Shown piece by piece: positions 1 to 64,000 of a stretch of 64,000 nt of DNA (position 1 is its first letter; the number at the start of each line of letters is the position of its first letter). Below the pieces are notes generated by a model. It did no database searches. It had not been told where the DNA came from and was given only the letters and a program-made list of their open reading frames with translations. Made by a program: the position numbers and the translations under genes. Source of the stretch: Heterodontus francisci (lineage: Eukaryota); contig NC_090390.1 of NCBI RefSeq assembly GCF_036365525.1, forward strand, positions 33,849,112 through 33,913,111. Reading direction: 5' to 3'.

Positions 1-640
1 GAAGTGGTGGCAAACTCCATTACCACTTGTGAATCCAGCCGTGATGCAGTGTCTGATGGCTGATGTCTCAGCTTCCATTGCAGCTCAAGCAGAAACCATA
101 TAATGTCTGACTGGATGCTGCAGTGGATGCTCAGACTGAAGTCATGCAAGTTCAACTTGCTGCACAAATGCTCAGATTGCTGCCATCATGACTATGGATA
201 CCTGTGTTCAAAAGGGATTTCAGGCTCTCACAGCATTTCAGCATTCTGTGCTCCAGCAGATTACTAGGATTGCTGAGGTGTCACCCTGGGGGAGTGGCAG
301 TGGCTCCACGGAGCATGAAGCTGCTGTCCTCTCTCAGGAAGGCAACATTCATACTCTCAGCACTGCCACTCCACTCGTGCCCTTGCTGTTGTCTGTCAGT
401 GTGCCCAGACTGCTGTCACCCATGCTGAGCTGGTGCAGTCTGAAGCCGGGCCTTCTAGACCCAGAGATGCTCGAAGGTCTCTTCCAAGGCCATCTTCAGC
501 CTCCCCCATTAAAAGTCAGCAGTTTTCTGCCAGCCATGCTGCAGCCACTATGGTCACACTGCAGAGGAGCACTAGGACAGACAAAGGTACATGGAAGACA
601 GGCACTAGGGGAATGCACACAGGTAATGAGATGACTTTGG
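1..640 (+). pseudogene. 3' part of a Harbinger accessory (Myb/SANT-type) gene, decayed
   Basis: Coiled-coil-like then S/P-rich sequence ending in a basic tail (TLQRSTRTDKGTWKTGTRG). It is convergent with a Harbinger transposase remnant and has the same architecture as 32185-33636. The Myb domain itself lies outside the window. Confidence 0.5.
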
Positions 641-759
641 ATGGAATATTGGATGGTTTATTGATAATGTTGGTTTGGAATGTTTGTTTTGTGGTGGCTT
701 TTATTGCAGTATTGTGACCAAGAGGACATTGTGATGGTCAGTAACAGGGAAGGTAAGGT

Positions 760-1790
760 TTGGGACTGTTGGTGAATGGGGAATTGGGACTGTGTTCACT
801 GGTACTGCAGTCTGATCAGCCAATCACTGACAGTTTGGCGGGAAAGGGGCTGTGTTGCTTGCCTCCTTCCTTCCTCTTCCTCCTCAGCTGCTTGCCGTAT
901 AGCTGTATAAGATTTTGGTTCAGCCACATTTGGAATACTGCGTGCAGTTCTGGTCGCCACATTACCAAAAGGATGTAGATGCTTTGGAGAGGGTGCAGAG
1001 GAGGTTCACCGGGATGTTGCCTGGTATGGAGGGTGCTAGCTATGAAGAGAGGTTGAATAGATTAGGATTATTTTCATTCGAAAGACGGAGGTTGAGGGGG
1101 ACCTGATTGAAGTGTACAAAATCATGAGAGGTATAGACAGGGTGGATAGTAAGAAGCTTTTTCCCAGAGTGGGGGATTCAATTACTAGGGGTCACGAGTT
1201 CAAAGTGAGAGGGGAAAAGTTTAGGGGGGATATGCGTGGAAAGTTCTTTACGCAGAGGGTGGTGGGTGCCTGGAACGCGTTGCCAGCGGAGGTGGTAGAC
1301 GCGGGCACGATAGCGTCTTTTAAGATGTATCTAGACAGATACATGAATGGGCAGGAAGCAAAGAGATACAGACCCTTAGAAAAAAATAGGCGACAAGTTT
1401 AGATAGAGGATCTGGATCGGCGCAGGCTTGGAGGGCCGAAGGGCCTGTTCCTGTGCTGTAATTTTCTTTGTTCTTTGTTCGTTGGTGGCAAGGGCTGTGC
1501 CCTCATGATGGTGAGGGTGTGTAGAATACAGCAGACCACAATGAATCATGACACCCACTTTGGAAAGTACTGCTGGGTTTGTGCAGAGTGGTCCAGGCAG
1601 CAGAAAGATTGCTTAAGGAACCCCGTGGTCGGCTCCATGACATTTAAAGTGGCAGCATGAATCTCATTGTACACATGCTGCCCACGTTTGTGTGGGTTGT
1701 GCACCGGAGTCCTGAGCCAGGTGGTCTGCAGTTAGCCCTTGTCGCCCAGTAGCCATCCTCTGATCTCTCCTAGTGGCTCACATGTGATGA
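760..1790 (-). pseudogene. Harbinger (HARBI1-like DDE) transposase C-terminal remnant, split by a CR1 at ~901-1480
   Basis: Minus-strand translation 1480-1790 gives GWLLGDKG*..WLRTPVHNP..YNEIHAAT..GFLKQSFCCLD..IVVCCILH, matching HARBI1 GDxGY/WLMTP/FRCL/CCxLHN motifs. An acidic tail lies at ~860-890. Confidence 0.85.
901..1480 (+). mobile_element. CR1 LINE 3' fragment
   Basis: [41 protein letters not shown]. The 3' UTR has GGGCCGAAGGGCCTGTT and a (TTCTTTG)n tail. Confidence 0.95.
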
Positions 1791-3124
1791 CTATGACAGA
1801 TTGGGAAACGTTACTTAAAGGGATGGCAGTGGATAGGCAATGGCAAACATTCAAAGAGCACATGGATGAACTGCAACAATTGTTTATTCCAGTCTGGCGC
1901 AAAAGTAAAACAGGAAAGGTAGCCAAACCATGGCTTACAAGGGAAATTAGAGATAACTAGATCCAAGGAAGAGGCATATAAATTTGCCAGAAAAAAACAA
2001 GACCTGAGGATTGGGAGCAGTTTAGAACTCAGCAAAGGAGGATCAAGGGATTGATTAAGAAGGAAAAATAGAGTACAAGAGTAAGCTTGCAGGGTACATA
2101 AAAACTGACTGTAAAAGTTTCTATAGGTATGTGAAGAGAAAAAGATTGGTGAAGACAAATGTAGGTCCCTTACTGTCAGAAACAGGGGAATTTATTATGG
2201 GGAACAAAGAAATGGCTGACCAACTAAATGCAGACTTTGGTTCTGTCTTCACAAAGGAGGACACAAATAACATAGCAGAAATGTTGGGGAACACAGGGTT
2301 TAGTGAGAGGGAGGAACTGAAGGAAATCAGTATTAGTAGAGAAATGGTGTTGGTGATATTGATGGGATTGAAGGCCGATAAATCCCCAGGGCCTGATAAT
2401 CTACATCCCAGAGTACTTAAGGAAGTGGCCCTAGAAATAATGGATGCATTGGTGGTCATCTTTCAAGATTCTATAGACTCTGGAACAGTTCCAACAGATT
2501 GGAGGGTAGCTAATGTAACCCCACTATTTAAAAAGGGAGGTAGAGAGAAAACAGGGAATTATAGACCAGTCAGCCTGACGTCGGTAGTGGGGAAAATTCT
2601 AGAGTCCATTATCAAAGATGTAATAGCAGAACACTTAGAGAACAGTGGTAGAATCGGGAGAGTCAGCATGGATTTACGAAAGGGAAATCATGCTTGGCAA
2701 ACCTACTAGAATTCTTCGAGGATGTAACTGGTAGAGTTGATGAGGGGGAGCCAGTGGATGTGGTTTATTTGGACTTTCAGAAGGCTTTCGACAAAGTCCC
2801 ACATAAGAGGTTAGCGTGTAAAATTAAAGCGCATGGGATTGGGGGTAGTGTATTGCGATGGATAGAAAATTGGTTGGCGGACAGGAAACAAAGAGTAGGA
2901 ATAAACGGGTCTTTTTCCAAATGGCAGGCAGTGACTAGTGGGGTACCTCAGGAATCGGTGCTAGGACCCCAGCTATTCACAATATATATCAGTGATTTAG
3001 ATGAGGGAACTAAATGTAATATCTCCAAATTTGCAGATGACACAAAACTGGGAGGGAGGGTGAGTTGTGAGGAGGATGCAGAGAGTCATCAGGGTGATTT
3101 GGACAAGTTGAGTGAGTGGGCAAA
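1791..3124 (+). mobile_element. CR1 LINE internal RT fragment (frameshifted, 3'-truncated)
   Basis: KSPGPD, NYRPVSLTS, VYLDFQKAFDKVPH, SGVPQ.SVLGP and FADDTKL motifs in ORFs 2131-2709 and 2694-3124. Confidence 0.95.
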
Positions 3125-3159
3125 GTGGGGGAAGGCCGATTTTAAGATGATAAAACCCT

Positions 3160-3482
3160 TGCCCGCAGCCTCACAGCTCCAGCGACCCGGGTTCAATTCT
3201 GGATACTGCCTGTGTGGAGTTTGCAAGTTCCCCCTGTGTCTGCATGGGTTTTCACGGGTGCTCCGGTTTCCTCCCACAGCCAAAGACTTGCAGGTTGATA
3301 GGTAAATTGGCCATTATAAATTGCCCCCAGTATAGGTAGGTGATAGGGGAATATAGGGGCAGGTAGGGATATGGGATTAGTGTAGGATTAGTATAAATGG
3401 GTGGCTGATGGTCGGCACAGACTCGGTGGGCCAAAGGGCCTGTTTCAGTGCTGTATCTCTAAATTTAAAATTTAAAAAATTT
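3160..3482 (+). mobile_element. HE1/V-SINE, 5'-truncated
   Basis: tRNA B-box GGTTCAATTC, V-domain TGTGTGGAGTTTGC...GGTTTCCTCCCAC, CR1-derived tail GGGCCAAAGGGCCTGTTTCAGTGCTGTATCTCT. Confidence 0.9.
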
Positions 3483-4734
3483 AAAACAGTTAGCTTCATT
3501 AGGTGTATCCCTAGTGGCAAACAAAAGAAATTTTAGCCCTTTATCTCAATCATGGGGATATTCATGACAGTATGCCCTGATCATTGTTTTGAGGGTCTGA
3601 TGGTACCTTTGTAAAGCTCCCTATATCTGTGGGTGGCATGCTGAAGACTTTAACTGTGTTATCCCCAAATTACCCATAACTTCCTGAAAAATTTTAGACA
3701 TAAAATTGAAACCTTGATCCGACTGAATCTCAATTGGTAATCCATATCTAGTGAAGAACTGGGTTAACTTTTCAACCACTACCTTAGCAGAAATTGTTCT
3801 CAAGGGAATGACCTCTGGGAGCCGAGTAGTCAAATCCATGATAGCGAGTATATATTGATGTCCCGTTTTTGTTTTCGTTAAAGGTCCCACTCAGTTGACC
3901 AACACCCTACTAAATGGCTCCCCAAAAACTGGTATGGGAATTAGAGGCTCCAGTTTTATGGCAGGTTGTGGTTTTCCCAAAATCTGGCACTTATGGAATG
4001 TTTTACAAAACTGCACCACATCCTTGGAAAGACCTGGCCAATAAAAATGTTGACTAATAAATGATTGGGTGTTCCAGATCCCCACATGTCCCGCTATAGG
4101 AATTTCATGAGCTATCCTTAATAGTTCCTGGCGATACTTTGGCGGTACCATTACCTGATGAACTACTGTCCATTCTCCATTTGCAGGTCTGTGAGGAGGT
4201 CTACACTTCCTCATCAGAATCCCATCTTTAATATGATAGCCTTCTAGAACTCCTTTTGCCTCAGTTTCTGTTAGAGCTGATTGTGCCACTTTATTTAACT
4301 CTGGATCGGCTTGCTGAGCCGTGATCAGAGAAGACTTCTTGAACATTTCCTACTGATTATCCAAATCCCCCAAAAAAGTTTCAGATATTTGGCTATCTGT
4401 CTATGGTGCCAATTTTACCTCCGACAATGGAACTTGTTTAGCCTTTGCTCAGGTTACTAGACATGAGGGGAAAATTCCTGGAACCTTTTCCTGGAACTGT
4501 TCCGTCTCTTTAACTTGACTTGGTTTTTCCGTGACTACTGGAGAAGCTACTACCTTTGTTCCAGCCAAATCACTCCCCAGGAATAGTCAACTCGGTCTAC
4601 TGGCAAACTATGGACAACTCCTACAGTTACCATTCCAGACATTAGGTCACACTCTAGGTGCACCCGATACTAAAGTACTGGTATAGACTCCCTGCCATTA
4701 CCATTCACTAAAACCTTGGCATTCAGTGCACTTA

Positions 4735-5032
4735 ATTTTTCTGTCAATTAACACCCTCTCTGCACTAACGCTTTGTCTTTCACAACACTATTAACATACT
4801 GTTTGCCTTTGCTTCATGACCTTCTGGTCAGTTATTCTCTGTGACCTTGTCCTATCAACATCTTCTCTTTGTTTTATCTTGCCCCACCCCCCACTTTATT
4901 TGAGAAAAAACCTATTTCATTTCTAACATTTGCCAGTTCTGATGAAGGGTCACTGACCTGAAACGTTAACTCTGCTTCTCTCTCCACAGATGCTGCCAGA
5001 CCTGCTGAGTATTTTCAGCATTTCTTGTTTTT
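4735..5032 (+). mobile_element. Penelope-like element terminal (pLTR) fragment inserted in the Gypsy protease region
   Basis: CTGATGAAGGGTCACTGACCTGAAACGTTAACTCTGCTTCTCTCTCCACAGATGCTGCCAGACCTGCTGAGTA. The same family recurs at 21.2k, 21.5-22.2k, 28.3k, 47-48k (with a GIY-YIG remnant) and 49-51k. Confidence 0.75.
4934..4971 (+). ncRNA. Minimal type-I hammerhead ribozyme motif (PLE-associated)
   Basis: CUGAUGA at 4939-4945, stem II GGUC/GACC, GAAAC at 4960-4964, GUU triplet at 4965-4967, helix I AGUU(4935-38)/AACU(4968-71). A palindromic AACGUU stands in place of helix III. Confidence 0.7.
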
Positions 5033-6595
5033 ATAACTATAGGTTTACCTGCCTCACTTGTGGGATAAGGAGTTACTTTTCCTTTTGACAAGAATTCCCT
5101 ATAACTCTCAGGTGTCTTATTCACAACCCCTGCACTCACATTGGTTTTTGTATTTGGCCTTACAGCTACAGTCAGAGCTACAGCCTGATCTTTCATACTC
5201 CCAGTGAGGGCCCCTTTTTCTGCATTGGCCTTGTGCACCCCAGTAAGTCCCCCATGGGTTTACCCTGCAACTTCCAGCATTCTGCAAGTAGGTGTCCCAC
5301 CTTGAGACAATGGTAACACTTAGGCTTTCGGACCTCACCTCCACCCTCAGCACCTTCCTTTCTGGCCTGAGGAGGAGATCCTGGGGTGTTCCCAGCTGTC
5401 CCTTCTTGTCCCGGGCTACTTACCTTCCTCTCACCTTCCCACCTTCTACCCTTCTCAGGTTTGTGGGGGGACAGACAAGAGGTTTGGGCTTATACACAAG
5501 CTCATAATCATCAGCAATTTCCGCTACTTGTCTGGCCATTGAAACCTTTCGGTTCTCTACTTGAGGTCTTACTAATGGTGGGACTGAAATTTTAAATTCT
5601 TTCAGGAGAATTAATTCCCTAAGGTTCTCCTACATGGCCTCCATCTTTAGTGCCCATATTCAATGATAAAAATTAATTTGCTTTACCCTCTCAAATTCCA
5701 TATAAGTCTGCCCAGACAATCTCTGGAGGTTCTGAAATTTCTATCGGTAACCTTCAGGTATTAACTCATACTCAGCAAGAATAGCCTTTTTTGCCATCTC
5801 ATAATCTGCAGAACAATCCTCAGAAAGCATGGCATAAACGTGATGCGCTCTGCCCATCAACCTGCTTTGCAAAAGCAGTGCCCTGTTTTTCTTTGGCCAC
5901 TTCATCTATCAACCTATCTTTTCAAAAGAAGTGAAAAATACCTCTACGTCCCTTTCCTCAAACTAAGGGAGGGCTTGCACAAATTTAAACAGCTCTCCAC
6001 TGGGTCCTGGGCTGGAGTCAAATCTTTTCTCACCAGAATTTTTTGAAATCAAGGTCACCCTATTGTCTTACTTCCAGCTTTTAAACTTAGAATTCCCTTC
6101 CTTCTCTTTCTCTTTGAAATTCTAGTTCAAGTTTTTTCATTACCAATTCATTTTCAAGCTGAAGTTTTTTTCAATTCTTTTCCCTGCTCATGTTTTCTCA
6201 TTTCTATTTCTTTTACTTTTTCTTTGTCAAGCTTAAGTTGTTCCATTTCCCATTCCCGCTCCAGCTGCTTCATCTGTAACTGAATTTTAGCTAATTTAAC
6301 TCCACTACCCTCTGGTTTGCTTTCATCTTCTTCCAATTGCAAATATTGAGCTATTACTTCAATTATGTCTGCTTTCTTAGCTCCTGGTTTTAATTCTAAT
6401 GCAAACAGGTCTGCCAAATCCTTTAGGTTAACCTTGGTTAAGTATCTCAAATCACTCAGGGATACATCCTCCTTCCCCCAAAAACTACACCGCAGCAACT
6501 GTTAAAGACATTCCAGCGGTGTAGACTTTACTCTATTACACAAGAAACCTGGTTCTTTTTATTTTTCCTCTTTTCAATTGTTATTACCCCACTTA

Positions 6596-6915
6596 GTGGG
6601 CGGCACAGTGGCGCAGTGGTTAGCATCACAGCTCCAGCGACCCGGGTTCGGTTCTGGGTACTACCTGTGCGGAGTTTGCAAGTTCTCTCTGTGATCGTGT
6701 GACTGGGTGCTCTGGTTTCCTCCCACATGTTAAAGACTTGCAGGTTGATAGGTAAATTGGCCATTGTAAAAATTGCCCCTGGTGTACCTAGGTGGTAGGA
6801 GAATTGAGAGATGGTGGGGATGTGAGAGGAAAAAGTGGGATTAGTATAAATAGTTGATGGTCAACACAGACTCGGTAGGCCGCAGGGCCTGTTTCGGTGC
6901 TGTATCTCTCTATGA
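6596..6915 (+). mobile_element. HE1/V-SINE, full length
   Basis: GGGCGGCACAGTGGCGCAGTGGTTAGCA A-box head, V-domain, CR1 tail. TSD CACTTA at 6590-6595 and 6916-6921. Confidence 0.92.
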
Positions 6916-6973
6916 CACTTACAACTGCACATTATCAGTGTTGGGTTTATCCCCCAAACAGCCCCAAATCATA

Positions 6974-7420
6974 TGTTATGATCAAGGCAGGAGGAGTGCA
7001 CTGTTTATTCTAGTCCCACTTCTCCACATGTCACAACATATATTTAAACTTTCCTACTGACTGATATGGTCAATCATAGACTCTATTTTTCCCAGAATAA
7101 AATACACCAATCAGGTTTCTTAAATAAACAACAAAATTATCAGTTTATTATAAAACAAGTCTTATCCAGTAATGAAGCAAAGCATAAACACACAGACTGA
7201 GGTATAATAGTTCACTTTTTACCTTAGTCAAACACACACACACACACACACATACATCGGTTAACTGGAAAAATAAAAGGGATTTCGGTTTTCGAGCTCT
7301 GTTACAAAAAAAAATAGAAAAACACTTGGGCTGAATACTTGCTCATTCTTGAAAAAAAAAGAGAAGATATGGAAAGATTTCCTTTGTTTTGGTGTGACGT
7401 CCCAAATGCGTATAGGTGGG
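6974..7420 (-). mobile_element. Partial 5' LTR of the Gmr1-like Gypsy
   Basis: Starts TGTTATGA next to the PBS-like site and resembles the solo LTR at 22441-23382 (AGTCCCACT.CTCCACA). It contains (CA)n and is cut off at the junction with the next Gypsy. Confidence 0.7.
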
Positions 7421-9367
7421 GTCCTCATGACAGAGAGCTTTGGACACAATCACTTGTTTTCCTTTGAAGGTGACGCCTCTTGAAATACCGAGTTCATCTC
7501 TATAAAGCCAGAAGCATCTGAGGGTTTCTGGCACCTCTGTTATCATTATCAGGCCATCATTCTATGATGACTCTCCACAGTGTCTTCGGTTGTAGGTCAT
7601 TGGGTGTTTCTGATTGCAGTTGGTCACATTTGTGCTGACCAAAATGCAGTAAATCAATTTTGAGCACATCTTCCACCTCCATGTCCATGCTGTCTACTTG
7701 CAGATCCAGTGGAACGTCTCCATTCTTGTTCGGATTTGGCAATCTGCTCAGCGAATCAGAGGTGGCCATTTTGGTACTAGTTTGTAACAGACATCGAAGT
7801 AGTACCCCTGTACTTTCATTAAAAGTTGCTGCAGTTGAGGTGGTGTGCTTGTCAATGGTTTGCGCCAGATCATGTCCAGTGGTTTGTGGTCAGTTTCCAC
7901 AGTGAACTGCTTACTGAACAGGTAGGAGTGGAACCTTGTGATCTCAAACACCAGAGCAAGTGTTTCACACTCTATGTTTGAGCAATTGAATTGTGCTGAG
8001 GATAAACATTTGGTTCCGAATGCAATTGGTTTGCCATCCTGTAGAATGTACGCTCCGAGTCCTTTATGTGAGACATTGACTTCCAGGATTGTCTCCTTCC
8101 TTGGATCACAGTACTGCAGGGTACAGGTTTCTGCTGACAATGCTTGTTTTAGAGACTCAAACATATGCTGATGGTCCTCCTGCCGTACATATGGTACATC
8201 TTTCTTTAAGAGCTCTCTCAGTGATGATGCTTTGTCAGAAAAATGTGGAATGTATGGTGCCACAAGTTGAAAAATCCAAGTCATCTCTGGATGGGGTAGG
8301 CATATGTCTTACATCTTCAACTTTGCCTGGGTCTGGATGGATTCCACAACCTGAATAGATGAAGCCAAAGAAATTGATCTAACTTACATTCACCTGGCAC
8401 TTCTTGCTGTTAAAAACTTGCCATTTGCAATGAGCTCCTGCCATCAGTGAATGAAGATTGCGATCATGCTCTCTGGTTTTGCCCATTACCGCAATATCAT
8501 TGGCAATGCATATACATTCAGGCATGTTTTCTATAATTCTGTCCATATGCTGCTGAAACAGATCTTGACTGACAGATAAGCCGAAGGGTAGTCTCTGGAA
8601 GCAATATCTTCCAAATGGTTTCCTGAAGGTGGTGACTTTCTGAGATTCCTTAGCTAGGTGTACCGACCAATATCCATGTTTAGCATCCAACTTGGAGAAA
8701 AATTTGGCTCCTGTGAACTTGGGATTCAATTCCTCGAATGTTGGAATCTTGTGGGGGTATATATTTAGGGAGAGGTTTAGATGCCTCGGATCTATACATA
8801 CCCTGATTGCTCCATCCTTCTTTAGTACGCACGTAAGTGAGCTGCACCAGTTTGTGTGATGATGCATGTGATGGATGATGCCATTGCGTTCCATGTCATC
8901 CAACTCGTGTACTTTCTGGGAGGGTTGATTAACAGAATTGCATCCTCTCTGAGATGCAGTACAGCATTGCCTTGAAATCTCCTATGGCGTTGAATTGTCC
9001 AGGTATATTTGTTGTAAATCCTGGACTGATTCAATGCAGATAGCCTTGGTCTCTTCTGCTGTAATGAGTACCTTGGTGATCATGTGGATAGTCACAATGT
9101 TGTGGTCCTTACACGCTGGTAGTCCTGCCACTGCTGGTCCGCTCGTGTCTACCAGGTAAAATATTTGTGGTTTCCATGCCGACTTGCTATAACTGCATTG
9201 CATTGTTAGTGTGCCACTTCAAGGGATGGGTGACCCATTGTATGCAGTTAACTTTGCAGTTGTCGGTTGTATCATTAATTTCCAACAACCCTGGTACATA
9301 TCCTTCAGGATTCAGACTGGTAGGACATTTGCACTAGCTCCTGTGTCAATCTTAGTCCTGAATGTGT

Positions 9368-10176
9368 GGGCTGGATTTTAAGAGCCCGCCGCCGATCTCG
9401 GCAGTGAGCTCAGAAAATGGCAGCCCACCCGCGCGGACTGCACACCAAAGAGCTGCCGTGATCTTAAGCGTGGCGACTCATTTCAATAGCCAGGGTGGCC
9501 CACCCCCACCAATCTCGTGGAGGGGGAGGGGGGTGCTGTCCGTCCCCGGCCATGGTATCAGCTGCCTGTGCACAGGTGCTGGCACCATTTTTAAAGAATA
9601 GCCAACCTAATTTAAAATTTTAAAGACAGACCCCCAGAATTAAATAAATATTTTTAAATTCCCCTTTACCACACCTCAATTACAATTACATTAACTATTT
9701 GCCCTTTCCCCCAAAACACTTAACTTTAACATCTGACCTTTACGCCCCAAAACTGCACAAAGTTTACAGTTCAACCCTTCCCAACATTCCCTAAACACAT
9801 TACGTTTACTTGACCCCATCCCCAACCCTGCACTGAAAACCTTACCTCCTCACCCCTCCCCATCAGTGTGGCGCCACCTTTTCCTGGATGGGGATTTGAA
9901 GGCGTGGGAGTGCCAGCCACCATGCAGAAGATTGCGACGGGCCCTCAAGATTGCAGGTAAGTGTATGTTAATTCATTCATTAATGATTTGAATATTTTAA
10001 TTACGGTCCTGTCACCCAGCAGCAGGGGGCTACCACGGAGCCTTGCCGCCGCCGGAGGATTGGGCCGGGACTTCACAACGTCGAGGTCAGTGGCGGGCCT
10101 CATCCGGAGCCAGCTTCTGGCTCCCTCGCCCCCCAGCCATGGAACCCAATGCCTGGGGGAGAACAAGATCCAGCCC
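9368..10176. mobile_element. Non-autonomous Harbinger-type MITE
   Basis: TIRs GGGCTGGATTTT/AAGATCCAGCCC and a 3-bp TSD TGT (9365-67, 10177-79). It interrupts the Gypsy pol region. Confidence 0.85.
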
Positions 10177-10254
10177 TGTGTTTGCCAACTTTTTTTGGGC
10201 ACATGATATTAATAGAAGCAAAAGCTTCCAGTGGTTTGACTTCATCAACACAAT

Positions 10255-10992
10255 GGGCCGTATTTTACATTGGCGGACGTGAGCTGGCCACCGATGAAAA
10301 TGTCGATGGCGAACCCGCTTCCGCCCGGCCCGGGGATCCTTCCCGCATTTTATGGGTCCCCAGGCTTCAATTGTTCTGAGGTGGAACTTCCAGCCACTTG
10401 AAGGAGGAAGTCCCGCCTGATTGAGCTGCCAGCCAATCATTGGTCCAGCAGCTCTTAGTCCCAGCAGCACCACTGGAAGCGGTGGCCATTGCTGGGACTG
10501 CAGCCCAGATGAGGACATGGAGCCAGGACTACAGGTAAATTAGGGCTCCTTCGCCGGGGTGATCAGTTGCACCCCGGCGAGGCAAGGGTGGTCGTGTGGG
10601 GGGCAGGGGGGGTGTCTCGGGTCCTGGGGTGGTTGGGGAAGCGGGCCTGTCCCTCAATCAGGCACCCTGTGCCAGTTTGTCAGAGTCCACCCCCAAGGCA
10701 CTGAGAGGCCACCAGTTTTCACGGGTGGCCTTTCAATTCTCCCGGATGCCTGCTTGCCACGGGTAAAATCCCTGTGGAGGCGGGTGAAGGCCCTTAAGTG
10801 GCCATTAAGTGGCCACTTAAGGGCCTTGATTGGCCTGGGGCGGGCAGCCCGTTTCTTGCACCCCCCCCCGGCCCACGTAAATTGGGTCAGAGGCGGGAGC
10901 AAGTCTGGAAGACCTCCCGGAGCCTCCCGCTCAATTTTACCCCACTCCCTCACCACCATTCCGGCTCTCTGGGAGGGTATAACATTCTGGCC
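10255..10992. mobile_element. Non-autonomous Harbinger-type MITE
   Basis: TIRs GGGCCGTATTTTAC/AACATTCTGGCC, TSD AAT (10252-54, 10993-95), internal palindrome GGCCCTTAAGTGGCC..GGCCACTTAAGGGCC. Confidence 0.8.
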
Positions 10993-13541
10993 AATGTGCT
11001 AGGTTCACAATGTGAAATGCTTCTGGCTGAGAATCGCTCCACTTTGAGTCTTGTCTCAGGTCTATTTTGCTGTGGCCTTCATGTATCGGCTTGCATTTAC
11101 GCAGGTCTCTGGCGCTTTCCTTGCTGATGTCATGTTGCTGCACCTGTCCTCTGTTTGTTTGTGTCCTATTGTGACTTCTGGCTGAGGCTTTGGAGCCAGA
11201 TTTCTTGCAATGTGGGCCCAGTGACATTTTGCACCGCATGCCTTGCACCGGTCTTGAAATGCAGGACAACTTTGCGATGAGTGGGACAAAGTACACTTAA
11301 AACACAGCTGGCATGCTTTTTGTGACCTGGTTACCATGCCAATATTGTCAGCTGCACCTAATGCTTGCAGATGCTGTTGTCCAGCTACAATGGCTTCATA
11401 TTTCCTGCCATCTTCTAGCAATGCATCAATGCTGTGACCTTTCTTTATCCCCAAGTTGTCTTTTTGAAATGCTTCAATAGGTGTTGAGACAATCACCAGC
11501 TCCATTAGTTGCTTTGACAGCTCAGTTTCTGAAAAATTACATTTGTTGCCCTTACTATGGCATCTACTGATGTATTGATCTATTGATTCCTGTGGCTGTT
11601 GCCTGCAGGATATCAATTCCAGGCGATGAATTCTAAAATTCACTCTTACCTGAAGCTGATCTTCTAGCACTTTCCATATTTTTGCGGATCTTTCTGGTCC
11701 TCTTCAGATAAACCGGAGGTATTGATTCTGTGTCACCCCTCATTTCCAACTGCTATCGGTATTTTCGCAGCCTGCTTTTCTGGTTCTGTAACCACTTGGT
11801 CTCTGAAGCATAACTGCATTCTTTGTTTAAAAAGTTCAAACTCTGATAGGATATTAATGGCCTTCCCATTCATGCTGGTAATTTTGACATCCATCCTTCT
11901 GCAGTTCTTTTGCTTTCTGCTCTATGTATAACTTTGTTCAGTTCTGTGTGTGCCTTCAGCACTATATTTATTATAACTTTTCAATTTTGTGGCTTAAACC
12001 TGTCTTAAAACTTGTTCTATTAACTCTGCGCTGTTCCCCCTTTAAGAAATTATTTTTTTAGGCTAGCTGCTTTGATGGAGTGTGACAAGTGCTTGACAGT
12101 TTTCCGTTTATTTCGTTCTCTTTCAGTACTTTGCTGAAATGTTTATATAGCTGCTTATTGGAATTCACAGAGCTGTTCGATCGTTTTTTTTTTTGCTAGA
12201 GTTGATTTACCTTGTTCATGCTTGACTAGTTGAGTGTTTTTTTTCTCTCAGCTGTGGCTGCGTTAATGGTGACACTGCAGTGTTCGGGGTTTCCTGCACT
12301 TTTTTTTATCACTTCACCATCGGACTTTTTTTTCTTAGTTCATGCACTTTTCAGGGTTTTCCCCCTTTTTTTTCTTGCTCACACAGAGCCTTGAGAAAAT
12401 GAATTTTTAAAAACTCTTCAAAGGCTTTTTTTTGCAGGGATTTCTCAATTGTCGGCACGATGACTCACCCAATCACTTGCTTTTCAGAAACGCTTCCATT
12501 CTATGGAGCTTTCTCAGCCTTCTAAGGTATGTAGCTTTCTTTCATTCTTTCAGGTACTTGTTTTAAAGTTTCTTCACTTGTTGCTTTAAATTTTCTCTTC
12601 TGTTTTCTGTATTGCTTTTAAACCTTGTTTGCTGTTTCACCAGTGGTCTTCAAGCTTATATCTAGTCTTTTCACCACTGTTGCCACCATATCATGAGATT
12701 CTTTGTGTTATCTTAAGCAACACAATGAGGTACATGGATTCCAGTTCCTTGAAGATCTCTAGTGGGTTTATTAACAGCTAAACTAGTATATACAATACAG
12801 AGCAAACTAAATACAGAATCTTTTTCCAGCATGTTACAACGCAGAATGAACATGGCTTCTCGTCTCATGACTACATCCTGGTACTTAGCTCATTAGCATA
12901 CTGAGTTCTAAAAGGGATAACAAACATGTTTTTTGGGGGGGGGGGGGGGGTGGTCGGTGGGTATATGTAGAAGCTTAATCTTTTGTTTCCCAAATGGTAA
13001 TACTGTATAAATCACCAAATTGTAGGCAAAATATATTTAGATCCTTCCACAAAAGACCTCAAAATTTTGTGCGATTGTATTCTGTATTTGAATGATTCCT
13101 TTTGAAAAAACCTTGCATTTTTATATATTCATGAAGTATGTGTACAGCTGTGAGCATGTCGCTTAATACAGCATCCTTATCAATTTTACACACACACACA
13201 ATAAAGGTAATTCAGGTCATGTTATAAAAACTCAAACGGATTTAGTTATGTGTTATCTTTACTGTGCAAAGGCGATTGCTTTAACTAGGGATGCTAAATC
13301 CCTATTTAGAAATGAAACTTAATTGATTTTTGCAAATCTATCAGCGATGATAAGGGAGAATAGAAAAGCTTCTGCTCATTCCACGGACTTATTTTACAAA
13401 TTTTCATACTCTTGATCTAGTACCTCATGTATACTAGAGATGTATTTTATTCTCATTAAGGAAAAATATCTTACAGTTGCAGCTTGAATAACAAATTCTA
13501 GAGTTTATATAGTTGAGTTGAAAATGGCTTTTAAATTAAAA

Positions 13542-14420
13542 ATCATAGAATCATAGAACAGAATCATGTTACAGCACAAAAAGAAGCTATTTAGCCCGTT
13601 GTGTTCATGACTGCTCTCTATGAGAGCAATCTAGCTATTCCCATTCCCTCTCCTTTTCCCTGTAGCCCTGCAAAAAATTTTTCTCTTCAGATAATTATCC
13701 AGTACTCTTTTGAAAGCCATGATTGAATCTGCCTCTATCACACTCTCAGGCAGTACATTCCAGATCCTAATCACTTGATACATTAAAAAAAATTCCTCAT
13801 GTCGCTATTGGTTCTTTTGCCATTCACCTTAAATCGGTGTCCTCTTTCTTGACCCTTCCACCAATGGGAAGAGTTTCGCCCTGTCTACTCCTTCCTGCTC
13901 CTAGTTCTTATGTTCTTCTGGGTTGAACGGTTATGGAGAACAGGCAGGAAAGTGGAGTTGAGGCCGAGGTGAGATCAGCCATGATCGTATTGAATGGCGG
14001 GGCAGGCTTGAGGGGCTGAATTGCCTACTCCTGTTCCTAGTTCTTATGTTATGTTATGTTCTACTCTGTCCAGACCCCTTATGATTTTGAACACTTCTAT
14101 CAAATCTCGTCTCAACCTTCACTTCTCTAAGGAGAATAACCCTAGCTTCTTCAATTTATCCTTGTAACTGAAGTCACTCATCCCCTGAACCATTCTTGTG
14201 AATCTTTTTGCACCCTCTCTAATGCCTTGCAATACAATACCCCAGTTGAGGATGAACCAGTGTTTTATAAAGGTTTAATATAATTTCCATTGCTTTTGAA
14301 CTCTTAGCCTCTATCTGCAAAGCCCAGGGTCTCATATGCCTTTTTAACTGCTTTCTCAGCCTGCCCTGCCACCTTCAACGATTTGTACAGATATACCCCC
14401 AGGTGCTTTTGCTCTTGCAT
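13542..14420 (-). mobile_element. CR1 3' fragment with nested CR1 3' pieces (~13885-14062)
   Basis: (CATAGAAT)n reversed tail and typical CR1 3' ORF2/UTR sequence. The nested plus-strand tail ends TTCTTATGTTATG. Confidence 0.8.
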
Positions 14421-14848
14421 GAAGCAGGAGCACATGGATTATGTAGACATTGTCAGCACACAGCACAATGGTTTATTCAAGAGCCCGTCAGATGTAAAAT
14501 AAATGGTTTATTTATCGTAAAGACTACATCTTAAAACTATTCGCTTTCTTCAGCATGTATATTTTAAGTGCTGATTTTCCTTGCATGCAGCCACGCTAGC
14601 TGACAGCACAGGTGAAAATCTGCAGCCCACAGTTTTCTTACCGTTTACTTTGATGGTTGGTAAAATGTTAAGCGACTGGAAATCTTATACATGAGGTGGA
14701 CCCAAATATGCAGTTTCTGTAACATCCAAGCACTAGCTGCCAGTGGATCAACCTCCGCAGTCTGCAACTAAAGTACTCCGAGTCGCAGCATTGAAACAAG
14801 AGAGAGGGTCACCATTCAAATCATTTTTCCTCATATTTTAGAAACCAC

Positions 14849-15058
14849 TGGGGGTCATTTTAACCTAACTTGTGAGGGAAGAAACTCACGGGACCAGGTG
14901 GAACATTAATTTTACTCCTTGCCTGATATGCCTGAAGTCAACCCTCTGTTGACTTCAATGAAGAATAAAATCGGGGTGGGGGGAGGGGGGGGTGTAAAGC
15001 AGCGTTGCACCTAATCCCCTCAGTTTTCCGATAGGTGGCTCAGGTTAAAATTGCCCCC
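14849..15058. mobile_element. Short Harbinger-type MITE
   Basis: Terminal inverted repeats GGGGGTCATTTTAACCT / AGGTTAAAATTGCCCCC. Confidence 0.7.
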
Positions 15059-15414
15059 CCTATTTGTTTAAATGTGATATCCATGCCAGTGTCGTGTTAA
15101 CAGTGTGATTCCACTGCTCAGCATTAGGATTTTTATGTTGCTATGGGAGTTTATTTAGTGCATTATATCTTGGTACAGCAAGATAATTAATAATTCTACT
15201 CTTACTATACAATGAGAAATTGAAAGTGTGCAGTCTTTGGAAATCCCATTCTGTTTCTCCGTGTTGTTCCTGTTAATCATTGAGTCCAGAATTATATGCA
15301 ATTAATGGTTTGGTACGTCAAACCTCCTATTGGGACTCTGAAAGGCTGTGCCAGGAAAACATTCAGAGGATGGTAACTATGGAAATACAATTGAGAGGCA
15401 CTGGGTTTGCAAGA

Positions 15415-15810
15415 AGGAAAAAGCATTGCATTTATTCACGGTCTTTCACAGCAATTCAGTGTTATCACTGCCTTGTAGGCAAATGCAACAGGGAGTTTGC
15501 ACACAGCAACATGTCTCAAGCAGCAGTGAGCTGAATGACAAGATCACCTGCTTCTGGTGCATCCAATTGATGAATAAACATTGGCCAGAGCACTAGGAAC
15601 GATCCCTACTTTTATTTAAACAGTGACGAAAATAGGAACTTCTATACCAACCTTAGCAGGTAGACAGGGGCTCAGTTCAACAATTCATCTGAAAAATGGC
15701 CCTTCCTACAAAGTAACCGGCATTTCTCTCAGAGAAGGCCTGAAGTGGGCCTTTATTTCTCCCAACCTTCTGAATCAGGTGAAAATGCAACAAGTGACCC
15801 AAGCTGATGC
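15415..15810 (-). mobile_element. Degenerate DeuSINE/SacSINE1-like element
   Basis: Reverse-complement similarity to 52540-52958 (TTGCATTTAT tail, CACAGCAA..TCTCA, AAACATTGGCCAG). Confidence 0.45.
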
Positions 15811-16296
15811 TGCCTTTTTCTGGGTTATAGAGTTTGCAGCAACAAATCTATGCATCAACTAGAAATTTCCTTTTCACAACTAGTTTTAAATTTAATTCTT
15901 AAATTTGAGAATTTCAAACGGTTACAGCACTTTACCTGGTGTCCTGTCAAACTGTAAATGAAAAAAAACACGCGCACTGGCAATGCTTCCGGAGAAAGAA
16001 GGAGGAAATTTCTGTCTTTATTTTAAATAACTCCTTTTAGAAAAGTTAGATTGAAAATGGAACCAACTTCCCTTTCTTAGTTATAAAATGATAGACAGGA
16101 TCCCTAGCTTTTTTCTTATTCGTTCATGGAATGTGGGCATCGCTGGCCAGGCCAGCATTTATTGCCCATCCCTAATTGCCCTTGAGAAGGTGGTGGTGAG
16201 CTGCCTTCTTGAACCGCTGCAGTCCATGTGGGGTAGGTACACTCACAGTGCTGTTAGAAATGGAGTTCCAGGATTTTGACCCTGTGACAGTGAAGG

Positions 16297-17426
16297 AACA
16301 TAAGTACATTTGAACATACGAATTAGGAGCAGGAGTAGGCCACTCAGCCCTTCGAGCCTGCTTTGCCATTCAATAAGTTCATGGCTGAACTGATTACTCC
16401 ACATTTCCACCTATCCCCGATAACCTTCCACCCCCTTGCTTATCAAGAATCTATCTACCTCTGCCTTAAAAATATTCAAAGACTCTGCTTCCATCGCCTT
16501 TTAAGAAGAGAATTCCAAAGACTCACGACTTTCTGAGAGAAAAAATATTTCCTCATCTCTGTCTTAAATGGGTGACCCCTCACTTTAAACAGTGACCGCT
16601 AGTTCTAGATTCTCCCACAAGGGGAAACATCCTTTCCTCATCTACCCTGTCAAGACCCCTCAGGATTTTATATGTTTCAATCAAGTCGCCTCTTATTCTT
16701 CTAAATTCCAGCAGATACAAGCCTAGCCTGTCCAATCTTTCCTTGTAAGACAGCCCGCCCATTCCAGGTATTAGTCTAGTAAACCTTCTCTGTACTGACT
16801 CCAATGCATTTACATCCTTCCTTAAATAAGGAGACCAATACTGTACACAGTACTCCAGATGTGGTCTCACCAATGCCCTGTATAGCTTGATTTTTTTTTA
16901 AGTTTTAGTTTTAGAGATACAGCACTGAAACAGGCCCTTCGGCCCACCGAGTCTGTGCCGACCATCAACCACCCATTTATACTAATCCTACACTAATCCC
17001 ATATTCCTACCACATCCCCACCTGTCCCTATATTTTCCCTACCACCTACCTATACTTGGGGCAATTTCTGATGGCCAATTTACCTATCAACCTGCAAGTC
17101 TTTGGCATGTGGGAGGAAACCGGAGCACCCGGAGGAAACCCACGCAGACACAGGGAGAACTTGCAAACTCCACACAGGCAGTACCCGGAATTGAACCCGG
17201 GTCGCTGGAGCTGCGAGGCTGCGGTGCTAACCACTGCGCCACTGTGCCGCCGCTGAAGCATACTCTCCCTACTTTTGTATTCAATTCCCCTCACGATAAA
17301 TGATAACATTCTATTAGCTTTCCTAATTATGTGCTGTACCTGCATACTAACCTTTTGTGATTCTTTGCCCACTCACTTACCGATCTATATCCGTTTGTAG
17401 CCCCCTTATGTCCTCTTCACAAGTTA
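16297..17426 (-). mobile_element. CR1 3' fragment
   Basis: [33 protein letters not shown]. Confidence 0.92.
16891..17251 (-). mobile_element. HE1/V-SINE, full length, nested in CR1
   Basis: Reverse complement begins GGCGGCACAGTGGCGCAGTGGTTAGCACCGCAGCC, followed by a V-domain and a CR1-type tail. Confidence 0.93.
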
Positions 17427-20400
17427 CGGTGATATAGTTCCAAATCAGGATGGTGTGTGGCTTGGAGGGAAACTTGCAGGTAGTGATGTTCCCATGCATC
17501 TGCTGCCCTTGTCCTTCTAAATGGTAGAGGTCGCAGGTTTGGAAGATGCTGTCTAAGGAGCCTTGGTGTGTTGCTGCAGTGCATCTTGTAGATGGTACAC
17601 ACTGCTGTCACTGTGTGTCGGTGGTGGAGGGAGTGAATGTTTGTGGATGGGGCGCCAGTCAAGTGAGCTGCTTTGTCCTGGATGGTGTCGAACTTCTTGA
17701 GTTGGAGCTGCACTCATCCAGGCAAGTGGAGAGTATTCCATCACACTCCTTACTTGTGCCTTGTAGATGGTGGACAGGCTTTGGGGAGTCAGGAGGTGAG
17801 TTATTCACCGCAGAATTCCTAGCCTCTGACCTGCTCTTGTAGCCACAGTATTTATATGGCTACTCCAGTTCAGTATCTGGTCAATGGTAAACCCCAGGAT
17901 GTTGATAGTGGGGGATTCAGCGATGGTAATGCCAATGAATGTCAATAGCTGTTGCAAAAACAGATGATGTAAGAATTTCCTTTGAAGATTGGTGGTCGGG
18001 GGAATGTACATGTACAACTTTGTCAGATTGTGAAGGAAATAACCCTAATTTCACAGAATACTGAGTTGTTAGGACAATCTTTTATAAGGGGTGGTACCTG
18101 ACTTGGAGAAATGTGCAAAAGAAAACAGCGATTTCCAGAAAATAACATTATATGTGGTTTATTAACTTCTCAGATTAACGGCTTTCTTTACGTAAAGGGC
18201 TGTGACATGAAAGTAGCACCATCACAGCTCATGCTGCTAAACTTTAGTTCAAGGAATACCACCTAACTCCATGGACAAACCTGACTGTTCCATCTCAAAG
18301 TCCTGTTGATGATTAGAGACTATGAGAAACAACACTTTAAAAGAAAGGCTTATTAATCCCTTGCGGACTGATTATACCAACCCCACATTAAAACCTGGGC
18401 TGCTATCAGCCAATGCTCGCCAATCACCACCAATACCTCTCTCCTCTAATCAACCCCTCCCTCACAAACAATACTACCCTTCCTCCTGGTTGGTACCCCC
18501 TGTTGATCTCACCCCTTTCTAGTCCCTTTTAAGGGCTTATCTGAGGGCCGTTGCTGGTGTTGCAGTGGCCTGATCGTCGAAGCCTTCTGATACCTGATGG
18601 GAGTCTGCACACAGCTCACCAATTCGATGATGATGAGGCCCAATGCCAAATATTAGGTACACCTCTGGCCTATCCATTCAGACATAGGAACATTTCCTGT
18701 GCCCAGTTTATGCCGGCCAAGGCCAAAGTGAGATAGACTTAAAGGGCTAGTAAGAGGGAAGGAGCTTTTTGGACCTGGAATGCAGACCTAGCAGATTTGC
18801 CATTTTAAAGTCATACATTCTGTCTTTACTTTTCTATTTCCAATATAAATTCTTACGTCAACATTTATAATTAAAACTGTCTATTGTAACCTTGTCACAC
18901 TGGCAGGAGGGTGTAATTATAATGTGACTAGCTTACAATAGGCAATTTCCATTATAAATGTAGGCATAGGAATTCAAAGTGAAAAAAGTTGGCATGATTT
19001 ACAGAAATACTATATATCTTAAAAGAAACAAATAAAAAGTCCATACGGATACTTGGTCATCCTTTAAACAAAACCTTGGATTCTGATATAGTAGATTCAG
19101 TCAGTTTCTTTGCGGATAAAACTTTCTCGGAGGGAAAGTGATCTGTGCCCAGGATCAGCTGGGTGGGTCAGAGCACACACCTGGTTCAGAACTCGCCCAG
19201 CTTTCCATCCATTTAAATATAAATTAAAGGAGAGGAATCAGGTGGGCTTCTTTATAGGCATTTGCTCCAACCCCCTCCTCAACCCATGATTTTCTTTTAT
19301 TTGCAGTACCCAGATGACCCAGTTTGAAATCTCCTCCACCATTTCAGTATATTGCATTGTATCACCTCCCACATGCAGGGAAAGAAAGCTTTTTGTCTGA
19401 TAACCGACCAGAATATGAGAGAGCCTCAGGTCCTGTTTCAATATTTAACCCCTCAAATCTCATAATACTTCCAATTTCTTGTCAAACCACACTCCAGAAT
19501 ACTCCATATCTTGATAATGGGGGAGTGGGTTATTAAAATGAATGATCACATTTTGACAGAAAAACACCGTTTCACAAGTCTGTGGAATACAAACATTGGC
19601 TTAATAAGTTTTACTTTAACATGAAATAAACTAAGAAGAAGATCAAATGATTCAGTTTGTACTTTAAGATATTCAAACTTTGTTACAACTGTGGGTACTT
19701 CTGACAGACGACTGTCTGGAAACATTCAAAATATGGCTGGAAAATCAAACCACTGAAACATAAGGGATACTGCAGTCATTCCACATTTTTGTGATCCATT
19801 AAATGCACTGACAAAAATCACATTTCATGTTTTGCTGATACTGTAGCAAATAAACAACATCCACAGCATCCTGTCAGGGGAATCGACTGCTACTGGTCAT
19901 GTGCCCTGCTGAATATAAATTGTCTGTGTGCTGAAGCTAATAACAAACCCCATATTTTTCTGCCCAGTTGGTGCCTCTGGGTTCTGACAGTTCTTGAGTC
20001 TTTCAGTGCGCCAGAATGGTAATGGTGAATAAGACATTGTATAGTGCTTATAAAGACGTGACACTCAATTATACCCATTTTATGCAATGTGACAATAATC
20101 AACTATTTTTTCCTGCGAGTCTAGAGTTTGTAACCTTTATTTAAATATGCACAATTAAACAAAGCAGGAGAATTTTTTTTGTAGAAAAGGAGGCCGCCTG
20201 TTTTTTATTTGTATTCTTATGGTATAAAAAGAAAAAAATGTTAGATTTATTCAGATAGGTGTCATCTATGTTTAATGTATTAATAATGTACATCCTCTAC
20301 ATATTAATGTGGACACAATGGGCTGAATGGCCTCTTTCTGCACTGTAATTATTCTGTGATTCTGAGGTCAAAGACAGTTTTAGAAGCTGAATTAGGATAT

Positions 20401-21169
20401 GATTACGTTTCCCACATCTATTACCTTGACAAAAGACCTGGCACATCACTAAAAGGCTTTGTTAGGTCATCTTTGTTCTGGTTATTATTTATTGCTGGTA
20501 ATATATCCAAAATGCAAGGTGGTCTTGAGCTTAATCTCAAGCAGCATCTTAGACATATCTCAATCGAACTGATCTTCACCCCACTGATGTACTGAGACTA
20601 TTTATCAAGACATAATTTGGAATTGAGACAAGAAGCAGAAATAAATCCTTTTGTAATCCACTTGAGGTCAATCGTAGGAAGTTAGGAATGTACAGGACTG
20701 GAAAATGCACCAGTGCTATCCATTGGGCTACTCATAGTGTCTAGACAATACTTCCCCAACCCCTCTATTAAAAGTTTCTATTTACCTTGTCGGTTTTGCA
20801 ATTATGCAGGTAAAGTGTGAATTTTATCTGCTCATTTGTACCAGCTTTTACAAATAATACAATATGGTTACTTTCTATGAAGATAACATGAACGTTCAAG
20901 CTAAAGGTGATTTTTATTTTCCATACCTCCTCACATCTCAGGTCATTAGCTAAAAGTTCTGCCGGGATCAACACAATTGAATCCACTATAGGCAGTTGTG
21001 AAATAAAAAGCGCTCCTGTTTCAATCATCACCCATGCACTGTATAAGAAACTCAAAGGGTTCTTGGCTTCTGTGAGGTAACTAGTAGTCAAATGAGATCC
21101 TGCCATAAATTAGTCAATCTTGCTTGCGCTGATAGCAAGTTTATAATAAACAGAACCACTTCAAACACA

Positions 21170-21272
21170 ATAATACAAATGCAAAATAATGCAGATGCTG
21201 GAAATCTGAAAGAAAAACAGGAAATGCTGGAAATACACAGCAGGTCTGACAGCATCTGAGAAGAGAGAAAAA
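21170..21272 (-). mobile_element. Penelope-like terminal fragment
   Basis: AATGCAGATGCTGGAAATCTGAAA..AAATGCTGGAAATA..CAGCAGGTCTG.CAGCATCTG. Confidence 0.7.
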
Positions 21273-21511
21273 CACTTAAAGCACAAGCCTTGGCTCTTGG
21301 TGCTACAGAAGCCACTAACTTAATATTGCAGCAGAATCGATCTCAAGGGTATCAACAGAGGATCAAATGTGAATGTGAAAGCTGTTGAAAGTGTGGTTGC
21401 TCGATTGTGATTTCTCAGAAGCTTCATTCAGGGCAACGGTGTAAGCATTTAACCTGTCCAAGGCCACAGAAATTACATTAAAAAAGCAACATGTTGCAAC
21501 AATGGTCTGCC

Positions 21512-22220
21512 ATGACTGATGATAGGTCATACACCTGAAACGTTGGGAGACAGAGAGGGTACGGAGGAGACAGAAAATAGCCAAAGAACCCAGCAAGGCC
21601 GAGGACATGGAGATACTACTATTCTTATGGGCACTGCCTCATTAATATACTGCATCTGGGCCTGCCCCCCGGCAGCCAGTTGAATAGACAGCCTGGCAGG
21701 CAGGCGGAAGGGAGCATTAGCAACAGGAGGTCATAGCCAGAGTCCTTGAGGATGGCTCCCAGCACCAGGAAAGAAGCTTTGGTTGGCAGTCAGGAGGGAG
21801 TAAGCCTGTACTCGGGAGGGCTGAGGCCGAGTAGGGAGGCTGGAGATCGGGCCTGAAGTTTTAAAAGAACCACTTACATTGGGGGATTCTTGATTCAAAT
21901 GCCAGGAATTACAAAGATTGGGCCTCCCCCTCACTTTCTGTTGAATTTAAATAGTTGCTCGGATTATGTCAGCAGGCCGTGACTTTGTGTGGTAGTTAGA
22001 GGCCCGGCTGCTTTTTGCAGGAGTCTCAGCCATTTCCTGAATTATTTACTTCAAAATTAAAATGGGTGGAAATTGGGTCAGGTCGGAGTCAGATTGTCCA
22101 ATCCTGATAGTTTAGCCCACCCCCACCCTCTCCCCAGGGTGGAGTGAGGATAAAATCTATCAACTCTGTCCCTCTTTCCACAGATGCTGAATGTTTTCCT
22201 TGGAATTACTGTTTTTATTG
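21512..22220 (+). mobile_element. PLE terminal fragment with a hammerhead motif split by a ~610-bp MITE-like insert (21545-~22158)
   Basis: CTGATGATAGGTCATACACCTGAAACGTT|GGG...insert...TAAAATCT|ATCAACTCTGTCCCTCTTTCCACAGATGCTG. Confidence 0.7.
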
Positions 22221-22440
22221 GCATAGGAATTATATTTGGCAACATGGGATAAAATGCCTCTGCAAATAGTGCCCCAATTCAGCAAGTAGCAGGAATGGTG
22301 CCCAATTTATTTTGTATTGCTGTGACTGAAGTCATGGCAGAGCTTTTCAGTCCATTGCTCTAACACATACATATGGAATGTAAGTGATGAGCACTATTAA
22401 ACTGAACTAAAGTCTGATAAATGCGAATGATTGAAACATC

Positions 22441-23382
22441 TGTTACAACCGAGGCGGGAGTAATGCCCTGTCAATTCAGTCCCACTACTCCACAGGTTAT
22501 AGCATATTATTAAAATTTTCCCACCTACTGGAAATTAGCCAAATTAAACATTTTAGTAACCAAACCAGTATTCTTTAAACAACAACAAATTAACTATTTA
22601 TTAATAAACTAAATCTTAAACAATATTGAGATAAACCTATGTCTAAAGACTTTATTACTTCTTATTTCTTGATCCTAATGCACACACACATACATTCAAA
22701 AACCAACAGTTAACCAGCTTAAAAATTATGTTTTTTAGGAATAAATAAGTAGCTGGGTTGTGGGTTATAGTCTAGATTGGTGAGGTGTCCCAGAGTAGAA
22801 TAATCAGATGCCACTCAAAGTCTCCAGGCGAATTCGACAAACAGACCCTAAGGGATAGGTATTTAAAGCACTTCAGTTGCAGCAGGCATCACACAGTTCT
22901 TTCAACAAGGAGTATAGCAACAGGTCTATTTGGATTTTAAAATTGGTAATCTTTCAGTAGAAACTTTACTGAGAATTCCAGCAAACACAAACAGACAACA
23001 GAGATTCAGTTCTGAGGCAAAGACCTCTTAGAGTTTGGAAGTGAAAAAAGGAATTTACGACCTCCAAGAATGTTGTTTTACCTGTTTAGGCAATAACACA
23101 ACTTGAATCTCATGAAGATTTTTCTACTGAGATATAGATCACTTCTTCCTTCAGAGCATGCTTCACTGGTATCCAGATCAGACTGGTTTTAGCCAGTCTT
23201 TTTTACACAGTCAAAAGTTACAATACACTATGTAACCTCCTCTCTCTCCTTCTGTTGCCTAAGGAACAGGTGCAGCTGCTGGCACACTGTGCCCCTTAGT
23301 TTTTAAAGGCACACTGTTTTAAAGAGTCTTAAAGGCACACTGTTTTTAAACAGAGGATTAAAAAAAAAACAGTTCCATGACA
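22441..23382. mobile_element. Solo LTR (Gypsy)
   Basis: TGTTACA...CATGACA termini, perfect 4-bp TSD CATC (22437-40, 23383-86), related to the LTR at 6974. Confidence 0.9.
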
Positions 23383-23423
23383 CATCCTAGTGTGATCCTT
23401 ATATCAGCATTATCAATCTGGCT

Positions 23424-26400
23424 ATCTCTGTTACTCTGTTACTTTCTCCAAGATGGCTCCTGGGCTGGAAGCTCCCTAGGAAGCTCCCTTGCTGTTCAAC
23501 TCTATCCATGGCCATCTGCTCCCATCCCTAACGTTTTCTCCCCCAATCTGCCCTCTTAAACTGTTTAAATTCCCCTGGCTCTTTAAATCAGTTCATTTTA
23601 GCCCTATCTAAAAGTTAACAGTTAGTTTAGTGTATGTTACCTGGGCCCACTGCCCTCCCCCAGCCACACCTGCTCTTTGGTTTCTCAATGAAATTGATCC
23701 GGATGAAACTGACGAGAACAGCTGCCGATACTTTAATCTCCGATCCTGCTGTCTTCACAGTCCAGAGTGTCTGCAGCCACGGCATGCGGTAAGTCCATTG
23801 AGGTGAAGAAGGAGCTGCGGGACCCGAGAGAAGTCCTGTGAAAAGGTGCCCCGAACACCCAAAACATCCACGAACGGCCCCCCCGGCCGCAACTTCAAAG
23901 CGCCCGCGGGAGATGGCTCGGAGAGCATCTGCAGCGCACTGTCGGCAATGCTGCATGCCTTTATTTAAACCACTGCAAAAAAAAAACCCTTAACAAATGT
24001 AATCACCTCTAAGTCTGCCAAATGATGCTTCACCTCCCGAAGGACGTGGATGAGCTTTCCGGACGTCGATGGTGGGCACTGAGGAAATGGCTTATTACCT
24101 GCACCAGATTCCACCCCCCCTCCCCCCCCTTTACCCCCCTTCCACCACCCCCCACCCCCGTCCCCTTTCCTGCTCCACCCTCTCAGCTCACCCCCTCACA
24201 ACCCCGTCCCAGCCCGCCCCCCCCTCGCACCATCTTCACCCCGCACCCCCTTCCCCTGCACCCCCCCCCCACCCCCTCCCTCTACCCCTCCCCCTTGCAT
24301 CCCCTCCTCCCACCGGCACCATCCTACACCTGTGTAGGGGCCCCAACAACCCCACTGCCTTGTGGGCGTCTCGGGAGAGACCAAGGCTAAGGGAGTAAAC
24401 CCTAACAGAAAATCCGGAGCGGAACCCCGTAGGCGGTCATGTGTCACCTTTGGCATGTTTCCGGCAGTTCCTGCAGCCATACTGGTGCCAAACGTCGTGT
24501 CCTGCACTCCTTTGGACCCCACCAGAAAGGCCGAGAGGGGGGTTTTGACGACTGGGCAACTCTCAACCTCCATAAATTTGCCCAGGCATGCGCCATGGAG
24601 AGGTCACTCCATAGTTGCCTCACAGCGACTGAAACAACACGGAAGGCAGCAGTTACGGGTTATAAGTCCAGATAAATTGGCGTAGAAACTGGGCGCCACG
24701 GGTTGCCTTTGTCGGTGGGAGAGGTCATTGCACCTCACTGGACAGCTACCGCCCGCCTCAAACCGGGCAGCCCCCGGTAAATAAGGTTCTGTCCCGCCAC
24801 AGTCTGCCTGCTTCAATGGGTGCTTGGAGCTCAGGGTCATTGCCCGAAAGGTGGACTGATACACCGCACCAAACAACATGAAAAAAGGAAAGAAGGTACC
24901 AGCCCTTCGCTTTGCAAGCTGGAATGTCAGAACTATGTGTCCTGGCCTGTCGGAAGACCTTACACAAATCAACGATTCTCGGAAGACCGCCATCATTAAC
25001 AACGAGCTCAGTAGACTCAATGTGGACATTGCAGCACTTCAGGAGACTCGCCTCCCCGCGAGTGGCTCTCTAGCAGAGCAAGACTACACCTTCTTCTGGC
25101 AGGGCAGGGATCCTGAAGAACCAAGACAGCATGGAGTGGGCTTCGCCATCAGAAACTCCTTGCTCAGCATGATAGAGCCTCCCTCAAATGGCTCGGAACG
25201 CATACTGTCCATCCGACTGCTCACCACCTCTGGTCCAGTACACCTACTCAGCATCTATGCTCCAACACTCTGTTCCGCACCTGAAGCTAAAGACCAGTTC
25301 TATGAACAACTCCATAACATCATTAGCAGCATCCCCAACACCGAACACCTATTCCTGCTGGGGGACTTTAATGCCAGGGTTGGGGCCGACCATGACTCAT
25401 GGCCCTCCTGCCTTGGGCGCTATGGCGTTGGAAGGATGAATGAGAACGGGCAGAGACTGCTTGAGTTGTGTACCTATCATAACCTCTGCATCACCAACTC
25501 GTTCTTTCACACTAAACCCTGTCACCAGGTTTCATGGAGGCACCCAAGATCACGTCGTTGGCACCAGCTAGACCTCATTGTCACAAGGCGAGCCGCCTTA
25601 AACAGTGTTCAAATCACACGCAGCTTCCACAGTGCGGACTGCGACACCGACCACTCCCTGGTGTGCAGCAAGGTTAGACTCAGACCAAAGAAGTTGCATC
25701 ATTCCAAGCAGAAGGGCCACCCGCGCATCAACACGAGCAGAATTTCTCACCCACAGCTGTTACAAAAATTTCTAAATTCACTTGTAACAGCCCTTCAAAA
25801 CACTCCCACAGGGGATGCTGAGACCAAGTGGGCCCACATCAGAGACGCCATCTATGAGTCAGCTTTGACCACCTACGGCAAAAGTGCGAAGAGAAATGCA
25901 GACTGGTTTCAATCTCATAATGAAGAGCTGGAACCTGTCATAGCCGCTAAGCGCATTGCACTTTTGAACTACAAGAAAGCCCCCAGCGATTTAACATCCG
26001 CAGCACTTAAAGCAGCCAGAAGTACTGCACAAAGAACAGCTAGGCGTTGCGCAAACGACTACTGGCAACACCTATGCAGTCATATTCAGCTGGCCTCAGA
26101 CACCGGAAACATCAGAGGAATGTATGATGGCATGAAGAGAGCTCTTGGGCCAACCATCAAGAAGATCACCCCCCTCAAGTCTAAATCGGGGGACATAATC
26201 ACTGACCAACGCAAACAGATGGACCGCTGGGTTGAGCACTACCTAGAACTGTACTCCAGGGAGAATGCTGTCACTGAGACTGCCCTCAATGCAGCCCAGC
26301 CTCTACCAGTCATGGATGAGCTGGACATACAGCCAACCAAATCGGAACTCAGTGATGCCATTGATTCCCTAGCCAGCGGAAAAGCCCCTGGGAAGGACAG

Positions 26401-28126
26401 CATTACCCCTGAAATAATCAAGAGTGCCAAGCCTGCTATACTCTCAGCACTACATGAACTGCTATGCCTGTGCTGGGACGAGGGAGCAGTACCCCAGGAC
26501 ATGCGCGATGCCAACATCATCACCCTCTATAAAAACAAAGGTGACCGCGGTGACTGCAACAACTACCGTGGAATCTCCCTGCTCAGCATAGTGGGGAAAG
26601 TCTTTGCTCGAGTCGCTCTGAACAGGCTCCAGAAGCTGGCCGAGCGCGTCTACCCTGAGGCACAGTGTGGCTTTCGTGCAGAGAGATCGACTATTGACAT
26701 GCTGTTCTCCCTTCGTCAGATACAGGAGAAATGCCGTGAACAACAGATGCCCCTCTACATTGCTTTCATTGATCTCACCAAAGCCTTTGACCTCGTCAGC
26801 AGACGTGGTCTCTTCAGACTACTAGAAAAGATCGGATGTCCACCAAAGCTACTAAGTATCATCACCTCATTCCATGACAATATGAAAGGCACAATTCAAC
26901 ATGGTGGCTCCTCATCAGAGCCCTTTCCTATCCTGAGTGGTGTGAAACAGGGCTGTGTTCTCGCACCCACACTTTTTGGGATTTTCTTCTCCCTGCTGCT
27001 TTCACATGCGTTCAAATCCTCTGAAGAAGGAATTTTCCTCCACACAAGATCAGGGGGCAGGTTGTTCAACCTTGCCCGTCTAAGAGCGAAGTCCAAAGTA
27101 CGGAAAGTCCTCATCAGAGAACTCCTCTTTGCTGACGATGCTGCTTTAACATCTCACACTGAAGAATGCCTGCAGAGTCTCATCGACAGGTTTGCGTCTG
27201 CCTGCAATGAATTTGGCCTAACCATCAGCCTCAAGAAAACGAACATCATGGGGCAGGATGTCAGAAATGCTCCATCCATCAATATTGGCGACCACGCTCT
27301 GGAAGTGGTTCAAGAGTTCACCTACCTAGGCTCAACTATCACCAGTAACCTGTCTCTAGATGCAGAAATCAACAAGCGCATGGGTAAGGCTTCCACTGCT
27401 ATGTTCAGACTGGCCAAGAGAGTGTGGGAAAATGGCGCACTGACACGGAACACAAAAGTCCGAGTGTATCAGGCCTGTGACCTCAGTACCTTGCTCTACG
27501 GCAGCGAGGCCTGGACAACGTATGCCAGCCAAGAGCGACGTCTCAATTCATTCCATCTTCGCTGCCTTCGGAGAATACTTGGCATCAGGTGGCAGGACTA
27601 TATCTCCAACACAGAAGTCCTTGAAGCGGCCAACATCCCCAGCTTATACACACTACTGAGTCAGCGGCGCTTGAGATGGCTTGGCCATGTGAGCCGCATG
27701 GAAGATGGCAGGATCCCCAAAGACACATTGTACAGCGAGCTCGCCACTGGTATCAGACCCACCGGCCGTCCATGTCTCCGTTATAAAGACGTCTGCAAAC
27801 GCGACATGAAATCGTGTGACATTGATCACAAGTCGTGGGAGTCAGTTGCCAGCATTCGCCAGAGCTGGCGGGCAGCCATAAAGACAGGGCTAAATTGTGG
27901 CGAGTCGAAGAGACTTAGTAGTTGGCAGGAAAAAAGACAGAGGCGCAAGGGGAGAGCCAACTGTGCAACAGCCCCAACAAACAAATTTCTCTGCAGCACC
28001 TGTGGAAGAGCCTGTCACTCTAGAATTGGCCTTTATAGCCACTCCAGGCGCTGCTTCACAAACCACTGACCACCTCCAGGCGCGTATCCATTGTCTCTCG
28101 AGATAAGGAGGCCCAAAAGAAGAAAG
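23424..28126 (+). mobile_element. Full-length RTE-clade LINE (4703 bp)
   Basis: 12-bp direct repeat ATCAATCTGGCT at 23412-23423 and 28127-28138 (TSD), an intact single ORF, and a short 3' UTR ending in AAAAGAAGAAAG. Confidence 0.9.
24878..28069 (+). CDS. RTE LINE ORF: APE endonuclease, reverse transcriptase and C-terminal zinc finger (1063 aa), intact
   Basis: FASWNVRT, LQETRL, GDFNARVG, SADCDTDH (APE). QCGFR, FIDLTKAFD, GVKQGCVLAP, LLFADD, FTYLGS (RT). CSTCGRACHSRIGLYSH at the C-terminus. Confidence 0.97.
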   Translation: MKKGKKVPALRFASWNVRTMCPGLSEDLTQINDSRKTAIINNELSRLNVDIAALQETRLPASGSLAEQDYTFFWQGRDPEEPRQHGVGFAIRNSLLSMIEPPSNGSERILSIRLLTTSGPVHLLSIYAPTLCSAPEAKDQFYEQLHNIISSIPNTEHLFLLGDFNARVGADHDSWPSCLGRYGVGRMNENGQRLLELCTYHNLCITNSFFHTKPCHQVSWRHPRSRRWHQLDLIVTRRAALNSVQITRSFHSADCDTDHSLVCSKVRLRPKKLHHSKQKGHPRINTSRISHPQLLQKFLNSLVTALQNTPTGDAETKWAHIRDAIYESALTTYGKSAKRNADWFQSHNEELEPVIAAKRIALLNYKKAPSDLTSAALKAARSTAQRTARRCANDYWQHLCSHIQLASDTGNIRGMYDGMKRALGPTIKKITPLKSKSGDIITDQRKQMDRWVEHYLELYSRENAVTETALNAAQPLPVMDELDIQPTKSELSDAIDSLASGKAPGKDSITPEIIKSAKPAILSALHELLCLCWDEGAVPQDMRDANIITLYKNKGDRGDCNNYRGISLLSIVGKVFARVALNRLQKLAERVYPEAQCGFRAERSTIDMLFSLRQIQEKCREQQMPLYIAFIDLTKAFDLVSRRGLFRLLEKIGCPPKLLSIITSFHDNMKGTIQHGGSSSEPFPILSGVKQGCVLAPTLFGIFFSLLLSHAFKSSEEGIFLHTRSGGRLFNLARLRAKSKVRKVLIRELLFADDAALTSHTEECLQSLIDRFASACNEFGLTISLKKTNIMGQDVRNAPSINIGDHALEVVQEFTYLGSTITSNLSLDAEINKRMGKASTAMFRLAKRVWENGALTRNTKVRVYQACDLSTLLYGSEAWTTYASQERRLNSFHLRCLRRILGIRWQDYISNTEVLEAANIPSLYTLLSQRRLRWLGHVSRMEDGRIPKDTLYSELATGIRPTGRPCLRYKDVCKRDMKSCDIDHKSWESVASIRQSWRAAIKTGLNCGESKRLSSWQEKRQRRKGRANCATAPTNKFLCSTCGRACHSRIGLYSHSRRCFTNH

Positions 28127-28194
28127 ATCAATCTGGCTGTATACAGCCTGGTTTATATGAAATCAAATTTTTGTTTTGATCCCTAAATCAGCTA

Positions 28195-28718
28195 TTCCAA
28201 CAACATGTTAAACATTCGCTCCCTCCACCACCAGCGCACAGTGGCAGCTGTCTGTACCATCTATAGAAAAAAACAAAGTGCTGGAAATACTCAGCAGGTC
28301 TGGCAGCATCCGTGGAGAGAGAAACAGAATTAAAGTTTCAGGTCTGTCACCTTTCTTCAGAGCTCGTCAAGGTTCCTTCAACAGCACCTTCCAAAGCTGT
28401 GACCTATACCACCTAGAAGAACAAGGGCAGCAGATGAATGGGAACCCCACCACCTGCAAGTTCCCCTTTAACTCACACATCATCCTGATTTGAAACTATA
28501 TCATCGTTCCTTCATTGCCGCTGGGTCAAAATCCTGGAACTCCCTCCCTAACAGCACTGTGAGATTATTTATACCACATGGGCTGTAGTGGTTCAAGAAT
28601 GTGGCTCACCACCACATTCTCAACGGCAATTAGGCATGGGCAACAAATGCTGGCCTTTGCCAGCGACACCCACAACGCCGACCCCCCACACCCCCATCCC
28701 CTAAATGAATAAATAAAA
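28195..28718 (+). mobile_element. CR1/L2-group 3' fragment with an inserted PLE piece (~28268-28363) carrying a degenerate hammerhead motif on the minus strand
   Basis: Same family as 16110-17945 (AACATTC.CTCCCTCCACCAC..CCTGGAACTCCCTCCCTAACAGCACTGTG). The minus strand reads CTGAAGAAAGGTGACAGACCTGAAACTTTAATTC. Confidence 0.75.
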
Positions 28719-29249
28719 AGCTAATCTGTAGTCATATGTCAATTTACATTGTCTTTAAGAATTTTATCTGATTAAAAAATGCTGCTATGCTGCATCTCTG
28801 TGTGGTTACCATTCATTGAGTTTTCTTTCAGATAAATCATCAAATTGGCTAATCCAATAGTTGGTATATCTGACTTACACAAGAAACTATCACCATGGCC
28901 CCAATATTAACTTTGAGTTATGTTGGAAGCTGATGGTCATAGTGGTTGGGGGTGGGGGGGGAGGGGGGAACAGGAGGTCCAAAATCAGGCAGGAGACTCA
29001 GAATGATTTTCAGCACATCTGTCTCTGCTATTTTAATGCAGCTGCCTAACTACCATTCTGCTTTTGGGTTTGGCTTTGAATGCGCGACAGTGGACCTACA
29101 TGATGCAAATTCAACTCCAGTATTTAATGGGACAAGAAGCTTTGGCAAAGAAATATTCACACTGTGAATGTGATGCCCACTTTAGCAACAACTCAGAATA
29201 GGCTAGATCCGTTCTTTCCTGCAGACTCTTGCCCTTTTTGCCGCAGATC

Positions 29250-30155
29250 CATCTCACTTGATCCTAGATCCCATGCATGGACTATTATATCCTAGGAGAC
29301 CTGAGACGTGAAGACAATTGTTTGGTCATAGGTTGTAGACACCACAAGCGTAACCTATATTGGTATTTAGTTGTTAAAGAGCAAAATGTCCTTTGCCAGT
29401 GCAGTCCAGTAGGTCTGTATCCAAATTGGCATCGGTATTCACCTTAACTCCTTGGTTCAATTTGAATGGATGGCCCTTGTATCTTCCAATTAAAATTTTG
29501 AATGCCTTTTGGGCTATGAAAAGCCATAGTAGAGCACTTAAGGAAATCCTCCACCGCATCCCATTGGTTTGCAATTGTTTAGGAGCACAATAAGTGCTAA
29601 GTGCATCTGCCACCAACACAATGTCGGCTATGAAAAGAAATGCCACAATACTTTCAGAAATGTTAATAACGGACATTCCAAATCTATCTCTTATGATGGC
29701 ATCAAGCCAATCATAGATGAAGACATGAAGTTTGGTGACAGTGGACAATCTTTCCTCACTCTCTTTCAGGGGAATTATGTTCACTTAGGCCCTTACCCAC
29801 CTTTACATGGATCTTGGAGCTGGAACACACCTCATGAATAAAATCGACCATACACCCCCACGGCTTCATGTGGGCCACAAGATGCATGGGATAAAAGCCT
29901 TCTGAAAAACTGTGAAAAATGTCCCAAGCCTTACAATGCTTTGTAATCTCACAACCTGTACTGCACGTTCCTCAGGAGAGTGAAATTCTGCCTGTTCATT
30001 TGATTACTTTGCAGGCCTTTAGAGCAGCAGATGCATACAGTACGAAAAACCCAAAGCATCAGTTAACAGCCTGTGAGATTCCTTCATAGTTTTCAGTCTC
30101 CCTGGGACCACCCCCCCTCCCCCAGCCCTCCCCACCTTCTTGTGGATAGAATCCA
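29250..30155 (-). pseudogene. Old non-LTR retrotransposon RT remnant (downstream half)
   Basis: Frameshifted ENYEGIS (NYRGIS), ..CPLSP.. and FLFIADIVLVAD (L.FADD) motifs. The upstream half continues at 46463-47100. Confidence 0.6.
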
Positions 30156-30849
30156 AGGCTGGGGTTTTCCAGGCCCTTTGAGGATAGCCTCAGAGGCCCG
30201 GGAGTGGGGCGCATAATATTGCGTGGGGTGGGGACAAAAGAGTTCCGATGTCATCACATTAGTTCCAGATTTTACGAGGGACATATTGAGGGACAATACG
30301 AAAGGGCATGCAGATCTGACAAAAAGATAATTAAGGCACTTAAAGTGCCAATAAACCAAGAGATGCAAAATGCACAGACACTTGGTGTCAGAGCCCCAGC
30401 AGGTGTATGAAGGTGGCAAAAAGGAGGTAGGTCAGTTTAAGGCTTCATTCAGCCATTGGGTGAGGCAGCCCGACTTGACAGGAAGGCTAGAGCAGTGCGG
30501 CCATTGCATTTCGTTGCAAGGGTGTTCAGGTGCCATGGCTTTGGGGGTATGCTGCCATCTGGCTACTGGCACTGAGGTGGATTGAAAGGGGAGTGAGAGG
30601 GGCTGGAGTGTGGTGGTTGCATCTGGGAGAGAGGCCCTTGAGATCGGGAGTGCCCAATGGCCTTGGGCATCGTGCACTCAGGAGGTGGGTCCTCTTGTGA
30701 GGTAGAGCACCTGAGAGAGACAGAGAGCTGCAGCCACAAGCAGTGAGACAGCAGCAACTGCATGACCACCTACAGAGGCAGCCTCGGGGCGGGGGAGGGG
30801 TGAAAGTGGGAGAAGGCTGCAGGGGGGACCATGAGCAGGCTGCAGCGAG

Positions 30850-31892
30850 AAAAACTAGGTATGCTGTAGCAAAGGTCTACAGACAGAGTATGAGCTACCT
30901 CCAACTGTCGGAGCGGCAGTGTCGCCAAAGCTTGTGCCTCTCCCGAGAGACTGTCACAAACCTTTGTGCCATTGGTGACAGATGACCTGAACCCCAATGA
31001 TGTTGGTGGTCATCCGATGCCAGTGGCGGTGAAGTTCACTATGGCCATTAACTTCTAGGCCTTCGGTTCTTTCCAGGGAGCCACTGGAGAGATGTGTGGC
31101 ATCTCCCAATCAGCAGTACATCATTGCATCAAGATAGTGACTGATGCTCTCTTCAAGAGGGCCAGTCAATACATACATTATCGCACTGATCCAGACAGTC
31201 AGTCTGAGAGAGCCATAGGATTCGGGGCCTTTGCTGGATTCCCTCAGGTGCAGGGTGTCATCAACTGCATGCATGTGGCCGTCAAGGCTCCCACAGGCCA
31301 GCCATCAGCCTTCATTAACAGAAAGGGCTTCCATTCCCTTAACGTCCAACCAGTCTGTGACCACCACCAACGGATCCTGCAGGTGGGTGCATCATACCCT
31401 GGAAACAGCCACGACGTCTACATACTCAGGCACTCCCAGATGCTTGAGCTTTTCACTCCCCCTGAGTGCCTTCAAGGTTGAATTTTTGGTGACAATGGCT
31501 ACCCACTAAAGAGATGGCGACTGACTGCTGTGAGGAACCAAGGACAGAAGCAGAGGAGAAACACAACCTGCCATGCAGCAACCCGAGCCACTATCGGCCA
31601 GGCTTTAGGTCTCCTGAAGATGAAATTTAGATGCCTGGATCGATCCAGTCGTGAGCTTCAATATGCCCCAGTGAGCATCTCACGTATCATGCTGGCATCC
31701 TGCATGCTGCGCAACTTAATGATACAGAGGGTGGAGGCCCTGAACAATGAGGATATAGTGGAGCGCGATGCCGCCTCAGACAAGGAGGATGATGAGGAAG
31801 CTGTTGACCAGCTGCTGCATCCTGAAAGACACCAGGGAGCACATGAAAGGCGTAATGACATAGGCGCTAGGAAGGCTCGGGACACATTTTAG
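30850..31892 (+). pseudogene. Harbinger transposase (HARBI1-like DDE), disrupted
   Basis: YRQ..SYLQLSERQC..LSRETV, CGISQSAVH, VQGVINCMHV (first catalytic D->N), FINRKGFHSLNVQ, YPGNSHD, GDNGYP, LKMKFRCLD, acidic tail. It has stops and frameshifts. Confidence 0.92.
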
Positions 31893-32184
31893 ATGAGCCT
31901 TGCTACCTCATACTTCCAATCAAATACTGATCCACCTTCATCCTGCACTGTTGTCGTTCACCTCAGTTAAAAGAATCTTGTGTACAGTGACACCTTGATC
32001 TTCAGCATGGGCAAAGTGACATCCACACAGCCCTTAGGGCGAGCCCAGGTATTCCTGAGGTTCCAGAGGGCCATCAGTAATGGAAAGAGATGTTGACATA
32101 ATGCAGTACATCTTTATTGAAAACATAAACAGACATAAGCAGTATTTCCTTAACATTGTATTTGCCTGTGAACCCCAAGTACAT

Positions 32185-33636
32185 CTAATGGGTTTTCTTA
32201 TTTCTCCTATGAGTGCTCTTACATGGTGCATCCAGCTGAGGTGGAGACAGGCTGCTGACCCTGCTACCCCATGGCTTGGGATGACCTTGGCAGCCGTCCT
32301 CTGGTTGTCTGAGGCCTGGAGGGCCCCAGCATTCTGGGGCCTCCTGCACAGGTGCAGGAGATTCCTCAGTTGTTGCAGAAACTTGAGGTACTGGTGTTAC
32401 TGGCAGAGGGGCTGAGGAGCCTCTGTTCACACTAGGAGTGTTCTGAGAGGAACCCCCAGATGTGGAAGGCTACTGCTTCTCCTCCCTCACAAGGCACACT
32501 TATACCTCCTTGCTCACCTGAGCAGTCCAGGGACTCGATGGACAATCCAGGCACCTTGTTCTCCCCTCTTGCCTTGCTACTGCTGCACAGAACTCATAGA
32601 AACATAGAAAATAGGAGGAGTAGGCCATTCGGCCCTTTGGGCCTGCTCCGCTATTCAAAATAGATCGTGGCTGATCATCTAATTCAGTACCCTGTTCCCG
32701 CTTTCTCCCCATACCCCCTGATCCCTTTGGCATTAAGAAATATATCGATCTCCTTCTTGAATATATTTAATGACTTGGCCTCCACTGCCTTCTGCGGTAG
32801 AGAATTCCACAGGTTCACACCCTCCGTGAAGAAATTTCTCCTAATCTCGGTTCTAAATGGCATACCCCGTATCCTGAGACTATGACCCCTGGTTTTGGAC
32901 TCCCCAGCCATCGGGAACATCCTCCCTGTATCTAGCCTGCCTAGTCCTGTTAGAATTTTATAGGTTTCTATGAGATCCCCTCTCATTCTTCTAAACTCTA
33001 GTGAATATAGGCCTAGTCGACCCAATCTCTCCTCATATGTCAATCCTGCCATCCCAGGAATCAGCCTAGTAAATCAGGAATCAGACTAGTAAATCTCATG
33101 GACAAGGCAATGGCCTGCAGGTCTGTGTGCATCTCCGGCATCCACTGACTGGACTGCTGGATGTGGCTCTCCAGGAGAGTCACCAAACTCTTGACAGAGG
33201 AGGCTACGCAGACAGATAAGAGGGAAGTGGCAGCACTCGTGGCCTGGATGGACTCTTTTCTTGACCAAGCCAGGGTGTGCATACTGTCTGGAATCTCTGC
33301 CAGATCTTCACGCACCTCACACAGAATGTCCAGCATCTGCGGCAATACTGGTGACTCCAGAGGCACATCATCAGCTTCAGGCTCACATCATCCAGACCTC
33401 ACTCACTCTTCCAATGTCAATGGCCTCAGCTGTCACAATCTCCGACAGCTGCTCAGGCGCATTTGTGGTGCTCTCACCTGGTTGTGACCCCGAATCTAAG
33501 CGTGAATGGATACCCACCAATGTGAGAGTATATGCATTGGTGGAAGATGCACGGGAATGATGTGACAATGCACCTTCTGAGGTCTCCTCCTCCTCCTTAG
33601 AGGTGGACATGGCAGCTCACTGTTCTTATTGTTGAC
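32185..33636 (-). pseudogene. Last exon of the Harbinger accessory (Myb/SANT-type) gene, interrupted by CR1
   Basis: Splice acceptor CTCTCACACAG at 33637-33647, then an acidic/Ser-rich stretch followed by coiled-coil-like sequence (QMLDILCEVREDLAEIPDSM) and a basic tail (KSTHRRNKKTH*). Convergent with the transposase. Confidence 0.65.
32598..33093 (-). mobile_element. CR1 3' fragment
   Basis: MAGLTYEERLGRLGLYSLEFRRMRGDLIETYKIL..NLWNSLPQ, with a likely TSD CTCAT. Confidence 0.93.
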
Positions 33637-33712
33637 CTGTGTGAGAGGACAGATAGATCAAAAGGTTTTGCATTTCTGAACACGTGCCACCAAAATCAGC
33701 TTGCGTGTGGGT

Positions 33713-36700
33713 GTGGCTCCAGTCAGGGCAGTGGCTCCAGTTAGGGCAGTGGCTCCAGGTAGGGCAGTGGCTTCAGTCAGAGCAGTGACATCCATCAGGG
33801 CAGTGGCTCCAGTCAGGCCAGTGGCTCCAGTAAGGGCAATGGCTCCAGTCAGGCCAGTGGCTCCAGTCAGAGCAGTGACTCCCGTCAGGGCAGTGGCTCC
33901 AGTCAGGACTGTGGCTCCAGTCAGGCCAGTGGCTCCAGTCAGGACTGTGGCTCCAGTCAGGGCAGTGGCTCCAGTCAGGCAAGTGGATCCAGTTAGGGCC
34001 GAGGCTCCAGTCAGGCAAGTGGCTCCAGTCAGGGCAGTGGCTCCAGTCAGGCCTGTGGCTCCAGTCAGAGCAGTGACTCCCATCAGGGCAGTGGCTCCAG
34101 TAAGGGCAGTGGCTCCAGTCAGGCCAGTGGCTCCAGTCAGAGCAGTGACTCCCATCAGTGCAGTGGCTCCAGTCAGGCCAGTGGCTCCAGTTAGGGCAGT
34201 GGCTCCAGTCAGGGCAGTGACTCCAGTCAGGGCAGTGACTCCCATTAGGGCAGCGGCTCCAGTCAAGGCAGTGGCTCCAGTCAAGGCAGTGGCTCCAGTC
34301 AGGGAAGTGGCTCCAGTCAAAGCAGTGGCTCCCGTCAGGACTGTGGCTCCAGTCAGGGCAGTGGCTCCCGTGAAGGCAGTGGCTCCAGTCAAGGCTGTTG
34401 CTCCAGTCAAGCCTGTGGCTCCAGTCAGGGCAGTGGCTCCAGTCAAAGCAGTGGCTCCAGTCAGGGCAGTGGCTCCAGTCAGGCCTGTGGCTCCAGTCAG
34501 GGCAGTGGCTCCAGTCAAAGCAGTGGCTCCAGTCAGGGCAGTGGCTACAGTCAGGACTGTGGCTCCAGTCAGGGCAGTGGCTCCAGTCAAGGCAGTGGCT
34601 CCCGTCAGGACCGTGGCTCCAGTCAAGGCAGTTGGTCCAGTCAGGGCAGTGGCTCCCGTGAAGGCAGTGGCTCCAGTCAAGGCTGTTGCTACAGTCAGGA
34701 CTGTGGCTCCAGTCAGGGCAGTGGCTCCAGTCAAGGCAGTGGCTCCCGTCAGGACCGTGGCTCCAGTCAAGGCAGTTGGTCCAGTCAGGGCAGTGGCTCC
34801 CGTGAAGGCAGTGGCTCCAGTCAGGGCAGTGGCTCCAGTCAAGCCTGTGGCTCCAGTCAGGGCAGTGGCTCCAGTCAGGACTGTGGCTCCAGTCAGGGCA
34901 GTGGCTCCAGTCAGGCCTGTGGCTCCAGTCAAGGCAGTTGGTCCAGTCGGGGCAGTGGCTCCAGTCAGGGCAGTGGCTCCAGTCAGGCCTGTGGCTCCAG
35001 TCAAGGCAGTGGGTCCAGTCAGGGCAGTGACTCCAGTCAGGCCTGTGGCTCCAGTCAGGGCAGTGACTCCAGTCAGGCCTGTGGCTCCAGTCAGGGCAGT
35101 GACTCCAGTCAGGCCTGTGGCTCCAGTCAGGGCAGTGGCTCCCGTCAAGGCAGTGGCTCCAGTCAAGCCTGTGGCTCCAGTCAAGGCAGTGGCTCCAGTC
35201 AGGGCAGTGACTCCAGTCAGGCCTGTGGCTCCAGTCAGGGCAGTGGCTCCAGTCAGGGCAGTGGCTACAGTCAGGGCAGTGGGTCCAGTCAGGGCAGTGA
35301 CTCCCATCAGGCCTGTGGCTCCCATCAGAGCTGTGGCTCCAGTCAAGCCTGTGGCTCCAGTCAGGCCTATGGCTCCAGTCAGGGCAGTGGCTCCCGTCAG
35401 GCCTGTGACTCCAGTCAGGGCAGTGACTCCCATCAGGCCTGTGGCTCCAGTCAGGGCAGTGACTCCCGTCAGGCCTGTGGCTCCCATCAGGGCAGTGGCT
35501 CCAGTCAGGCCTGTGGCTCCAGTCAGGGCAGTGGCTCCAGTCAAGCCTGTGGCTCCAGTCAGGACCGTGGCTCCAGTCAGGCCTGTGGCTCCAGTCAGGG
35601 CAGTGACTCCAGTCAGGCCTGTGGCTCCAGTCAAGCCTGTGGCTCCAGTCAGGGCAGTGGGTCCAGTCAAGCCTCTGGCTCCAGTCAGGGCAGTGGCTCC
35701 AGTCAGGCCTGTGGCTCCAATCAAGCCTGTGGCTCCAGTCAGGGCAGTGGCTCCAGTCAGGCCTGTGGCTCCAGTCAGGGCAGTGGCTCCAGTCAAAGCA
35801 GTGGCTCCAGTCAGGGCAGTGGCTCCAGTCAGGACTGTGGCTCCAGTCAGGGCAGTGGCTCCAGTCAAGGCAGTGGCTCCCGTCAGGATCGTGGCTCCAG
35901 TCAAGGCAGTTGGTCCAGTCAGGGCAGTGGCTCCCGTGAAGGCAGTGGCTCCAGTCAAGGCTGTTGCTCCAGTCAGGACTGTGGCTCCAGTCAGGGCAGT
36001 GGCTCCAGTCAAGCCTGTGGCTCCAGTCAGGGCAGTGGCTCCAGTCAGGACTGTGGCTCCAGTCAGGGCAGTGGCTCCAGTCAGGCCTGTGGCTCCAGTC
36101 AAGGCAGTTGGTCCAGTCAGGGCAGTGGCTCCAGTCAGGGCAGTGGCTCCAGTCAGGCCTGTGGCTCCAGTCAAGGCAGTGGGTCCAGTCAGGGCAGTGA
36201 CTCCAGTCAGGCCTGTGGCTCCAGTCAGGGCAGTGACTCCAGTCAGGCCTATGGCTCCAGTCAGGGCAGTGACTCCAGTCAGGCCTGTGGCTCCAGTCAG
36301 GGCAGTGGCTCCCGTCAAGGCAGTGGCTCCAGTCAAGCCTGTGGCTCCAGTCAAGGCAGTGGCTCCAGTCAGGTCAGTGACTCCAGTCAGGCCTGTGGCT
36401 CCAGTCAGGGCAGTGGCTCCAGTCAGGGCAGTGGCTCCAGTCAGGGCAGTGACTCCAGTCAGGGCAGTGGCTCCAGTCAGGGCAGTGACTCCCGTCAGGC
36501 CTGTGGCTCCCATCAGGGCAGTGGCTCCAGTCAGGCCTGTGGCTCCAGTCAGGGCAGTGGCTCCAGTCAAGCCTGTGGCTCCAGTCAGGACCGTGGCTCC
36601 AGTCAGGCCTGTGGCTCCAGTCAGGGCAGTGGCTCCAGTCAGGCCTGTGGCTCCAGTCAAGCCTGTGGCTCCAGTCAGGGCAGTGGGTCCAGTCAAGCCT

Positions 36701-39700
36701 GTGGCTCCAGTCAGGGCAGTGGCTCCAGTCAGGCCTGTGGCTCCAGTCAGGACCGTGGCTCCAGTCATGCCTGTGGCTCCAGTCAGGCCTGTGGCTCCAG
36801 TCAAGCCTGTGGCTCCAGTCAGGGCAGTGGCTCCAGTCAGGCCTGTGGCTCCAATCAAGCCTGTGACTCCAGTCAGGGCAGTGGCTCCAGTCAGGCCTGT
36901 GACTCCAGTCAGGGCAGTGGCTCCAGTCAGGGCAGTGGCTCCAGTCAGGTCAGTGACTCCAGTCAGGCCTGTGGCTCCAGTCAGGGCAGTGGCTCCAGTC
37001 AGGGCAGTGGCTCCAGTCAGGGCAGTGACTCCAGTCAGGGCAGTGGCTCCAGTCAGGGCAGTGACTCCCGTCAGGCCTGTGGCTCCCATCAGGGCAGTGG
37101 CTCCAGTCAGGCCTGTGGCTCCAGTCAGGGCAGTGGCTCCAGTCAAGCCTGTGGCTCCAGTCAGGACCGTGGCTCCAGTCAGGCCTGTGGCTCCAGTCAG
37201 GGCAGTGGCTCCAGTCAGGCCTGTGGCTCCAGTCAAGCCTGTGGCTCCAGTCAGGGCAGTGGGTCCAGTCAAGCCTGTGGCTCCAGTCAGGGCAGTGGCT
37301 CCAGTCAGGCCTGTGGCTCCAGTCAGGACCGTGGCTCCAGTCATGCCTGTGGCTCCAGTCAGGCCTGTGGCTCCAGTCAAGCCTGTGGCTCCAGTCAGGG
37401 CAGTGGCTCCAGTCAGGCCTGTGGCTCCAATCAAGCCTGTGACTCCAGTCAGGGCAGTGGCTCCAGTCAGGCCTGTGACTCCAGTCAGGGCAGTGGCTCC
37501 AGTCAGGGCAGTGGCTCCTGTCAGGACGGTGGCTCCAGTCAAGCCTGTGGATCTAGTCAGGGCACTGGGTCCAGTCAAGCCTGTGGCTCCAGTCAGGGCA
37601 GTGGCTCCAGTCAGGCCTGTGGCTCCAGTCATGGCAGTGGCTCCAGTCAGGCCTGTGGCTCCAGTCAGTGCAGTGGCTCCAGACAGGACGGTGGCTCCAG
37701 TCAAGCCTGTGGCTCCAGTCAGGCCAGTGGCTCCAGTCAAGCCTGTGGATCCAGTCAGGGCAGTGGCTACAGTCAGGGCAGTGGGTCCAGTCAGGGCAGT
37801 GACTCCCATCAGGCCTGTGGCTCCCATCAGGGCTGTGGCTCCAGTCAAGCCTGTGGCTCCAGTCAGGCCTATGGCTCCAGTCAGGGCAGTGGCTCCCGTC
37901 AGGCCTGTGGCTCCAGTCAAGGCAGTGGGTCCAGTCAGGGCAGTGGCTCCATTCAGGCCTGTGACTCCAGTCAGGGCAGTGACTCCCATCAGGCCTGTGG
38001 CTCCAGTCAGGGCAGTGACTCCCGTCAGGCCTGTGGCTCCCATCAGGGCAGTGGCTCCAGTCAGGCCTGTGGCTCCAGTCAGGGCAGTGGCTCCCGTGAA
38101 GGCAGTGGCTCCAGTCAAGGCTGTTGCTCCAGTCAGGACTGTGGCTCCAGTCAGGGCAGTGGCTCCAGTCAAGCCTGTGGCTCCAGTCAGGGCAGTGGCT
38201 CCAGTCAGGACTGTGGCTCCAGTCAGGCAGTTGGTCCAGTCAGGGCAGTGGCTCCAGTCAGGGCAGTGGCTCCAGTCAGGCCTGTGGCTCCAGTCAGGGC
38301 AGTGGGTCCAGTCAGGGCAGTGACTCCAGTCAGGCCTGTGGCTCCAGTCAGGGCAGTGACTCCAGTCAGGCCTATGGCTCCAGTCAGGGCAGTGACTCCA
38401 GTCAGGCCTGTGGCTCCAGTCAGGGCAGTGGCTCCCGTCAAGGCAGTGGCTCCAGTCAAGCCTGTGGCTCCAGTCAAGGCAGTGGCTCCAGTCAGGTCAG
38501 TGACTCCAGTCAGGCCTGTGGCTCCAGTCAGGGCAGTGGCTCCAGTCAGGGCAGTGACTCCAGTCAGGGCAGTGGCTCCAGTCAGGGCAGTGACTCCCGT
38601 CAGGCCTGTGGCTCCCATCAGGGCAGTGGCTCCAGTCAGGCCTGTGGCTCCAGTCAGGGCAGTGGCTCCAGTCAAGCCTGTGGCTCCAGTCAGGACCGTG
38701 GCTCCAGTCAGGCCTGTGGCTCCAGTCAGGGCAGTGGCTCCAGTCAGGCCTGTGGCTCCAGTCAAGCCTGTGGCTCCAGTCAGGGCAGTGGGTCCAGTCA
38801 AGCCTGTGGCTCCAGTCAGGGCAGTGGCTCCAGTCAGGCCTGTGGCTCCAGTCAGGACCGTGGCTCCAGTCATGCCTGTGGCTCCAGTCAGGCCTGTGGC
38901 TCCAGTCAAGCCTGTGGCTCCAGTCAGGGCAGTGGCTCCAGTCAGGCCTGTGGCTCCAATCAAGCCTGTGACTCCAGTCAGGGCAGTGGCTCCAGCCAGG
39001 CCTGTGACTCCAGTCAGGGCAGTGGCTCCAGTCAGGGCAGTGGCTCCTGTCAGGACGGTGGCTCCAGTCAAGCCTGTGGATCCAGTCAGGGCACTGGGTC
39101 CAGTCAAGCCTGTGGCTCCAGTCAGGGCAGTGGCTCCAGTCAGGCCTGTGGCTCCAGTCAGGGCAGTGGCTCCAGTCAGGCCTGTGGCTCCAGTCAGTGC
39201 AGTGGCTCCAGACAGGACGGTGGCTCCAGTCAAGCCTGTGGCTCCAGTCAGGCCAGTGGCTCCAGTCAAGCCTGTGGATCCAGTCAGGGCAGTGGCTACA
39301 GTCAGGGCAGTGGGTCCAGTCAGGGCAGTGACTCCCATCAGGCCTGTGGCTCCCATCAGGGCTGTGGCTCCAGTCAAGCCTGTGGCTCCAGTCAGGCCTA
39401 TGGCTCCAGTCAGGGCAGTGGCTCCCGTCAGGCCTGTGGCTCCAGTCAAGGCAGTGGGTCCAGTCAGGGCAGTGGCTCCAGTCAGGGCAGTGACTCCAGT
39501 CAGGGCAGTGACTCCCATCAGGCCTGTGGCTCCAGTCAGGGCAGTGACTCCCGTCAGGCCTGTGGCTCCCATCAGGGCAGTGGCTCCAGTCAGGCCTGTG
39601 GCTCCAGTCAGGGCAGTGGCTCCAGTCAAGCCTGTGGCTCCAGTCAGGACCGTGGCTCCAGTCAGGCCTGTGGCTCCAGTCAGGGCAGTGACTCCAGTCA

Positions 39701-42700
39701 GGCCTGTGGCTCCAGTCAAGCCTGTGGCTACAGTCAGGGCAGTGGGTCCAGTCAAGCCTCTGGCTCCAGTCAGGGCAGTGGCTCCAGTCAGGCCTGTGGC
39801 TCCAATCAAGCCTGTGGCTCCAGTCAGGGCAGTGGCTCCAGTCAGGCCTGTGGCTCCAGTCAGGGCAGTGGCTCCAGTCAGGCCTGTGGCTCCAGTCAGG
39901 GCGGTGGCTCCTGTCAGGACGGTGGCTCCAGTCAAGCCTGTGGCTCCAGTCAGGGCAGTGGCTCCAGTCAAGCCTGTGGCTCCAGTCAGGGCAGTGGGTC
40001 CAGTCAAGGCAGTGGCTCCAGTAAGGGCAGTGGCTCCAGTCAGGGCAGTGACTCCCGTCAGGCCTGTGGCTCCAGTCAGGTCAGTGGCTCCAGTCAGGTC
40101 AGTGGCTCCAGTCAAGGCAGTGGCTCCAGTCAAGCCTGTGGCTCCTGTCAGGGCAGTGGCTCCAGTCAGGTCAGTGGCTCCAGTCAGGGTAGTGGCTCCA
40201 GTCAAGGCAGTGGCTCCAGTCAGGTCAGTGGCTCCAGTCAAGGCAGTGGCTCCAGTCAGGACTGTGGCTCCAGTCAAGGCAGTGGCTCCAGTCAGGGCAG
40301 TGGCTCCAGTCAGGACTGTGGCTCCAGTCAGGACTGTGGCTCCAGTCAAGGCAGTGGCTCCAGTCAGGGAAGTGACTCCAGTCAGTGCAGTGACTCCAGT
40401 CAGGACTGTGGCTCCAGTCAAGGCAGTGGCTCCAGTCAAGGCAGTGGCTCCAGTCAGGGAAGTGACTCCAGTCAAGGCAGTGGCTCCAGTCAGGGCAGTG
40501 GCTCCAGTCACGCCCGTGGCTCCAGTCAGGGCAGTGGCTCCAGTCAGGCCTGTGGCTTCAGTCAGGGCAGTGGCTCCAGTCAGGCCTGTGACTCCAGTCA
40601 GGGCAGTGGCTCCAGTCAGGCCTGTGGCTTCAGTCAGGGCAGTGACTCCCGTCAGGGCAGTGGCTCGCGTCAGGCCTGTGGCTCCCATCAGGGCAGTGGC
40701 TCCCATCAGGCCAGTGGCTCCAGTCAGGGCAGTGGCTCCTTTCAGGGCAATGGCTCCAGTCAGAGCAGTGGCTCCAGTCAAGGTAGTGGCTCCAGTCAGG
40801 GCAGTGGCTCCAGTCAAGGCAGTGGCTCCAGTCAGGGCAGTGGCTCGCGTCAGGCCTGTGGCTCCCATCAGGGCAGTGGCTCCCATCACGCCCGTGGCTC
40901 CAGTCAGGGCAGTGGCTCCAGTCAAGCCTGTGGCTCCAGTCAGGCCTGTGGCTCCAGTCAGGGCAGTGACTCCCGTCAGGCCTGTGGCTCCAGTCAGGGC
41001 AGTGACTCCCGTCAGGCCTGTGGCTCCCATCAGGGCAGTGGCTCCAGTCAGGCCTGTGGCTGCAGTCAGGGCAGTGGCTCCAGTCAGGCCTGTGGCTCCA
41101 GTCAGGCCTGTGGCTCCAGTCAGGGCAGTGGCTCCCGTCAGACCTGTGGCTCCCATCAGGGCAGTGGCTCCAGTCAAGCCTGTGGCTCCAGTCAGGATTG
41201 TGGCTCCAGTCAGGATTGTGGCTCCAGTCAAGCCTGTGGCTCCAGTCAGGGCAGTGGCTCCAGTCAGGCCAGTGCCTCCAGTCAAGCCTGTGGATCCAGT
41301 CAGGGCAGTGGCTCCAGTCAAGGCAGTGGCTCCAGTCAGGGCATTGGCTCCGGTCAGGGCAGTGACTCCCGTCAGGCCTGTGGTTCCAGTCAGGTCAGTG
41401 GCTTCAGTCATGGCAGTGACTCCCGTCAGAGCAGTGGCTCCCGTCAGAGCAGTGGCTCCCATCAGGGCAGTGGCTCCAGTCAGGCCTGTGGCTCCAGTGA
41501 GCCTGCGGCTCCAGTCAGGCATGTGGCTCCAGTCAGGGCCGTGTCTCTAGTCAGGCCTGTGGCTCCAGTCAGAGCAGTGACTCCCATCAGAGCAGTGGCT
41601 CCCGTCAGGCCTGTCGCTCCCATCAGGGCAGTCGCTCCAGTCAGTACAGTGGCTCCAGTCAGGCCTGTGGCTCCAGTCAGGGCAGTGGCTCCAGTCAGGC
41701 CTGTGGCTCCAGTGAGGGCAGTGGCTCCTGTCAGGCCTGTGGCTCCCGTCAAGCCTGTGGCCCCAGTCAGGGCAGTGGGTCCAGTCAGGGCAGTGGCTCC
41801 AGTCAGGCCTGTGGCTCCAGTCAGGGCAGTGGCTCCAGTCAGGGCAGTGGCTCCAGTCAGGCCAGTGCCTCCAGTCAAGCCTGTGGATCCAGTCAGGGCA
41901 GTGGCTCCAGTCAAGGCAGTGGCTCCAGTCAGGGCATTGGCTCCAGTCAGGGCAGTGACTCCCGTCAGGCCTGTGGTTCCAGTCAGGTCAGTGGCTTCAG
42001 TCATGGCAGTGACTCCCGTCAGAGCAGTGGCTCCCGTCAGAGCAGTGGCTCCCATCAGGGCAGTGGCTCCAGTCAGGCCTGTGGCTCCAGTCAGGCATGC
42101 GGCTCCAGTCAGGGCAGTGGCTCCAGTCAGGCCTGTGGCTCCAGTGAGCCTGCGGCTCCAGTCAGGCATGTGGCTCCAGTCAGGGCCGTGTCTCTAGTCA
42201 GGCCTGTGGCTCCAGTCAGAGCAGTGACTCCCATCAGAGCAGTGGCTCCCGTCAGGCCTGTCGCTCCCATCAGGGCAGTCGCTCCAGTCAGTACAGTGGC
42301 TCCAGTCAGGCCTGTGGCTCCAGTCAGGGCAGTGGCTCCAGTCAGGCCTGTGGCTCCAGTGAGGGCAGTGGCTCCTGTCAGGCCTGTGGCTCCCGTCAAG
42401 CCTGTGGCCCCAGTCAGGGCAGTGGGTCCAGTCAGGGCAGTGGCTCCAGTCAGGCCTGTGGCTCCAGTCAGGGCAGTGGCTCCAGTCAGGGCAGTGGCTC
42501 CAGTCAGGCCTGTGGCTCCAGTCAGGGCAGTGACTCCAGTCAGGCCAGTGGCTCCAGTCAGGGCAGTGGCTCCAGTCAGGGCAGTGGCTCCAGTCAGGCC
42601 AGTGGCTCCAGTCAGGGCAATGTCTCCAGTCAGCGTAATGACTCCAGTCAGGGTAATGGCTCCTTTCATGGCAATGGCTCCAGTCAGGGTAATGGCTCCA

Positions 42701-45700
42701 GTCAGAGTAATGGCTCCAGTCAGGTTAATGGCTCCTTTCAGGGCAATGGCTCCAGTCAGGGTAATGGCTCCAGTCAGAGTAATGGCTCCAGTCAGGTTAA
42801 TGGCTCCTTTCAGAGTAATGGCTCCAGTCAGAGTAATGGCTCCAGTCAGGTTAATGGCTCCTTTCAGAGTAATGGCTCCAGTCAGAGTAATGGCTCCAGT
42901 CAGGTTAATGGCTCCTGTCAGGGCAATGGCTCCAGTCAGAGTAATGGCTCCAGTCAGGTTAATGGCTCCTGTCAGAGTAATGGCTCCAGTCAGAGTAATG
43001 GCTCCAGTCAGGTTAATGGCTCCTTTCAGAGTAATGGCTCCAGTCAGAGTAATGGCTCCAGTCAGGGTAATGGCTCCTTTCAGGACAATGGCTCCAGTCA
43101 GGTTAATGGCTCCTGTCAGAGTAATGGCTCCAGTCAGAGTAATGGCTCCAGTCAGGGCAATGGCTCCAGTCAGAGTAATGGCTCCAGTCAGGGCAATGGC
43201 TCCAGTCAGAGTAATGGCTCCAGTCAGGTTAATGGCTCCAGTCAGAGTAATGGCTCCAGTCAGAGTAATGGCTCCAGTCAGCATAATAGCTCCAGTCAGA
43301 GTAATGGCTCCAGTCAGGGTAATGGCTCCTTTCAGGGCAATGGCTCCATTCAGAGTAATGCCTCCAGTCAGGGTAATGGCTCCATTCAGAGTAATGGCTC
43401 CAGTCAGAGTAATGGCTCCAGTCAGGGTAATGGCTCCAGTCAGAGTAATGGCTCCAGTCAGGGTAATGGCTCCAGTCAGGGTAATGGCTCCTTTCAGGGC
43501 AATGGTTCCATTCAGAGTAATGGCTCCAGTCAGGGTAATGGCTCCAGTCAGAGTAATGGCTCCTTTCAGAGTAATGGCGCCTTTCAGAGTAATGGCTCCA
43601 GTCAGATTAATGGCGCCAGTCAGAGTAATGGCTCCTTTCTGGGTCATGGCTCCAGTCAGAGTAATGGCTCCAGTCAGAGCAATGGCTCCAGTCAGGGCAA
43701 TGGCTCCAGTCAGGGCAATGGCTCCAGTCAGGGTAATGGCTCCAGTCAGAGTAATGGCTCCAGTCAGGGGAATGGCTCCAGTCAGGGTAATGGCTCCAGT
43801 CAGAGTGTTGGCTCCAGTCAGAGTAATGGCTCCAGTCAGGGGAATGGCTCCAGTCAGGGTAATGGCTCCAGTCAGAGCAATGGCTCCAGTCAGGGCAATG
43901 GCTCCAGTCAGGGTAATGGCTCCAGTCAGAGTGTTGGCTCCAGTCAGGGGAATGGCTCCAGTCAGGGTAATGGCTCCAGTCAGAGCAATGGCTCCAGTCA
44001 GGGTCATGGCTCCAGTCAGAGTGTTGGCTCCAGTCAGGGTAATGGCTCCAGTCAGAGCAATGGCTCCAGTCAGGGCAATGGCTCCAGTCAGGGTAATGGC
44101 TCCAGTCAGAGTGTTGGCTCCAGTCAGGGGAATGGCTCCAGTCAGGGTAATGGCTCCAGTCAGGGCAATGGCTCCAGTCAGGGTAATGGCTCCAGTCAGA
44201 GTGTTGGCTCCAGTCAGAGCAATGGCTCCAGTCAGGGCAATGGCTCCAGTCAGGGTCATGGCTCCAGTCAGAGTGTTGGCTCCAGTCAGGGCAATGGCTC
44301 CAGTCAGGGGAATGGCTCCAGTCAGGGGAATGGCTCCAGTCAGGGGAATGGCTCCAGTCAGAGCAATGGCTCCAGTCAGGGCAATGGCTCCAGTCAGGGT
44401 AATGGCTCCAGTCAGGGCAATGGCTCCAGTCAGGGTAATGGCTCCAGTCAGGGTAATGGCTCCAGTCAGAGTAATGGCTCCAGTCAGATTAATGGCTCCA
44501 GTCAGGGCAATGGCTCCCGTCAGGGTAATGGCTCCAGTCAGATTAATGGCTCCAGTCAGAGTAATGGCTCCAGTCAGAGTAATGGCTCCAGTCAGATTAA
44601 TGGCTCCAGTCAGGGCAATGGCTCCAGTCAGGGTAATGGCTCCAGTCAGGGCAATGGCTCCCGTCAGGGTAATGGCTCCAGTCAGATTAATGGCTCCAGT
44701 CAGGGCAATGGCTCCAGTCAGAGTAATGGCTCCAGTCAGAGTAATGGCTCCAGTCAAGGTATTGGCTCCAGTCAGGGGAATGGCTCCAGTCAGGGTAATG
44801 GCTCCAGTCAGGGCAATGGCTCCCATCAGGGCAATGGCTCCAGTCAGGGGAATGGCTCCAGTCAGGGGAATGGCTCCAGTCAGAGCAATGGCTCCAGTCA
44901 GGGCAATGGCTCCAGTCAGGGTAATGGCTCCAGTCAGAGTGTTGGCTCCAGTCAGGGCAATGGCTCCAGTCAGGGTAATGGCTCCAGTCAGATTAATGGC
45001 TCCAGTCAGAGTAATGGCTCCAGTCAAGGTAATGGCTCCAGTCAGGGTAATGGCTCCAGTCAGGGTAATGGCTCCAGTCAGATTAATGGCTCCAGTCAGA
45101 GTAATGGCTCCAGTCAAGGTATTGGCTCCAGTCAGGGTAATGGCTCCAGTCAGGGTAATGGCTCCAGTCAGATTAATGGCTCCAGTCAGGGCAATGGCTC
45201 CCATCAGGGTAATGGCTCCAGTCAGAGCAATGGCTCCAGTCAGGGCAATGGCTCCAGTCAGGGTAATGGCTCCAGTCAGAGTGTTGGCTCCAGTCAGGGC
45301 AATGGCTCCAGTCAGGGTAATGGCTCCAGTCAGGGGAATGGCTCCAGTCAGGGTAATGGCTCCAGTCAGAGTAATGGCTCCAGTCAGGGCAATGGCTCCA
45401 GTCAGGGCAATGGCTCCAGTCAGGGTAATGGCTCCAGTCAGAGTGTTGGCTCCAGTCAGGGCAATGGCTCCAGTCAGGGTAATGGCTCCAGTCAGGGGAA
45501 TGGCTCCAGTCAGGGTAATGGCTCCAGTCAGAGTAATGGCTCCAGTCAGATTAATGGCTCCAGTCAGAGTAATGGCTCCAGTCAAGGTATTGGCTCCAGT
45601 CAGGGGAATGGCTCCAGTCAGGGTAATGGCTCCAGTCAGAGTAATGGCTCCAGTCAGATTAATGGCTCCAGTCAGGGCAATGGCTCCCATCAGGGTAATG

Positions 45701-46272
45701 GCTCCAGTCAGGGCAATGGCTCCAGTCAGATTAATGGCTCCAGTCAGGGCAATGGCTCCCGTCAGGGTAATGGCTCCAGTCAGAGTAATGGCTCCAGTCA
45801 GAGTAATGGCTCCAGTCAGGGTATTGGCTCCAGTCAGGGTAATGGCTCCAGTCAGAGTAATGGCTCCAGTCAGATTAATGGCTCCAGTCAGGGCAATGGC
45901 TCCCGTCAGGGTAATGGCTCCAGTCAGAGTAATGGCTCCAGTCAGAGTAATGGCTCCAGTCAAGGTATTGGCTCCAGTCAGGGGAATGGCTCCAGTCAGG
46001 GTAATGGCTCCAGTCAGGGTAATGGCTCCAGTCAGAGTAATGGCTCCAGTCAGAGTAATGGCTCCAGTCAAGGTATTGGCTCCCATCAGGGTAATGGCTC
46101 CAGTCAGGGTAATGGCTCCAGTCAGAGTAATGGCTCCAGTCAGATTAATGGCTCCAGTCAGGGTAATGGCTCCCATCAGGGTAATGGCTCCAGTCAGAGT
46201 AATGGCTCCAGTCAAGGTATTGACTCCAGTCAGAGTAATGGCTCCTTTCGGGGCAATGACTCCAGTCAGGGG
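33713..46272. repeat. 18-bp minisatellite, ~12.6 kb (~700 units), consensus GTGGCTCCAGTCAGGGCA (left domain) / ATGGCTCCAGTCAGGGTA (right domain)
   Basis: Directly visible tandem array with variant units and higher-order duplications. Confidence 0.99.
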
Positions 46273-46299
46273 CACCAGATATCTTCCGAGCGCTGCAAG

Positions 46300-46361
46300 C
46301 CCTTTAAATATGGTGCCAACAGCTCCAGCAGCGACACCTGAAAGTTAATTGGCTAGCCAAT
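46300..46361 (-). promoter_or_regulatory. Putative promoter of the Harbinger accessory gene (TATA-like box plus double CCAAT)
   Basis: Minus-strand GGCACCATATTTAAAGG (TATTTAAA at 46303-46310) and palindromic ATTGGCTAGCCAAT at 46348-46361. A similar GGCACCATTTTTAAAG occurs in the MITE at 9581. Confidence 0.45.
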
Positions 46362-46462
46362 GCAAGATTGCGTTCCATTGGGGGATCAATTTGCACGCAG
46401 TAGCAGCACCCGCTTCTGGTCCCAGTGGTGGAACCTTGGGCCTACCCATAAAATTTCAGCCC

Positions 46463-47100
46463 ATAACGTTCGATCAAAAGTGATGTGTGCTGACCGAAAC
46501 TGCTTCAGCAACTTCAGAAGGAGAACTTCAAGGTGAGTCTTTGGCACTTGCTACTGTTTGCCAAGACCATTAACGCAATTCCCCTACGTCTCATTTTGAG
46601 CAGCTTTTATGAATTTGGCATGAATATCATCCATGCCAGCTGCCCTAGCTACTCTAGTGTGGAGTGGACCTCTTCCCATGAAACTGGTTCATTAAGGCCT
46701 CTATTTGTGCAGCATGCTCCATTAGCTTTTCCAACCGCTGTGCAGATGGATCCTTGCTATGGTCTGTTGGTCAGATGCCAAATCAGTATAATGCTTTCTC
46801 AATACCCTAATGTTGCCCTCATGGGTTTGCTGGAGAAAACTGGGCTGGCACTAACTCAAATGAACCGTTCTGACCATGACTTCTAGCAGAGACATTAACC
46901 AACAGAAAGTGATGCTGGCTTCATGACAAAGGATGATTGCCAACTCACAATGGCTGATGACCTCTGTGTTACAAGTGATCAGTCCAAGGTGCATAACAAC
47001 TCTCCTTCCTTTTCAGGTTACCATACCAGAGGGCGTTTAGTGAATGGATGGCTAGCAAGCTAATCACTACCACATCACCTGCCATCAAGACCATCCCAGC
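46463..47100 (-). pseudogene. Old non-LTR retrotransposon remnant (upstream half, pre-RT region)
   Basis: LNEPVSWEEV..L...AAGMDDIHAKFIK resembles the conserved K(A/S)PG.D.I..E..K block that precedes NYRGIS. Confidence 0.55.
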
Positions 47101-47103
47101 AAA

Positions 47104-48300
47104 AGCAAAAGGGAAGTTCTGCGGCAGGGTGAAAGGCAGGAGAGATTTAATGAACAGCAGAATACTGCGGATAATGGAAATCTGGAATATAAACAGAAAT
47201 GCTGTAAATATTCAGCAGGCCAGGCAGCGTCTGAGGAGAGAGAAACAGAGTTAACAGGTAGGATTTTATCCTGCCCTTGGAGACGGAAATGGAGGTGGGG
47301 GGGCCAAAGAAAATGGCAAGGGGTGTTGTGTCTGACGGTGTCCTGGCCGCCTGCCATTTTGTCTGTGGTGGGGAAAGCCAAGGTTAGCCTTCCCACCCCA
47401 GGCCAATTGAGGCCCTTATGTGACCAATTAATGGCCGATAAAGCGCCTCTTCTCACCTTCGCTCCAATTTTATGGATTACAGAGGGGCCTGTTGCCGCAT
47501 GGAGACACTGCCAGGTAAAGCCACATGGAGACACTGCCAGGTAAAGCCTGGCAGTCTCCTAGCAAACTCGGTGGGGTGGGCTGCGGGGGGGCATCTATCT
47601 TTTGAGGTCAATCCATGGCCACCGGGGCTCCCCCGGTGGCAATGGCCACACCCCTGGCCAGAGCCCCCTCCCACTCTCACCATAGAATTGCAACAGGAGT
47701 CCAACGAAGGGAAGAGGAAGGGTCTCCCCCCACCCCGCACCCCCCCCGCGCCACCCCCCCCCCCCAACCACCTGGCCTGCCGCTGCGACCCCCATCACCA
47801 GAACAAAATCCAACCCAATGTTTCAGGTTGGTGACCTTTAGTCAGAACTGGAAAATGTTATAGATGTAATAGGTTTTGAACAAACACAGAGGCAGGGAAA
47901 GAGGGAGCAAAAGGGAAGGTCTGCGGCAGTGTGAAAGGCAGGAGAGATTTAATGAACAGCAGAATCATTACCAGCACCAGCTGTCTGAAAAAATGCAGTA
48001 GTTATGATCGGAAATTGTTAAACACGCTATTTAGTCCAGAATGCTGTAAAGTGCCTAATTGAAAGTTGAGGTGCTGTTCCTTGAGTTTACAATGAGCTTT
48101 ATTGCATCAGTGTAGGAAGCAGAGGACAGAGAGGTCTGAGTGGGAGTGGAGCAGTGTATTAAAATGGCAAGTGACCGGATGCTCAGGATGACCATCCAAT
48201 CTGCATTTGGTCTCCCCATTGTATAGGAGACACATCGTGGACAGTGATTACAATATGCAAAATTGAAGGAAGTATGTGTAAATCACTATTTCCCCTGGAC
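47104..48300 (-). mobile_element. Penelope-like element fragment (pLTR plus GIY-YIG remnant), split by a MITE
   Basis: PLE terminal sequence at 47160-47255 and 47817-47965. Minus-strand FTHTSFNFAYCNHCPRC..Y..G at ~48200-48290 resembles the PLE GIY-YIG (N.VY.I.C..C...YIGET). Confidence 0.7.
47256..47816. mobile_element. Harbinger-type MITE in the PLE hammerhead
   Basis: TIRs AGGTAGGATTTT / AAAATCCAACCC and TSD AAC(47253-55)/AAT(47817-19, CpG decay). It contains a tandem CATGGAGACACTGCCAGGTAAAGC duplication. Confidence 0.85.
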
Positions 48301-48364
48301 AGACCACATCCCAGGATGCAGGGTTGCCGATATCCTTCTTGTGGCTTAGCGTCCTTAATTATGA

Positions 48365-48712
48365 GAGTTTCGATGGAGTAAATAAATAGAAACTGTTTTC
48401 ACTGCAGAAGGGTTGGTAACCAGTGGACACAGAATTAAGAAAGAACTGCAGGGGGTGGGGGAGTGGGGATAGGAGGAGAATTTATTTTACACAACAAGTT
48501 GTTATGATCTGGAATGCACTGCCTGGAAGGGTGGTGGAAGCAGATTCAATAGTAACTTCCAAAAGGGGATTGATAAATAGCTGAAAAGGAAAACATTGCT
48601 TGGCTAGGGGGAAAGAACAGGGTGATGGAACTAATTGGATAGTTCTTACACTGAGCTGGCACAGCCACAATGGGCCAAATGGCTTTCTTCTGTGCTATAA
48701 GATTCAATGATT
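48365..48712 (+). mobile_element. CR1 3' end, old
   Basis: GTTATGATCTGGAATGCACTGCCTG..TGGGCCAAATGGC..TGTGCT. Confidence 0.75.
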
Positions 48713-49271
48713 TAAATTGTTTGTCTAATTAAGTTAATTTCATGACATATTCTAAGTTAAATCACTTTTTGCAGTTGAACAGGCATATTTATTGCAATAA
48801 GCATTGCAGTTTGGGAACAATTTCCGACTGATTATTGGGAAATCACGTGTCACTACAATCCTGACCAGTTTCCTCTCATCACTGCAAACAACTCCTTTTC
48901 AGCATTTAACAAAAAGTGGTGATTGAAGCAAAATGTTCCTTGATTCATTTATCTCTGGCTACACAATAGCAATCAATGTGATTTCACTTACTCTGGTAAT
49001 GCAGTGCAGGCAACTCTCATAGTTTGAACTGTTAGAGAATGCTGGTTATTTAACCTTTTAATTGCATATCCAGATTTTTTTTTTGACCATCTCCTTTTGC
49101 CTTGCACCATTATCCCTTTCAGCATTTAATTTCTCCTGCCTTCCACCCTATCACAGACCTTCCCTTTTCTTCTTAACCCCCTCTCCCTTTCTCTGCCTCT
49201 GTACTTGCTTAAACCCTACTACATCTCTGACTTTTACCAGTTCTGATGAAAAGTCATTAACCTAAAACATT

Positions 49272-51013
49272 GGTCAGAATTTTATCAAAAGGCAAGTTGT
49301 CCGGCCACCGGGACTGAAAGTGGGTCCCAAGCCAACATGGATGGATGGCGGGACCCTGGGTGGCATTTTACGAGTGCCAGCCAGTTAAGAGGCTGCTGTC
49401 GGGACAGCTGTCCAATTGAGGATGGCGGTGTGTCTCTCAGAGCTGCTGGCCCAATCATAGGGCCGGCAGCCTTGGCAACTCCATCTGCAGGAAGAACAAG
49501 GGGGTGCCTCTTGAGGTGCCCTTGAAAGCCAGGTAAGATTTTTTTACTGTGTCAGGCCCAGGCAGGCAGGCCCCAGAGATTGGAGTGGTGCACCCTCCAG
49601 GGTGGCAGTGGAGCCGAGAGGGTGGCCATTGCCGCCGGGTGGCTCCTCCATAGGTCATAGAGCAGACTGCCAGGGTTTACTTTGCGGTCTCTACAAGTGG
49701 TTGTGGCCCCTCCCGATGCTGGTAAAATACCAGTGGAGGCATGAAGTGGACATTAATTGGCTTTGTTACAGACAGGTGGTAAGCGATGTGAGTTGACTTC
49801 CACTCCTCATTTCTCAACTGACCACAATTGTGTTTTGTTAAAAATGTGTATTAGTCTATGCATTTTAGGGTCAGAAAAACAGACAAACAACAAGTTTTCT
49901 TGTAGGTTAAAAAAAGAAGATAACTATTTATATTTTTAAAACATTTCCCGAAATGGTCACAACCTTCACCCACTCACACATACATTCACAAGAATAGATA
50001 AAGAGAAAATGGTAGGATGAAATTTTAAAGTTCAAAGTGTATAAGAGTTTGTGGTTTACAGAATATTATTGAGTCTTCTCGGGAGGAAAAGTCTTTTTTA
50101 AAGGTGCAGGCCTGGTTGTTTGCAGTCTTGAACTTGCTGAGGTGTCGTAGAGCTCTAGTGGTTAAAACTCAGCCCAATGTTGGTGGTGTGCATTTGGTTT
50201 ACCTTCACAGATGGAGAGTCTCAAAGTCACTTTGTACTTTCGCTGCTGTAGTGGTAGTTCAGTTCTTGTTCAGCAGGGTTTTCTGCTTGGCTGCATCTCT
50301 CTGTAGCCTCTGGCTGTAAACTGGCTTTTTTGGCTTGATCTCTCTCTCTCTCTCTCCAGCAGGTTACCTTTTAAGGTCAAAATCTATCACCTCTGTTGGG
50401 TGACACATGGTCCTCTCCCCTGGCGTGACCACAAAATGGACCAGGATATAGAAAGCATGGCTATCTATTGATATCTGAATGGGGACTATTCTGTTATAAT
50501 GATGCTACTTCACACCTATTCATTTTGGTTTGGACTGTGAGTCAGTCTGTCTCCAGAACCTTTTGTTAGTTAATTCATGTATAGAGGAGTCATCAATATG
50601 CAATCGTGCTCCTTTCAATTTCAATGGATTCTCCCCAGAGCTATTCAGACACAGTTAATGAATTTTGTCTTTATAAACGGGTTTGTTGATTTCCAGTAAA
50701 GGGGGTGGGGGTCACGTGACCATCACTCTATTTTGACTGTGGTACACGTGTCTATGTTCTTGTGGTTTAGTTTAACAGTTGACTTTTTATTTTCATAATT
50801 CCTCTAATTCATTGTCCATTTCATCATGGCTCCTTCCGTGCATGACACCCTATTAATCGGTTTAATTGCTCGCTACCATTCCCACCATTGATAATATCCC
50901 ATGGCCACGGGATGACATCAGGCCCCCATCCCCTCCTCCAATTCCTTCTACCATTATTGTACGACACCTACCACCTCCCAGCCTGTCTCTAAAGGGCTGG
51001 TAAAATCAAGCCC
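49272..51013. mobile_element. Harbinger-type MITE carrying a solo LTR
   Basis: TIRs GGTCAGAATTTTA / TAAAATCAAGCCC and degenerate TSD ATT/CTT (ancestral GTT). Internal similarity to 10255-10992. Confidence 0.8.
49764..50847. mobile_element. Solo LTR (Gypsy-like)
   Basis: TGTTACA...CATGACA termini as at 22441-23382. It interrupts the MITE's TTAATTGG palindrome, and the TSD is degenerate. Confidence 0.7.
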
Positions 51014-51659
51014 CTTAACTCTGTTTCTCTCTTCACAGATGCTACCTGAACTGCTGAGCATTTCCATCATTTTCTACTTTTATTCCAATTTTGTTCTGAA
51101 ATTAATCATATTTCCAGAACACTCCCTTTAGAACACAGTTAATTTTCTGAATTGTTAAAGGTCCTGAGTTTGCCTATTTATCAATCAGTCGCACCATTAT
51201 TTGGAGGTGTGCTGAATTAGCAAACCCCCTAGGATAACATCTGTGTCTATTTTAATGTACTCTATGATTGAAATAAGAACAAAAAGCAGCAAATGGCTCA
51301 GAAAATGCTGATCCGATAAACCCGATAAAAAGGCAATGATTTTAGACAATAGATTGCTGCTATATATGTTGTAGATACTATACTCTCATTCAAATTAATT
51401 GTGTGGTACAATAGTGCTCATTTATAAAAAATACCTTTGTATTCATTGCTGTAATTTAAAAAGAAAAAATAGGCTTTACTGCTATTTCCCGCCCACCAAA
51501 AATGGAGAGGAATGTTATAAAACTGGCAGGGGTTTTTCCATTCTCTCTTACTTTCTTACAGCTTTCTGTCTCTATCCAAAAGTCTGCTTCACCCTCCCTG
51601 AAGGCAAGGCGGTCAATGGTGGAATGATTAAAATGAAAGAGGAGCACAGAGGTCTTGGA

Positions 51660-52110
51660 GGGTTGTGGGCCTAAGGAGGTAACAGAGATTGGGAAGAGTG
51701 AGGCCATGGAGGGACTTTAAAACAAGGATAAGAATTTTAAAATCAAGGTTTTATATAACAGGTAGCCAGTGCAGGTCAGTGAGCACAGGGGTGATGGGTG
51801 AGCAAGACTTGGTGTGAGTTAGGACACGATCAGGAGAGATTTGGATGACTTCATGTTTATGGAAGGTAGAATGTAGGAGGCCAGCCAAGAGTGCATTAGA
51901 ATAATCAAGTCTGGAGGTAACAAAGGCATGGATGAAGGCTTCAGCAGCAGATGAGCTGAGGTAAGGGCAGAGTCGGGCAATGTTACAGATTTGGTAATGA
52001 AGGGTCTTAAATGTCTTAAGAAGGGTCTTTAACAAGGAGAGAATGGGAGAGAGGTGAAGAGGTTTATTGGGCGTCTTGGATGGAAGGCCAGAGCTTAGGG
52101 CCTTGATGGC
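51660..52110 (-). mobile_element. L2 LINE fragment
   Basis: NIARLCPYLSSSAAEAFIHAFVTSRLDYSNALLAGL..ITPVLTDLHWLPV. Confidence 0.9.
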
Positions 52111-52539
52111 TGAAGACCCAAGTTACACCTCCTCACAAATCACAAGAAAGCAAAATTAAAGATGGACCATTATATCAACAAAATACAACACTCATCCTGG
52201 TGTGATGGAAATCTGACTTTCTAGCTTCTGCAGCATCAAAAAGAGGTGCATATGCTAAAAAAAAAGCAAATCTATATTTATTTGTAAAAACTGAATATTT
52301 TAAAAATGTGGTGTGAAAAGAATGTCATGCTGCACCCTCATATAACTGTTGAAGTGTTGCACTTGAATGCAATGCCCATAACAACATGCTTTACTTGAGG
52401 GCAATCATACACAGAGAAAAAACAGTCTTGTTTAATCACCAACACCTATTGTAGTGAGGAAGAAAATATAGTTGACACTAGCAAAAAAAAAACATTGGAT
52501 GCACAGTCATTTCAGCTCAAGTCATTTGACAAGATGTTA

Positions 52540-52958
52540 GCTGTGACTCAGTGGTAGCACGTTCGCTTGAGTCAGAGACTTGATCACATAATCTAGGCTG
52601 CCACTCAAGTGCAGTTCCAAGGGAATGCTGCACTGTCGGAGGTGCTGTCTTCTGGATGCAAACCGAGGCTTTGTCTTCTGTTTCAGGTGAATGCAAATGA
52701 TCCCATGGCACTATTCAAAGAAGAGCAGGGGAATTTTCCCTGGTGTTCTAGTCAACAGTAATCCCTCAACCAATGTCATGTAACCAGATGATTTGATCAT
52801 TATCTCATTGCTGTTTGTGGGACCATGTTTTGTGCAAATTGGCTGCTGTATTTCCTACATTACAACAATGACTGTACTTCAAAAGTGCTTCATTGGCTGT
52901 ACAGCACTTTGGGATGTCCTGAGATCTTAAAGGCACCATGTAAATGTACGTTCTTTAT
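52540..52958 (+). mobile_element. DeuSINE (SacSINE1-like)
   Basis: tRNA-like head (CTCAGTGGTAGCAC), Deu-domain GATCCCATGGCACTATT.AAGAAGAGCAGGGG..CTCATTGCTGTTTGTGGGA..CAAATTGGCTGC, L2-type tail. Confidence 0.8.
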
Positions 52959-53204
52959 TCTAAAGCTAAAGAGTTGGGGGAAAGGCATTATTGGGTAATT
53001 TACATGTGTGACCATTCTTCATATGTCAGCCTAGACAGAGTGGTTGAACTTTAACATCCAAAGATGGATGGTTTGGGGTCGGGTCAGAGGTTAAAATTCA
53101 AAAAATCTGAAACAGGAACCGAATCCAGCTCAAACTCGCCCACTTCTGGTTTTAACAAAGGCGAGTCAAAGGGAGGGTGACCAATCCACTCACAGGAGGC
53201 AGGT

Positions 53205-54210
53205 TATCATAGAATGGTTACATAACAAAAGGAGGCCATTCGGCCCATCGTGTCTGTGCCAGATCCCTGTTTGAGCAACTCAGATTGTCCCACTCCCCGA
53301 CCCTTTCCCCATAGCCCTGCAATTGTTTTCTCTTCAGGTGCTTATCCAATTCCGTTCTAAAAGCCACAATTGAATCTGCCTCCACCACACTCTCAGACAG
53401 CACATTCCAGATCCTAACCACTCGCTGTGTAAAAACGTTTTTCCTCATGTAGCTGCTGGTTCTTTTGCCAATCAACTTAAATCAATGTCCTCTGGTTCTC
53501 AACCCTTCCACCAGCGGGAACAGTTTCTCCCTATCAACTCTGTCTAGACCGCTCATCATTTTGAAAACCTCGATCAAATCTCCTCTCACTCTTCTCTTCC
53601 CTAAGGAGAGCAGCCATAGCAGAGCCAATCTATCCGCATAATTGAAGTCCCTCATCCCTGCAACCATTCTTGTAACTCTGTTTTACAACGTCTCTAAAGC
53701 CTTCACACAGCACTGCAGCGGAGGATGAATCAGAGCTTTATAAAGGTTCATCATCATTTCCTTGCTTTTGTACTCTATGCCTCTATTTATAAAGCCCAGG
53801 TTCCCGTATGCCTTTTTAATCACTTTCTCAATCAGCCCTGCCACCTTCAATGATTTGTGCACATATATGCCCAGGTCCCTCTATTCCTGCACCCCCTTTA
53901 GAATTGCGCCCTTTATTTTATATTGCCGCTTCTCATTCTCCCTACCACTTCACAACTCTCTGTGTTAAATTTCATCTCCCACATGTCTGCCCATTCCACC
54001 AGCCTCTCTAATTAATACGCACTTGTCCAAGTGACTGTTGATTTTGTCCCGGATTATCGTTTCTAAAAAAGCTTTCCCACCACTGAGGTTAAATTGACTG
54101 GCCTGCAGTTGTTGGGTTTATCCTTACAACCTTTTATTCAACTCGGGTGCAACATTTACAATTCTCCAGTCCTTTGGCACCACCTCAGTAATGGGGATTT
54201 AAGATTATTG
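53205..54210 (-). mobile_element. CR1 fragment(s), old
   Basis: RRVRGDLIEVFK.M.GLDRVDREKLFPL, FTQRVVRIWN, and a NYRPVSLT-like block at ~54090. Confidence 0.85.
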
Positions 54211-55026
54211 CCAGGTTTGGTCATTCCAATATATTAATCAGACTGTGTGCCTTCATTTTAACAGTGATTCTATGTTTAACCACTAGCAACTGTGTTTCCC
54301 AGACCTTGGGGAAACGATAGGTGAAAGGTAGCGAGAAAGGCTGAAACCATCAGCTAAGTGCTTTTACAGAGCTGCTGTGGGCCAAGAGGAGCAGGAGTTT
54401 CCTTCAGGCCTAACAAGCTACCTAGTAATCTCCCCCACTGCGATCTGTCTTCTCCCTCCTACCCCACCATTGGAACCCACCCCCTCGACCACCATCTGTA
54501 AGCACCCCCCAAAACCACAACCACCTCCCACAATCTCTCCAATCCCCAACTAGACCTACCTGCTTTTAGCCCAGCTCAGCTGTGGTCTTGTGCTGTAGGA
54601 GTCGCTGCTTGAAAGGCCTCCAGCCTGCCAATCAGGCTGCCTGTAAGCAGGAAACCTATAAAAAGACCCATAAAGTTGTTCTGCAATTTTTAACATGCAC
54701 TTCTGGGTTTTCCAATCTCAAACGTCCCCCCAACTCATGCACAGAACGTGCCTCTTTTTTAAAATTTCCAAAATATACTTTATTCATAAAAATCTGTAAA
54801 AATTACATTCCCAAATAGTTTAAAACAGCATCAAGTCAAAAAATACAAACAGTGCAAAGGTGATCAGTTTCCTTCTATACAATTATGAGTTGCCTCACAA
54901 CCCTTCCATTTCACATTTGTCATGCCAGATACATTTTTACATTATACAGGAGACAGAAATTTTCCCGATACAGTTCGAGGGGTTTCCCATGGATCCAGCC
55001 CCTCAGTTCAGCTTGATGGGGGGACC

Positions 55027-58000
55027 TTACACTGTGGTCTTTCCCCATTGAGCCTTTGCTGCGGCTGCCCCAAGCTTTAGTGCGTCCCTCAGCAAGTAGT
55101 CCTGGACCTTGGAATGTGCCAGTCTGCAACATTCGGTGGTGGACAACTCTTTGCGCTGGAAGACCAGCAAGTTTCGGGCAGACCAAAGGGCGTCTTTCAC
55201 CGAATTGATAGTCCTCCAGCAGCAGTTGATGTTTGTCTCGGTGTGCGTCCCTGGAACAGCCCGTAGAGCACAGACTCCTGTGTTACAGAGCTGCTTGGGA
55301 TGAACCTCGACAAAAACCACTGCATCTCTTTCCAACCTGCTTTGCGAAGACACATTCCAGGAAGAGGTGGGCAACCGTCTCTTCCCCACCACAGCCACCG
55401 CGGGGACATTGTGCGGAGGGGGCGAGACTTCGGGTGTGCATGAAGGATCTGACGGGGAGGGCCCTTCTCACCACCAGCCAAGCTACGTCTTGGTGCTTGT
55501 TTGAAAGTTCTGGTGATGAGGCATTCCGCCAAATGACTTTGACGGTCTGCTCGGGGAACCATCCGACAGGATCCACCGTCTCCTTTTCCCGTAGGGCCTT
55601 GTGGACATTCCGTGCAGACCACTGCCTGATGGACCGGTGGTCAAAGGTGTTTTCCCGCAGAAACTGCTCCACGAAGGATAGGTGGTACGGCACGACCCAA
55701 CTGCATGGAGCGTTCCGTGGCAATGTGACCAGGCCCATCCTTCGCAACACCGGGGACAGATAGAACCTCAGCACGTAGTGACACTTGGAGTTTGCGTACT
55801 GGAGGTCTACACACAGCTTGATGCAGCCGCACACGAAGGTGGTCAACAGGATGAGAGCCACGTTGGGTACATTTTTCCCGCCCTTATCCAGAGATTTGAA
55901 CATCGTGTCCCTCCGGACCCGGTCCATTTTAGATCCCCAGATGAAGTGGAAAATGGCTCGGGTGACCGCCACAGCGCAGGAGTGGGGTATGGGCCAGACC
56001 TGCGCCACGTACAGCAACAACGTGAGCGCCTCGCACTGATGACCAGGTTCTTACCCACAATGGAGAGAGATCGCTGCCTCCACATGCTCAACTTTTGTTT
56101 ACCTTGGCTACTCGCTCCTCCCAGGTTTTGGTGCACGCCCCGGCCCTTCCGAACCATATCCCCAGCACCTTCAGGTAATCTGACCTGACGGTGAAGGGGA
56201 CAAAGGATCAGTCAGCCCAGTTCCCAAAGAACATGGCCTCGCTCTTGCCGTGGTTAACCTTGGCTCCCGAGGCCAGTTCGAACTGGTCGCAGATGCTCAT
56301 CAGTCTGCGCACGGACAGCGGATCCGAGCAGAAGACGGCGACGTCATCCATGTATAGAGAGGTTTTAACCTGAGTGCCTCCGCTGCCTGGGATTGTCACC
56401 CCTCTTATGCTCGCATCCTTCCTAATAGACTCAGCAAAGGGTTCAATACAGCAAACAAACAAGACCGGGGAGAGAGGACAGCCCTGTCTAACTCCAGATT
56501 TGATCGGGAAACTTTCCGATTCCCACCCATTGATTGAGACTGCGCTACTGATGTTTGTGCAGAGCAGTTGGATCCAATTGCAGATTCCCTCCCCAAACCC
56601 CATTTTGGAAAGCACGTCCATCATGCAGGTGTGTGATATCCTGTCAAAAGCCTTCTCCTGGTCCTGGCTGATGAGGCAGGTGTCCACCCTCCTGTCCCGT
56701 ACGTAGGCGATCGTATCCCTGAGTAGCGCGAGACTATCAGAGATCTTCCTGCCGGGTACAGTGCAGGTCTGATCGGGGTGAATCACCAACTCCAGAGCAG
56801 ACTTGACTCGACTGGCTATGACTTTGGACAGAATCTTGTAGTCAACATTAAGCAGTGAGATGGGCTGCCAATTTCTGATTTCTGCCCTCTCCCCCTTCCG
56901 CTTGTAAATGAGGGTGAAGATGCCTTTCCTCATGGATTCTGACATGCTGTCGGCCAGGAGCATACTCTCGTATACTTCCAGCAGATCCGGGCCGACCCAG
57001 TCCCACAGGGCCGAGTACAACTCGACAGGTAAGCCATCGCTTCCGGGAGTTTTACTCGTCTCGAAGGACTCGACGACCTTTGTCAGCTCGTCCAGAGTTA
57101 GCGGCTTGTCCAGTCTCTCCCTCCTGCTGTCATCTAAGACCTCTGTGATAGATGACAGGAAGGACAGGGAGGCTCTGCTGTCTGAGGGCTTCGCGTCATA
57201 CAACCCAGCATAAAAGGATTTGCTGATCCTTAATATGTCGGACTGCGAAGACGTTGCCGAGCCATCTTCTTCCTTCAGGCTGCTGATAACAGAGCTTTCT
57301 CTGTGTACCTTTTGGAAGAAGTAGCGTGAGCACGTCTCATCCTGCTCGATGGAGCGGACTCTGGACCGGAAGATGATCTTGGAGGCCTCCTTGGCAAAGA
57401 GCGAGGCCTGCTGGCTCTTCACCTCTTGGAGGTCCTCCTTGACCTCGACCCCCATTGACTGCAACCGGAGCAGATTTTGCATACTTTTCTGGAGTCGGGA
57501 CATTTCCCTCTGTCTCTCTCTCATCCTCTCAACACCTTTGTGGATGAAGAACCTCTTGATGTTCTCCTTAATCGCTTCCCACCAGTGAACTGGAGACTCA
57601 AAGAGGGGTTTCACGGTCGTCCAACCTTTGTAATCCCTTTTGAGTTCCTCAACGTTCTCTGGGGTCAGCAGTGTAGCATTGAGCTTCCATGTCCCTCTGC
57701 CAACCCGCTGGTCGTCCTGTAAGTGACAGTCGGCCAGTAAGAGGCAGTGGTCGGAGAAGAACACCGGCTTGACGTCGGTGGATCCGACCGTGATGGGACG
57801 GGACACAAACAGGAAGTCAATCCTGGAACGGGCAGACCCGTCCGATCTTGACCATGTGTATCTGCACTGCGCTCCGTCTGCAGGTTTGCTGAAGACATCG
57901 TGCAGTTTGGCATCTTTAACTGTTTCTATTAGGAATCTGGACGTAGCGTCCAGTTTGCTGTCGTCACTGCCAGATCGTCCAGCCGCATCGATGATGCAGT

Positions 58001-58430
58001 TGAAGTCGCCGCCTAGGATGACCGGCCTGGACGTCGCCAGCAGCAGTGGGAGCTGCTGGAAGACGGTCAGCCGCTCGCTGCGTTGTACCGGGGCGTACAC
58101 GTTGATCAACCGGAGCGGAGCGTTGTTGTACACCACGTCTGCTACGAGGAGGCGACCGCCCACCACCTCCTTAACTTCGGAGATGGTGAAGTTACCTCCC
58201 CGCAGCAGAATACCCAGGCCGGAGGAACGGCAATCATTATCCCCCGACCTGATCGATGGCCCGTGGGACCACCATCGCGACCACTGCCTGTAGGTGCTGA
58301 GGTGTGGTATTCCACACTCCTGCAGAAACAGTAGGTCGGCTTTGACCTTGGCGAAGTAATCCAAGGTTGAAACACATCGCGTAGTAGATTTAATGCTACG
58401 CACATTAATGGAAGCAATCTTTACACCCAT
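55027..58430 (-). pseudogene. Tx1-clade ORF2 (APE-RT-CCHC), with a stop at 56208 and several frameshifts
   Basis: IASINVR, LQEC, GGDFNC, SRIDF, FSDH. PGSDG, DQEKAFD, GVRQGCPLSP, YMDD. C-terminal CPRGGCGGEETVAHLFLEC. Confidence 0.93.
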
Positions 58431-58439
58431 TTTTTAAAG

Positions 58440-59588
58440 TTAGTTGTTGCTTCCCATACCATTTGTCCTTGCTAGTCCCAGTCCTTCGGGATGTTCCTGC
58501 ATACCCATCATGTGAGCAAGCTGTTTCACAATAGTTGGGTTCAGAAACCCCTCTTGGTTTTTCATGCAGTTGTTGTTCCGCTGGGGTGACATCGGTGGGG
58601 TCTTGTAGACAGCAAAGACTGGGTTATCCTCTGCAGCTTCCATCTGTTCCTCTTCCACTGCTCCCAGTGTCCCGGAGCTGAGACGCGTTGGCCACGTCGT
58701 TACGTGTGGCGCTTTGGGGTTGGGGCACGCCGGGCCCATCACAGCTTCCAGTGCCCGGGGGCTGGCTTGCTTTATCTTCCATCTCCTTGGAGTTCTGCCT
58801 CCTCTTTTGAAGGGGCTGTCGTTCCAGCATTACCCCGTCCAGTGAAGAGGAGTTGTTGCAGTCTGATTCAGGAGATAGCCTCCTCTTGCCACTGGTTTGG
58901 GTGGTGGCCTGTTCCGCTTTGGGATGTTTTTTCTTTGTGGTTTTCCTCTGGACTACTTGCCACTGACCTGTTTGTCCATCTGCTGCCTCTTCCTCCATTG
59001 ATTCTGTCTGTGGAGGAGGGGTTTCCGAGCGCAGGGTAGGTGCTGGGTCACTGGTTTCAGCTGCCTCCCCTTCCTTCTCCTTCTCAGGTTGAAGTTCCTC
59101 ACTGCTTAGAAGGTTGCTGGCCTCCTTTCGAACACCGGACGCCTTCGTCGAACCTTCTCCCGGCCTTTCCTTGGACCTTGCCGCCTGAGCATAACTGAGG
59201 CAGCGTTTGGGGCAGATTTTGTAGAGATGGCCTGCCGCCCCGCACAAGTTGCAACACTTAGTCTGCTTTTGGTCTGATGGCCTTCCTCCTTGCAGTTCTT
59301 GCAAACAACCATGCTGCAGTCGGCTGCCACATGACCAGATTTGCCACAGGTGCGGCAAACTCTGGGCTGCCTAGTGTAAACCAAGAAGCCTCGACTTCCC
59401 CCGATAGCGAAGCTGGAGGGAGGGTGGATGATGGCTCCACTGGGATCGACCTTCAAGGTCACCTTGACCTGCCGCTTGCTGGTCCAAATCCCAAATGGGT
59501 CCTTGACATCAGTGCTGCTGCCAGCCACCTCAACGTACCTGGCAAGAAAGGTGAGTACATCCACCACAGGAACATGGGGGTTGTAGAG
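58440..59588 (-). pseudogene. Tx1-clade ORF1 (triple CCHC zinc knuckle), truncated and frameshifted
   Basis: CRTCGKSGHVAADC, CKNCKEEGH, CNLCGAAGHLYKICP, SYAQAA. Confidence 0.9.
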
Positions 59589-60589
59589 GTGCCTCTGAGC
59601 TAAAATCCAGGCCAGAGTGTTGGCAAGCTATTTGACTGTGAATTGTACTATAGCCAAGCCTGCCATCTGAAGATGTACTTTACAGTAAGGGTGACCAATG
59701 TTGATCGGGATTAGCAACAGTTATTCTGCTTCCCCGCTCAGTCAATTGCAGTGCCCGGCTGGGATTAGCTAACTCAACCAATTCAGCACAGGCCAGGATT
59801 GAACCTGGGACCTTTTGACTACATCCTACCTTTACCAACTGAGTCAATGGGAGACAGTAAAAATCAAACATTCAATTAAAAGTATTAATAATGAAATTTA
59901 GCCTCCACATTTTCCACAGATTTGTTGTGAATATTTTAAACCCATTTTAAGATAAAGGAATACATTGCGGAATGTTGGACGTGTCTTGTCATTAAATACT
60001 CTGCATTAAATTACATACATCTGATGTTTGCATTTTGAGCCATGCAGCATAAACAATGACTCCTGCTACCAAAAGACTCCTAGCTTTACTGCGGTACCAG
60101 CTATGCCTTCACTATAGACCTATGTTACTTGCTTACATAATTTCAAACAACATTAATCGTAATTGCTTTTGTTGAACTGCACCCTTAAACAACGAAACAA
60201 AGGGATACATTTTCTGAAAATACAACCACCAGCTATCACTTAAGGTTTAAATTACTGTGAATAGAAATGAGCAGCTTTTAGCCTGGTTTCCTACAGCACA
60301 GTGAGTCCATCATATCTGCTGATGTTTTTCTCCACAAACTATTTCTGTTTTATTATTTTCTAGTTTAATCAGTTATGTATAAAATGCTGTAAACACAACC
60401 TCACTGGTCTAAATTTATATCCAATAGCTTATAATAATCTTTTAGAATTAAGTGTATAGTTATGATGTTTTCTTGAATAAAAAGAAACATGACATAACAT
60501 TGTTATTTTTAAATTGTTAGTTGCAAAACATGATCCCTATAAAAACAAATTAAATGGCTCTCCCCTAATAGTCAAGGTTGATCAAGGCA

Positions 60590-60930
60590 ATAATGAACTA
60601 AGCCCTACAAACCAGGAAAGGCCCAGGTTTGATGCCCAATCAATGCTGATTTAACAGATCTCGGTTGTTGGTGAGTGATGGGCCTCAATGCTCTTAGGAT
60701 AGGCCTTAGCGTCCATGGGTCAGAGAGGGGGAAATTTGCCCATATTTACTCTCCTGATTTCAAGTCAGTGACCACAACTGGAAGTGTATGTGTGTAGACA
60801 TTTAATAAGGACAGGATCTGGTACATTGGTGTTTCAATTATCTTCTGAAACGTCCTCTAGAGGCTCACACATAAAGAATGCTCACTTTGATGAAGCTGAT
60901 ATCTATGGAACTGTAACCAGCAAGGTGTGT
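60590..60930 (+). mobile_element. Ancient degenerate tRNA-SINE (AmnSINE2-like by recollection)
   Basis: CCAGG..GGCCCAGGTTTGAT head, CAGTGACC..CTGGAAGTGT.TGTGTG..GACAGGATC, GGCTCACAC.T.AAGAATG. Related fragments lie at ~59620-59850 and ~53000 on the minus strand. Confidence 0.45.
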
Positions 60931-61120
60931 GGCAGTAGGGGGAGGGTGCGGATTTGAAAGGGGACAAAATTCATGAGGAAGAAATGATTCGAGTTGCCAA
61001 AATTTTTGACAATTTCCCTTTTTCAGCACCTGCACCTCAGAAGGTTGAAAGTATCAAAATGCAGTTAACATTTGTTTTGGAATCTTGTCAGATTACTTGT
61101 TCCTTTGATATGTGAGCTAT

Positions 61121-64000
61121 TGTAAAACTCACAGGACTACAAGTAATATCCAAAGAAAGTGTGGGTTTATATTATAACTTAACTAGAACATTATATATAT
61201 ATATACATGTACACATACAGTTACTGCACAAGCCACATCTAAACACATCTCACTTTGTTGGGTTACACCCACACTCCCTGGTCATGTGTGACATGATATC
61301 ACTTCCTCTGGTGATTTTCACTTGCGGCTTCTTAAGGTGGTCTACTCTTAAGGTTGTCCCACAACATCCCCATTTTTTTCCAAAGATAAGAAAATATGTA
61401 CAACATACATTGATGTTGTAGTTCGGATTAACTATACATGATTAAAATAAAACGTGATTTACAAGTGAGCAAGTTTAACACTCTCTAAAACGTAGAGGAA
61501 GTTTGCTTATTCATCGCGATCTTTTTATCGTAAACCTCTTCCCAGAACTGAACTCATCTTGATGACTCCTCTGAGACTCAGGTGACTCAGAACTCTGATT
61601 GGCATGTTCTTCCTCTGTGCTCGTAACCTCTCTACGTTCATCTTCAGACTTTGTCTTTGAACATGTCTTCGATATTGTCACATGTAGGCTGTTGTGCAGT
61701 TCTCTGAGTTGACTTCAATTCATCTTAGAATCGCACTATTGGGTGTGTGGACCTTGCACAATCTAGGCTGGTCGCATATTGTAGCAACCTTTGCAGGATA
61801 CCAGGTTCCCGCTGCATGATTGAGGACTCTGACCTTCTGTCCTACTCACAATCGAACTAATTCTGGTCCTGTTTGCCTGTCATAAGATTCCTTCATCTTC
61901 TCCTGTTTAGACAGAAGTATATCCTTTACTGTGGAAAACATAGAGAGATGATGACTAGGGAGGGCAGCTCTTACCTGCCTTCCAAACATCAACTCTGCAG
62001 ACGAGGGTAAGCTTCTGTCCCATCAAGTAGCTCAGAGGTGCAGCATTGAAACCTTGAGATCTTGTCCCATCTGTCTTCACTTTAAAATTAGCGATTTGAT
62101 GGTGTGCACAATGTGTTCAGCCATGCCATTGGACTTAGATAATGCGGCGACGATGTCACGTGATAGACTCCCTACCTGGCACATATCTTGGAATGATCTT
62201 CCTGCATATTGTGGCCCATTATTGGAGATAATTTCTTCTGGCACACCAAATAGGCTGAACAGAGCACTGACCGTATCAGCAACCACTGCACCTGATGTAT
62301 TTTGTAGCTGCCTGATGACCAGAAACTTGGTGAAGTAATCCGTAACAAGAAGGAAATCATCACCTTGAACGTGAAATAAATCTGTGCCAATCTTCGCCTA
62401 TGGATGTGAAGGTGTTTCATCTGGGATCAAGGGTTCCTTCTGTTGATTTGGCTGACAACTTTGACATGCCTCACAAGATTCCACCACCATCTCAACATCA
62501 CTGTTGATTCCTGGTAAGTAGACCGGCTCTCTGGCAAGGCATCTGGTGCGTTCTATTCCTAAATGCTCTTGATGCAATTGGGTTAGAATATCAGAATGCG
62601 AGTTTCGGGTATCAGGCCTTGTTTCCCTTTGAAAATCACCCCTTGTGATATACCAAGCTTGTCTCAATGCGGCCAGAAACAGCATAGACATTCGGTTACT
62701 TCCTGTATGGTGTCAGGCCATCCTTCAACAAACACCTTCTACAACAATGATAGGGTCATCAGCTGTCTCATCACTTAGTTGTTTGCATTTGTGGTGTCCA
62801 AAACTCTTAAGGTTGATCTTCAGGACATCTTCAATCTCAGTATCCACACCGTAGACATGCAAATATAGTGAGACATCTGCATCTTTATCCAGGTTAGGCA
62901 ACCTGCTCAGTGTGTCCGATGTGACCATTTTACTGCCTGGTTTACAATTGATGTCATAATCGTAGCCCTGGACCGTCACCAAAAGTCTCTGCAACTGCAG
63001 AGGAGCACTTGTAAGCCATGCGCTATGGGCTATGTGGTTTCAAATGGCTTGTCTCCACGGTAAAATGTTTTCCGAACAAGTTGGCAGTACCAAAAACCAG
63101 AGCTAAGGTTTCACATTCGATGTTGCAGTAATTGGATTGGGTTTGCGACAAACTCTTCGACACGAAGGCAATTGGCTTCCCTTCCTGCATGATGCAGGCG
63201 CCTAATTCCTTCTGGGACCCATCGACTTCGAGTGTGGTCTCTTTGGTCGGGTTATAATATTGTAGCACGCTGTCTTGACTTGACAGAGCTAACTTTAAGG
63301 ACTCAAACACCTGCTGGTGGTCCTCCTGCCACAAGTAAGGGGTATATTGACACAGCAGTTCCCGAAGTGGTGCTGCTCACTCAGCAAAATTGGGGATGTA
63401 CACCATTGTAGGTCTTCTTGGTCCTGAGGAGTTGGCATGGCTCCAACATCCTCGATATTGTCTGGGTCTGGGCATATTCCTGTGGCAGAATAGATCAACC
63501 CAAAGAAGTTGATGTGCCCAACGTTGACCTGGCACCTCTTGGCAAATGGCCAGCATTAGCAAATGCAAGTTTCAGTCATGCTCTGCCTTGGTCAGCCCCA
63601 TAACCGCAATATTGCTGGCTGTACAAATACAGCCCAGGACAATTTTCCGTTATCTTGTCCATGTATTGTTGTAAAATGTCCTGGCTGATGCACAGACCAA
63701 AGTGTGACCATCTGAAACAGTATCTCCCAAATGGCATTCTTAAAGTTGTGAGTAGCTGGAACTTCTTGGCTAAGTGGACAGACCTGTAGCCATGCTTCGC
63801 GTCAAACTTTGAAAAATCTTAGCACCAGTAAACTTAGGATTCAGCTCCACCAGGGTCGGGATTTTATGAGGGCATCTCTTGACGGCTAAATTCAGTTGTC
63901 GTGGGTCTAAGCAAATCCTGAGATTGCCATCTTTCTTGAGCGTGCAGGTAATGGAGCTGCACCAATTGGAATGATGACTCCATTGTGCTCCATCTCACCC
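61121..64000 (-). mobile_element. Gypsy LTR retrotransposon 3' part (RT-RH-IN, 3' LTR at 61121-61366), decayed; continues beyond the window
   Basis: LTR TG...CA with an adjacent PPT (AAAAAAATGGGGA on the minus strand, 61367-79). LHQEHLGIERT, FGVPEEIISNNGPQY, LEVDGSQ..GKPIAF, RICLDP, KFDAKHGY. Related to 7421-12922. Confidence 0.9.

Follow-up and report, generated by a model that had tools for sequence, protein, structure and literature searches.

Within the 64-kb window analysed here (64,000 nucleotides), repeats of Penelope-like elements (PLEs) are interrupted at the GTT that constitutes the predicted cleavage triplet of a minimal hammerhead ribozyme motif. This raises the question of whether the ribozyme is, as the initial annotation proposed, the preferred target and safe harbour of Harbinger-type transposons, or whether the coincidence of position has a more general explanation. 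All five hammerhead-motif copies initially listed were found, at 4939 (+), 21516 (+), 28360 (-), 47187-47877 (-) and 49243 (+), and a sixth copy of the repeat, a 3'-half fragment, occupies 21213-21269 (-). The PLE 3' end at 4800-5035 (+, core at 4939) is uninterrupted and its GTT (4965-4967) is intact, while the copy at 28261-28364 (-) is also uninterrupted and carries a triplet mutated to TTT. Three copies had been described as split at one point, and two of these are clean cases. Insert 2 (47256-47816), a Harbinger-type MITE of 561 bp with the target-site duplication (TSD) AAC/AAT, separates the right (47187-47255, -) and left (47817-47877, -) halves of its repeat, the homology extending further beyond the left half. 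Insert 3 (49272-51013, TSD ATT/CTT), likewise a Harbinger-type MITE, lies between a left half with its core at 49243 (49211-49271, +) and a right half (51014-51083, +); its 1.74 kb comprise a ~650-bp MITE and an unrelated repeat of ~1.1 kb nested at ~49756-50847. Both inserts have ends resembling terminal inverted repeats (TIRs), and the PLE repeat continues in register beyond each. Insert 1 (21545-22161) is a shortened member of a dispersed MITE-like family (42 matches), preceded by a left half that ends in GTT (21508-21544, +) and followed by a right half restarting at AACTCTG (22162-22189, +). It lacks a second TSD and both termini, ~15 nt of the left terminus and the final right-end bases being gone in comparison with seven family copies; its sequence fits insertion at the GTT site, but it is not a clean case. 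The longest match among the three inserts is 40 nt. Two MITEs of the same group occupy non-PLE sites in the window, at 9368-10176 (TSD TGT/TGT, site score 3.6 bits) and 10255-10992 (TSD AAT/AAT, 7.9 bits), and a broken PIF/Harbinger-type transposase (30873-31889, +; Pfam DDE_Tnp_4, E 4.7e-23), whose left end was looked for and not found, is kin to the 4.4-kb GTT-site element described below.

The identification of the repeat as the 3' end of a PLE is supported by relatives elsewhere in the genome, which run upstream into an open reading frame (ORF) predicted to encode RT and GIY-YIG domains. In one such copy (L099, 3335-4906) RVT_1 (E 5.6e-6) and, C-terminally, GIY-YIG (E 6.1e-4) were matched, both slightly below the Pfam cut-offs, and in several copies the ORF stops 450-540 nt ahead of the repeat end. 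The motif contains the CUGANGA and GAAA..UH core boxes and helices I and II, with 49 of 97 copies gap-free across the core. Among these 49 the closing pair of helix II was A-T in 14, G-C in 20 and G-T in 11, and the U4 position was occupied by C in 20. Under the minimal-hammerhead scheme of Cervera and De la Pena (PMC4209133), GTT is an NUH triplet adjoining a helix I of AGTT/AACT, which bears out its initial designation as the predicted cleavage triplet. An Rfam scan of the motif at E values up to 10 returned no hammerhead family, and monomer folding (z -0.11) formed helix II alone and no stable hammerhead, as would be expected for minimal motifs, which are predicted to act as dimers and show only low activity in vitro (PMC4209133). 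Similar to the metazoan PLE hammerheads of that study, the motif has a helix I of 4 bp and a palindromic 15.2-16.2, lacks a helix III loop and carries an additional nucleotide ahead of helix II, and it lies in a terminal repeat that follows an ORF with RT and GIY-YIG, mostly in single truncated copies. Helix II, in contrast, measures 5 bp here, whereas that of the Schistosoma motifs has 7-8 bp. The accessible text of the study makes no mention of transposon insertions into the motif.

The interrupting elements are Harbinger-type, as had been suggested, on the grounds of a 3-bp TSD, short TIRs and a DDE_Tnp_4 domain inside an element bearing the same TIRs. This element (L272), itself at a GTT site, is 4,374 bp long with a GTT/GTT duplication, matching TIRs and a DDE_Tnp_4 match of 30.5 bits against a cut-off of 24.8 (E 3.3e-7), and it has internal stretches in common with GTT-site MITEs. 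A scan for Myb/SANT-like ORFs found no match in this element; in a relative (L265) one of eight frames matched Myb_DNA-bind_5 below the cut-off (E 0.011). When the surroundings of eight well-preserved transposase copies were searched for TIRs, no flanking pair accompanied by a TSD emerged. The TIR end GGGCTGGATTTT has 43,976 exact matches, compared with 178 for a control, and paired ends were seen. Elements of the group also reside at non-PLE sites, where they too are flanked by 3-bp TSDs. That the insertions are independent was confirmed by clustering: 25 complete GTT-site inserts fall into 20 clusters, and of 300 pairs no more than 16 could be aligned across at least 150 nt, with identities of up to 81% and in both orientations (10 the same, 6 opposite). 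Among 11 TSD pairs at GTT-site inserts, seven were identical and four had one mismatch.

In a scan of ~6 billion bases, elements with GGG..ATTTT ends recur at the exact GTT of the PLE minimal hammerhead. Left-side junctions gave 400 matches (control 0), and among the first 100 of these 80 fell at this single gap, the single-position peak by which the original proposal was to be checked; the search from the opposite side gave 553 matches, with 21 among the first 30 at one shared gap. A handful of adjacent identical rows in this other-side list are local duplications. Exact PLE-element junctions numbered 163, compared with 0 in the control. The PLE hammerhead GTT is thus a real one-base insertion hotspot. 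When 12 long inserts were fetched at 10 kb, four had no recognisable right junction, and in two others the right flank lacked a TIR. Of ~82 PLE copies in an evenly spaced sample of 1.4 Mb, 5 were interrupted; the 3 of 5 in the window exceed this rate, with a binomial P of 0.001-0.014 if rates of 5-12% are assumed, and the genome-wide hotspot is locally over-represented in the window. Most of the interrupted PLE copies are 5'-truncated fragments. Among the titles and abstract openings listed from a literature collection with few subscription journals, none revealed a report of Harbinger insertion into a hammerhead.

What most likely fixes the position became apparent from a target matrix trained on 108 non-PLE element ends, with PLE sites excluded. 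The resulting motif, approximately YWGASWC-NWN-GWSTCWR (matrix maximum 13.8 bits), bears out the loose palindromic target suggested earlier, its half-site resembling TGAAAC, and is derived from old genomic copies. On this matrix GTT is the top site of the PLE repeat (8.55 bits), with 88.9% of insertions predicted there within the scanned range and 80% or more seen. The hotspot is therefore very probably the outcome of ordinary Harbinger transposition by a ~17-bp palindromic target preference that the hammerhead core matches by coincidence. Cut-and-paste insertion would be steered by this general DNA preference, a transposase/Myb-like pair presumably making a 3-nt staggered cut centred on the motif; in the left half-site the positions that carry most information would come from the core GAAAC, while helix I would provide a good right half-site. 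Because insertion swaps out the 3' strand of helix I, the hammerhead motif of that copy would be inactivated, and as interrupted copies are mostly 5'-truncated the cost to the PLE lineage is likely to be small.

The wave of insertion appears to be old, since interruptions are exceedingly rare in younger PLE subfamilies that have the identical 17-bp site, and it would predate the 2-3%-diverged subfamilies, whose site is unchanged or almost so. Judged by eye, copies with an ACT loop and unchanged 17-mer accounted for 9 of 100 filled rows, against 76 of 100 when all such copies are taken. The change of CTGAAAC to CCGAAAC, one side of an exchange of A-T for G-C in helix II, was considered as a means of escape by young PLEs and rejected as the main cause, as it costs only 0.8 bit and the ACT-loop copies with unchanged 17-mer are rarely hit too.

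It could be argued that the motif fixes the position, but that a feature of the PLE terminus, such as the neighbouring helix II inverted repeat acting as a DNA structure, the methylated CpG at the site or the state of the chromatin, raises insertion a further two- to threefold. This proposal, although unlikely, is the most durable of the alternatives. The PLE site holds 5 of 113 element ends (4.4%, CI 1.5-10%), which exceeds the point predictions of 1.3-3.3%, or 0.8-1.5% if old PLE copies alone are counted. In addition, old-loop PLE copies have an occupancy of ~1.6%, threefold the unadjusted value for a site of similar score (8.4-9.2 bits) in an unrelated CR1-like LINE, itself a one-base hotspot at which 28 of 42 matches lie at one base. 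The matrix also misorders minor sites, predicting more insertion at gap 23 (4.5%) than at gap 21 (1.7%) where 1 and 5, respectively, were seen among the first 100 matches. It should be emphasized, however, that the intervals overlap, and that the matrix is diluted by flank decay of ~11%. Raw anchor-matched occupancy, moreover, is equal (19/3,703, 0.51%, for the CR1-like site and ~194/48,814, 0.40%, for PLE; Fisher p=0.28), where the PLE count is extrapolated from rows judged by eye and the CR1-like site, the sole control, was chosen for its recurrence among ends and is thus biased towards high occupancy. The CR1 total includes young copies too, empty copies being younger than filled ones (86% versus 73% pairwise, 10 and 13 loci). 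An excess at PLEs beyond the motif of up to about threefold may nevertheless exist.

The original suggestion that the Harbinger group has adapted to the PLE ribozyme as a preferred safe harbour is very improbable, even though exact and independent junctions at the cleavage triplet run into the hundreds. A target-specific transposon would have most copies in one target, but here 108 of the 113 ends are found at other sites and yield the same motif, the LINE site is hit equally often, and scores as high as that of the PLE GTT occur at 353 of 1,397,760 positions sampled. The end share, together with the LINE control and a matrix built from non-PLE sites, largely rules out a transposon dedicated to the ribozyme, and the similar occupancy of PLE and non-PLE sites is the outcome that the initial annotation itself equated with simple motif coincidence. 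Amplification of PLE-MITE composites, or RNA-level joining at the ribozyme cut, would account for a left junction at the predicted RNA cleavage point and for the few neighbouring identical rows, but is hardly credible given the 20 clusters, the occurrence of one family in both orientations, 3-bp duplications of the kind that a staggered cut in DNA leaves and the same elements with 3-bp TSDs at non-PLE sites; insert diversity and TSDs rule out one or a few amplified composites.

That PIF/Harbinger elements prefer extended palindromic targets is established, with AAACACCWGGTCTTT for zebrafish Harbinger3_DR and 9 bp for plant PIF and mPing (PMC3016246, PMC2836001). The group described here shares with these a 3-bp TSD and a palindromic preference that reaches past it, as well as short TIRs, DDE_Tnp_4 and Tourist-like MITEs, whereas its motif is a different and looser one, at most 13.8 bits, and comes from old copies rather than an assay. 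Nested human transposons similarly exhibit single-position hotspots that are explained by motif (Levy, Schwartz and Ast, PMC2836564), with DNA transposons (MER1/hAT) entering the same hotspot in both orientations at a fixed position in another element; here, by contrast, the inserter is a Harbinger and the position a predicted PLE cleavage triplet. The finding is a fresh case of this known type of nested hotspot, with no pointer to a new targeting mechanism. There is a slim chance that old PLE hammerhead termini drew Harbingers two to three times more than equal-scoring DNA, making GAAAC, bound by catalysis, a fixed landing pad; if so, the retroelement would be unable to mutate away and the pad would exist wherever both families coexist. 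This study provides a target motif of a highly abundant group of Harbinger elements and MITEs, whose ends in this genome number in the tens of thousands, and shows that motif alone can produce one-base hotspots inside other repeats. Interrupted PLE termini and LINE fragments can thus be predicted, which calls for caution in repeat annotation, and the nesting pattern dates successive waves, from old PLEs through Harbingers to young PLEs.

The insertions are hosted by a repeat that forms the 3′ terminus of a Penelope-like element (PLE). A 1.4-Mb sample of the 6.0-Gb genome, taken at even spacing as 140 stretches of 10 kb, holds 97 matches to a profile of the repeat. They share a common 3′ end but vary at the 5′ end, and longer copies continue upstream and enter an ORF whose end lies 450-540 nt ahead of the repeat end. 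In the minimal-hammerhead scheme of PMC4209133 the motif reads as core, one additional A, helix II, GAAAC, GTT and a helix I of 4 bp, a fit that makes GTT the NUH triplet, the point at which sequence predicts cleavage. Among 49 gap-free copies the closing pair of helix II is A-T in 14, G-C in 20 and G-T in 11; an Rfam scan of the motif returned no hammerhead, and its monomer fold was unremarkable. The youngest PLE subfamily (20 of the 49 copies; sample stretches L031-L170) combines a C at core position 4 with a G-C closing pair of helix II. Inverted pairs are common among the termini, turning at or near the hammerhead stem-loop (L034, L037, L057, L069 and L110).

All five hammerhead-motif copies reported in the window by the initial annotation lie where it had placed them, and a half copy at 21213-21269 adds a sixth. 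The proposal that three inserts split the PLE repeat at the same point holds cleanly for two of them: insert 2 (47256-47816; 3-bp duplication AAC/AAT) and insert 3 (49272-51013; ATT/CTT) have TIR-like ends, and beyond each the repeat continues in register. Insert 1 (21545-22161), which belongs to a dispersed family with 42 matches, shares the split point but is compatible only, as ~15 nt are missing from the left end typical of the family, together with the final right-end bases and the second copy of the target site duplication (TSD). Interrupted copies number 5 of ~82 in the 1.4-Mb sample versus three of five in the window, which thus represents a local excess. Nested within insert 3 is an unrelated ~1.1-kb repeat (49756-50847), free-standing copies of which occur in two other stretches (L128 and L281).

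The Harbinger nature of the inserts is borne out by a 4,374-bp element at a GTT site, which is bounded by matching TIRs and a GTT/GTT duplication and contains a DDE_Tnp_4 transposase, and some of whose internal stretches are shared by MITEs at other GTT sites. A copy related to this element weakly suggests a Myb/SANT-like second ORF (E 0.011). The insertions are independent. The comparison drew on 25 complete inserts, 11 from each of two sets of 30 loci and the three of the window; at the remaining loci the second junction was not recognisable within 1.5 kb. They fall into 20 clusters, with only 16 of 300 pairs aligning over at least 150 nt at no more than 81% identity, ten in the same and six in opposite orientation. 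The two TSD copies match exactly in 7 of 11 cases and differ by one base in the other four.

The window holds other features, and its repeats seem to be of the kind seen in cartilaginous fish. A broken autonomous-type Harbinger (30873-33609), with its transposase on the forward strand and a second-ORF region on the reverse, carries another nested repeat from ~32593. An array of an 18-bp unit extends over 12.5 kb (33713-46271; ~700 copies, ~87% matches) and contains long open frames made up of hexapeptide repeats. Since it is flanked by the second-ORF relic (33095-33609) and a TIR-like end (46451-46462), expansion of the array may have taken place within a Harbinger element; a left end of that putative element was sought and not found. 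Long LINE-like open frames lie at 24860-28066 (forward strand, 1,069 aa) and 55286-58433 (reverse strand, 741 + 255 aa). Elsewhere, MITEs occur within or directly beside Harbinger transposase sequence (L116 and L117).

Genome-wide, the expected single-position peak is real. The exact PLE-TIR junction occurs 163 times, against 0 for the control. A left-anchor search allowing a free gap of 0-30 after the PLE anchor gave 400 matches, and among the 100 listed the GTT gap accounts for 80 and a minor site 6 nt downstream for five. On the right side, 21 of the 30 matches listed (of 553) have the exact gap and 28 start with a GTT-like triplet.

A loose palindromic target preference, suspected from other MITE sites, was also recovered. 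Of the 113 unique strong TIR ends, 80 came from the 1.4-Mb sample, in which a reversed control pattern yielded 5, and 33 from the 30 loci listed first in a genome-wide TIR search. Five ends, from four elements, are at the PLE site (4.4%, CI 1.5-10%); the other 108 yield the motif ~YWGASWC-NWN-GWSTCWR, whose strongest position is A in 81 of 104 tabulated ends. PMC2836001 and PMC3016246 describe PIF/Harbinger elements as requiring a transposase and a Myb-like protein, generating 3-bp TSDs and preferring palindromic targets of 9-15 bp. A matrix trained without PLE sites ranks GTT top of the 100-nt repeat (8.55 bits; runner-up 4.75) and predicts 88.9% of matches there within the 0-30 gap range scanned; it orders two minor sites wrongly relative to observation. 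The letters G, A, A and C of the GAAAC core coincide with the best letters of the target motif. The PLE site is predicted to take 1.3-1.6% of all insertions (bootstrap 0.6-3.6%), 1.8-3.3% with decay allowed for, or 0.8-1.5% counting only ~35 old copies. Several MITE ends lie in or beside short tandem ATAGAGTC/ATAGAATC-type tails (L040, L192 and L200), a type of site that scores 9.8 bits, above the ribozyme site, and is a further predicted hotspot.

The idea that the ribozyme is favoured over non-PLE sites of like score fared less well. The control, a single site chosen for recurrence, is a position in another repeat to which three TIR ends were common; the upstream frame of this repeat resembles a CR1 LINE endonuclease, and the repeat is probably a CR1-like LINE. 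The site scores 9.2 bits (8.4 with its three ends excluded). Of 42 CR1-like matches genome-wide, read by eye, 28 share a single base and seven another single base, in a second subfamily; these one-base Harbinger hotspots (L231-L250) lie outside the window. Anchor-matched occupancy with a strict TIR is 19/3,703 (0.51%) at this control and ~194/48,814 (0.40%) at the PLE site, the latter count being extrapolated from 69 of 100 rows listed, of 281 (Fisher p=0.28).

Age also bears on occupancy. Groups of PLE termini diverge from their own majority sequence by 2.0% (n=22), 3.0% (n=11) and 10.6% (n=16), and filled copies show 89% identity to the majority sequence. By eye, the young CCG form makes up 3 of 100 filled rows listed and the ACT loop 9 of 100, versus 76 of 100 listed among all CTG copies, one of the two listings coming from a single chromosome end. 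As ACT-loop copies carry an identical 17-bp site, age is a better explanation of their immunity than sequence is. Occupancy of old-loop copies is ~1.6% versus 0.05%, three times the raw CR1 value; CR1 empties are themselves younger than filled copies (86% versus 73% pairwise identity; 10 and 13 loci). There may be an excess at the PLE site, of up to about threefold.

In human, according to PMC2836564, elements have one-base hotspots within other elements and DNA transposons use both orientations; the Harbinger-PLE pair is alike in both respects. A literature search of incomplete coverage found no report of Harbinger insertion in a PLE hammerhead, and the word 'Harbinger' is absent from bioRxiv 10.64898/2026.07.22.740005. 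The Harbinger hotspot at the PLE GTT is real and tidy, and is most likely explained by motif coincidence, the hammerhead core presumably fitting the target of this Harbinger group by chance. By taking the place of helix I's 3′ strand, insertion would inactivate that PLE copy; young PLE families appear to have arisen after the Harbinger insertions, which would thus not have ended the PLE lineage.
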